DNA of 64,000 nucleotides from the NCBI GenBank assembly GCA_051294905.1, contig CM119378.1, positions 10,478,001 through 10,542,000 on the forward strand, read 5' to 3'. A program made the position numbers and the translations under genes. This DNA comes from Botryllus schlosseri. Lineage: Eukaryota. Positions within the stretch are counted from its first letter, which is position 1, and the number at the start of each line of letters is the position of its first letter. Shown here in pieces: positions 1-64,000 of the stretch. The notes under the pieces were generated by a model. That model was given only the letters and a program-made list of their open reading frames with translations, was not told the DNA's origin and searched no databases.

Positions 1-179
1 GACCGTTCAAGGGCCAGAGTTCAAGAAATACCATGCGTTCATCGGCTCTGGTCTCATCTAAAACTTTTCATGGATACTTTGTATTGGGACTACACAGTTC
101 AGCTGGAAGGACCCCAACATATACAATTAAAACATTGTTAGAAGGAATAAAAAAAAACGCAAGATAATTATCATTGCAG

Positions 180-526
180 AAACGTGCCCCGAGCCGGTAT
201 TGGAGAATGGCTTTATCATGACATCAGATCTCGAAATCGGCTCGCGAATTGAGTTTCGATGCAATGATGGATACCAGTTAATCGGACGAGAATTAATCAC
301 GTGCACCAGTAATCTTGACTACGACTTTGACGCTCCGACATGCGAAGGTTTCTAAAGGAATCTAGATCGTATTGTGAACAAATTTGGTCAACCTCGCGAA
401 TTACAGATGTAAACGAATGTGAAGACAATCCGTGCCATCAACAAGCATCTTGTCAGAACATCGCCGGAAGCTTTCTGTGTATTTGCAACGAAGGATTTAT
501 TGGCGACGGGATAAATACATGCAAAC
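180..526 (+). CDS. Sushi/CCP exon followed by calcium-binding EGF exon
   Basis: 180-347 = TCPEPVLENGFIMTSDLEIGSRIEFRCNDGYQLIGRELITCTSNLDYDFDAPTCE (4-Cys CCP pattern). 407-526 = DVNECEDNPCHQQASCQNIAGSFLCICNEGFIGDGINTCK (DxNEC cbEGF). Both exons are phase 1-1. Confidence 0.95.
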
Positions 527-3500
527 GTATTTTGATTTTCGTAAACGCGAGGTAATAAGACGCGTCTAACCTCATTTTGCTCAATTCCAGCATCGTTACA
601 CATCGAATACTTCAGCTGCAGAAAAATAGACGGTAACTCTATTCAGATCAATTGGCAAATAAGACCCAAGGATTCCTCAAGTGTGGATCAGGTATTGGTA
701 CCGTTGGCACTATTGTAAAATGGACAATGATAATATCACAAGTATATATTTTATCTTAGATAATTGTGTCGTGGTCGGAAGCAGATAATTTCACTTACGA
801 AACACAGGAGGGCTTGAATGATTACTACAACGAATTTGAAAACTACGAGGACAAAGTGGATTCTATCAATGTAGGTTTAGAAGCCATGAATCCATCGTTC
901 TCAAGGTTATGTAATACGTGGAAATAATGCTAATTTTACATAGTCGGATGACTTTTCACTGGAGTACCGAACATTGGAAAAAGATCATACGTCGTATGTT
1001 GCCACTGGTTTAAAACCGGACACATTCTACGTTTTGCGACTCAGACTAAAGATATCTGATGGACTCGTGGAGAATCCAATACGGATGTGCTGGAAATCCA
1101 CGGGAAGTGAATGTAAGCTCACTCGAAGTTATACATTCCAATACTATGCTATTTGAATTTTCAAACTCATCTCACTGCCTTCAGGCAAAAGCTTCTCGAA
1201 TCCGATTTCAGGAGATGCTATTGTTACTTGTAATCTCGCCACGCCCATAGTTTATTGACATATGACTCATCTACAATATCGAATATATTTCTAGTGCCGC
1301 ATCCGGTCGAGAATTTCAAGGTTGTCCAGAATGGCGGGGATTACTTGTCACTGTCATGGGAACGTCCTAAGGTCACAAATGGACCGATACTTGGGTATAT
1401 AATAGAATACAGACAAGTATCATCGTGCGTTGGAACCGAGTGTTTCGAGACAATGAACAAGGAGGTATGTCTAGTAAACAATTCTACTAGGCAAGATTTT
1501 AATGTCCCGTGTGCAATATTTGGTATTGAAAAAAAATCATTGACATTCAACCTAGCATGCAGCAGTTTACTCACTCCTAATTAGAGCTGTGTGATTCGAT
1601 TTTTAATCGAGTATTAGGCTTCGAGTCAAATATCACTCATTATGACGCAGGGTTGTTATGACTCGAGACCCGAGTCGCGATTTTTTGGTGACTTGAGTCA
1701 TTTTCTACAAAATGAAAAATGACTCCAATCGAGTCAATTTGTGTATTGACTAGACTTGTGCTCGTGTCATTGCGCATGACTCGGACTCGAGACTGGGTAT
1801 ACCAAGACAGACATTTCATTGTAATTTCGAAGAATAGTAAAGTTATCACACTAATATTATTTTGTCTATCAGTACTGGTACTTGAAAATGCTATCAGAAA
1901 CTGTTAAAAGTGAGGAAAATGAGTAAATTGTGAATCAGAAGTCTTCGATATCACCGAGCAGAGTTGTGAAAAGTGGGTTTCACATGACATTAACTCGAAA
2001 CTGAACAGTCATTACAATAACTTGGACTCGGACTCGAGTCAAAACACGATGACTCGGACTCGACTGTCTACTCAATGACTTGGACTCGGACTTCACTCGG
2101 TGGTGAATTGAAAATGACTCGACTTGACTCGAGTCAAAACTATAAAAGTGAGATTGACTTGCGACTCGGAACCTTGTGACTTGGTTACAACCCTGTTATG
2201 ACGTCACAGCAACATGATGTTGTGTAAAGTTCAAATATGTACCTTTTACGCGGCCACAAAGATGATATCTTCGGTTCTACACCACATTAAATATGATATG
2301 GTATTTTTAGACCGTGTCTATTTCATTGCACGTTGTGACCAGGGTTGTAACCAAGTCGCAAGGTTCCGAGTCTAACGTCAATTTCATTTTTATAGTTTAG
2401 ACTCGAGTCAAGTCGAGTCATTTTCCATTCACCACCGAGTCAAGTCAGCTTGTAGAGGGTAGAGTTCGAGCCATAGAGTTTTGACTCGAGTCTGAGTCCA
2501 AGTCATCATGTTCACTGTTCAGTTTTCAGTTAAATACGGATCAACACACTTTTCTCAACTCTGCTGGAGTGATATAGAATGGCTCGCATTCATAATATTG
2601 TGATTTTCCTCAGTCTTAACAGTTTGTGGCCATATTTTCCAAGTATCAGGACTGATAGACGAAATACCAATAATGTGGTAACTTTACTATTCTTCGAAGT
2701 TACAATAAAATGTCTGCCTTGGCCGTCCTAGTCTCGAGTCAATAGAAAAATTGACTCAAGTCGAGTCATTTTACGCATTTGAAAATGTAACTCGAGTCAA
2801 GTCGAGTCACCAAAATATCGCGACTCGGGTTGGACTCGAGTGTCATTACAATCCTGGTTGTGACAATACTGTGGGTTGATCACGACATCACAGATATGAA
2901 ATTGTTCTTCGTGAATCGTATGCTGAAAAACGACCAATCGAGGTTTACAGCTTTCCACAGAGAAAAATAGTATCAAAATTAACATTCTCGTTAATAAATG
3001 AACTCTCAATGACGAGGAGCGTATAATTTCCGTACTCAAAAAAACTGTTTCCTACTACCCGACTCAAATCATTAGAATTCATACTCGATTCAGATTCGAG
3101 TGCTCCAGTCATTGTGTACATCCCTACTCCTGATCGCAACCAACATAAAATTACCGTGCTGACTGTATATGATGTTTTCGTGCACAGGTGCCAGGAAATG
3201 TATTCGACACCATCATTTCTCAACTCAACTCTACAGAGTCTTACGAACTCAAAATTGCCACTGTTAACACCGAAGGAATCAGTGAATATTCATCTCCAGT
3301 TACAGTTCAAACAAGTGAGAAACAGTTATTAGATCGGTGTACTAGGAGTTATAATTAAATTTCTTTGACTTCTAAAGCAGGAACAAAGTCGATCCATGAT
3401 GTGGTGAAACTGGATGATGAAATGCCAAATGACTCGGCTCCTGCAATCTGCTTCACGGTCAAGTTCATTCTACACATCTCCTGGCCCGAGCATCCTGCGC

Positions 3501-6500
3501 AGCATAGACTGCTTGAGCTAAATCTCAAAAACTTGGTATGATGTATCGTTTCTTATTCATTGAGACATTCCAATCATTACTGCTGTCTAATATTTATGAT
3601 ACATTTGGTGAAATATAGAATATCACTACTTACTGTTGTTTCGCGGAGCTATCTTCCTCACTCGAGATGAAAAATTGGGAATTTGAAACATGCACTTGAA
3701 AATTTACTCACCGTTCCGTGTGAAAAGCACTGCGATATATAGATTTGTGATTTTAACCTATTGTATGTATTATATATGCATAATTGCATAATGCATATGC
3801 ATACTGAATGATCTGTGAGACTGTACTCCTGAATTAAATGGAAATATTGGTTCAGATACAAAGTTCATTGAGTGAATCGGGTTCTCTGTACGTGAAGAAT
3901 CTCATTATCAGTGAAGTAGACGATTACACAAGTGCATATGCACAGATCTGGTTTGCGGACACTTCAAGTAAGTGTCAAATTTTATCAATTTTGATTTAGT
4001 TATTGGCACTTGAGATTAGTATCATTAATGCGACACTAATTTGGAATTTATATTGCCACAGATTTTGAGTATTCACTGTACAGTTTTTTGGAAATCAAGA
4101 GATTGATAATACAACGTTCAATTACTGATCCGTGGATGCAAAACCTTGTTCATGCTTCAGTTAATGTTTTTGGTGAGTATCAATGTTCATATGGTATGTC
4201 TCTTGATAGGAAAAATACAAAAGTAAAATATACGTATATGAATAGAATGAAACACATTCCGGGGTTGTGACCACGTCACAAGGTTATGTGGCAGGAGTAA
4301 TTCTCTGATTTTAACTTTGGACTTGAGACTGGTCAAATCCTAGTTCAAGTCATGATATGAGAGATTGGGAGACGTTCAAGTCATATTTTCTGTAACGAGT
4401 CTTTACGATTCATTTTGTATGACCTTCCTCTGACTACATTCAATGTAGGCTACCACATTCAACACGAGGCCTATTTATTCCACACTCGGTGATGAAAACG
4501 ATAGAATAGGCATATCCACAGTCTTCTCACTTCTTGTATGATTTCGATCACACTGATACAGTTTATAGGTTTATATTACAACAATTGGTGCTGGCAGAAT
4601 TGTATGGTATGTATGCCTAGGTGGATTTGTATTGCAGCCCGCCATTTTGATTGGGAGGGTATAATTAACTTGATATTCGTTCCTCTATTCAGAATTCACA
4701 GCGAATCAATCTGTGCTTCAATCATAGTGCAAATACAATGACGTGAATAATGCCTCATCATTCGAAAATTCGACTTGACTTAACTAGAGTAACCTTCAAA
4801 TATCCAGTGACTCGACTTGACTCGAGCCAAAACGACTTATGACTCGAAAATAGTGACTTGATATATAGGTAATTTATAGGTTAGGATAATGTAGCTGCTA
4901 TTTAAATAAAATGTGACGCTTGTGAGACTTGAAGGAATTTTGGAAGAATTATCAAATTTAATAAACTAATAATATTTTTGTTGATACAGAATGCAGTTCT
5001 TGTGATTTGAGCGTCATGAATGAATGCGGCAATGGTAGCAGCTGTGTTAACATGGAAGGAAGATATTTTTGTCAGTGTTTACCCCAACACTCACCAAAAA
5101 CATTTAGTCTTCATGGAAATTATCCGACATCTTGCGAAAGGCAAAGTGACGATCAACAAGTAACGATATATTTTTAATCAGCTGCGTGACTGTTTGAATT
5201 TAATAATAATTATTATATGACAGCAGTTTCTGAAGAATACAGATGACATATTTCCCAACTATGTGACTTGCAGCAAAGCCAAATATGATATCGTGTTCTT
5301 ATTGGATCATAGCCATAGCTTGAGTGAAGAATCTTTTGATTCGATCAAACGAACAATCATTGAATTTGTGAAGAGATTTGATATCGGCCCTTACGATACG
5401 CAAGTAAGATTTCTGGATTTTGAATATTTATCAGAATACCTAAAACTGATGTGTGTTTGTACACAATTTTCTAGGTTGGATTGGCCTTATATTCCCATGA
5501 TTCCAAAGTTGCATTTCATCTCAACGAATACAAATCGAAACAGCAGTTGATCAATGCCATTAATGGCCTGGTTTCAAATGGATTCGGTACCAATGCAGGA
5601 ATAGGTATTGTATTATAATTATCTATTTTCATTACTGCACTTTTATAATTATTGTAGTTGTAAAATGGGTAAGTTACACTGAGTTGCCCGCAAGTAATTA
5701 GAAACATTGAAGCATTCGTATGAATTCACCCAACACTTTTATTATTTTCACTAGCCTTACAAAAAATGCTTGACGATATGCTGATAGAATCTCGTGGTAG
5801 ACGCTCAACAAATGAACTACATATTGTTATGGTGACGGACGGAAAAAGCTCGGATGATGTTTCTGAAGAATCCAGAAACCTGCATTTGGTAAGTTCTGCA
5901 ACGGAAAAACATTAAGATTGTGATAAAAACATTACAATATCTTTTGAGAATTGCGTGCTTTCTTTTCAGTTGATATCGGCGATTCAACATCAGTACTGCA
6001 GTAACGTCACTATCAATGTATTATACACTATGCATGATTTACAATACCTTGTTGTCAATCTAAAGATCCTATATTGACATATTTGTTTTAATTACAGACT
6101 TCTTTGTGTACTGCACTTGTACCGTAATTGCAATTTTAATGATTGTCCTTGTATTTGATGTTGTATGTGAATACAAGTTCAAGGCATTTTTGATATGTTG
6201 TTTCAAGTTGCGTGTAATTAGCCTACATTGAGCCATTAATTTCGATCACCAAATTGTATTACTACCCTTCCAGTACATAGGGTCAGCATCGTGTTTGCAT
6301 AATAACTGCACTTGGATAATGGATATCTGTTAAAGCCAAGATTTATTTATTTAGGTTACTTGAAAGTATCTAATTCGTATTAAATACTGTTTTGTGCAGG
6401 TCTTTTATATTCCGCAGTCAGTTTGTTTATTTTATGTTATAATCTACCGTATGCTTTTCGAAGGTGTAAATCAGACTTGCGAATTCAGTATGAATTGTTT

Positions 6501-9500
6501 TTCTTCTGATCTCTGCTCTGGCTCTTGTGTAATAGACTCACGATGTCATTTTGCTGAATGTAATGTGATTGATATTTTTATCTATCTTAGGTTACTCCGC
6601 ACGTGAATGTAATCGGCATAGGCGATCGCGTTCAGGTCAATGAATTGAATACTATTGCCGGGAATCATGGAAGAGTTATTTTATACCCGGACACCACAAC
6701 GCTTTCCCAAAACATGGTACCAGCCCTGGGCGATTCAATCTGTCCGTGTAAGTTATAATATACTACATACTGTGGTAGAGAAAGTTTTTTATTCTTGTGA
6801 AATTATGGATAAGCTTTTTAAAGAAAAATATGCTTGCTTTTATACATCTTTACCCATACAATATTCAATGGAATATTTTATTCATATTTAAATAAATCCG
6901 AATATTTTCGGCTGGCACTCGTCATGGGTAATCGTCAGCAACTAGTAGATAATGGAAAAAAACGTCATATCTCAACAATCGTTTCCCAAAATATGACGTC
7001 ACCAGCATGAAATTTCGAATACGAGAACGTTCAATGTACTATTTTTATATGGTACAGGAACTCTTTTTGTCGACACAGCCTTGGTTGGTGTATTTTCTTA
7101 AAAGTCGACTCCAAGGCACACCAGCCAAGACTGTGTCAACAAAAAGAGGTCGTGTACCATCTAAAAATAGTACATTGAACGATCTCGTATTCGACATTTC
7201 ATGCTGGTGACTTCATATTTTGTGATACGATTGTTGAGACACGATGCTCTTTTGAATTCTTTACTAGTTGCTGATGATTACCCCTGACGAGTGTCAGCCG
7301 AAAATATTCGGGCTCATTTCAATATGAATATACTATTCAATTGTATATTGAAGTTCTGCACCTCAAAGAAGCTGTCCAAACAATATTGTAATTGTGATTG
7401 TAATTTTACGATAGTGCCCTTAGATGTAAATATATCATATTAGCCCACACATTATGTTCCACATACATGTAGAGATGCCAGGTAATAAGCTTATTTGTCT
7501 TTATATTATCATTGTCAGCATATGGATGCGATTATACTATGGACTATGTCGACTTGATTTTCGTTTTGGACTCAACATCATCAACAAACAAAGAAACGTT
7601 TGAAAAAATGAGGGATTTCACAGCAAGTTTCATATCAAAAGTTGAAACTGGAAGAAGGAATACATCAGTGAGATGCACAATTTTTTTAAAGTGAGTTATC
7701 GATGCTGAAAAAGTTCTTTGTCATTTTTTCCAAGGTGGGAGTTGCCATTGCGTCAAATGAAGTGGAATCAGCCTTTTCATTGAATCAGTACCCTAAAAAA
7801 GAAGACATTCTGTCGGAAGTCCAAGCGATCTCACACAGAGAATCAAATGCTGGTTTCGACACAGGAAAAGGTAATTCCCACATATCATTAGGAGTTTTAG
7901 ATATAGTCTTCCACTATGATCTGATTTTTTCTGTTGCGTGTGGTATATAATAAATGCATATGGAATATTTCTGTAAACCTAATATTCAATTAAATAGTAT
8001 ATTCATATTGAAATGAACCCGAATATTTTCGGCTGACACTCGTCAGGGGTAATCGTCAGCAACTAGTAGAGAATTGGAAAGAACATTGTATATCAACAAT
8101 CGTATCACAAAATATGACGTCACCAGCATGAAATTTCGAATGAGAGAGCGTTCAATGTACTATTTTTAGGTGGTACACGAACTCCTTTTGTTGACAGAGT
8201 TTTGGTTGGTGTATTTTGATAAAAGTTAATTCCAAGGCACACAAATGGAATTGTGAACGGCCTCGCCCTACGATTCGAAATCGGCCGTCTCGATTATTAT
8301 TCGCACAAATTGGATTATCCAACAGATGTTTGCCCGGCGAGGCCGTTCACAATTCCATTTGTGTGCCTTGGAATTAACTTTTATCAAAATACACCAACCA
8401 AAACTCTGTCAACAAAAGGAGTTCGTGTACCACCTAAAAATAGTACATTGAACGCTCTCTCATTCGAAATTTCATGCTGGTGACGTCATATTTTGTGATA
8501 CGATTGTTGATATACAATGTTCTTTCCAATTCTCTACTAGTTGCTGACGATTACCCCTGACGAGTGTCAGCCGAAAATATTCGGGTTCATTTCAATATGA
8601 ATATACTATTTAATTGTATATTGAAGTTCTGTACCTCCAAGAAGCTCTTCAAACCTAATATTATATAATTCATGTGTTTCAGTAGAATATTCATGCACAA
8701 GTGACAGGTTATCAATGTCACAAACTGTTTATATGTGAATGCGGGGAATGCTGTGTTCGCTTATCGATTTACAACTCATTTTTCAGTTCTGCAATACATC
8801 AATGATAAAATGGTATCCACCAAGGCAGGTAGGCGTTCTGGAGCTGGGTTGGCTATCGTATTCTTGATCTCAAAAGACACTGGTGTCGAATATGACTCTG
8901 TTATGGAGTCATTCCGGAGACATGAAGCTTCTATTATCATTTTGTCTCTCAGTGTAAGTTGATTTATGTATGAATCAATGCCCTCTTTACCCCCTCATTT
9001 TCTCACAGCAACCTGCGAGCAATTCCGCGTTGAAAGCTATTGTTTCACCATATGGCGCATTGTTCGATATCAACACGAAAGATTTGAAATCGCAAGATTT
9101 GGAAGGAAGAGTAATGGAAGAAGTGCGAAAATCTGCATCATGTGCCGGTAGACATGTTGACTATTTTATCAGAGGTATTTCTGTCTACCTGATCTATTTT
9201 ATCATATTTACAGGCATATTTCCACCAACTGATGTTAAAGTTAACGTCCTGAATGAAACCTCAGCATTGATATCATGGAAGAAACGGTCAAAAGTTGAAA
9301 ATTTTGAGCTTTATGTAAGTATTTCATCATTTTTGCGTCACATATCATGATTATATAATATTGAATAGTGTTTAAATCTACCATTTACATAATGCTTCAA
9401 ATTCTAAAATATTGTTGTTGAAATTGTGAGGACAGCTTTGTACAGCTATAAATTTCTTCTTGTTGCAACCCAGAGGAATGATTCAGCTGCTAAAAGGACA

Positions 9501-12500
9501 TGAGTAGTTAGTTTTTACCCACCTACAGAAAAAAATTAATAATTAATATGTCACATCATTCCTACTATTTGTGGTGCGCTCAAAGTCCAAAATCCTTGTT
9601 TCGAATTTTCTTTTGAAATAAACAATATTCCGTCACATAAGATTCATTTATTTGTATATATACAGTGACCTAGGCCAGAGATTACAGATTTTCTTAGATA
9701 GTGGAGTGGGGCTAATTGTAAAGTTTAAATATACAGGCCCTCTGACGCGTTGTTGGGCAATATGCTGAAACTTGAATTATTTCGAAACACATTCAGGGGC
9801 CTAGCCAGAATAAAAAAAATTCTGTGAACCGAAATATTGTCACAGATCTGTTGTGCTGCAAATAACTGAGAGATGATTGCATAATGTCCAAGTCTGATTT
9901 TGAATACAAGTATTATGTTTGAATTACAATAGTAATTTGCATGTCTTAGTACTTGCGATTTGCTGTGTCTTTTACAAAATGATGTTATGACGATGTGTGC
10001 AGCAAAACTAACAATATCACTTGTAAGAAGCAGATCAAAAAGTGTTCCACGGTCCGGAGCAAAAGAATTAGTAGTTCATCGACCTCTACAGTAGATCTTA
10101 CAGCATTACATCTCATCCAAAATTTGTTAAAGTATTGGCTGGGTATAAATAAGTTAGACTGCATCTAGTAAGGTGCAATGATAATTTGAAAATATATTCA
10201 ATAAATTTCGCATGGTTGAAACTACTTGATTGTGATGTCTTAGCGTCTATACTGCCCAAATCGACCTTCCTTGTTTCCTAGCTATATGAAGACGGCATAA
10301 AACATGTGGAGGAATACAGTGAAGTGTACCGAGTGGATGGAGCTTCGTTTTTAGTGCTATCCAGTCTACTTCCGGGCAAGAAATACGCCGTTGCTGTTCA
10401 GCTGGAATTGGGTATTGGAAAATTCTCTAACATGGTCGAGTTTGCAACAGGTATATATACTAAAATTTATTAGTATTATGGTTGAGTGTGATTAGGCTTC
10501 AATATACTCTGTGTTAGTTACATGCATATTCTAATCATGAATATCATCAATCATATTACAATTCCACATCTTTCTATATAAACTATTTTTCTTGGTACAC
10601 GGCTAAATTATTTCATTCCTTACAGCAAGTTTACATATTCATCCGCGGCTCAAATTTTTTGGCTGTGCGATATCTTTTTATTAACTATATCAATATGTTC
10701 AATTTTTCTCGAATCGACTTGCCCTAGTTTTAATAAAAGTAATTCGGAAGGGTGTCAAAACCTATGCGTTTGAAAATGATGCAAAATTACATCGTAAATC
10801 TGCATAAAGTAGTGTCTTTTGGGGTAGATCATATTTATCTTGAAAATTTAGTTTCACAGGATTTCTTGATTTTAATATGCTGGATGCATGAATATATTGA
10901 GATAAAATAGGCAGAATATTCAGAAATGAGTCCAACTGTATTTGAAATTATGAGAGAACGGCATCCTAATATCGCATCAGGCCGTAGGGATGTTTTAGTC
11001 TAGAGGTCGTGCGCAACATGTCGGAGCAGGACTGTTCGGAAACGGCATATTTTGCTAGAAATTTAGCAATGTCTTGCGTGCTAAATGATAGCTCTGATGC
11101 AGTAGCACCCCAATTTATACCCTTTACGACCAATACTTGAAGAACCACTGGCATAACCGTTTCCGTTTCCAGCTTCTCATAAACGGTTGGTGGAATTCCT
11201 TGCTTGGAAAGCCAGTTGGTAATATTTTGGCACTCTGCATACGAATGGATGCCGACTGCTGAACTTTCTTTTACAATACCCAACAGAATAATATGGTCTC
11301 ATATCACAGTAAATCAAGTGACACAAAACTTTCAAATATTGAGTATATGTAGTTAAACAAAAACATAAACAAAGCAGTAATCTTATTTAATTATGTTTTT
11401 ACATGGAGTAAATAGGGAAAAAAAAGATAGTTGGGATTGTATGCATTTAATTGATGGTCTTAATCTACAAAGTGAATCCTTTACAATTTAACATTGTTGG
11501 GCCTGTTTCATAGCACCTCTTCAAGTTGGAGGTGAGATTGATGTTGAACGACGCCCGAAACGATTGCGGGTATTCTTCGATAAAGCCAAAGGAGAGAGTA
11601 GCAACTACATGATAACTCTTGTGAACGCTTCCAACTTCAAGGTTTTGAGTTCACGAAGTATTCATCCTTCGTCCGCACTCGTAGAAGCAATATTTGAAGA
11701 AGCCGCTCCTGGGAAGTAAGTAGGCAAAAGATTCACAGCTATCTTAAAGTGTCTTCATATAAAAGTGATGATGATGATGATGATGTAATGATGTCAACCA
11801 ATTTATTTTATAATTATGTCTATATGAAAATTTATGAAATAAGTTTTATTAATGCCCGATTCCGTGGTAGAAATATTGAGACATGAGTGGAATCTCATTC
11901 TTTTTGCAGTTACAAAATTTATATCACAACTATAAGCGGAGAAATGGCATCTGCACCAAAACAATTCAATTTTGTGATCGAAAAACTGGAATATCCAAGA
12001 GACATCAAACTCGTTTCACAATCAAATTCTACGATTGAGTTGCAATGGACAGAAGTTGAAAATGCACAGGCAAGTGTAACATTATATCCTCTATCTATTC
12101 ACTCTATGTTTTATGAGTTTAGGCACTGTAATGGTACTTGCAGCATAAACTAAACCTCGTATTCATGGTGTTTTCATGGTACTGCAATATTTACAATATC
12201 AATTTCGAATTTGTAGTGTTGTCTCAATTTAAAATACTATGAACAAATTGCAACTGTCACAGAAGAAAAATTTGTGAACAGCTGTTCAAAGGATGCAATT
12301 GCCAACTATTTTTGAGGAGAAACCGAAGAAATTGCGTGTGATGAAAAGTTACCGTGTAGAAATTATCTCACAGCAGCCAATTTTGGAATGAATCAATTTA
12401 CAGGGGTATCTGATTTCATCTCGTGAAATGGGCAATGCCGCAACGACGGAATTGTTTGAGACCGAATCTAGGCATCAATTCGATCGACTTCATGCTGGAA

Positions 12501-15500
12501 GGAATTACATATTCAAAATCGCATCGTACCAACGGGAAAAGAAATTACTTAGTGATTTTTCTATGGAAATGATCTTCAGCACAGGTGAATTTAGTTATTT
12601 TAGTTGGAGGTGAATTGCGTGATGCTGGAAATTTAAAAAGTTCAAAATTCGCTAGATCCATTTTTGAGCAGATTCCTTATGGTAACGTTTTGTACACAAT
12701 AGATTCCTTGGGTACGTTCTACCACTTACGTGTTTACTGGAAATCGTATTTCATATTCCGATATTCGCCAACATATAAACATTCCCTTACAGCTCCGCTG
12801 ATGATATCTAACCTCACACCATTAGTCTCAACCAGTTCAATCGGTTTTGCATTCCATGATGTTGGGAATGCCGAACTTTATGAGGTATCATTGGCGTTGA
12901 TGAAAAACGGGAAAGGAAAATTGATTGAAAAAGTCACGGTAAGTGGAATAACTTGTTTGGTATCTTTGGTCAGCAAATGGCCTTGTTGTCAATTCGTTTC
13001 AAATCAATTGACATCACCATCCAACAATTTAATATCTATTAGCCTTTGAGATTTAATTTGTCTTAACATCGATGCCGTGATTTATGAATCATTCTGGAAG
13101 ATGAACCATGAACTTATACTATGAACACCTTGAAATTGGTTGGTGTAACAAAACAAGTGTTGGAATGCAAGGAAAATAGCTTCTGTGTTAATATTCAGAT
13201 TCCAGCCGGTGGGCATCTGATCTCTGGAAGCTTCCAGATAGAGCCCGCAGAGGGTGCAATGTACAAGATTATGGTGACGACCCTTGCGAATGAGATAAAA
13301 AGTTTGACTTACAATCACTCTTTTGAAATAGAATCACGTAAGAGGAGTCGCAGGCTAAACATGGACAGTGGATACATATCATCTTTCTGTTATTTTTTCA
13401 CAGAATTTGATGAAAGAGAGATAAAGAAACAATCTGGTAAGTTGTGCTTTTAGTAGTCTCACCTAAACTTCATAGGCTGCATGCTGATTTACAAAGCGCC
13501 TGTTTTGAAAAAAAGTGCTTTGTTACCTGATGCATTGCATCATCACACCTCTAGTATACCATGTAAAGGATAGGTTCTATTTCACACTGATTAGCCCTCT
13601 AAGCTTCAATATTGCTTCCAAATCGACTTCTATTTGTTCTTATGAGAATTGTACTGTGAATATTGCAGCATATTCCGATACTGTTTTAGTTTCGTGTTGA
13701 CAAATGGTTCCTACAAGCTTACCACGACCGAGTAACAATCAAAACTTAAGTTCGGTTCTCTGGTCACAGATGTTAAAAATGTTGAAAAACGCCTCATGTA
13801 TCTCTCCAGGTGCAAGACCATTGGAAGCGACAATAATACACACCGACACACGAATCAGAGTAGATATGATACCCAGAGACAATGATTTCCGTCGTTTCGT
13901 TATTACAATACAACGATTTGGAAGCGACAGGTACATAAAATCCACTCCTGCATTTCTTATTCTGGAATAGTACGTTGATATAATTTTACCATTTATATAA
14001 TTCTATTAAAGAGTTCAGAGACGAGTGGTTCAAATGAGAGGAGCAAATATCGACGTGCCTGCCGTATTCATCAATTTGGATCCTGCCTATTCATACAATC
14101 TGAACATCAGAAGTGCAGAGCCAAATTCTGAAACTGAACCTATCTCGACTGTTATCACATTAGGTATGATTGCCATGCGAGCTGTGTTGATATTTGAAGT
14201 TATGTTGGAGAGAGTGATAACAATATTTCTTTTAAATTGACTCAACGAATCGAAATCTGTTTGATCACAGTTAAGTTGACATTTCGATCCGATACCACTT
14301 TATTGTGAATAATTTACGATGTACGGTGTTTTACACTTGTTAACTTAGTAAGAATACATCAAAACAATCTCTGCTCAACAATATTTGTTTTGGGATGCAG
14401 ACCCTCCATTGCCACCGAATAATGTCATAGCTGAGCAAGAAGACGTGACAAAGTCACTCCTTACAATCAAATGGGATGCAGTAACCGGGGCGGAAGGGTA
14501 AGCAATATTTGTCTTTTTTCGGGACAGCAACATATTTCAATTCATTTTTTAGATATGTGATCACAACCATCATGCCAGATGGGGAAGAAAAAGAGATAGA
14601 GTTGACACAGAAGACTACCGTAACTGTGGATTTCCTTAAACCTAACCCGTTGGGGATAGTGTTTATTTATTCGATCAGTAATAACACGCGGGGTGGAGAA
14701 AATACATTTGTACGCATCCAGGCCACTGCTGGTTAGTTCTTTCTTGGATATTCTGAAAATATATTGCAGAAACTAATCCAGAGATGTAGAAATTAGTAAA
14801 TTACTAAGTCGTTGTCGAATCATTTTTAAACTTCTCCAATTTTAGATGATTGACTAAATTATCAATTTTCTGACAATTATGTGCGAGTAACAGAACTCGC
14901 ACTAGCTTTTCATTTTCCTGGAGCAATGGCTCTTAACCTTTAATATCCTGTGCAACCCCAATTGTTTGCTGAGTAACAAAAAGAAAAATAGATCACATTA
15001 CACATTTAACTACAAATATAATACATTGCTATAGATTACTGGTGGAATGAACTGTGCAGCAACAGAGAACAAAACCAATAAAATATTATTTTCGCGAAAA
15101 ACAAACGAAAATAGTATAATGTATATGTATTGTAAATTGTGACCTCTGTTATTCCCTGTCAGAGATCAGCTTGATGAGCAATGCTTCGCCTGAGCAAGAG
15201 CCTTTGCATTGTTCAGTCTAAACGCAACACCTTTGCAGCGTTGCTCTGAGACTGGCTTAGGGAACCTCCGCATTATTTCCATTATTATGTCTTTCAGATC
15301 CTGATACCCCAGTTACAACACCGGCTGTGCCGATAACTCTGCCGCCACCGGGCGAATTGACATTGGCGGCAACAGAAACAAATATTAAAGCAACTCTCAC
15401 GCCAGATACCAGTGGAGTAGTTGAGAATTTTATAATACGGGTGGCTCTCGCAAGAACTCCAAGAAAACCTTTCATTACGAGGGAGGTTATGCCCAGACAA

Positions 15501-18500
15501 GAAACGGTGCTTTTCACACTTCTCCAAGATATTAACTGTGGCATTTTGCCTAAATTGTTGCTCTTTTTTGTTGTAGATTACATTGAATTCTCCTGATTTC
15601 CAACCCGGACAGTTGTATACCGTTACTCAATCGTCACGAATGGCAGGACGAAGACGAGAATTTAACACAATTCGAAAGAATATTCGTCTAGGTATGAGTA
15701 GTTTAAGGTTCAACATGTCGTTCTCTTGATGCTGAAAGAGCTGCGCTCTTCACTTAAATGTAAAAGTCGCACACAAGCACTGGGATGCATCAAATCAAAT
15801 TATATCAAATCTAAGTGGCACTCTTTATGTTCTGTTTACATAAGACTGAATTATTGGTCATAAAAATTTCGAATAAAGCAGTGTTATTATAAAGTTCGAT
15901 TGTGTAATATGAAAAAAAAACTCCTTTTGAAATTGTATTTATTGATGATATTTTCCATTCTCAGATCTTCCTTTACATCCCCCGATTACGGCTGAAGATA
16001 TACAAGAGAGGGTTGTACGATTCAAGCTTACCCCAACAATTGCGGAAAGTTTATATGATCTCCGGGTAATTGAGTTAGGTTATTTAATACTGGCAGTGAA
16101 ATTTCCATAACGAGAAATGTATCTGTAAGATATCGGTTCTTGATAGTTAGTCTCCACCTATTTTGATATGCGATTGCTGAACTAAAATTGTTTCTTTTAC
16201 TTCAAATATACTCCATTGAAACCAAGTGAATAAGATCATATCCTCATTCAATGTGAAATCATCAAAATTTACTTGCCTGCATTGTTTTGTCAAACCTTTC
16301 TCACTCTCATTTCTTTTCGTAATTATTGCCAATATCTCAGATCAAATCATGAAGCATAGTAATTCGACTCCACAGACATTCTGACACCAGGCTTTGAGAT
16401 TTATCGAGACTCGATGACAAACGAGTCTGTGAAGACTCGCCCATTGGTATCTCGTAATTGTCATTTACTTTATATAGTATTTTTTGAATTGTTTTGACAA
16501 AATTAACATCCTTTTACGTTGTGTTTCCAAATATTAAAAGGTCAAGAAAGTGGGTGCCAGAGTATATGCCCGGCAGTTCAAGAATGAAGAATCAACATCA
16601 ATAATAGCACGTGGATTTCGGCCTGGTAGTATGTATGAAGCTGACGCAAGAAGTGTTCTTCGTGGCGTTCCAAGCAGTTGGTCACCTCCATATCAATTTC
16701 GAATGAGTGAGGAAATGAATAAAATATCTTTGCATGGAGGGATACTATTGCGTTTTCTGTTACAGGACCGATGAGAATTGAGCAGTTGCAGTCTACTGAA
16801 ATTACTGGCAACACAATGCGATTTTTGATTACACCCGGAAGAGGAGACTATGATGATTTCAAGGTAAAAATTTATGACTGTTGAAAGTACAATAATCAAT
16901 CTAAATTGGAGATCACTGTGTTTTAACCTCGCAGGTCACACTGACCAGCGCAACTGATCCGTCTAATAACGGGAAAACGTTCGATGTTGGGGCGAATAGA
17001 AGACTGCTTGTGCAAAATCTTTTGCCCGGGAATCGATACACATTCACAGTAGTCACCAGAAGCGGGGATCAATTTAGCAGGAAATTTACTCGAACATTTC
17101 AAACACGTGAGCTATATCCAAAGTTTTTCATAGCAAGAGCTCATAGCCTATTTCCTATTGCAGCTGAAGCTACTCCTATTCCTACAACTCCACCAGCTGG
17201 CCCTCGATTCATGTAAGAATAATCTCCAAATTTCATTTTGTATTCCTTTTTCAATGAATAATATTGGTGCATGTCATTATAAAGTGCCCAGTTTTGTAAT
17301 TGTCAACCATGTCATTTCTGTTGCTTGCAGGCCAAAATGTCACGTGTTTAAGAGAAAACTGGACTTGACCTTCATCCTATCCACAACACAAGGAGTTTCT
17401 AATCAGGATTTTAATTACATGAGAAGGCTGATAATACGGACCGTGGAGGAAATTACCATTGGAGCTCAGGACACTCTGGTTTCTGTTATTGAATTTAATT
17501 TTGAACCACATACACACATTTCTTTTAGAGATCACACAAACAAAGTTGATTTGTTGGCGTCATTGAGGACATTTGCTAGGAGAGGCACGGCCGTTCAGAA
17601 CAACTTAGCCAGAGGTTGCTATTTAATGTGCTACTTTTCAATGTGCTGAATTCTTGCACAATTTGCATTTAAATATATATTATAGTGAGTTGTGTTAGTT
17701 AATGAATTTATACGATTTGTTTACATTTACGTCATATCGGGCTGCAATAAATTGCAACGACGATTTTGTGTATTATAAAAAACGTGATACCATCAAACTT
17801 ATACACAATAAATTGGCGATAACCATAAGAATCTACACTGCAATTCATGGACGTAAAATTGCTCTTTCTATTTGTCTGCCTATCACAAATGTTGAAGTTT
17901 CCAAAATGAAATTCAGAATTAATTCATGTGATTTGAGTCGAATAGAGCTACCGGTTCTCAAATCTTTCCATTCCCTTATGAGATAGGAGCTAAACATGTC
18001 TGCAAAATATATTTTCTTCGCCGTAAAAAACTTTCTTAAAGCTATCGGACTGAAGAAAGTATGCTTCTCAGTCTGTATCCTTGTGTGCGTTTACAATTGG
18101 TTTGTGTGTGTGGACACGCCTACACTCCGATATATCGCCACTACTTTATACTAATACGAGTTCAACACCAGGCATTGTAATGTATATTGCAGTGATAACA
18201 GCTGTTCTTCAGGAAATATTGTAAAAATGTTATTAAAGTTTTCAAAGAGTCAAAAAATTTTGTGCCGACCATCGTAATCTTCTGGCAAATTTTTTGTAGT
18301 TCGATTTTTTATACAACGTCCCTTGGTGAATGCTAGACTACATTATATAAATTATTAGTTGGATTGTGTCTCTGCCATATCAATTCGCCAAGCTCTTGCC
18401 GGCACTTTCCCTATCTCTGCTTTCTTGGTGCTTATCAATATTTTGATTATGTCAAATTTACATGCTTGATCGGTATGCCAAAAGCTTTTCTAGAATATAT

Positions 18501-21500
18501 TCCTTCGCTATCGTATGCCAAAGCGGAAGTTCAATTGGTAGACTTCACCAAGTCTATTTTACATCTTACCGTCCATTAGTATTAATAGAGGAATGAAGAA
18601 ATGTAGTGAAATGATGGATAAATACCTTTTTTCTTTCGTTTTCAGCGCTCACCATGTACAATACTCTCATCAACAGACAAGGACGATCAGATTCTGCAAA
18701 AATGGTGTACATGATTTTGAACAAACCGCCATCAGATCGACCGAGTATTGCTCTACGGTAAATTAGAGGGACAGTTTCAATGCTTTCATTTGTAGATGCA
18801 GCTAAAATCTCTCTCTATATATCTCACGCACAGAAGTGGTCAGTAACAAAGTACATCTACTTTTTGAAGTGCTTCAAGTAGATGTTGCCCGCTAGCACCG
18901 CTACGTGGTATAATTGGATGTTTTGCAAAGTAACTTTAACTATCAAGCAACAATATTCTTGTTCAGTGGTTTTCAAATTGCGGGGTGTGAAGCTGCGGTC
19001 AACTGGAAAGATATTGCGCTCCGCGCAATTTTCCTCCAATTCACAGTTATTGCTCTGTGTATAGTCCACATTTCATATTTTAAAATTCTCTCATCAACAA
19101 TCATAACATTCCCTGCCATCAAACCAACCGTTGCTTGTATTTAGGTGGAATGTGGTGTCTAAAAAAGTTTGAGAATCACTGTTCTAGTCATTTATATTTC
19201 CGAACTGACAGGACGCTGAAGGGTGGGAACACCTTGTCAAGTATTGGAGTGGGAGATGAAGTTACCACTTCTTTATTGAAACAACTTGCAACAAACGATC
19301 AGCGAGCTGTTGAAGTCGATTCTTATTTATTGCTTGTCAGTGAACAATTCGTTCGCGACATTGTACAAGACATCGATTGCAGATATGACCGTAAGTCATT
19401 ACATTTGTTTCAGGAATTTATCACACATTCATAGGTGTTTATTTATGTTTGGGATGAAATAAAGATTTCCTGCCTATTGTACAGCCCACTTTCAGTACCC
19501 GTAAAGCAACCCAGAGTTGGCATAACATGTTTTGCATCTATTCATTTCAGAAATTCCGCCAGAAAAACCGGAGAATTTGGAAATCACCAATGTAACATGG
19601 AACTCATTCTTTGTGAGATGGCAACCGAATGATAGATACGACGTAAAAACCGATTTGTGATAGCATATCGTCGAGTATAGGCTCCTAATTCTTTTGTTCA
19701 GGGATACGGTATACAAGTACGGCATTTGGGTTTGCCTTCCAATCCAATACCTCCTGCAGACGCCCACACTGTGGATATCTTGGATAAACCAGAGAAATTA
19801 GTTCAAGGATTATTCCCCGGAACTCTTTACAGAGTGATTGCCTTTAACCGAAGAGGAATGGTCGATTCGGAGACGGTATCAAAAGAGGAAACAGTCTGTG
19901 AGTGGCAATGAACATGATTTCAAGCACTACTAAATGTAGTGCTGAGAATATCACTTACAAATATATTATGAAAATTGACGATGAAATTATCTTTTTTACA
20001 CTCAGATCCTTTTGCTTTGGGTTTGATGCCTTTCGAAATTGGACCAACTTCAATCAAAATGAGATATCATTCGATTAGTGGCAATGTGGAGCAATATATG
20101 ATTACTATTGCCCGGGCGGACAATCCAGATGTAATTCTCATGGAGCATTTGGTAAAAACTAGTTTTTAAAGGAGTACTCGAATAACTATGCCAGTATTGA
20201 TGTGTGCAGGGCGATGGAACGGAAGACATTGCAAACTTTGCACAGCTTGAAAAGGACACACTGTATGTCATCACCGCCTCCGCAATAAGTGGGAAGAGAA
20301 CAGGACAAGAGAGGAAAGTGTATGTTAGAACCATGGCAGGTAGGTTGCCCCCACAATCAAATGCAAAAGGGCATTGTACTGTGAATCACCATATCTTCTT
20401 CCAACAGACGATATTACTCTGAGAGAAATAGAGGAAATGTACTGGGAAATAGGATCTTTGGTCGAGAAAGGTAATATATAAATATTTCGATTGAAAACAT
20501 GTTGAAATTGCTCCCGCTCAAATCTATATTGGTTAGCGACTATGTATGAATATGGGAAACCTGTAATGTCCAGCTCATTTTGACTACTTACACACATTAT
20601 ACAAATTGAATCGTCGCTTTACTTATTTGATGGACTGTACATCGTAAGGTTATTAAATCGTTTGCTGATACTTTGTAGATCAATGAGTTGCTGCATCATC
20701 CTAGAGTTGGCATGGATCAAGTATTAAATGTCCCCATGATTTTCCTCTGTATGGTTGCATGTTCTGGTTTTCAGGTGAATACGAATATAGAATTGTGATA
20801 ACACCAGTGTCGGTTGGTTTGAATATGACAAAGAAACCGAACGACAGTGCAAGCTTTTATGAAATCCAGCTGATATCTTCCAATGGACAAGTCATGGCAT
20901 CCACATTAATTTCACCGGTGAGTACTTCGGAGAAGATATAATTTTCCAGTGCGGTTTCTTGTTAGGTTAGATGGATTAAAGACGCTATTTCTAACTGCTT
21001 CAAAAATTACTTAAGATGAAGGAAATACTCAGATTGGCATTACCTCTCCGGTGATATTGCAATAATTCAATAGCTCTTCCATCAGAAGGATCCATTTCAA
21101 ATTGATTGTTTTGCATGGCTCACACAATATTTTAAAGTAGTGGTCGGTAACCTGTTTTGACACGAAACCCACTGTTTTAAAGGATACTTATCATATTGCC
21201 ACAATGATGTTAATGACGGATATTTACTAAAACTCCACATCATTTTGAAGGGGAATACTTTTAAATCTATCCCGAATCTACAACCGGGAAATTTATACAC
21301 ATTGCGAATCGAGCCTGTAACAACGAATCAGTCATCAACGCCTTCGGTTTTGGATTTCAGAACACGTAATTATCTATCTGTTTGAGAGTGGGATTTTTGT
21401 GATTAAAGCTCATATCTTTTCACAGTTCCTTTGCCCAGACCAGTCAATGCTTCAACACGCTTTAATCCTGATGGATCCTTTGTTGTGAGTTGGGACTCGG

Positions 21501-24500
21501 AATACGGAATAGTAAGTTCCCATGATTTTTAAACTAGAACATGCATTGTATTAATTGATTGTCATCATTTTGATAAATTCCTATTCTTACGTTTTTGTGT
21601 TATGAAATTTATCACATCTTTTCCAGTTCAGTTATTCAGTATGATGCTATGAGAAGTATTTCTTTGAAGCAATCAAAATTGATATATAAGTTTTGCAGTT
21701 TTCAAGAAAGAAATACACCTACTAATCATGTGCTTGAATTTGTGATACTTTCCAGACATTCACCTGTGAGGTTTATTTGGGAGAGGAAACCGGAACCGAA
21801 AACATTGTTCACAGCTCAACGAATATGAGAACTCCTCAATGTATTGTACCGTATCCTGGCTTAGGATTGTACAGAGTTGAAATGAGAAATCATAGAGGTA
21901 GTGCCACCTCTGCAGTAGCGAATACTCCTGTCCGAAGTAAGTTTCAAGGGCATGTGATTTCAACAAAAAAAAAAACGATTAGGAAAGAGTGACTGTATGC
22001 ATAAATATGTTCCACCGATTCAATATTTTGTGTTCGAGTTTAAATTTGAATTTCCTATTAATCAATGAAACTCAATCTCTGATAAAATGATGTCTTATTC
22101 AGCATAATTATCTGGAAGACATATATTTGGTGTAATATCCAATATTTAGTTTGCTTATTGAAATAACTAGAATTAAAATGTCCATACTGCCATCTCTGAC
22201 AAAAGTACATTTTTCATGTTCATTTATTCATAGAATATGTGTATCTGATGAACTAGCATTCTCTGTCTCGTATTTAACGTTTTAAACATCATTGCCTCGC
22301 TATGTGTTTGCAATCTTTGTTTTTGTGTTTAGCCCGGAAACCTGTCATCCCTCTTCCTCTGAAGGATATGAACTTCAATGAACTTCTAAATGGAGATATA
22401 AGGGTCAGGTTTGAGCCTAATTATGAAGATCTGACAACAGTATTCAACTTCAACTTCTTGTTGACGGAAGTGAACCAACCTGGTCGAGTGATAGAACGTA
22501 GACAGGTATGTAGCTAATAGTTCATTTTGGTGGATTGCGAATATGTGCCATGTATATTTGCTTCCATTTACAACAGTTGTGACATTATTGTGATCATTAT
22601 AAATTTTTGTCGGGTTCATACTAAGACGCTTTTACAGGAAATACTGCCCAAATGTTCATAATTTAATTCAAGATATAGTAGTACGTAGTACTGGTCAAGT
22701 GGTCATCATTCATATAAAATATTACATGAAATGGAAAAAAATGCCTAAAAACGTCATTCAACTATCATGGGGTTTACATAGCAATGTACCAGAACAAAGC
22801 ACTATGTAAATTGCTTAATTTACTATACTAAATACAGAAGAGGTTATATTAAAGGGGCACTGCGATCTAAAAATGATGTGGTCTCAAATTGAAGGTAAAA
22901 ACGAACAAAAATTTTTGGCCGCAGCCATTTCCTTCAGAACGCCACCGTAATGGAGCAGCAATTTATTGCAATTTCTACAAGACGAGCTGCCGCGGCTGCT
23001 TAACCCGTTACATGGCACGATGTCTTCATCGTCGCACTTGTTCGACGCGATAAGGCAGTCACGCAGAGAATGAAACTTAGACACATTTCCTTCATAACAT
23101 CGGCTGACAACTATCTAAAATTCGTTCTCTGCGTGACTGCCTATAATCGCGTCGAGCAAGTGCGACGGTGAAGTTATCGTGCCATGTAACGGGTTAAGCA
23201 GCCGCGGCAGCTGGTCTTGTAGAGATTTCAATAAATTGCAGCTCCATTACGGTGGCGTTCTGAAGGAAATGGCTGCGGCCAAAAATTTTTGTTCGTTTTT
23301 ACCTTCAATTTGACACCACATCATTTTTAGAGCGCAGTGCCCCTTTAAAAACCTTTAATTGGTGTGAATTTGCTATGACAGGAAAATCATAGTATAAGCA
23401 ACTGTCAAGGTTATGTTTTATCACAACCTGTCCCATGGAATTGTAATATTCAGGTGCCTGTTGTGAGTGGAATCGTCAATCAGACTTTCGTACTGGAGAG
23501 TTTAAAACCAGAGACTATTTACAATGTTGATGTTACTGGAAATACTACACTTGGAGTATCTGAAGTTCAAAGATATCGATTTCGCACTGGTATGTTACAC
23601 AATTTAGATTTTCGTATGTATATTTTTTAATTCCAAGTAGCGAGCATGATGTCACTTTAATTTCCAATTCAAGGAATTTAAATCTCGCAGGACAGTTTAA
23701 TGTAATCACCCATATAATCCATTTAAAAAACTTATCGCGGAACTAAACTTGAATTCTTTAAAAGTTTATGCAAAAACCCGAAGATTTTCAAGCTGACACT
23801 CATCAGGGTCAATCGCCAGCAAATGATGAAATTTTATAAACATTGCGCACAACATTGTAAACATACATACAGTGCCGTCAACCAATTATTATGTCATAGC
23901 AACAATTACAATATGAAAGGAAGGCAAACCGAGGGAACAATCTATTTATCATTGTTTGTGCAGATAGTTATTTTTAATTTCTTCACATCTACAAGAAAAA
24001 TTGGGAATTTCTCGTGCGCTTCCAATGAGAAAATAATCTCTTCAATCAGAGATGTGCAACCTCCAGCCCACCAAGAAAAACTTTGCAGCCAGAAAATAAA
24101 TGCAATTATAGGGATAGTGTAAGGCCTTCTAATGAGTTTCTAATTTAATTAATTCATCAAATTCCTTTGCACTAAGCTCAAGCGGGCTGAGAGGAGAGCC
24201 AGAGTACACAAAAAATCATTACCAATGTGTGCTGACTTCTCACTTGAATTTATTTTACAAAATCTATTTAATAACCTGAATTTTATATTTGTACTCCGAG
24301 CTCTTTTATCTGCTATTCAGGATTGATATGATATGAGTAGTCCAATATCGAATATTATTGAAGTCTTGCTATCAAAATTACCAACACTTAATGAGGTAGT
24401 GAGCCTTGCAACTACTAAAAACCATTGTCAAGCCCGCAGCATTATTCATATTTTGTAGAACCAAGTTGCTACGGTAGGCTAGTTAGTGCTTGCCAAGTCA

Positions 24501-27500
24501 TGTGGGAAATAGAAATGAAAAAATGATTAGTGAATGTATTAAGTGTGAAGATACTCCAAGGTATTTCTCTACAGGCATCAGAAGATCACCGCCAGCAAAT
24601 GTTAAATATGACTATTCTGCACCAAATTCTTTATCCGTTGCATGGGATGAAGCTGACAAAGCAGACGTAAGTTGTGATGTGATCGGTATTACTATTCCAT
24701 CTATTCACCTTTGCTTGTCTGGCAGAACTACTTCTGTCAGTTACGTGAGGTTGATGCTGCTGAAGACACTTCGATACTGCGTGCGCGTATTACTGATGCC
24801 GTACGTCCAGAATGTAAATTTGACGTGGTACCCGGATTGAAGTATACTGTCACTATCGCTAACATCTACGATCGGCGACCGTCTGAACAAGTGCATAAGG
24901 ATATGAATATCGGTGAGATTCTGTAGTGCATATCAATGATTGCATTTCTTATACAATTGAAATTTATGCATTGAGAATCAATTTGTAATAATGTGACCTT
25001 GGTTTCATCAGCCCATTCAATTTTCTCACAAATGCGCCAGTTAAAACGATAAATTATCCTAATACAATATACAAGATAGAACAGAGTGACTGGGAGAGAG
25101 ATTATTATATGGTACGTGATGCTGAATATAACATATTGCATTAGTTTGTTTGATCGATACAATATTGTGATGAAATTTTTGTTCCAAAGAAATTTCTTAA
25201 ATCCGATGTGCAATTACTGTGAAAATGAGATATGGATAAAATTAATTTTCAGCAATTAATATTTTATTTTACATTGGGGTCATTACGTTCAATCCAGGTG
25301 TTAACATACAACAGCTGTATTTAATAGTTCGAGACTGAGCAGTACCTGTCAAATGTCAATATATTAATTCTCATTGAATACTATCAATACCCATATCTTG
25401 TTATGAAAAGAATGAGCTGATACTTCTTTAAACCAATTTTCTGCATGGACATGGATTATACTTCTTTTCAGTTCCTTTGCCTTTAACCAAAATAACTCCG
25501 ATGTCTGTTCGAGAGGAGGGAATTCGTGTATCTTTCAGGACACCACCACGTGTAGTTTTTGATGCTGTTGAAATTACAATAGCACGAGAGGACTCGCCAG
25601 ACGAAATCATCGACCGAGTCACGGTTTGCCAGAATTCAGGAGTCAGTTTTTCCAATTACTGATACCGTTTCGGTATCTTTTACAGAGAACGATTGAAAAC
25701 GGTGCTATTAATGGAGTAGTCGATTTTAGCAACCTCGATCCTGCAACGAAATATGTTATCAAAGGAATCGTTAAGAGTTTTGATATGGAGAGCGAGCCTC
25801 TGGTGATTATTCAAGAAACAGGTAGAGTCATTATTTTAGATTCAAAAGTATATTATTGCCATTGATATTTTATACGATCATGCACAGAAGTCGAAAGGGT
25901 ACCCCCTACTGGTGTGGAATATCAATTGGAACAGCCAAATACAATGAAAGTAACTTGGGAGCTACCAGAAGGGGCAGAAGTATGAATTTGACAGTTGATG
26001 ATTTCTTTGCAATCCTTTCTTGAGTATAATTTATGAATATTCTGTAGTTTTCATTCATAGTGGTGTAAGTTCGTTGAAGAAAATTGGTCGGAGAGCTACT
26101 CCTACTTTAATTGCACCTTAAACCACTAGCAGGATTAGGTTCTACATTACCGAAAGTTTTAATTTAAAGTAATGGCCCATTTCTTTTTTATTTAAATTCT
26201 CTATTTAATATCTCATAACGTGATATATGTACTGCTGTGCAATGTATTATGCAAGCACGTTGAATGTCAGAATGTTCTGACATCTTTGTCTGAAAAAGCG
26301 TCAGTTAGAATAGCAGGATTCATTTTATACATGTATATTCTAAATGACTAGGATACTCACACTTTCACAATGTATTTCTCTGTTTTTTTTTTATTGATAC
26401 AAATCATCTTGTGTTATAGCGATTTTTTTGTCGAGCCGCTGAGATCGACCAAACTGGTCAAAATCCGCCATCTACAAGATATCAAAGTGCCTTATTGACA
26501 ACTCCAATATGCCAATTCCCTGTCCGCCCTGGCACAGTTTTAAATATCTCAGTCGCAAACATTTATACGCATGGCATGTCGGAGAGAGTCTCAGAAGTAA
26601 AGGCAATCGGTAAGTCAACTTAACATATATCTTAGAACATTTGCATATAATACGTTGAGCTACGTTATAAGTGCAACAATGATACCAGTCTGATTGATCC
26701 TGGTCATATCCTGACAAGTCATATATCCAAACTCGCAATTTAAGCAGAGGTGGTCAAAGTAGCGAAGAAAGCTACTGAAGTAGAAGTAGCGACGAAAAAA
26801 TCTACTCAAGTACGAGTAGAAGTACTTCTTCCATAAGCAATCTGAAACTACTTGAAGTAGAAGTAGAATTTACTGACTTTAAATCTACTCAAGTAAGTAA
26901 GTAGTTTTGAAAACAGTCTTGATTCGTTCGCATGGGTTGTCAAAAGCTGCAAATTGAGCTATATGCGGATAGTACGGAGAGCTTGATTCGTATTGATGTA
27001 TCCCAGGAGGTATCAATTTTCGACAGAAGCATTCTTTCGCATCATGGGATGCAAATTATAGTATTGATATGAGAATGCGATACTAACTTTTTGTTTACTA
27101 TAAGACCCCGTTTTAGAGAATATCATGACATGGCACCCTACCCCATATTATAAGGCTTCCGGTTTAGGCGAAGTTGTATCGGATGCGATTTCAACACTTT
27201 GCGCGATTGGTATACGTTAATAACAAATATTGTGAATCGTAAAATTAATATTTGATGTAGCTTTATTTTCGGAAAATAAGGGCATTACTACACTTTCTTT
27301 CATGCTTTAACATGTATGTTCTGCAGACAAAAGAACTGAAAGTAATTAGAACTCAAAATATGATACTCGGAATTAAACTAAAATAAAATATATATTTCAT
27401 GTCTTTTGTCCATAATGCTTTAAAGGTGATCTGCGAAAACAGGTTTAACATTAAAAAAGTCGGATTTTCCGGATTAGCAAGACACGTCATGGGCTGCTAG

Positions 27501-30500
27501 ATTGCGATATGATATTTAATTGCTGGATTGCAAAACGGTAGGCCATATTTACCGTAATGAAATATTTGATATGGGCGACAATGCGATATGAGCGGAACCA
27601 AGCAATCCGGTACATAAATTATATTCACTGATACTTTCGTGTAACCATATTTGTCACTCCATAACTGCTGTGCGCAAAGCGCAACAAAATTTTTGTGATT
27701 GACTCAGATGATATGAATATTGAATGCCGGTACTACGTGAAAACAGCCCCGAAATTCGTCAGGCTATCTTTCGTATCGAGGGATCAAACTATACTTCTAC
27801 TTCACAAACTGAAAATAGCGAAAATAGCGAAAAGTAAGTGAGCAGATCTCAAAATATTAGGAAGTAGAGGTAGAAGTAGAGAAAATCAGATCTACTTGAA
27901 TATGTACCAGAAGTAGAGGAAAACTACTTGAGTACTTTAAAAAGTAGAAGTACTTCGATACTGACCACCTCGGAATTAAAGGTCTTGTAACTTATGTGTT
28001 TTACCCTTGCATAAATCTAAATTCTGGAATTTGATTGGATACCGAATAAAAGTACATAAAATTTCTCATAATAATAAGACAGGGAAGAAAATACAGACTC
28101 TGAATCTCAACTCAAATGTTTTCGAAATCCTACAGTTGCTATCATGCTCGGGATTGTGTCAAATTTTGATTTAAATCCATCTTTTATGCAAACACTTGTC
28201 GGTACAGTCAATTAACGAACTATAAATTTTGAAAATATCATAAACTCAAAAACTATGAATCTTCACAGATCCGCTACCTATGACCAGTCTCGATGTTGCA
28301 AGTACGGAAACAGACTCGGTCACTGTGATATTCCGATGGCCGTCACAATCGTTGTTTGACATTTTTGAGCTGCGAATAGCCAGAACAGATACCCCGGACG
28401 TTATTATCGAAACAGTACAGGTTGAAAATATTCTTAGTGTCCACATATCCAACTTTTAAATTATGGAAAATATTCGATTTTTAGCGGGGAATCGAGGGTG
28501 GAGCCATTAACAATAGGGTGCAGTTTCAAGGGCTTAATGCCTCTACTGAGTACGTTGTAACTGGTGTTGTGAAAAGCGGAACATTGGAGAGTGATCCAAG
28601 AATGGTTTCAGTGAAAACTGGTAAGTTTTGTTTATGTAAGTGTTAGTATGAAGCACTGCCTAGTCCCTGTAGATACCATGGTCTGATGTAAATTTTACTG
28701 CAATTAGAACCTTCAAGCCAAAATAATCAGATGTTGAAGTACTTATATTTCATCATTAGTCAATATCACAGGGAGCACTCAACTCTTCTGCAGTATATTT
28801 TTGGAGAAATATGCAAGTGTGATATTTGCAGCCTGTACTGAAAACACCCGCCATACTGAGTATTCTCATGTTTATTTATAGATTGCGTCAAATCATTTTC
28901 TTGAAATCTGTCACTCTTTAATCTTATCAAGTAAGCGGTTGATTCTGTTCAGTTACGATGGTTTCAGGTTGTACTGGGATAACCAATAATGCTCCAACAT
29001 GAGTTATGAGGTTTTGAGAAGACCGTGTCCTGCAGTACTGTAAAATTTAAAAAAAAATGGATTGTCTAGAATTTTCAAGATAAAAAACAAAAGTTTTACC
29101 CATCTTTCTTTATGTGCCTGGTGTATATCACATTTTCAAGTATGAGAAAGTAACAGGTATGCCACATATTTTAAAACACAGCTGATGTGTCAGTGGGAAA
29201 TGTAGATGTTCGCAACATCAGGCCTGATTCGTTGCAAGCTTTTTACACATGGCCGGACGGAGCGCGCTTCGACTCGATTGTGCTGCTAATTGCAAGAGCC
29301 GATTCTCCAGCAACAATCCTGACAAGAAAAGAGGTGCCCATGACTATGACTTCATTCAATCCATGGTCCATCTATCAATTATTATCGATCATTTGCGACG
29401 ATTGTGCATTGTTGTTTTGCAGATGACAGTGGAAGACGGCTCAATAGTAAACTTTGCAACATTCGAGGACCTGACACCATCGACTCAATATATCATTACT
29501 GGGTTTTTGAGACTCGGAGGTGTTGACGGCTCACCGACTCGTGTTCCTGCTCAAACAGGTTGAAACTTGATATCCTGCCTATTGAATTTGCATTTGACAT
29601 TGACACTTTACATTTAAAGCATTTTCAATGTTTTCCAAAGTCTTTCTCCATTTGCTACCGACATTGACCAATACAATCTATTTGTTTCAGAGAAAAACCA
29701 TATGATTTTACTGATGTGAAAATATCTTCTTTGCCTATCATATATACTTGAAATTAACTGGTGAGGAATTTTGCAATTGACAGCTGGATTGCCGGCACCG
29801 TTGGTCGGTCTGAATGTCCGGGATATTGAGATGACATCCTTGCGAGCCACATTTCAGGTGGCAGGCGGTTCTCGTTTTAGCTCCATCCTGTTACAAATTG
29901 CCAGAGCTGATTCCCCCAACGTTACTTTTGATACAAAAGAGGTGAATTTGTTTCTTCTTTATAAGAGATAAAAGCTCTTAAATGATCCATTTCTTACAGA
30001 TACGAATAGTAGATGGCAGATTGGATACCTTCGCATTATTTGAGGATTTGATGCCAGAAACAGACTACATAATATCTGGTTTTGTCAGACAAGGGAATGT
30101 GCAAAGCCCTCCAATAAGTATTCCTACACGAACAGGTCAAGAAAATTACCATGCTTCATATTTCTTTTACCAAGACCTTGTAAAGTTCTGTCTATAGAAA
30201 TCCTGGGATCTGTGTTTTTGGTTTAGAGATGCAAATAGCAATAGGCTATTGCAACTAGCGGTTCATTATGTGCTTTTATACAGAACTGGCGTTTTATAGT
30301 ATGCATGTATCATGTAGTCCTATTCCAGGCTGTAAAAACTAATTCCCACCGTGAAATACATCACATTTTCGCTATTGTAGTACAATGATGTTCATGATCC
30401 TGTCTAATTCTGGGCTGTACAAAATAATTCCTACAGTGAAATACATCACATTTCTGCTGATGTAACAGAATGATGATTCTGCCCCTTAGCTCCTGGTAAT

Positions 30501-33500
30501 GGAAATCACCATATTGAATGAATCTTTAAGATGTGTGTGCAAAAATCTAACGATAAAGAATATTTGAAATAATAGCTGGATTGCCTGAACCACTCGCTGG
30601 ACTGAATATCCGGGATATTGAGCCTACATCGATGCGAGCCTTTTTCCAGTTGGAAAGTGGTTCTCGCATTAGCGCCATCGTGTTACAGATTGCCAAAGCT
30701 GATTCTCCTGATGTTATCTTCGATACAAAAGAGGTGAAATTTGTATGTGCTTATTAGAGATAAAAATTTCTCAAAGATACATCTTCTTGCAGTTACAAAT
30801 AGTAAATGGCAGAATCGAGGACTCTGCATTGTTCGAGAACTTGACGCCAGACACCGATTACATAATATCTGGTTTTGTAAAACGGGGAAATGTAGAAAGT
30901 ACTACAATAAGTATTCCCGCACGAACATGTGAGAAAAATTTCAATTCATTGTATAATGTGTTGCATGATAGCATTCTATTATGTATTTCAATAATAATCA
31001 TCAGATTTATATTTTCATCTGAACAAGACACACACGACAATGCGACAAGACACAATGCGATGTAGGCTAATGAACAGATAGGAGGATGCCGAATGACCAG
31101 TTGCGGCCGCAGTTGCGGTCTCTTAATCTAGCATCCACCTCGTCCTAGTGCCCAATGTCACAGTTCCTTTCCCGCGGCTCTTTCTTGCTCTTTCCATTCT
31201 TCGTGAGTGCGTTGTTTCATCCGGTCATTTTCTGGGCTTTTTTTCCGCCGTAAGAACATTGACGCGGGGAAGAGGAGCCTAGAATGACCTCCGACGCAGA
31301 ATCTAACCCAGTTCGCCTGGGCGGTATGCGCTTATTGTCACCACTACGCTATCTCCCCTGTGTTATAGAGCACAGCTAGGCTGGTTTGTCAGGCTGCCAT
31401 TCATCAATATGATTCAGTCACTCCAATTTGTGCATGACAATAATCTGGAACCATGTTTCATAGAACAAATCAAACATAACCCGAAAGGCTACGAATACGT
31501 TACTGGTATATAGATATATATAGAAATCACCCCAGACGGGAACCTTCATTTTGCATATTTTGCCGAGATAAGCAAGTTCTACAAAGTCAGATCATGGCCC
31601 ATGTTATAGTATTTCATGTTTGACCTGCTTGAAATATTTGCATCATACCATTTTATGATGTGAAAATTGGAAGATCAGACTGGTTACTGTTCAAAAGCGC
31701 ATGTTTCAGTATCTTCTTCTCCTTCATATACTTGAAATATAGTGACAACGAATTTTGCAATGACAGCTGGATTGCCGGCACCATTGGTCGGTCTGAATGT
31801 CCGGGATATTGAGATGACATCCTTGCGAGCCACATTTCAGGTGGCAGGCGGTTCTCGTTTTAGCTCCATCCTGTTGCAAATTGCCAGAGCTGATTCCCCT
31901 AACGTTACTTTTGATACAAAAGAGGTGAATTTTTTTCTTCTATATAAGAGATAAAAGCTCTTAAATGATCCATTTCGTACAGATACGAATAGTGGATGGC
32001 AGATTGGATACATTCGCATTATTTGAGGATTTGATGCCAGAAACAGATTACATAATATCTGGTTTTGTCAGACAGGGGGATGTGCAAAGCACTCCAATAA
32101 CTATTTCTGCACGAACAGGTCAAGAAAATTACCATGCTTGATATTTCTTTTACCACGACCTAGTAAAGTTCTGTCTATAGAAATCCTGGAATCTGTGTTT
32201 TGGTTTCACAGATGCCAATAGCAATAGGCTATTGCAACTAGCGGTTCATTATGTGCTTTATTTAGAACTGGCGTTTTATAGTATGCATGTATCATGTAAT
32301 CATGTTCCAGGCTGTAGACAATAATTCCTATAGTGAAATACATCATATTTCTGTGAATATAGCAAAATTATGTTCATCCTCCTTAGTTCCCGGTAATGGT
32401 ACTATCATATTGAATATATCTTTACTTTGTGTGTGCAAAAAATCTAACGGTACAGAATATTTAAAATGATAGCCGGATTGCCTGAACCACTCACTGGACT
32501 GAATATCCGGGATATTGAGCCTACATCGATGCGAGCATTTTTCCAGTTGGAAATTGATTCTCGCATTAGCGCCGTCGTGTTACAGATTGCCAAAGCTGAT
32601 TCTCCCGATGTTATCTTTGATACAAAAGAGGTGCGATTTTTATGTGGTTATAGAGATGAAAATTCTACAAAGATACATTTTCTTGCAGTTACAAATAGTA
32701 GATGGCAGAATCGATAACTCTGCATTGTTCGACAATCTGACGCCAGACACCGATTACATAATATACGGTTATGTAAAACGGGGAAATGTAGAAAGTACTA
32801 CAATAAGTATTCCCGCACGAACAAGTGAGGAAAATTTCAACTCATTGTATGTTTTATTGCGTGATCGGATGATAGCATTATATTATATATTTATAGGACA
32901 TGCTTACGTTGTTTACTCAGGCTGCCATTTCCAAATATGATTCCGTCATTCTGCAAACATATAACTGGAAATGCTACAAATCCATGATGTGTATATAGAG
33001 AAATGGACACAGAGGCATTTTCAGAAAAACAATAAATTAGACTGTAATCAAAATTAGAGCATAAAAACATTTCACAAATTAGATTAGAATTAGAATTAGA
33101 GCATAGGAACACTTCACAAATTAGATTAGAATTAGAATTGAAGCATAGAAACATTTTACAAAATAGATTAAAATTAGATTACGGAAATTTCGCTCTAATT
33201 TAGTAAAATTAGACAACTTAAATTATCTAGTTGTCTGAGTCTGGTCCAATACCATCTTCAGGATTTCAATATTCGTGTGGTAATTGAGCTTCCCTATATT
33301 GCGATAACTCAAGAATAAAACACAACGTCGGGATTAAATGTTCTGAATAAGTTTCTAATAACAAAACTTTTTCAATAAAAATAATATATGTATTGATATG
33401 TCGTTTTGCAGCCGGCCCTCCTCCATCTCTGGTCAGTCTGGAAATTCAGAACCGCGAAGCAAATGTGTTGACGACTGTATTCAAATGGCCGGATAATACC

Positions 33501-36500
33501 CCCTTTGATGCTATCATGCTACATATTGCAAGGGCTGACGCACCACAAGATATTATCGAAACAAAACAGGTAATTGCGGATTCATTGTTATCAACATTCA
33601 TGGTATATATCACGATGGATCTGTCTAGGTAACAATGCAAAGCGGGAGGATACCCAACTTTGCATCATTCCTTGGTCTGGATCCATCTACAAAATACGTT
33701 GTCACTGGATATCTGACTTACAGAGGAATGGAGAGTACACGAATGAATGTCACTGGAATTACAGGTTTGAAAAATACTTTATATTATCCCTGACAGCTGC
33801 ATTAGAATATTTGCAATATGATTGATTAGGAAACACTCAAATAGCATTAATAGAACCAAGGTATATATGTTGCTCTCAATTCGTGAGGGACTTTACATAT
33901 ATTGTTATTTCTTCTCCATCATAAATTGTCTGATTCATTATAAATCAATTACATTTTAAACTTGCAACTTTTGTTTCCTTGTGTTCAATTCCTATTTGTA
34001 CAATCAAAGTTAACATCTATTCCATTGCGTTTATTGCAGAGGATGTTGCAATTACCCTGGTACTGCCACAAAATCCTGTGTATGTCTACCAAGCGCCAGA
34101 CAAGTTTATAGTCAGATGGGTTCGTCCCACATCAGCCGATGTGAGTCATGTTTCCTGCCAAGTTGCTTATCATTATCCATTTCTGCAATCAATATTTCGA
34201 TAGTGGTGGCCGTACTTGAATTCTGTGATCTTTGCTTACCTTTTAGAATTTCCTCTGTCAACTTTTGGAAGTTGACTCGAGCCGCCAGGATCCTGTCGTG
34301 AGTCGGTTTTCAAGTAATTCCTCAACCAGTCCTGAATGTGAATTCCCAGTAATTCCTGGCGAGTCCTATATCATCAACATTGCCAATATTTTTGGTGGCC
34401 GGCAATCTCCAATCCTATCTTTGCAACAGGGAATAGGTAAGGCACACTGCTAACATATTTCTTATGGAGCCATTTTCAATTTATTAAAATTAAATAATGA
34501 AGATACGTCATTCAAAACTCAGGTTCTTCTTGACTGAAGTATGACACACAGTATGATATTTCACTGCATGTTTTCGTGGCAAAAATTGGATATTTCTGTT
34601 CCTTATATCTGACAAAATCGGAAATACTGGAATACGTTTCGTCAATGTATTGCTTCAAAATGTGTATTGTGTATTTCTCGCCGCCAAGTTTTCCGTGGCT
34701 ATTCAGTAATTACATCCTTGAAATATTTCTTGTCTAGAGCCCTTACCTTTGGCAAGACTGAATCCTATAGAGATCGAGCAAGAAGTGATTACTGTGGAGT
34801 TCGAAGTGCCGACACGTTCCGAATTCGATACTGTTGTATTGAGTATTGCAGCAGCAGAATCCCCTGATAACGTTTTAGAAACAATAACAGTAAGTCTGAA
34901 ACAAAATTGACAACGATTGCGTATCTATTTGATTCGACATTATTTCCAGCTGGAAACTAGCGACTTGCGGATTTCAAAAAATGCTACATTTACTAATCTC
35001 ATTCCTGGTACGAGATATGTAGTCACTGGTGTTGTCATGAACGGAGATTTAAAAAGCAAGCCAAGGGGGATACAAGTACAAACTAGTAGGTTGAATATAT
35101 GATAACAATGCAAAACATTAGCTGTATATTGCAGTAGGGTAAAATCTGCGTTATCTGTTCCATAATATTTCACTCATTACTGATTCGTATTGCAATCGTC
35201 ACATAATGCCTATCCAAGCAAAAATAAACCGCCCTGTGGCCTGATAATAATTATGCTTGACTATACTATAACATATCTTCTCATGTCACGCTATCTTTTT
35301 ATTGTTACTGCGCTACATCTATGCCAATTTTCAGATGTGACTGATTCTCAAGTGGGTGTTCCCAGGGTTAGAAACTTACGCATTGAAGATATTACCAGTA
35401 GTTCATTTGTTGCTAGATGGCAACCGGATCGTGATGTCGAGGTATATGAATTATGTCACTGTGTTATCTTTTTACCAACTGTATCGTCGGCCTTTTCAGA
35501 AATATGGCGCCAAGGTATTTGAAAACATACACGGACTTACGCGGGAATTGTTCTCCAGCAGTGATATGAGCGAACCTGCCATTTATATGGTCGATGGTAT
35601 TATTCCAGGAGGGATATATTATGTCGTCGCTCGGAATCTGGTGTCTGGATATGCTCCAGCTGAAGATAGAATTGGACTGATGATCAGTAAGTTATAATTA
35701 TCGCGATTGTAATGGAATAATGCTGGATGTGTTTCACACTTGGACTGCTGTAACATTTCGTAGCATGCGAATACGGTATGAGCACTGTACTCATGTTAGT
35801 TCACGTTGCTATCAATGTATACTTTATCTTTAGATTATTCTGTTTGTAGTATGTGATTTCAATCATCAAAAATCTCACGAATATTTTTGATGATGCTGAT
35901 ATCTTGATTTTCCGAAGGTCCACCTACTCCGGAAATGGAAATTGAACGTATTGGTAGCCATTATACGGTCATTAACTACATCCCTGTACAGGAGGATCAA
36001 GGAGTAGTTGACTCAGCCATGTTTGAGATTTATCTTACTGGCAACATGGACGTTCCTTTCGATTCTGTGGAGGTAAGTTGAGTTCATGAAACACTGCCAA
36101 ATTTGTCGACCGGTTGTAAGTGTTCGACTCCAGAACTGATCAGCCAATAATTTTGGATTGCTTACTTGAAGTTCAAACTCAATAAAACGATTTTTATTTT
36201 CTACAGTTGAAGATGTATACATAAATTTCACCTCCAAACTACCGGTAAACTAGCTAACTTTATCTTGAACCCAGAACTCCTAACCCACTACTACTTCCAC
36301 AACTTCATGGGACCCCTAATTGATTATATGCGGTCAATGAGAAAGGTCATTTTTTCTTAATATGATGTCTTTGTGATTTCTACATATCTTGTATGGATTG
36401 TATCTTTTCATACATATATTTCTCTTTGCCGCGCAAAGAGTATTGCATGTTTTGTGTAAACAGGTTATCACTTTGAGTTCATCTTTCTTACACAGCGGAA

Positions 36501-39500
36501 GCCATGGCATGTTAACTTCAACCAAATAGAATTTCTCGGCTTACAACCAAACGCTTCGTATACAATAATGGGATATCACATCCGAAATGGAACTCAAAGT
36601 GATAAAGCGACAATTGAATTCACAACGAGTACGTATGAGTGTTCATTAATTAATGACAAATTGATCGGAACTACATCAAAATTCTTCTATCCTAAACAGC
36701 TTCCACCGACATCACCAACGACACATCGGATGGCCCAAGCGGTTCACAATGTAAGTGCGATACTTGAATTATGATTTCGAAATGTGGGGAATATCAAATG
36801 CGTTACTCTCATCCATGCAGGGGAAATTTCTACGAATGTCTCAGACATATCGGCTTCTGTTCGATTTTCATTCAATCTGGAAGGTGTGCACCATTATAAT
36901 GTCGTCCTTCGGGAGGCATCCGAAAATGTTGATGAAATCAGGATACCGGCCACTGGTGTTAATGAGGTATGAGTTTAATTTAGTGGACTAGACACGAATT
37001 TTATTTTTTCATTAACGTAGAGTGCAAGCTGTAAGTGAATTTGCTGTATAAGTGTTTTCTGTCTAAAGTGATCTTACCACTGTATCTATGACAGTTCTGA
37101 TTGGCTTATGTCGTTTTATGCAGGTCTACCATCACTTTGTTGATTCACTCAAGCCTGATACAGAATACACATTCGTCATTGAAGCTTCTCACAGCGATCC
37201 TGCTATCAATCGTACTGTGGTGGAAAGAAGGTTTCGCACCAGTCAAAAATGTGCGTCAATTCACTTGTTTCACACTCCCCCCGTAATATTTACACAATCT
37301 GTTGACTGTCTAGATCAACTGCAGCCACCAAAAGATGTGAGGATTCTCTCGGTGACATCTCAGTCTTTTGTCGTTGCATGGGGAGCAACGCCAGATTCAG
37401 AGGTATAGAATTTCAAATAAGTGATATTAGAAGGTGGACGTACATATTGTTCAGCATGATATAATACATACTTTTTGATATATCATATATTTTAAACTTT
37501 AGCCATGCTGCCCATGCCCATGCCTGAACCTATATTGTTAATTCAGTGGCAGTGTTGCATAATAATGATAATGTCAATTTCTATGCTCCTGGTGATGACG
37601 TTCTATCTTACCATCAGTCAGTAAATATCTTCAATATTCAGTATATTCACAGAATTCATCATCCAGATTGATCTAGTGCAGAGGTCTCAATAATAGGGAT
37701 ATTCAATATACAATTTCCAAGTAGGCCTTATTTGACGGGACCTTGCAGACAGGCATTCCACAAACATCGTGGAAATGTAATTTACGATTGCATTATTCAC
37801 GCTTGACACGGAAAAAAATCACAGTTTCAAATATTTGAATAAAATTGTTTTGGGGCCGGGCATAATTTTTTTAATTAATGAGATATAGACATTATGCGAG
37901 AGAATGCATCATGACATCGTAATACTGACAGGTTATAATATTGCAACTAGTGGATCTTTAACGTGCCACAATTTTATGTAGAATATTTTAGAATGTACTG
38001 AAGATTGATCTGATATCTGAGCATTTGATCGGTGTAGCCTATTCCTGGTTTCGATAAAGTCATGATAAGTATAGGCTATTGTTATTGTCATTGCCAACGT
38101 CAAATTAAAGCAGTGTTAAATTTTGCCTTCGGTTATTGTTGGAACATATCAATAAAAACTTAAAGACAATCATTATTAGGCCATAGTAATAGCATTGCTT
38201 CCTAATCTTTTTAGCGATCGTACCCCTTGTGCTTCGAATGAGATTTCTTGTAGCCCCTGTCCATTTTCAACACAATTTCTGATGGGGTACCAATATCAAA
38301 ATCAGAAAGCCCATTCACATAAAATCGCGCGTAGCGCGAAGACTATTTTTCAGTTGAACTAAATTGGCCAAGAACATATTCCACAGCATATTGGCCTAAT
38401 TCCACAATTCATTTCGCACACCTTGATATGGTGCTTCGTACCCCGATGGGGTCTACGAACCCTGGTTAAGAGCCCCTGGAATAGAAATGTCCAATCGGCA
38501 AATAATTCATTGGTGTTACAGCTGTAGAGCGTACTACTACCCTACTCGCCGCCGATAATAACAACAAATAACACCCAGTATGTAACCAACTATACGTCAC
38601 GGGAGTCATAGAATGGCAATGGTTGCCATATGGACCTGATTAGATAGCTACATACCCTACGCAACGCAAGCTACAACCTTTTGATATATCGCAATTTCCA
38701 TGACAGTTTCATCGATTTTTGCGTCCGTAGGATTGACACAGTGGTTCCCAACCTTTTTTCACCCACGCACCATTTCAAGGTTTTATGCAGTGCTCGCGTA
38801 CCACCTACATAAGTTACGCGCGCTGAAGGTGGTCAAAAATGTTTCCGTGATTTGTGACGTCAAAATGACGTATTTGACCTATGCAAGGCGTAATAGCAAA
38901 TACTACTAAACTTGGCATTATCAGCCAGGGTTGATGGGATGCATGGAGTTGTTTTTTCACCACCAGTCACAAGAAGAAAAACATAATGAAATAACAGATA
39001 ACAACAAACGTCAATTTATTGAATGCGATGGCTGCATTTGTTTATTTTCCACTAGCTCAGCGGTTCTCAAACTTTTTTAGACACGCCCCCCTTTATGATA
39101 ATGAAAAATTTTGCGCCCACCGTTATCGTCATATCACAAAATGCAACCAGAATGCTAGCAATCCCAGCGAATAATTAGATGGCATGGACGGTTGTGGCAG
39201 TTGATAAGAGAAGTCTCAAATATGCAATTAGGACTACACACATAGCCAAACAATGAAATGAAGGTAAATCGCGCATAGCGTGAAAAATTGTTTCAGTTGG
39301 CCGCAGCTTCGCGCCCCCTTCAGATGCTTTCACACTCCCAGTTTGAGAACCACTGCACTAGCTGGTCGATGCGCGGCATCGGTTTGCTCACAGCGCACCG
39401 AAAGTCATGCATGGGCGCAACAAGTCGGTTCCGTTTCTTTGACTTGAGTCGTCGGAGATGAAAATCCTTGCTCCCACGTAGAACGGAAAATTAGCAGCTG

Positions 39501-42500
39501 GGGAATAGCATGAGAAGCTAGAGTCGAGTACGAGGAGGCCATGCTAAGGCTGAAGTTTATTGGAGAACAATCTTTGTGTTCAACCTCACCTGATCTAATA
39601 AACTCCCGTCGGTCGAAAAAAACTGAATCTATACTCGCGTACCACCTGGCAGACCTTCGCGTACCACAGGTTGGGAGCCACTGGATTAACAAGTCACTGT
39701 TCCGAGTCGAAAGTCCTTCTCTGAATTTAAAGTTTGATCCGACTCAACTCGAGTCATTTTTATTTAATTACCCAGTCAATCTGAAATCGAGTAATTTTAC
39801 GAGAAGGTCGCACCAAGCCAAATCACAAATTTTAGTCACGAATCATCAACGGGGCATGTTTTATCGTCATGAACTAGAAATGTGACGTATTAGCTGTTCT
39901 TCTACCACATGGTAGCTTTTAAAAGTGATGTGATAGTGAAGTTTGTTGAGATTTCAGTGATTTTCATTGTAGTTTTAGGGTGAAATGTAAGTTCTTATAT
40001 CTATAAAAGATATATCGAACTTGAATATATTATTAAATACTTGAAATTCCAAAATTTCGTCGCGGGCCACACAAAATGCTCTCCCGGGCCGCGTGTTTGA
40101 GACCTCTGATCTAGTGGAATGTCTTTCCCTCTTTCGAGAGTTGCAAATATACTTGATAATTTGTACGGATTTGAACCAAGTCAAGTAATTGACAAGTGAG
40201 ACAGCCGCCGTAGTTTGGTGGTTGAAGCACTTTATAGGCCCTAACTCATGCCATATTGACGGTTCTCACACCACAACGCACCCAGTGACAACCAAAATCC
40301 ATCCAGTTCCAGGCCAGAGAGAACCCATACACCGGAAAATCTGACAGACAAAACAGAATAGTGATTGATATGGGATTTATAATTGATTGGTAATAGCTCA
40401 TTGATTATTATCAAAATGTGTTTCCTGGTACCTAGATATAAGCAGAAGAAGGAATCTGCTCTTATCTACGATAAAACTGGTTGGTTATTCTGATATATTG
40501 TACCATTTAATATTGTTTTTTTTTTTATTCAGTACTACATTGTTGAAGTATTTGATCTTGGGAATCCTACTTATCCTTCGGAACGACCTGAATTAGTTTA
40601 CAATCAAACTCAACCCAATAATGACGATTTGGAAATTGACGGGCTCGAACCAGGAACGTTGTATGAAATTCGGGTTACCAATATTGGAAAAGATGGCCAA
40701 TCAAAATCACGCAGCACATATGAAATCACAGGTGAGTTCTTGTTTTGCCTGGTTATGATCTACAAATATTATTCAACTATTCAATTATTCCTCACATATT
40801 TTCGGAAACATTATTTTTGCTTTCACGTTGCCTTGCAATTGATTTCCCTTTTTCAATCTCACAGTCTCCATGCTATGTTATTGACAATTCAAAGTTTTGT
40901 ATACAAGTTTCGAGAATATTTGTGTGTTTAGAACCGGAACGTGTAAATGCTAAAGTGATCAGTGTTGGTCCAACTCGAGTGGAACTTGAGTTGGAAAGAG
41001 GCAAAGGTTACACCGAGTACATCGTGTTGTATATATCACCAGAGCACCCAATAAGATATGTGAGTAAAGCCAACAAAATTTTACAACGAATGTCACAATG
41101 ATACAAATATACACGATCGTGCTATCTTGTAGATAAGACCATCGGATTCGGGTGATCTTATTCCAATCGATATCGATGATCTGAAGCCTAACACTACATA
41201 CACATTACAAATGTATGGACAAAGTGGTCGGAAAAGGGGGAGACGAAGGAGTATACCTGTGATGACAGGTATGAAAAGTCCAATTCATTTTATCAGCGGT
41301 GAATCAAACCTATCCATTCATATGTGTATTTGAATCGAATAAATATTTCCGCAAAGAGAGTTATTTGATAATGGTGGCAGAATTTATCATACTTGTTGTC
41401 AAAGTACATCAATCTGTAATAGGGAAAACTTGCCTCGAATTATTATCTTTATCAATACTTGGTCATTATTCACTCTCGTGCTCACCTGTTTCAAAATCAC
41501 CGTAAGAAACTTGTTGTATTGCCATAAAGAAATGGTCTATAAAGTTTATTGAACAGATCAAAATGTTGTCTGGTAGACCAAGATTTTAGTAATTAGATCA
41601 CTATCACACAGGTATTGCTATATAATGTAGTGCAATTATTATGTCGAGGACTCTGAAGCCAATGACAGTATGCTCTGAATGTGCTTCCGCAGGTTTTTGC
41701 TATGCGCAACTCTTTCAAAGCTTTATATTGCCATTGACGTCTCAGGGCTTTTGGAGGAACAAGAATCGGGAGAAATTCGAGTTGAAGCCACACCCGTTTC
41801 TGCAATCATTAAATTCATTGTTGAAAGTCCAACGGAAGGAAATAACTATACCTTGCTTTTGATGACACCCAACCATCCGCCAAGGACATACCAAGGAACC
41901 ATGGAGAGAAACAAAACTGTAACGACATTTATGTTTTGGTGTTTAGTGTGGAATTAGTGTTGACATTGCAAATATTCTTGGCTATTGTGATTGTTAGTCA
42001 CACTTTCGCCGAATGGAATTTAGTTATCAGTTCTATCAATGGAATTTTGCAACAGTGTATTCATCTCATAACTATCAAAATATCTAATTATTGCAAGATT
42101 TATTCTTTTATTAAATTTCTATTCCTTATCAATCCACATTTATCTAATAGCTTTACGAAGTGAGAACTGGCAATAACTTGGTGCCATTTACGGAATACAA
42201 TGTATCAATTGTTGTATCCAACACTCGGTATTTTGGATCATTCAAAACAGGTGAGTTTGATACCTCTGCACTGTTGTGGGGGAAGATGGTCAGCTAATCA
42301 TTATGATTTTTATTTATTTTCTATTTCTATTATAACAAACAGTCCTTGTGCTGAGTTATAAGACGTTTTTCTCAGTTTTATATGCGGTTTAATGAGAGTC
42401 TTCTTAAATAGTGTAATTTACGATATCCAATTGTCTCACTTTGCTGCTTTAAATCAAACTGACATGCAGTCGTCTTTTCTCAATAGTCCTGTGCAATTGG

Positions 42501-45500
42501 TATGTACTGGTATATCATATAAATGATGAGTTTGATTGTACAATCAATATCTGATAGCATTATCATGAATCCTTATGTTATGATGATACTTGATATCTTG
42601 AGTTGTAATGTTACTATTCGGATAGAACATCTCAATTCTAACATTACCACACAATATGTTGAATTGGAGTGTTTACCTAAGTTCAGTTAATTAATAATGT
42701 CATCATTTTGAAATACTACAAGATTGCCATAAGATGAAAAGGTTGGAAGAAGACGAAACGATCTGTAGTAGTCTTTCATGAATACACACGCCTTGTCCTC
42801 TAGAACATGTAAATAAAAAGCATGTACATACTCTGAATGTATATGTAATCTTTCATTTCAGAACAATTACCAATCCCAACAAACATACGCTTCTTTGATA
42901 TAACCACGAACTCTTTCACTGCTCAATGGGACGAAGTAAATTTGGTGATGGTGAGCATTAGTGAAATTAGGTTTTTCCATAACATTTGACTATAATGTAC
43001 TATCTGCCACCGGAATGCAGGAATACCGTATCAATGTTACTAATGGGTCTATGGTTTATGGAGGTGATTTCGAGAAACCATTGAGAGTTTTTGAAAATCT
43101 GCTCCCAGGAGAGACATATACTGTGACTGCTTCAAATTTGGCTAACCAAGCATCATCAAGGGAGATAAAAACCACAGTTACTCTTGGTAAGCTTAATGTT
43201 TCATATCTACATAGCATACTGTTTTATGGACCTAATAATTTTGTGCATCAGCCGACAGCCGAATATCATTTCAATGGTGATGATATATACTTTGCTTGGG
43301 ACCTTGATGCATTCCCGTTATTGATACTGATTCAGCATCTTTCACATGCAATGCTATTGTCACTAGTGCCAAAGGAAGTGACCGGCCTACGGATGATTTC
43401 TACCAATTACAGTAAAGTTGAGCTCGGATTTGAGCGTCCACCTGAGGATGGTGTTCAGAGTCGTTATGAAGCTATCATCAGAATGAAAGGGTCAAAAGAA
43501 ATAATACAGGTTACATACAAATACCATCACATCAAGCCAAATTAGTGGTTGTAAGATTAGTGTATCGTTTTGGACATGACAATTTTGTTAAAATATGAAA
43601 ATCATGAATGTGCGATATTTTGTGATATTTCAGGAGATCGATATCGATAAGAGCGAAACTACATTCGAATTCAAAGATCTTCTGCCTCAGACTGAGTACG
43701 AGGTTGAAATTTGGCCTGTATCCGGGCAGCAACTGGGAAAACGCGCTTCGATACAATTTGAGACAGGTAATGCTATGGATTTGATTTCAGTGAACAATTT
43801 ATTCGTTTTACTACAGGTGCTTTATCCCATTGCTCTACAACCGGTGTGCACCAGTATGAAATGGTGTAAAAGGGTGTATCACACAGCGCTTGTCACACTA
43901 AACCAAGGGTTCGCTACTGGCGTCCATGACATAGTTTTGGAGTGCATGGAAGATCAAATCAAGGCCTAGATCAAGAAGCCAACTATCATGAATTTACAAT
44001 CCATGTGTTGATTCATCCAGCACTAAGAACGATGATTTTCTGTAATATTCAGCCATTTTGGGAATCTGGAATGAGATCCCCAATCTGTGAAGTTAGCACA
44101 GTGATTAGGAATGTCAGTTTCAGTCCCTGCCTAACCCTTTCTTTGTTGAGTGGATAGATTTTTTGTAACATATTGAAAATTGAAGTCACTCGTAGTTAGG
44201 TAGTAAAGGCCGTAAGCAACAGCAGTAGTATTGTAGTATCATGTTCTGTGAGTATGTCGATGGTTTTGGCTTATCGAATCCACTTTGAGCTTTGATATGG
44301 CAACAGCAGTTGGTCACTTTGTCTCCAGCTAAATGGCTCTACAACCTCATTGTCAATTATATACATATGTTTAATTTATACATATGTTAAGGCCGTGAGT
44401 GTACACTGTACAGGGTCCAGGGGTGCAAGAGTTTCTCACAACATCTATTAGGGTTAGGGTTTAAGGTTGAAAAGCATTGCTCTAACCCAGGGGTTCTCAA
44501 AGGGTGGGCCACAGAGCATTTTGAGGTGGGCCACAGAGCCATTCAGAAAATTTCAGAATTAATGTAAGTTTAGTTATATTTCTTATGTTATTCGCTAAAA
44601 ATATAATCGTATTATCTAATTATACGTAGGCTACAAAAAGCTTTTCATCCGACTCTGATTAGACATAGTGGCACGCATGAAGTCAGCATGTACAAATCGA
44701 AAACGTTAGGGAGAAACGGTGGCTTTTTCTACTGGCTATGACAACCTACGACTAACAGCAACTAAAATAATTTCAAGTGTACAATAACTGGAAGATAATG
44801 CTGAAGTAACGAAGTATTCCGGCAGGGTCATATGTCATATTCTGTTGAAAGGGGTATGCAATGAACTCGCAATGAAGTGCAATTGATGTACTGATTTATT
44901 GTACTTCGGCAGGCCGTATTATTGCAAGCTAAACATAGCCATAATTGCAAATTATTAGCAACTACTGGCGGAGGTATACTGCACCACCGCAACAACGAAT
45001 CTTAATGGATTGAGGATTTAACGGAGCGCAATAATATTTTCCAGTCGATTTAAAATGTCCGGCCTGGAAATCATTGTACATACTGAAAGAGTCACAGGAA
45101 TTGATTGTATCATTGGATTGAATATTCTGATATCGCAACTTCAGTTGTTTTGGTACAAGACATGCAAAGTACATCATGCATATTGAAAAATCTTTCTCCA
45201 CTTCTCTGCAGTACCCCATTCACCAATGAATTGTTCGATGCTGGCCCAGCATGAATATAATATTCCCCACAATAGTATCACTAAAGTCCAATCACACAGC
45301 GCGGGGATCTGATCATTGTGTTTCGCGACGCGAATGGAGCAGCGGACGAAAATAATATACTTAGGAGTTTTAGCTTATGATCTACCAGGGCCGTACCTTC
45401 CGCACCCACATCCCCAATTGGGGGAGCTCGAAGGGGCCCAAGATTATTTCGTTGGTCGTTTGTTGAACGATATTTATTCAACTTGAATTTTTTTTCGCGC

Positions 45501-48500
45501 TTCACGCGATTTCATATCCCGGGAGATCGAGATTTAAATATCATCAGTTAGAGAAAAATGCGCATATTTTAGAGAAATAGGCATATTGGCGCTGTCCGTG
45601 ACCACGAATTAAACAGGATTATGACTCCAAGATATCAGGTGAGCCACAGCACATTTTTAAATCAGAAAATGGGCCACGGCCAAGAAAGGTCTGAGAACCC
45701 CTGCTCTAACCCAAATCAGTGCAACATGGGAATATATCATTTTAAGATAAATTATATATATATATATATATCGTCGCAGTGGAATCAAAGTATCTTATGT
45801 CCATTTGACACATTTTGGGAAAATTAACTTTGAGTGAAGTTTTCATCTTCTTTCAGCCATATATATGCCCCGATTAACTTTGATACACGGAGACAGACAT
45901 AACCATGGCTAAGATATGCCCGAAAGAAATACAAAAATCTTCGAGAAGTCGATTTGTTTCAAGTTTAAAAAAGGGAGCTTCAGAATTTTAAAACTGGACA
46001 TAAGATACTTTGATTCCACTGCGACGATATCTTGAAAATTTCCCATCCTGTATCTGCAAATCGGTGAGGTTCATTTCAATTATTGAATATTTCAATTGAA
46101 TTCTCAACAGATGCCCTTGAACCATGGGTAATCTACGTTGACGCAACACCAATATCAGCCACTATCTGGTTCAACGCAGAGCATGTTGATGGATTGCAGT
46201 ATTTTCTGACATTTATCAATGCGGTTGACGTAATCAACAACCAGACCAGGGCGACAAGCTACGACATCAACAAAATGGTAATTATTCATGGCTTTGATGC
46301 CTTCTTAGAAATGGATGGCAAATTGAAATATCTGGTATCCTCAAACGTTATCAAGTCATGGTGAAATGTTTGTTACTTCATTTAATTGAGAACACAGGCT
46401 GATCACCATGAAAATGTATGCCAGGAATTCTTAGCTTAATTGTCTTCTTTTTCAGTTCTACACTGTAGAGACAGACAAGAGCCTGATTCCTGGAACAGAA
46501 TACACAGTTGATCTTGAACTTACTGGAAATATGGATACAATATCTTATAAGGAATTTTTTTATTCTGGTGAGTTATTGCGTTAGGCCAGTGGTACTCAAC
46601 CTGCTTGTCTTCGCGTACTCCGTTTGGACCGCCACGGACACCAGTGGACGCCCAAAGTTTAGGTTTAAATTTAGCTCAATTAACGCGCAACCGTCATCGG
46701 TCTTGTGCAAATATATTAACTGTAGGCTAGTGATAAACAGCAACAAAATACCTTTTCTTGAAAATAACAACACAATGTTTATGTAGAAATGGTGTATACT
46801 TTTATTTCAAAGCGATTTCTGTAGCTGTCTTTCTTGAGAAACTCAAACGTATCTTGAAAACCCGTACCTTCGATTTGATATGAACGAGTTCAGAAAATCC
46901 ATTTCCACAAATATAGGTGGTGGTGAATGTAATAATAAGGCGTAACTCTTTCGGCGACACCTTTGGGTATGATCACAACATAAATGGCACAAAAACAGGT
47001 TTTTTAATGAGCATGTAACGTCCAGCCTAGTCATTTCTATCTAGCAGTTCATCTTGAAGTTTTTTCTGGAATAGTGGTTATGGTTATCACAGGAGATAAT
47101 GGATTATTAGCAAACATTTTGAAGTCACCCTGATTTACCCTACTACTCCAACTTTTTCGTTTTTCGACAAACCACAATAAAACGTCTCATAAACAGCAAT
47201 ATGTTTCTGTCAGTAGATTATTGGCTATTTGGCAATTAAAATGAGTTTGTACAGTATGATGTTTCATCTCAAACGGCGATTCTGTTGATGTGAGTCTTGA
47301 ACGTGTAGCAGTCATGAAGTGAAACTGCCTCGAGATTTCTCTAATTTGAAGAAATACAAATTAGGTCATCAACCATTTCGAAAATTTAGAGGCTTCGCGG
47401 ACCCCTAGGGGCTCTTGGACCCCCGGTTGATAACCACTGTGTTAGGCAAAATAACCCAGTGGAGATTTGTCGACTTGAACACCAACATATGTCCGTATTG
47501 AAAGTGAATGCTACAATTATAGAATACTGAGATACATGTGAATTTACAGCGAAAAAAATCTCTTTTGGTACTAGAATAAGACCTATAAATATTTATCGAC
47601 ACCAGTAACAGTAATAAATTATTATTATACAGATTTTTAACAAAGTTACTTTATACTTGGTGTGGACATGCTTAAGAAAGAAACCGATATCACTTAACCT
47701 TTGTTGAGGATATTGAATTATATCAAAATCCAGTTAATCTCCAGTTCTGAATTAATAGATTATCACATACTGTAATAGCTTTATTGAAGATCCTTTAAGC
47801 ATAATCCAAGATTCGCATTTCCTTGACCCAGATGCCTTACCACATCCAACTGGGGAACGGGTGACTGATGTAACTTCTAATGGATTCACAGTATCATGGG
47901 AGGAAGCCCAATATGTAAAGGTGAGCGAATATTTATATTTTGCTATTATAGAAAGGAAAACAGGATTAATTGTAATTTGATGACATATGCTGTGCATTTG
48001 TTCAGGACTATCAAATTAATGTTACTGATGCAGCAGACGGTTCCATATTGTACTCCAGTTCTGCGAAGCGACCGAATTTTGTGCTGTCCAAAGGAGTGAT
48101 ACCTGGCGGGACTTATATTATCAGTATAGCTAATTTAGCAAATGGAGCCTGGTCAAAATCTGTGAGATTGAGGGACACTGTGTGTAAGTATCGATCACTG
48201 TTTGGTGCCCAATGAAAATTTTACTGTATAAATTTTGGATTTTCTTTTGTGCAATTATCAGTTTATTCAATTCCTCAAAAATTGCCCGTTTTATAACTTT
48301 TATAAATTTGCCTCTGCTGAGATTATCATGTTTCAAATACCGAACTGTCTGATATTGAATTCCTCATAGAAAAAAATTTGAAATTATGACTTACTGTGAA
48401 TTCGCCTTTGCATGGCCTCCTGGAAATGATATGCTTTGAATTCATTCTGTTTGACACTCAAAATTGAGTCATGGGCGGCTACCAATGTGAATATTGGTTG

Positions 48501-51500
48501 AAAGATCCTAGGGTGCACCTACATCAGTTTCTCATATATTAATTTATGCAATTCGCGTCAATTCGTATCATGGCAGTCTTTGGTATCATGCTCCATTACA
48601 TAGTTAGTGACTTATACAATTAATTTACAATATTATATTAGATTTTATCATACATATTCCTTGATAATTCGCACTGGCTGTTCTACTTTCTGAGTGTTTT
48701 TTCTATTATCAAAATTCATGTTCATTATGAGCTTATTTTCTGAATGTTTTTTGTACTTGTTATTGGTTATGATATGTGCTTTACTTTTTAAAAGATCCAA
48801 AAAAGATCAGAGTAATGTCGGTATCGGAGTCAAAGGCAACAAGAATTCAGTTGCAAATAAGCCCAGGCTCTGGAATAGCAGACGAATTTATGGTGACTTT
48901 GGTTGCTAATGATGATCCAAACGATGTGCAGACAAAAAGGGTAAAGTGTGAAAGTTTTGTTTGAATTTTTTTCAAGTTCAGAATTCATCTACTCATGACA
49001 GAATAATTTATAACAAAATCTCATCCATTTTGTAGTTGAAGTATTCGCCCAGGAACAGATATATCTCTTTTTCTGGACTCACCCCGAATACAACTTACAC
49101 AGCAACGGCATATGCGAAGAGTGGTGAAAGGAAAAGTGGTGAAACAACACGCACTGTTTCAACAGGTAGAAAATTTCATGATATTTCCGCTAGTCCTTGT
49201 CGACGATACCAGATTGAAAGACGTCAAAACAAATTCATGAAATTATTCAATGCCATGGTGACATATCATCCTAAAATTTTGAATCTCCGTAATTTAAGAA
49301 AAAAATGTAAAAATGTTGAGAATTAATGTACCTGATTGTTGTTTTGGTTTTACGGTGTCACCAGCCTCATGCGTTTGCCTGCAGTTCACATGTGCCAATT
49401 TATACCTTAGTCCGGTTTTGTATTAGGTAATTTTTATCATTTAACACAATGCTTGTTAAAATACTAGATATTTGATATATATGTGTGTCGTCATCATCAT
49501 GGTTGACTTTATATTTGTGTTTAATTTTGCAGCATCACCAGAGCCGAAGCTTCTAGAGGTGTTCAACGCTTCTAGAAATGCTGTTTATATTCGCTACTCG
49601 GATGAAGACAGTGCCGGGATACTTGGCTTCCGTATCAGATCAATACATAATTTGCTGCCTCCCTTGATTAGAGAGGTATGGTTGTATTGTCTTTTTACAG
49701 ATTTTAAGGAATTGTATATTGTCTACTCACACTCGCAATTCCGACACAATGGAGTGTAATTCAGGGTTTTTCAAACTTTTTTGGAATGGACCCCAAACTT
49801 TTTGGGGGGGCTGCGTGAACCCCCTATTGTGATCTAGTACCAGAAAGCTTGCTGTCGATGTGAGTAGCCTAACTGTGAAATTTATGCAGCCGAAGACTAA
49901 AAAGAGGTCATCAGTTTAGGCCAGTCCTAACCACGACCTAGTTGTCATCTGGTGCGAAGCTGATGCTTAAGACCTGAAAACTAGTTGACGTGCAATAATT
50001 TAATGCTCCTGTCGTCTGTGTGGGTATTATGACCCGGGGACAAGCACTGGAAAGGGGCATAAGTCACATATATTTACTTATCTTGAATAAAGACCGTTTA
50101 GTCTGATAGTTTATAGTTGTAATTTCAACATTGAACGTTCATTGTCCTTTTGTAATTTTTATGATATTGAGTGTTGCGATAAATTAATCTTGTTCAGCTC
50201 AATGCAGATTTAAACCATGCAGCTGGTGTGCAATCAAATAATGGCAGTGATCTGAACTAACGTTGAATGAAAAATTTACATTTTTCCAAAATCTTTCATC
50301 TCAACATATCTTCTGGTGTAGGGAACATCCGCTAATGTTATCCACTTGCGTGCTTTAGAATTTAAGAAGACTAAAATTGGCAACAGATTTTGTGAAAACT
50401 GATTCAGTACTTTTCAGTTTAAATGCGGGTAGTCATAATATCCATTGCAGTTTTCATTCATTCATCATATTGGAATTTTATCAGATCTACACACCACAGG
50501 ATTGCAAAATAAATTGAGGATAGGAAGGTGCCGAAATGACTTGGAGTAGTGTTTTATTGAGACACCCACCTTGACCTAGAGCAGGGGTCACCAACTCACG
50601 GCCCACGGGTCGCATGTAGCCAACCAGGACATATACTGGAAGAAAACAGGTTATGGAAATGGTGTATTGATCAACGGAGCAGTATTGAAGAACCTTTGCC
50701 TTTTGATATTGCTATGTCTTGGCTGGCGGCCGGCTCGTAACAAGTTGGAAAATTGCTTCACTTGGAAAATTTGTCAATTTTGAGTTGGTGACTCCTGGCC
50801 TGGAGCATGTAAATCAGAGGCATGCACACTGGATGAAATGAAATAAAGGATAACATAACAGGACTAGCGAGGAAAATGAATATCACAGGTGTTTGTAGGC
50901 AAGGTCGATATGTCCGATATTCATCCGATAATCTTGAACGTTGACTAGTATTCGTATATTCAATTTGCATTGTGAAGTTATAATTAGGGCAAGTTTTTGT
51001 TGCACGAAAATCGTAAGAAAGTTGCATTTATTTTGAACAAAAGTTGCAGTAAAAAGTTGCATTTATAAATTTTGTTGAATTATTAGGGTATGCGATACTC
51101 GAAAGGTTCCGTTGTATAACCTAGCTCCTACAGAGCTGTCAAATTTGTTACTTTATTGCCATTTAACACACGAAATTACATTTTTACTGGCACATAGCGA
51201 GAAAATTACGCAATGCGGGAATAATTTCCGTCAAAAAGCCAAACTGCATAGCTATAACCCCCTCCCCCTAAAACAAGTCAAATACCACACCCCAAATCCC
51301 CTAGACCCAAGGCGTTGCAGAGAAACGCACTCTTGGCGACTTTAACAAAATCTATCGGCTAAATGTCATTTTCGGCCGTCCCCCGCCTGGGCGTTCGTGG
51401 AATGGGAAAACTACCTCAAATTTAAACGACAGTATCGATAAAACGATCTATTTACATATTGTTCGAACACGGTCGTGCTTGGCTGGGTAGTTGAACTTTT

Positions 51501-54500
51501 TTCTTGCAAGCCATTGTGTCATAACACAGTGCGATGCAGCTAACCCATCATATAACTCTTTGTTATGCAAATCTAAGAGAACTAGAACCATACTAGAAAT
51601 AGTTTATAGCAAATTTTCAAATCACTCCTTTACATTTTGACGCAATATTTGATAAAAGTTGCAGTAAAAATTGGTATGAGAAATAGAGAAAAGTTGCAAA
51701 AAGTTGCACTATAAAATCGCTCCAAACAGCTTAAAACATCATAGTACATAGATTCTGAGTATCTAGGAAGCTGTAAAAAAATATGCAAAAATTGCAAAAA
51801 CTTGCCCTAGTTATAATCAAATTGTATATTGTATTCTTATGAAAGGCTACAGGCTATTCATATGCTCATTATTGAAGCATTTTTTTCTTCAGTTGACACT
51901 CATGATGCGAGGATTGAAATTTCAATCATTGATTTATATCTTCCTGCCCAGATTGATGCCAGTGAAGATCCTGGAATAAAAATTCTTCACGTGACTGGAT
52001 TAGAACCGGGATTAAGATATGAGGTTCAACATTACTATCTGTTCCCGAATGGTGTGAAAAGTGCTCCTCTGAAGGAAACGTTCAAAACAAGTATATTTCT
52101 TTACATATGTGATTCATTGACAATATAATATCTAGTTTAGACATCATGAAAGCATTTGATCACACATTAATTCATGTGTACATACACACTCAGTATTTAG
52201 TGATGTCCAGAAATGAGTAGCAGCGTATGCGATTAACGTGATTCCATTCGACCCATCCTACCACAACATGCATTGTTTATCTATAAGATGTAGATACCTA
52301 GAACTGCCAACTGAATACTATCGGAATCTCTGAGTATTTTTTTTCTTTCGCATTCCTCATGTATGCAGTGTATTTACGTCACCAACCCTTAAGTACTAAA
52401 GTACCTGAAGTGATAAGAATGATAATGCTAATTTGAACGAATTTCCCTGCTTGATCACTTTAAAATATATACGATGTCATGGCTTTTATGTTTTGCCATT
52501 ACCTATTCATTTCATAGGAAGCTCTTTTAGTTATTATATGAATGGGTGATTGAACTGTATGTTAAAATTTTCCTTTCTTTAATTTAGAAGAAGAAAAGGG
52601 ATCTGGCGGTTCTGGATCAGCAATAATTCCAAAGTCTATGAGGAACTTTTAGTATGTTTTGCAGCTATGTAATAAAGTGAACTTGAAAGTTTTATTGATC
52701 TGTTCTGTTGCAGCCCAGCATGTGCTAGAAACGAAACTTCCCTGCACGTGATATTCATGGTGTCCACTCACCGAAACGTATCATATAAGGAGTATAAGCT
52801 CACACGTGACTTGATATTAGGGGCCGTGTCCGGAGTGAGGATGAGTGGAACAAAATATGCATTGGCTAGCGTCATAGAGATTAATGACAAGCCAACTGTT
52901 ACATTGTCACCCAGTCAATATACGCACTCGAGGGCCAGGTGGAGGTCTGCTATCGGGTCGGAAATGAAAAATACTGTTGGAGATCAAAACAACATTGGTG
53001 CAGGTATGGTCAAGTATATTTTACTGGCACCAAAATATTGTTCATGTGAAACCATTTACATTTATCAGGCTTTGGAGATTAATCAAAGCTTTAAAACTCG
53101 ACCTTATTGTAGCACAAACCGCTAATAGCTCCACAAAGTCAATCTTTCTCTACTATATAGTATAACCAAATGAACGTGGCTATTATTTGAGTGAATCATA
53201 TAATTCTGTATCTCTTCTTCCCATTTTTCTGTGGCTTAAAGGGTTCACCAAACTTTTATGACATAATTTAGAGCCTATTACGACCAATGAGCTTGAGGAT
53301 TTACAGCTCCTGCATTCAATGCTATAGGGATTGCATCTTAAATTAAATCCATCAAGGATGTAATCAGGGATTGTAATTGTAATATTAAATGAATCAAATT
53401 GTGTTATTTTTTCTGAAGGATTAACTTTTGTCTTAAACTACACTGATGCTGATATGAAATGGTGGAATCCTCAAAAACTGGTTTATGTGATCACTACCCG
53501 CTCGGCGTCGGATGATGTCCAAACTGCGTACAGGTGATTTGGAGATCAATGATCTTATATTCAAGATAACAATGAAATTATCTGTGGTTATCTAGAAAAC
53601 TTGTTGCTGCCGGGGTGGTTGTGAGGTTTATCGTTGTTGGCGGCTGTGATGATCCCTCGTTGATCTCGGTGCGGGAAAATAGGAATACAGTGTGTGTCCC
53701 CTCATTTCAATCGTTGCGAAGAATCACAGGAAATATTACCAAGGATATTGAGTGCCGGTTTAAAGGTATGATTAACTTTCCAAAGTTGTGTGCCATATAA
53801 TAAATACATGATTTTTTGAAGCTCAAGAGTTCATTAACATCACTCCAACACCGCTATCGGCATACGTTGAATTCAGTTTTCCCAGTGAATTAGCAGTGAA
53901 ACGGTATACCTACACTGTGACAGCGCCTAACAAAACTGACACCAGCGGAGCAGCAGGACAGATTGATCACAATGTTAGAAGCGAGGTATGAAGATGGAAG
54001 TGGATTTTTTATTGTCTCACTGTAATTAGATGTTACATTGGCAAGCTTTTCCTAACATATTGTTCCTGTTCCCAAATATGATAAATGCGCATCATTTGTT
54101 AATGTCGCTTCTTCACTAAATCTTAACAAAACTCCCATCATTGATACGTCACTACATATGGTATGAATGAAACATTTTGGTATACTCTAATAGCAACCTC
54201 CTATATTACTAGGTATTCAACATAATGCCTATGCAGGGTTTCAAGTAGAAGGAATGGTGTATTGCAAACGAACTTATATGGTTAACCTAACCGTGTACGA
54301 AAATTATAATTGAATAATATATTCTTATCTAAATAAACCCAAATATTTTCGGCTGATGCTCGTCAGAGGTAATCGGCAGAAACAAGTAGAGAATTGAGAA
54401 TAACATCATATAGAAGCAATCGTATTGGATTGTATAATGGACTCGAAGAGTCGTTACAAAATTGATAGAGAACTCACATTACAAAAAAATTTACTATTAT

Positions 54501-57500
54501 TGTTGACTTTCTTTGTCCATGAATCTGTAGATAGTAAATTGCTCAAAACTGCGCAACTGCTCAAGAACATTTTATTGCATTACATTGTTACTCTTAAATG
54601 AAATATCAGAAGAATGACTATATTTGGCGTGGGCAACGTATTTATGTGATGTTTGCAGATTCAATACATACAAACGGAAGAATCACTTAAACCAAACACC
54701 AGGTATCTCTTGGAGATCCAACCTATGAAAGTAAGGTCAACTGCAGGATATAAACCTCGAACGCAAGAATTCAGCACATGTATGGATAGAATGATAGTTT
54801 TGTGACTATTGTTTTACATGATAATATCATCCTATTTCTGTTCAGTGCCACTTCAAACACCAAAAAACTTGAATGTAACATCAACTACAAGAACTATCAA
54901 TGTGGAATGGAGCCCGGAACAATATTCGCAGGTGGGATGAAAGTTATTTGAAACTTCAGTTCCGTTTCTAAATAGCATTGTCTTGATATTTTTCAGGTAT
55001 CCTATTTTGCCTAAAAGCAAGCAACCATAGTAGTCACTGTTCAGAATATTCAGACAGATAGCATTTCTTGGTGACACGGGACCTTTGAGTGTGTCTGTTG
55101 GATGTGACAGAGATGTCAGAATGCATTAAATAATCTAATCATCTGGCCACATTTAATAGAGAAAAAAATTACATTATATGCAATAGTATGAATTGGTGTT
55201 CATGATTGCAGCTTATTGAAATTAAATGAAGTGGTATTACATAACTATAAGTACAAAAGGAAGAACAAGAACTGAAGCAGTTGATAGAAATTATTGGCCC
55301 AAACTTCAATCTAGGTATAGTAAAGGTTTAATATCATTATCGTTACTATTGTTATCGTGATTGTTGCTGCCCATATGATCTAACTCCAGAAGGTTTTGTG
55401 CATATGCTGCTATGTATTTGTCTAATCGGTGGACCCAGCCTCGCGTATGTGAACGGATTAGTGAGCACGCCGTACCACGATGGCCTGTCTTGTAGACACA
55501 GAAATCAAGTCCACACTAATTTATAGTTGACCATCCCCACAACATATTGTGTTTATTGAACCAATTGTAAAATCAAATGTGTCTATCGAATGTGTATATC
55601 CTTCAGTGAGAAATATAGATAAACAATGCATATTGTTTCACTCGAATATGAGAATAGTAACCATGCATCGTTTATCTGTATTTACGACCAGGTGTTCGTT
55701 TTTAGGTAATTTGGTTATTGGTCGATTAATATAATACCGTCCTGATACTTTATACTTGACGGAGTCACTAAATATTGTAATTTTTTCATTGAATGTCTTC
55801 AAGATATATTCTGCTATAGTTACCTTATATTAAATTTATATTCATAGAAGTAACCTGTTTCTTGTCATGAGGACATCATTTAATTTTGAATATCATCACA
55901 GTTTTGTTTGTACATTTACTACTAGTATTGTCTCACTCTTCTTTGTATAGAACAAGTGATCAGTACAAAACTGTTAATATTCCCTTTTTCACTTTCCATC
56001 GTATTTGTTCTACAAATCTTCCATCGCCTAACTACGAAAGGTTATCTGCTCTCTGGAATATAATGATAACATTTTTACTCTTCCGTATTAGTGATTTATG
56101 TGAAGATACTGCTATTGCTTCTACAAATGCATAAAATGGAACATCTTGAACTACTGTTATTGCAATATAACTCCTTCAACTTCTGCTGCACCTGAAATGT
56201 TATTGAAATATTACAATATGAAATTTTCGGTGCAGTAGAATGTTGAGCATGGCCTTTTCTGATTATGATAACCTTAGAGGGAATCTTATTTTCACTTGTA
56301 GAGTCTTGGTGATTATGATGATGAGCTCAACAATGCAAAATTGCTTATTCAGAAATATAGATTCAGTTTGGTGTTTCTGAATCGGCCGATTCAACCATTG
56401 CCTTTCGACGACTATGCTATGGACTCCTCTACGAATGACACTCATCCTATTTTCCGCTCAACCAGCGGAATACCTGGTGCATTATATGAAATCAGAGGCT
56501 GGAATTTTGCAAATGGAGTTTATTCAAATCCGGCCGTGGCAACAATTGTCCTTGGTAAGTTGGTGTGCAATTTTCTCTTCCGCACTCGACTAACTGGACA
56601 GTTGTGCAGACCCGACCGCGGTCAGATCTCTAAGGCAAACAAGTACGACACAGAGTTCTATTTCCGTACGGTTTGATCGATCCACGCAGGACGGTGTCGA
56701 GGACTATTTTTTGGTTGCGTTGCAGAAAACGGGTGATCCGAAAATTATACAGGTATCACTTACAAATACAACATTTGTGACGTAAAATATCAAATACTCA
56801 TTACTATCTAGACCAGGTTCTCAAACTGCGTACTCTCATAAGTGGTGTGCGAGAGCTTCGACAGTTTTAATTGTATTCAGTCTACAATTCTAGTCCGTTG
56901 CAGTAGCTGAAACCACTGCGAATTCACCATGTAAAAATTAATTTAGCTGTGCAACAATTTCACATTGGAATTATTGTGTCCCACCAGATTCAAACAAAGG
57001 AAACCGAGCAGCTGGTGACTAGGCTACCAATGGCTAACAAACTAGTTCATCTGTAAAGTACGCAAGATAAATTTTACCCATGTTGAAATGAAAGTATATG
57101 AAGGACTACACAATGTTATCGATTCATTGCAATCGAATACGGTGGATATACTGCTTGCCACAGTGTGTGGTTTGTAAAACCCTTTCGAAATCTGCCACGT
57201 ATCCAAGCCTGTAAAACGGCACATACAGTCGAACAATATAATATGAGAAGAATCGAGATCCCAGTCTCGACATGGGAGTGTGAGCAAGAGTTCTCGGTCT
57301 TGATTTCCTCTAATTCCAAAAGCGAGAAACGTATTACTGAGCATATACCCGATCTCCGATGTGCTATGAGTAATGGTATACCCCGGATGGACAAGCTTTT
57401 ACTGAAGTAATAGCTGTATCTGTCTCCTTAAATTGTGTTTTATTGCTATTCAATGGTTTTGTGGTATATGAATTAACTGGTAACTGACAAATAGCGGTAT

Positions 57501-60500
57501 ATTTGAAGAAAATAAGTCAGTCAGGAACCAGATGGTACGCAGTCTAGTCAAAAAAGTAGAAAGAGATCGAAATAGTTGGAGAAACATATTCAATCCCGAC
57601 ATCTGCTTTCATAAAATGGTTTTCATACTTACAGTAGTCGTCACGTAATATACTATTGATCAGAATTGAGATGTAATTATAATATTTAAAATGGAGGTTT
57701 CACGTGTAAAGTCACTACGTGAAATTTCGAAGCAGATATTTTTCATTTAGAAGAGCACCAATCTTTATAAGGAATAAATACCGTGCTCTCCATCTTACTG
57801 AGCAACATTGTAATGCCATAGAGACATTACTTAAGGATCTAACTTGCATCATAAAATGGCATCTGATGTGTGACCTTGTGTATGATTTCTTATTTTTGCA
57901 GATGAAGAACCTTCACTATAATGAGAGAGATTTCGAATTTACCAACTTGGAATTCGATACCCAGTATGTTGTCACAGTTTGGGCTGTCAGTGGTGACAAA
58001 AGATCTGTTAATTCTTCAATTGTGATCAAGACAGGTAACGAATTTTCTATTATTATCTAGTGGTCTCTTTCTAATTTAATATAATGTGGATTTGTAGTCT
58101 AAATGACAGTCTGTTGGAAGGTAAGTTCCATACTTAAGCAAGTGTCCTACTACTACTTATCCTACTATTTCCAACTCTTTCCAATATTACTTCATACTCC
58201 ATTGAATGAGTACTGTATCTGAAATCATTATGGTTCATAGGTGTTTTCCTGTTTTGTATTAGAGCAGGTCTCTCCAAATAAAATGTGCTTGCAGGCCAAC
58301 GTCCTAGTTTTTTATGACTCCAGGGGCCGCAGCATCAATAGAGGTATTCAATGTTAGTCCAAGTAGGCCTTATTTGACTGGGTGAAATTGTCCGATTGAA
58401 AGTGAGCCGACTTTGCGGTCATTTTCATTTGTGACCGAGTCGGTCCGAGTCTGAGAAATTCTACGAAAGGTCGCGTCCAAGTCACAATTTTCAGTCACAA
58501 GTCATCTAGGCCGAGGTCATCATAAAGAGCCAATGTAATTACGTTTATATCATCTCTATTCTTAATAATTTATGCATTTGCAGAATGAATTGTACTTCAA
58601 ATATATTTTCCTCTGTTCAGATGAACCTCAACCTGGTGATATGTATGTCACTGCTACGCCTGTAACGGCTAATATTACTGCTTTTATTGGCTCATTTTCT
58701 GGAATCAAAAATATGTCGCTACATGTGCATAGAAACGACACCGGTCAAACTTTATATCGGCAATATGAAGAAGGAACTGAAGTTTGTATTTGTAGCTTTA
58801 GGATTTTCATAGCAATTTGTAAGACATTGTATTGAATATAGACGTACACAGTTTTCGTTGGAAGTCTTGTGCCAAATACTTCATATTACGTAAATCTCCA
58901 TGTATATGGTGAGGTGGATAGAAGTTATGAAAGAACCTTCAGAACAAGTACGTGGAAATCTCTTATCATTGATATTGTCACACATCATTGAAATTGTCTG
59001 TATAGTAGAATTAGTCATATTATGAGTATATATTTCTTGAAGTAATTAGGCCTGACTTATGGTGTCAGTGCACTATCAGGGGCCTCAAACTCAAATGTGC
59101 TCGCGGGCCAATCTCCTAGTTTTTGATGATGCCTCTGGCCTCAGCATCAATAATAGGGGTCTTCAATATATTTCCAATAGGCCTTATTCGACCGAGCCTT
59201 GTAGAATGGCATTCCACACACATCGCGAAAATGTGATATACTATCGCAATATTCACGCGTGAAAGGAAAAAAAATCACAATGGTAAATATTTTATTAAAA
59301 TTGTTGTTGTTCTTGGCATAACTTGTCAAAATAATGAGATACAGACACAATGCAAGGGGGCAAATGCATTATGAGATCGTAAAAGCTGTCGTGTTACAAT
59401 TTTGCAGCGAGCGGATACTTGACGTGCCACAATTATAGGTACAATATTTTAGAATTTAACAAGGATTAATCTGATTTCACAGCATTTGAGCAGTGTAATC
59501 CAACCAAGGTTTCGGACCTACTCCTGATAAGTGGGCTATTGATCATGTCATTGCCAAAGTCTAATTGAATCAGCGTTACATTTACCTTGGGATATTGTCA
59601 CAAGTAACAAGTCCTTCTCTAATTTTAACTTTTGAACCGACTCAACTCGAGTCATTTTCATTTTATCACCCGAGTTCGAGTTTGAGTAATTCTACGAAAG
59701 ATTGCGCATAAGTCGAAATCCTAATTCTCAGTCACGAATCATCAACAGGTCATGTGTTATCATCGTAAACTGGTAATGTGACGTAAAATCAGATCTTCCA
59801 TCGCATGGTAGCTTTTGAAAGTGATGTGATACTGAAGTTTGATGAGTATGTTTTTGGAGCATTGTTGGATTGAGATTTAAGTTCTCAAATCTCAGAAAGA
59901 TACGTGGCAGTTAAATATTGTCGAATACTTGAAAATCCAGAATGGCGACGCAGGCCACACAAAATGTTCTTGCGGGCCCGTGTTTGAGACCTCTGCCCTA
60001 TATTTTTCAAACAATGAATTTTGGGAATAATTCATGACTTGGTGGTTGACATCGACAACAGCATTGCAAACTAGCATACTTGACAAATTTGTAGGCATAT
60101 CTGGTTTTGGTCTACTTTGGGGTAATATCTTACTAAAGGGGATAGGTCGTCAAAGTAGTCAAGGAAGGTATATTCAAGTAAAAGTAGAAGTATTAACACA
60201 AAATTCTACTCAAGTATGAGTATAAGTAGTGTTTTTAGGAACCTGCCTAAATCTATTACAAGTAGATATAGAATTTGCTCACTTTGAAAACTGCGCAAGC
60301 AGGTAAGTCGTTCTTAAAAGCAGTCATGCTGTCATGACTGCTAAAAGGTGAAAACTGGCATATGCGGTGCATTTGGTAGAGAGGTATTATTAACGACCGT
60401 GCTTCAAATGATGGAAATGGAAATGATGGGAAAATTCTGGACTATACTTAACTAATTAACATCCCATCCCATTAGATTACATTCAACTCAAGTTAACAGT

Positions 60501-63500
60501 CCAGGCAATGAGCGTCACATAATACAAACTATGTGAATCGCCTTGGACAATATTTTACTAGTAGTATCGCGATGTTATGAGGCTGGTAGATGTGGTGGCA
60601 AATCCGTTGCTCGTCATCTAGCAGAATTACGATTAAAATAAATTTGCATTGAGCTGAACCCTGCAATCAGCACCTGTCAAGACGGAACTGATGATAAACA
60701 TATAATACCTTATACCCCCTTACCATTATTATATTATATGCATCCTTGACGAAGCTGGTCTTATCCATAATCCTAATTCAAGATATGAACACAAGTGGAT
60801 GTCGTGAGCGAGACACTGTCAAGGTGAAAATAGACCCTGAATGTCTCCGTCTCGGTCTCATTCTCTGTCATTGGAAAATCATAATACTTCAACTAACCAA
60901 CAGGAACTAAGTTACAAGTAATGAATAAGTAACAACATATCATGAAGAAGAAGTAGTTACTTACTCGAGTAAGTACCGCCAGTAGAAGAAAAATACCTGA
61001 GTATTTGAAAAAAACTAGAAGTACATCACTACTGTCCAATATCTGTTAAATGGTATGCATGTAATCAATCATACATTTCCAATATTGGATACTATTGATA
61101 TCATGATCTACTTTCCTGAGGCCTGTATTACATGTACAATGTACAATTGTACATATCTGATGTGTCTTGCACATAGCAGCAGAAAATAAAATTTGTCTCA
61201 TTTGATATGTGATGATCGTTATTATCGGTATTATATCATCTTGCAATTGTAATGCCAATGCAATTGTATTTTAATCCGATTGATCATAATGAATGTGCAA
61301 TGTGCATGTGTGCAATTATATTTCAAGATTGCAGTGGCTTCTTATTGACCCCATTCCTGAATAAGTCATAATAATTAGTTATATCAGTCAGTAGTAGGGA
61401 TGGTCAAGTTCTGTGCAATAAATTAGTGTGCCATTCAATGTGTGGGAAATCAAAATTAAAGCTTCAACACAATATACTGTTTTATCACAGTGCCGCTGCG
61501 TGAACCTTCTAATGTACGAGTCGAATTCCTATCTCCAATTTCATTTCGAGTTTACTGGGACGGCGATGAATATGTCAAGGTATTTTTAAAGAGAAATTCA
61601 AGAGCAATCAGTGTTTCATTAGTTTAAAATACCATGTCTGCAGGAGTATGAGATTTTTGTGACGGAAAATGACCGAAAAAACAGATCGAAAGAATATACG
61701 AATATCGTAAAAGAGACAGAATATGAAGTGGAAAATGGGGACCCGGGTACACAATATGTGATTAGAATAACTGGATCAGCTGGAGGAAAAAGATCCGAAA
61801 CTGTTGAAAAACGGGTGAATCTAGGTAAGATTTGAGATTTCCAGAAACATGCTAAATTGACCTGAAAATATAATTTCAAATATCATTGAGTTTTTACATA
61901 ATGAAAGTGCTAGCTCGCTGTCAGGAATAACTTCGTAGATCTTTTACCTGATGCGATAAAAAGTATTCTTTTACTGTCCCTCTCCCTCTCTCTCTCAACG
62001 AGAGAAACCTATTTTAAAACGACTTCACTTATATAGCTTGGAGTATGAACATTAGGGATATTATGCATTTAATAATTACTGTTAAAATATTGTGATTTAT
62101 TTTATTATTATATTCGTAATCACTTAAGATAATCATAAACTTTACCACATTATATTGACCAACAACTTTCAAATGGAACGGTGGCAGAGGCAGAAAGATT
62201 CAATGCAGAGATTTTTTGCACGTGTGAGGTATGCAGATACCTGGTTCACAAAGAATGTTAATGTTAATGGCCTTGCCCCTTTACTGACAATTTCATGCAT
62301 TTATGCCTTATGCATTATATAGCGTAAAGTATCTACATTTGGAAGAAGTGGTCTCGGTGTGGGTTTATACTAAAAGTTATACATTCTACCACTACTTCAA
62401 GATCCACCACCGCTGATCGACGTGACTCTGGTGCCTGGCCCAGAAGATGTGACCGTTGTCGTGGATGCACTGCCCGAAGTCGAAGAGATCAGGTAGCTAT
62501 CGTGCTCTCGATACAGCGATTCTTTCCTTTCTTACACGATGTCGCCTCCGAAAGGGTGTTGATCAAAGATCCCGAGGGAGAAACTGTTGTGAACGAAACG
62601 GAAGAGATCGTGCCTGGTGAGGAATTCAACAAAACGTACGATTCGCTCGAGCCGTTCAAGAATTACACCACCGAAATTACTCCTGTGGTCGATGGGAAAG
62701 ACGAGGAACCAGAGAAGAACGACTTCACCACAGGTTCGAACCGTTTTCCTTTTCCTTCCCTCGACACAGAATCACACGCAGCCGTTCGGTGTTAGTTCTA
62801 TATCCAACTGTCGGAGAGGATGGCTACTATCCTCCAGCTGCAACTGAGTCGAGAGACTTACAGATTCGACGGTTATATTGCAACGAAGCAAGCACATTTA
62901 TAGCCTATACAGCAGCTCAATGCGTCATAAAACTGCCAACTGCTTCTAGCCAAGCTAGGAAAACGACAGACCGATTCGCTTCCCTTTTTCAATCAGCATG
63001 CTACACAGTACACGACACATGATTCGTCTTGTCACCTGAGGTCGCACCAGGGCGGTTACATAGGTCCGCGTGCATTTCGAACTGTCGTTATCGTGTTTTC
63101 TTTGCAGTCGGCAAGAAATTGGCATCTTTGGATGTTACCGATAAGGGAGAGGACTTCTTGGATGTCGAGGCAGTGGCAAGCGACGATTCCATCGATGGCG
63201 TAGTGTTCAAACTCACACGTCCGGATGGATCAAGCGAAGAGCAAGTTGAGGTTTGTTGGCTGTTGTTTCCCTTCCCTGATCTGGCGTTGTTTTCATTCGA
63301 TCGACCTGATGTTACTTTAGGAGAGTCCGGCGGAAGACCTGACGTACAAAACAACGTTTGACGAATTGGACCCAGACACCACTTACGATATCGAAGCTCA
63401 CCCAGTTGTCGACGACGAGCAAGTCGGTCCAGCTGAGAAAGTCACTGAAGCGACCGGTGAGGAAAACTTTCAGAGTATTTCCCGGATGGGAATGGCTACT

Positions 63501-64000
63501 TATACCGTGTCTGTGTTCAGATCGGTCGTTATTGAGCGATTTCACTGCGACGCCGACCCACGAAGACGTTACCCTCGAAGCAGATCCGGCGCCAAAAGTC
63601 GATGCCATCAAGTAAGTGATCTCGATCCGTTTTCTATGTCTCTCCTGCCCTCCTCACCCTCTCTTTCTATCTGTCTTTTTCAGGGTATCGATCGAGGACG
63701 AAAACGGAACGTCAGTCGTTGAGGAAACCGTGCCGGTTACTCCCGGGGAGAAATTCGACGAGACCTATCCCATGGAACCGAACAAAACTTACACCGCCAC
63801 CGTTACCCCACTTTCGAACGGAACTGAAGGGAAGCCGATAGAAAAGGAGTTCACAACAGGTTGGTGGAAGCCCGAATGCTAGCTGTCGAACTTTGTCTGC
63901 GAATCGGCCATTTGACGCTTGCCTGACGACAGCCTTTCGTGACGCGAGCTCGTAATGCTTTTAGATCCAACGCCGCTGATCGACGTGACTCTGGTGCCTG
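180..64000 (+). CDS. Giant multi-exon ECM protein (Sushi/EGF/SEA-like/4xVWA/~49xFN3), 5'- and 3'-partial
   Basis: Manual exon tracing; all splice phases are consistent. Exons: 180-347,407-526,591-691,760-870,944-1112,1295-1464,3188-3314,3378-3535,3856-3967,4062-4172,4990-5159,5227-5403,5475-5604,5755-5888,6591-6747,7519-7667,7735-7870,8787-8953,9009-9147,9214-9314,10282-10450,11514-11715,11910-12069,12404-12584,12793-12938,13199-13337,13404-13436,13810-13930,14012-14163,14401-14497,14553-14731,15298-15506,15577-15691,15965-16078,16376-16446,16541-16706,16766-16863,16935-17106,17164-17212,17331-17614,18646-18757,19212-19390,19551-19642,19702-19897,20006-20151,20210-20339,20408-20470,20775-20917,21251-21365,21426-21511,21756-21936,22333-22505,23454-23589,24575-24666,24726-24912,25472-25623,25686-25821,25888-25979,26420-26609,28269-28420,28485-28620,29182-29333,29423-29558,29784-29941,30000-30135,30576-30733,30793-30928,31767-31924,31983-32118,32473-32630,32689-32824,33412-33569,33629-33764,34040-34140,34247-34436,34738-34889,34950-35085,35335-35441,35500-35686,35918-36072,36496-36628,36700-36750,36821-36966,37124-37241,37314-37402,40533-40731,40932-41059,41133-41268,41746-41918,42151-42250,42862-42950,43021-43186,43367-43509,43634-43766,46111-46277,46456-46567,47832-47920,48006-48183,48795-48940,49036-49165,49533-49675,51952-52090,52588-52633,52714-53003,53419-53533,53596-53765,53822-53985,54659-54779,54846-54931,56353-56554,56610-56752,57902-58034,58621-58781,58842-58947,61491-61579,61644-61824,62402-62492,62555-62733,63108-63250,63321-63456,63521-63611,63684-63859,63965-end. 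A few weak donors (15506, 19642, 37241) could shift by some codons. Confidence 0.9.
591..3314 (+). CDS. FN3 domains 1-2
   Basis: SIQINWQ...YVATGLKPDTFYVLRL and PHPVENFKVV...LSLSWERPKVTNGPILGYIIEY / IISQLNSTESYELKIATVNTEGISEYS show the FN3 W/Y and LxPxTxY motifs. Confidence 0.92.
1648..2195. mobile_element. hAT-type MITE, GACTCGAGTC-rich family, copy 1
   Basis: TIR CAGGGTTGT...ACAACCCTG; perfect 8-bp TSD TTATGACG (1640-1647 and 2196-2203). Confidence 0.92.
2340..2856. mobile_element. hAT-type MITE, same family, copy 2 (inverted relative to copy 1)
   Basis: Starts CAGGGTTGTAACCAAGTC, the reverse complement of the copy 1 end; perfect 8-bp TSD GTTGTGAC (2332-2339 and 2857-2864). Confidence 0.92.
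3378..4172 (+). CDS. SEA-like domain (3 exons)
   Basis: The in-phase exons give ICFTVKFILHISWPEHPAQHRLLELNLKNLIQSSLSESGSLYVKNLIISEVDDYTSAYAQIWFADTSNFEYSLYSFLEIKRLII. The strand/helix pattern resembles SEA by eye; no GSVVV motif. Confidence 0.5.
4290..4865. mobile_element. Degenerate fragments of the GACTCGAGTC MITE family
   Basis: TGACTCGACTTGACTCGAG motifs at about 4765-4860 and a decayed match at about 4310-4440; no intact TIR or TSD. Confidence 0.5.
4990..5159 (+). CDS. EGF-like exon
   Basis: CDLSVMNECGNGSSCVNMEGRYFCQCLPQH...TSCE. Confidence 0.9.
5227..6747 (+). CDS. VWA domain 1 (intact MIDAS)
   Basis: DIVFLLDHSHS (DxSxS), GFGTNAGIALQ and VMVTDGKSSDDV, spread over 4 exons. Confidence 0.95.
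6861..7380. mobile_element. Foldback (long inverted-arm) element, copy 1
   Basis: CCGAATATTTTCGGCTGGCACTCGTCA... pairs with ...TGACGAGTGTCAGCCGAAAATATTCGG; arms of about 230 bp with almost no spacer. Confidence 0.85.
7519..9147 (+). CDS. VWA domain 2 (degenerate MIDAS)
   Basis: DLIFVLDSTSS...VGVAIASNEV...FDTGKVLQYI...IVFLISKD. Same 0/1/0/1 intron-phase pattern as VWA1. Confidence 0.9.
7981..8654. mobile_element. Foldback element, copy 2 (longer, more perfect)
   Basis: Arms about 7981-8265 and about 8336-8622 are near-perfect reverse complements; homologous to 6861-7380. Confidence 0.88.
9214..17106 (+). CDS. FN3 domains 3-11 with linker micro-exon
   Basis: Nine FN3 units, e.g. PPTDVKVNVLNETSALISW/LLPGKKYAV, YPRDIKLV..IELQWTEVENAQGY, NLLPGNRYTFTVVTRSGDQ. 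A 33-nt micro-exon lies at 13404-13436. Confidence 0.88.
10966..11234 (-). pseudogene. Antisense intronic ORF with SAM-/death-domain-like motif (exon or relic)
   Basis: Stop-free frame ECQNITNWLSKQGIPPTVYEKLETETVMPVVLQVLVVKGINWGATASELSFSTQDIAKFLAKYAVSEQSCSDMLRTT in a more GC-rich island of an AT-rich intron. No ATG at the 5' end; possible acceptor TATGCAG. Domain likeness judged by eye only. Confidence 0.4.
17164..19390 (+). CDS. Pro/Thr linker and VWA domain 3
   Basis: PKCHVFKRKLDLTFILSTTQGVSNQDFNYMRRLI...LVSVIEFN...SSIGVGDEVTTSLLKQLAT...DIDC. Confidence 0.9.
19551..29558 (+). CDS. FN3 domains 12-21
   Basis: Two-exon FN3 units with phase-1 boundaries and a recurring IARADxP motif. Confidence 0.9.
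22853..23344. mobile_element. Kolobok/T2-type foldback MITE
   Basis: TTAA|AGGGGCACTGCG...CGCAGTGCCCCT|TTAA, with about 220-bp inverted arms around a spacer of about 50 nt. TTAA TSD plus RR termini is the Kolobok/T2-MITE signature. Confidence 0.88.
26745..27973. mobile_element. Non-autonomous hAT element with AGTAG/AAGTA-rich subterminal repeats
   Basis: TIR CAGAGGTGGTCA...TGACCACCTCGG; TSD AATTTAAG/AATTAAAG (1 mismatch). Confidence 0.8.
29784..32824 (+). CDS. FN3 domains 22-25 (two-domain unit duplicated in tandem)
   Basis: Exon lengths 158/136/158/136 occur twice, and the AGLPAPLVGLNVRDIEMTSLRATF exon is nearly identical in both copies. Confidence 0.95.
31020..31358 (-). mobile_element. 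tRNA-derived SINE
   Basis: Minus strand begins GGGGAGATAGCGTAGTGGTG (A box) ... CTGGGTTAGATTC (B-box-like) and ends in a GCATTGTGTCTTGTC-type simple-repeat tail. Absent from the paralogous intron of duplicate copy 2. Confidence 0.7.
33059..33180 (+). repeat. 42-bp minisatellite, ~3 copies
   Basis: Unit GCATAAAAACATTTCACAAATTAGATTAGAATTAGAATTAGA at 33059, 33101 and 33143. Confidence 0.85.
33412..52090 (+). CDS. FN3 domains 26-40
   Basis: Two-exon FN3 units, e.g. LEIDGLEPGTLYEIRV, FKDLLPQTEYEVEI, VTGLEPGLRYEV. A 51-nt micro-exon lies at 36700-36750. Confidence 0.9.
38193..38478. mobile_element. Degenerate hAT MITE nested in 37679-40108
   Basis: Begins CATTGCTTCCTAATC and ends GGTTAAGAGCCCCTG (decayed CAG..CTG termini); no clean TSD. 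Confidence 0.5.
38739..39683. mobile_element. hAT (Buster-type) MITE nested in 37679-40108
   Basis: TIR CAGTGGTTCCCAACC/GGTTGGGAGCCACTG; TSD GATTGACA/GATTAACA. The minus strand near 38930-38970 reads LVVKKQLHASH, resembling a Buster transposase C-terminus. Confidence 0.85.
39058..39355. mobile_element. hAT MITE, third nesting level
   Basis: TIR CAGCGGTTCTCAAACT/AGTTTGAGAACCACTG; perfect TSD CACTAGCT. Confidence 0.92.
40203..40390 (+). mobile_element. Possible tRNA-headed SINE fragment
   Basis: GCCGCCGTAGTTTGGTGGTTGAAGCAC resembles a tRNA 5' half with an A box; the B box is poor. Confidence 0.35.
44488..45703. mobile_element. Non-autonomous hAT element
   Basis: TIR CAGGGGTTCTCA/TGAGAACCCCTG; perfect TSD CTCTAACC; GGGCCAC subterminal repeats; a CAGGGCCG-type fragment lies inside at about 45386. 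Confidence 0.92.
45768..46030. mobile_element. Small MITE with 36-bp perfect TIRs next to a (TA)n tract
   Basis: ATATCGTCGCAGTGGAATCAAAGTATCTTATGTCCA ... TGGACATAAGATACTTTGATTCCACTGCGACGATAT. Confidence 0.85.
46587..47439 (-). mobile_element. Internally deleted Buster-family hAT transposon
   Basis: TIR CAGTGGTACTCAACC/GGTTGATAACCACTG; TSD CGTTAGGC/TGTTAGGC; contains a transposase relic. Confidence 0.9.
46860..47070 (-). pseudogene. hAT Buster transposase C-terminal relic
   Basis: Minus frame KLQDELLDRND*...L*SYPKVSPKELRLIITFTTTYICGNGFSELVHIKSK matches the Buster/Charlie YPxL..A...L.PF.TTYLCE.GFS.L..IKSK motif, with stops. Confidence 0.8.
50582..50797. mobile_element. Short hAT (Charlie-like) MITE
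   Basis: TIR CAGGGGTCACCAACTC/GAGTTGGTGACTCCTG; TSD ACCTAGAG/GCCTGGAG. Confidence 0.8.
50985..51809. mobile_element. hAT MITE with TAGGG termini
   Basis: TIR TAGGGCAAGTTTTTG/CAAAAACTTGCCCTA; perfect TSD GTTATAAT; AAAAGTTGCA subterminal repeats. Confidence 0.92.
52588..53765 (+). CDS. Gly/Ser linker and VWA domain 4
   Basis: PACARNETSLHVIFMVSTHRNVSYKEYKLTRDLI...LASVIEIN...LVYVITT...RFIVVGG...DIEC. Exon sizes and phases parallel VWA3. Confidence 0.85.
53822..61824 (+). CDS. FN3 domains 41-45
   Basis: E.g. SLKPNTRYLLEI, PKNLNVT..INVEW, FTNLEFDTQYVVTVWAVSGDKRS. Confidence 0.9.
54310..54425. mobile_element. Left-arm fragment of the foldback family at 6861/7981
   Basis: AAACCCAAATATTTTCGGCTGATGCTCGTCAGAGGTAATCGGCAGAAACAAGTAGAGAATTG matches the arm start of both full copies. 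Confidence 0.75.
57165..57410 (+). pseudogene. hAT Buster transposase C-terminal relic
   Basis: IPVSTWECEQEFSVLISSNSKSEKRITEHIPDLRCAMSNGIPRMDKLL resembles PFSTTYLCEQGFS...KSK.RNRL...DLR.ALS..PRIDKL. A hAT-like left end (CCAGGTTCTCAAACT) lies at about 56813. Confidence 0.75.
58262..58530. mobile_element. Deleted copy of the 37679/59077 hAT family
   Basis: The 5' part (CAAGTAGGCCTTATTTGAC) is joined directly to the CCGAGTC-rich internal part. Confidence 0.65.
59077..59995. mobile_element. hAT MITE, uninterrupted relative of 37679-40108
   Basis: CAGGGGCCTCAAAC...GTTTGAGACCTCTG; collinear similarity with both flanks of the nested copy; TSD not clean. Confidence 0.85.
60141..61045. mobile_element. 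Degenerate relative of the 26745-27973 AAGTAG-rich hAT element
   Basis: GGTCGTCAAAGTAG...AAGTAGAAGTA left end and GAAGTAC..TACTGTCCAATATCTG right end; TSD not recognisable. Confidence 0.6.
62402..64000 (+). CDS. Acidic GC-rich FN3 domains 46-48 and start of the next repeat unit
   Basis: DPPPLIDVTLVPG.../YDSLEPFKNYTTEITP, FDELDPDTTYDIEAHP and YPMEPNKTYTATVTP. The exon start at 62402 recurs almost exactly at 63965. Confidence 0.9.

What the first reader, a model, noticed from the sequence alone, without database searches (positions are those of the whole stretch)
180..64000. Titin-scale ECM gene: ~49 FN3 + 4 VWA + SEA-like + Sushi/EGF with no end in sight
More than 5,700 aa of uninterrupted, phase-consistent coding sequence, and both termini lie outside the window. 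VWA interleaved with FN3 recalls collagen XII/XIV (established knowledge). I recall no characterised protein that combines Sushi-EGF-FN3-SEA-EGF-VWA-VWA at the front with about 49 FN3. This may be a lineage-specific giant matrix or adhesion protein that automatic annotation would fragment (inference).
Basis: partly seen in the sequence, partly recalled or inferred. Interest (0 to 1): 0.72.

Follow-up and report, generated by a model that had tools for sequence, protein, structure and literature searches.

The report
Titin-sized sea-squirt matrix gene
The window holds the front fifth of one expressed sea-squirt gene for an extracellular protein that then runs into 99 near-identical six-exon cassettes, giving about 340 fibronectin-type beads and roughly 32,000 residues, which would rival titin as the largest animal protein.

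Summary
On the + strand there is one phase-consistent chain of about 110 exons. That makes 45-46 FN3 plus 3 more at the window's end.

The main new result lies at 62,402. There the gene enters a 1,563-bp tandem array of exactly 99 units (about 155 kb, neighbouring units about 99.5% identical, GC 50% against 37%). Each unit has six GT-AG exons that encode 272 residues, as three very acidic FN3-like domains.

All 52 units I could read, and all 99 copies of one exon, are open. Transcriptome contigs show every intron of the unit spliced, unit joined to unit, and the last unique exon joined to the first array exon. Array exons have 83-107 times the depth of the unique exons in two of three runs.

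The implied product has about 32,000 residues, about 700 exons and at least 3.5 MDa. Neither end of the gene was secured. I found no orthologue and no description in the literature. Function is inferred only: a giant polyanionic, extensible matrix tether or fibre.

The parts
180..347 (+). Sushi/CCP exon; phase-1 acceptor and phase-1 donor
   Evidence: Pfam Sushi E 1.8e-8; splice sites read
407..526 (+). Calcium-binding EGF exon (DVNECED...)
   Evidence: Pfam EGF_3 1e-9 and EGF_CA 1e-8
591..3314 (+). Two FN3 domains (exons 591-691, 760-870, 944-1106, 1295-1464, 3188-3314)
   Evidence: Pfam fn3; exon chain
3378..4540 (+).
   Evidence: No Pfam match; candidate frames
4965..5174 (+). EGF-like exon (weak)
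   Evidence: Pfam hEGF 8e-4 and EGF 3e-3, both below the curated cut-off
5224..6747 (+). VWA 1, metal-site motif D-H-S-H-S kept (exons 5224-5403, 5475-5604, 5755-5888, 6591-6747)
   Evidence: Pfam VWA profile positions 1-45, 40-79 and 85-127 on successive exons
7519..9147 (+). VWA 2, metal-site motif D-S-T-S-S kept
   Evidence: Pfam VWA E 1.9e-6; exon chain
9214..17106 (+). FN3 block I: 9 domains, mostly two exons each (phase 1 / 0 / 1)
17331..19390 (+). VWA 3 (three exons), metal-site motif lost
   Evidence: Pfam VWA 4.7e-11; closest solved chain is collagen VI alpha-3
19551..52090 (+). FN3 block II: 29-30 domains, including a duplicated two-FN3 cassette (29,784-30,928 and 31,767-32,824; 95% and 90% identical)
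52714..53765 (+). VWA 4-like, diverged, metal-site motif lost
   Evidence: Blank in Pfam; BLASTP E 1e-9 to VWA 3 and the same exon phases
53822..61824 (+). FN3 block III: 5 domains; the last four exons (58,621-58,781, 58,842-58,947, 61,491-61,579, 61,644-61,824) are confirmed by RNA joints
   Evidence: read laying joints
62402..64000 (+). First unit, and the start of the second, of the 99-unit 1,563-bp cassette array. Exons: A1 62,402-62,492; A2 62,555-62,733; B1 63,108-63,250; B2 63,321-63,456; C1 63,521-63,611; C2 63,684-63,859; next A1 at 63,965. The array runs on to about window coordinate 217,030 (C8:10,695,027)
59077..60000 (.). Interspersed repeat inside an intron (not part of the protein); source of a spurious RNA depth peak

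Best explanation
This is one transcribed gene for a giant extracellular protein.

Head. The protein starts with an adhesive head: a probable signal peptide and one cadherin-like exon upstream of the window (inferred), then Sushi, a calcium-binding EGF, 2 FN3, EGF and two VWA domains with intact metal-ion sites.

Rod. A rod of about 44 diverse FN3 domains follows, interrupted by two VWA domains that have lost their metal sites.

Array. The rod leads into 99 near-identical cassettes of three acidic FN3-like domains. Each cassette is 272 aa, has pI about 4, net charge about -52, six N-glycosylation sequons and no Cys or Trp.

Shown: the exons, their splicing, the link between rod and array, the open frames and the copy number.

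Inferred: the whole array sits in most mRNAs. That would give a chain of about 32,000 aa, about 340 FN3 and at least 3.5 MDa. At roughly 3.5 nm per FN3 this is about 1.2 micrometres long when folded.

Likely working (inference from the known mechanics of FN3 chains in titin, tenascin and fibronectin). The head binds matrix or cell-surface partners. The long, glycosylated, polyanionic bead chain acts as a hydrated spacer or as an extensible tether or fibre that can give way by domain unfolding and may bind cations.

Array evolution. The array is kept uniform by unequal crossing-over or gene conversion. GC-biased gene conversion is a plausible cause of its raised GC, which is seen in introns as well as exons.
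For: Gene model against controls.

Domains: Pfam; solved FN3 structures at E 1e-23.

The array in DNA:
- Period 1,563 bp, with neighbouring units about 99.5% identical.
- A 32-mer occurs 96 times at 1,563-bp steps on C8 only.
- Exon C2 is present exactly 99 times at 97-100% protein identity, none with a stop, and nowhere else in the genome.
- All 52 units read carry an intact 816-nt coding sequence, and their only length changes lie in introns.

The array domains are FN3-like. Against an HMM of 38 spliced unique FN3 domains they score E 3e-5, 9e-6 and 4e-8, while the best of 999 shuffles scores 0.04. hhalign gives 95.8% over 87 columns.

RNA:
- There are GT..AG joints at all five introns within the unit.
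- A 'goes back 1,458' joint shows C2 spliced to the next unit's A1.
- Joint 61,822>62,400 links the last unique exon to A1 in a 1,053-nt contig that also spans three upstream introns.
- Depth of array contigs against unique contigs is 1,913-2,462 vs 23 (run X2) and 497-531 vs 5.8 (run X13). That is 83-107 fold, matching 99 copies.

Composition.
Against: - Neither end of the gene was seen. The DNA 3' of C8:10,695,027 could not be fetched, so a stop codon, a membrane anchor or a collagen tail is unknown.
- The upstream signal-peptide exon rests on sequence and phase alone.
- Contig depth is a rough measure, and 3' bias could inflate it. The third run (X1) gives ratios of 50-280.
- All cassette borders are phase 1, so any number of units could be skipped without breaking the frame.
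- The link between the unique part and the array rests on one contig in one run, with 40 nt on the array side.
- Variants among units show no purifying selection: 6 synonymous against 28 non-synonymous, dN/dS about 1.4.
- Single array exons give no Pfam hit, and no fold prediction was possible for a spliced domain.
- No orthologue was found, and there is no protein-level evidence.
Confidence: 0.7

Rival explanations
1. The gene is the same, but the array is a splicing reservoir. Mature mRNAs carry only a variable handful of cassettes, so the proteins are about 6,000-10,000 aa and differ in length.
For: Every cassette begins and ends in phase 1, so skipping keeps the frame. No read can span the array. 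Human titin and LPA show that repeated exon blocks are used variably (established knowledge).
Against: Array exons are 83-107 times deeper than the adjacent unique exons in two independent runs. That is the ratio expected if nearly all 99 units are kept. No joint from the last unique exon to anything other than the first A1 was reported.
Confidence: 0.15
2. The array is a young coding macrosatellite that expanded neutrally, or is partly an assembly artefact. It is transcribed, but it does not contribute a selected, stable protein part.
For: dN/dS among units is about 1.4. Exon and intron diversity are similar, 0.0024 against 0.0033. No orthologous array was found in the databases.
Against: Domains A and C are only 44% identical and B is 28% identical to C. 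The three-domain cassette is therefore old, even though its copies are uniform. All 99 C2 exons and all 52 units read are open. The introns keep canonical sites and are spliced. The RNA depth ratio agrees with the assembled copy number.
Confidence: 0.1
3. It is a hugely expanded FACIT (collagen XII/XIV-type) chain, with its TSPN domain and short triple helix lying beyond the array.
For: Four VWA domains are interleaved with FN3 runs, as in the NC3 arm of collagen XII (PMC2199960). The VWA domains are of the collagen VI / VWF-A type.
Against: There is no Gly-X-Y run of six or more triplets in the 40 kb upstream plus the window. The Sushi and EGF head is foreign to FACITs. The genome-wide collagen scan was uninformative.
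Confidence: 0.07
4. The window holds two or more separate genes: a head gene from Sushi to VWA2, and an FN3 gene.
For: A head-only duplicate exists upstream, covering window -10.6 kb to +9.2 kb and nothing beyond. The head can therefore exist as a unit. RNA was laid only on 58,400-63,950.
Against: An unbroken phase-consistent chain runs through the whole window with no forced break. There is no terminal or initial exon signal and no strand change. Exon style and intron size are uniform.
Confidence: 0.06

Closest known systems
Collagen XII / XIV (FACIT) NC3 arm
   Same: VWA domains are interleaved with long FN3 runs in a secreted matrix protein. There are four VWA domains, as in long-form collagen XII. 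The VWA domains are of the collagen VI / VWF-A type.
   Different: The head is Sushi plus EGF. No TSPN or triple helix was seen. There are 45 or more diverse FN3 instead of 18. The 99-cassette array has no counterpart. The size is about ten times larger.
C. elegans DIG-1 (13,100 aa; PMC1904197)
   Same: It is a giant secreted adhesion protein that combines EGF, VWA, FN3 and a Sushi domain with a large repetitive core.
   Different: DIG-1 has many Ig domains and its own repeat types. No orthology is shown. DIG-1 is less than half the size and has no multi-exon cassette array.
Titin (muscle)
   Same: The scale is similar (about 30,000-36,000 aa), as is a bead chain rich in FN3, hundreds of exons and internally duplicated exon blocks.
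   Different: Titin is intracellular, built from Ig and FN3 super-repeats with a kinase and a PEVK region. This protein has extracellular modules, glycosylation sequons and no Ig or kinase in the part that was read.
Human LPA kringle IV-2 repeat (established knowledge)
   Same: It is a multi-exon coding cassette repeated in tandem, with near-identical copies that each add one folded domain in frame.
   Different: LPA has a two-exon 5.5-kb unit in 1 to about 40 copies. Here the unit has six exons, three domains and 99 copies.
Tenascins and fibronectin
   Same: They are extracellular FN3 chains with elastic behaviour, and they are the best sequence matches among solved structures.
   Different: No heptad or EGF array or fibrinogen globe (tenascin) and no FN1/FN2 modules (fibronectin) were seen.

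Membership tests
FACIT collagens (XII/XIV/XX) | Collagen triple-helix (Gly-X-Y) segments | tested here: inconclusive
   There are none in the 40 kb upstream, the window or the first array units. The region 3' of the array is unread, and the genome-wide PF01391 scan was uninformative.
FACIT collagens (XII/XIV/XX) | TSPN/LamG domain before the helix | not tested
   It would lie beyond C8:10,695,027, where no sequence was available.
FACIT collagens (XII/XIV/XX) | VWA domains interleaved with FN3 repeats | tested here: met
   and the exon chain.
R3 receptor tyrosine phosphatases (all-FN3 ectodomain) | Cytoplasmic PTP domain encoded 3' of the FN3 exons | tested here: not met
   PF00102 gave 153 matches in the genome. 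None lies on C8 between 10.5 and 10.8 Mb; the nearest are at 7.4-7.7 Mb.
Fibronectin type III domain (the array cassettes) | Sequence match to the FN3 profile, including the L-x-P-x-T-x-Y core of strand F | tested here: met
   The HMM of the unique FN3 domains gives E 3e-5 to 4e-8 against 0.04 for the best shuffle, and hhalign gives 95.8%. The motif is visible in A2, B2 and C2. Single exons give no Pfam hit.
Fibronectin type III domain (the array cassettes) | Seven-strand beta-sandwich fold | not testable with these tools
VWA domain with metal-ion-dependent adhesion site | D-x-S-x-S motif | tested here: met
   VWA 1 has DHSHS and VWA 2 has DSTSS. VWA 3 and VWA 4 lack the motif (translations).
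SEA domain | Match to the SEA profile / G-S-V-V-V cleavage motif | tested here: not met
   No Pfam hit at E <= 1 on the candidate exons. No GS[VI][VI] motif was seen in the frames.
Titin / twitchin family | Ig-FN3 super-repeats and a kinase; intracellular | tested here: not met
   Only extracellular modules (Sushi, cbEGF, VWA) and FN3 were found, with no Ig hit in the Pfam tallies. Unchecked notes from this scan place this genome's titin on another contig.

The most novel reading that the evidence does not exclude
The gene makes a single secreted chain of about 32,000 or more residues from about 700 exons. That would be the largest extracellular protein, and the gene with the most exons, yet described in an animal. 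Its length would be set by a 99-copy multi-exon cassette array, kept uniform by concerted evolution and probably variable in copy number between individuals. This would give a natural, tunable-length, micrometre-scale polyanionic FN3 fibre.
Probability: 0.45. Interest if true: 0.9.

Novelty: new variant of a known kind. Interest (0 to 1): 0.8.

Why it matters
If most cassettes are kept in the mRNA, this rivals titin in length and roughly doubles titin's exon count. Unlike titin, it is outside the cell. That would show that micrometre-long bead-chain proteins are not confined to muscle.

It is also an extreme natural case of a multi-exon coding tandem array: 594 spliced exons that are about 99.5% alike. 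This bears on several questions:
- How the spliceosome pairs identical sites in order.
- How concerted evolution and GC-biased conversion shape coding repeats.
- How annotation pipelines and short-read assemblies miss such genes.

For sea-squirt biology it points to an unstudied major matrix component. Candidate sites such as the tunic, the feeding net or an adhesive are pure conjecture. Head and cassette probes would let this be tested directly.

Tried and rejected
I did not try to read it by other means. The array's extent comes only from match coordinates.
- A whole-unit DNA search of the genome was not scored because there were too many candidates. A first pattern typed from a back-translation was wrong.
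- Tandem Repeats Finder is blind to a 1,563-bp period.
- The orthologue hunt was blank. The representative search with VWA 3 gave only multi-VWA proteins and one 109-aa fragment. Two word-based searches with array exons returned only an unspliced ORF of the window itself, or nothing. The length limits of these tools mean that blanks say little.
- Pfam was blank on single array exons, on the SEA-like exons and on VWA 4.
- The R3 phosphatase reading was prompted by Dep-1-type Fn3 hits. It is rejected because no PTP domain lies nearby.
- The collagen scan of the genome was uninformative.
- My first curated exon list lost the frame between 3,967 and 5,224, where exons are still missing. The exact exon borders there, at 25,900-26,436 and at 49,676-51,892 are unresolved.
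- Rfam and tRNA scans of the window found nothing.
- Four literature searches found no description of such a gene.
- No structure or complex prediction was run. Spliced domains have no usable reference, and I did not type sequences in.

Full report
WHERE IT IS. The window is G000:C8:10,478,001-10,542,000, + strand, in a 495-Mb genome. Earlier, unchecked notes of this scan call the animal a sea squirt. GC is 35-40% up to about 62 kb and then jumps to 47-50%.

IS THE GENE THERE? I wrote a simple exon-chain finder. It scores codon log-odds and bootstrapped splice-site matrices, and uses dynamic programming under strict phase compatibility.
- On the + strand it returns one unbroken chain through the whole window.
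- With no breaks allowed, the + strand of 1-62,400 gives 108 exons, 15.1 kb and 1,081 bits.
- The - strand gives 19 exons, 1.4 kb and 51 bits. Shuffles give 12-15 exons and 25-39 bits.
- The model was trained on the + strand, so the contrast is somewhat inflated, but it is very large.
- Ten exon borders at the 3' end could be checked against RNA. The chain at penalty -7 had nine of them exactly right.

The typical FN3 is split into two exons with phases 1 / 0 / 1.

DOMAINS. Pfam confirms the following:
- Sushi (180-347) and calcium-binding EGF (407-526).
- fn3 at several exons, and a weak EGF (4,965-5,174).
- VWA on successive exons of VWA 1 (profile positions 1-45, 40-79, 85-127), on VWA 2 and on VWA 3.

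VWA 1 and VWA 2 keep the D-x-S-x-S metal site (DHSHS, DSTSS). VWA 3 and VWA 4 have lost it. VWA 4 is blank in Pfam, but it is 26% identical to VWA 3 (E 1e-9) and shares its three-exon, same-phase layout. The nearest solved VWA is collagen VI alpha-3, followed by the VWF A domains.

I count 45-46 FN3 in the unique part: 2 before VWA 1, 9 between VWA 2 and VWA 3, 29-30 between VWA 3 and VWA 4, and 5 after VWA 4.

A profile of the 48 C-terminal half-domain exons (alignment A1) hits fibronectin and tenascin structures at E 1e-23 to 1e-8. The matches fall on the C-terminal halves of their FN3 domains. Taken singly, 14 of the 48 exons reach Pfam fn3.

The 'SEA-like' region is not confirmed.

THE ARRAY. 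From 62,402 the sequence is a 1,563-bp tandem repeat, with neighbouring units about 99.5% identical. It fills all 80 kb that I could fetch downstream.
- A 32-mer from it occurs 96 times in the genome. All copies are on C8, + strand, at 1,563-bp steps from 10,540,410 to 10,693,579, with three double steps.
- The translated C2 exon is found exactly 99 times at 97-100% identity, never with a stop. The last copy is at 10,694,854-10,695,027. The only other candidates are the 99 paralogous A2 exons.
- The array therefore has 99 units over about 154.6 kb and ends near window coordinate 217,030.

Each unit has six exons with canonical GT-AG introns of 62-374 nt: A1 91 nt, A2 179, B1 143, B2 136, C1 91, C2 176. 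They sum to 816 nt, or 272 codons, in frame from unit to unit.

In the 52 units I read, every coding sequence is 816 nt and open. The two length variants lie in introns. Diversity is 0.0024 in exons and 0.0033 in introns. There are 6 synonymous and 28 non-synonymous variants, so dN/dS is about 1.4. These are young, effectively neutral differences.

ARE THE CASSETTE DOMAINS FN3? Single exons give nothing in Pfam. Spliced domains A, B and C do match an HMM built only from 38 spliced FN3 domains of the unique part.
- The E-values are 3e-5, 9e-6 and 4e-8, against 0.04 for the best of 999 shuffles.
- hhalign gives 95.8% over 87 columns.
- They carry the L/E-P-x-x-x-Y-x-h-x-h core, but no Trp and no Cys.
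- A and C are 44% identical. B is 28% identical to C and aligns with A over only 23 residues. None is close to any unique FN3.

So the cassette is old while its copies are uniform. That is the signature of concerted evolution. GC is 0.53 in exons (0.59 at third positions) and 0.48 in introns, against about 0.37 elsewhere. GC-biased gene conversion would explain this, but that is an inference.

A unit has 69-72 Asp+Glu and 20 Lys+Arg (net charge about -52), pI 4.05 and six N-x-S/T sequons.

RNA. Runs were sought with window 58,400-63,950. Fourteen transcriptome-like runs from four studies hold 17-25% of its words, which is about the exonic share. I laid three of them plus one raw RNA-seq run on that stretch.

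The GT..AG joints are:
- 58,781>58,842 and 58,947>61,491. These revealed two exons my model had missed.
- 61,577>61,642.
- 61,822>62,400, the last unique exon joined to array exon A1. This comes from run X2, in a 1,053-nt contig of depth 23 that also spans the three upstream introns.
- All five introns inside the unit.
- 63,857>62,400, reported as 'goes back 1,458'. This is C2 spliced to the next unit's A1.

Contig depths of array exons against unique exons are 1,913-2,462 vs 23.1 (X2) and 497-531 vs 5.8 (X13). That is 83-107 fold, close to the 99 genomic copies. X1 is noisier, at 50-280 fold. This is the main support for most units being present in the average transcript, and it independently supports the assembled copy number. 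It is a rough measure, and 3' bias could inflate it.

The depth peak at 58,958-59,143 belongs to an interspersed repeat in the intron.

SIZE. The unique part is about 5,000-5,800 aa and the array adds 26,928 aa. That is roughly 32,000-32,700 aa, about 700 exons, about 97 kb of coding sequence and at least 3.5 MDa before glycosylation. The array alone is 2.95 MDa.

ENDS.

5' end. Exon 180 needs an upstream phase-1 donor. The 40 kb upstream holds no FN3-like exon on either strand. It does hold two candidates:
- A good candidate first exon at about -10,335 to -10,086 (MREGGGEAAIWLVLYFAALA|CD..., ending RYKRQ, phase-1 donor).
- A weak cadherin-like exon at -5,400 to -5,245, phase 1-1.

Both are unverified.

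A head-only duplicate lies upstream. It matches the candidate first exon at 91% (C8:10,315,221), and window -1,365 to 9,222 at 82-90% (C8:10,338,700-10,359,432). Neither VWA 3 nor the last 9 kb has a second copy in the genome. That the candidate first exon is duplicated together with the head fits its belonging to this gene, but does not prove it.

3' end.

WHAT IT IS NOT.
- It is not an R3 receptor phosphatase. No PTP domain lies within megabases on that side.
- It is not shown to be a FACIT collagen. There is no Gly-X-Y in what was read, the 3' part is untested and the collagen genome scan was uninformative.
- It is not titin. Its modules are extracellular and it has no Ig, and unchecked notes of this scan place this genome's titin on another contig.

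By domain set, the nearest described protein is C. elegans DIG-1: 13,100 aa with EGF, Ig, VWA, FN3 and one Sushi domain (PMC1904197). By layout of VWA among FN3, it is the NC3 arm of collagen XII (PMC2199960). By repeat genetics, it is the LPA kringle IV-2 cassette (established knowledge). I found no orthologue and no paper describing this gene. The protein tools cannot see long relatives of short queries, so that blank is weak.

HOW IT LIKELY WORKS (inference). The head is adhesive: Sushi, cbEGF and two metal-site VWA domains. It is followed by a bead chain about 1.2 micrometres long when folded. The distal 80% of the chain is a uniform, heavily acidic, glycosylated FN3 polymer.

Such a chain should behave as a hydrated polyanionic spacer, or as an extensible tether or fibre that yields by sequential domain unfolding, as FN3 chains do in titin, tenascin and fibronectin. 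It may also bind cations. The tissue and the binding partners are unknown.

VERDICT. The gene structure and its expression are well supported. Full-length inclusion of the array is probable but indirect. The termini and the function remain open.

Noticed in passing
G000:C8:10,315,221-10,359,432 (118-163 kb upstream of the window): A partial, head-only duplicate of this gene: candidate first exon, Sushi, cbEGF, 2 FN3, EGF, VWA 1 and VWA 2 at 82-91% DNA identity, stretched by insertions. It has no copy of VWA 3, of the last unique 9 kb or of the cassette array. Whether it is a separate gene or a pseudogene is open.
   Followed up: partly
window 59,077-60,000: An interspersed repeat in an intron, with thousands of genomic copies (7,761 first-look candidates, 74-86% identity). 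It gives RNA contig depth of 250-1,000 that has nothing to do with the host gene.
   Followed up: partly
window 7,982-8,672: A palindromic, MITE-like element that matches both strands of many loci. It has copies 98-100% identical on at least a dozen contigs, so it was recently active.
   Followed up: no
window 29,784-30,928 and 31,767-32,824: A two-FN3 cassette duplicated in tandem inside the unique part (95% and 90% protein identity). It is an earlier, small-scale version of the process that built the 99-unit array.
   Followed up: partly
window -10,335 to -10,086 (L005:9,665-9,914) and -5,400 to -5,245 (L006): A candidate first exon with a signal-peptide-like start and an R-Y-K-R furin-type site, and a weak cadherin-like exon. 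Both are in phase 1 and so compatible with exon 180. They are untested by RNA.
   Followed up: partly
window 62,390-64,000 and downstream: GC rises from about 37% to about 50% across the array, in introns (48%) as well as exons (53%). This points to a recombination-linked process such as biased gene conversion rather than to codon choice.
   Followed up: partly
Logan contig of SRR25569784 (protein P0031): A 109-aa fragment 57% identical to the whole VWA 3 exon, including its degenerate metal site (FILSTTQGVS). It is the only sign of a relative in another sample. The organism was not identified.
   Followed up: partly
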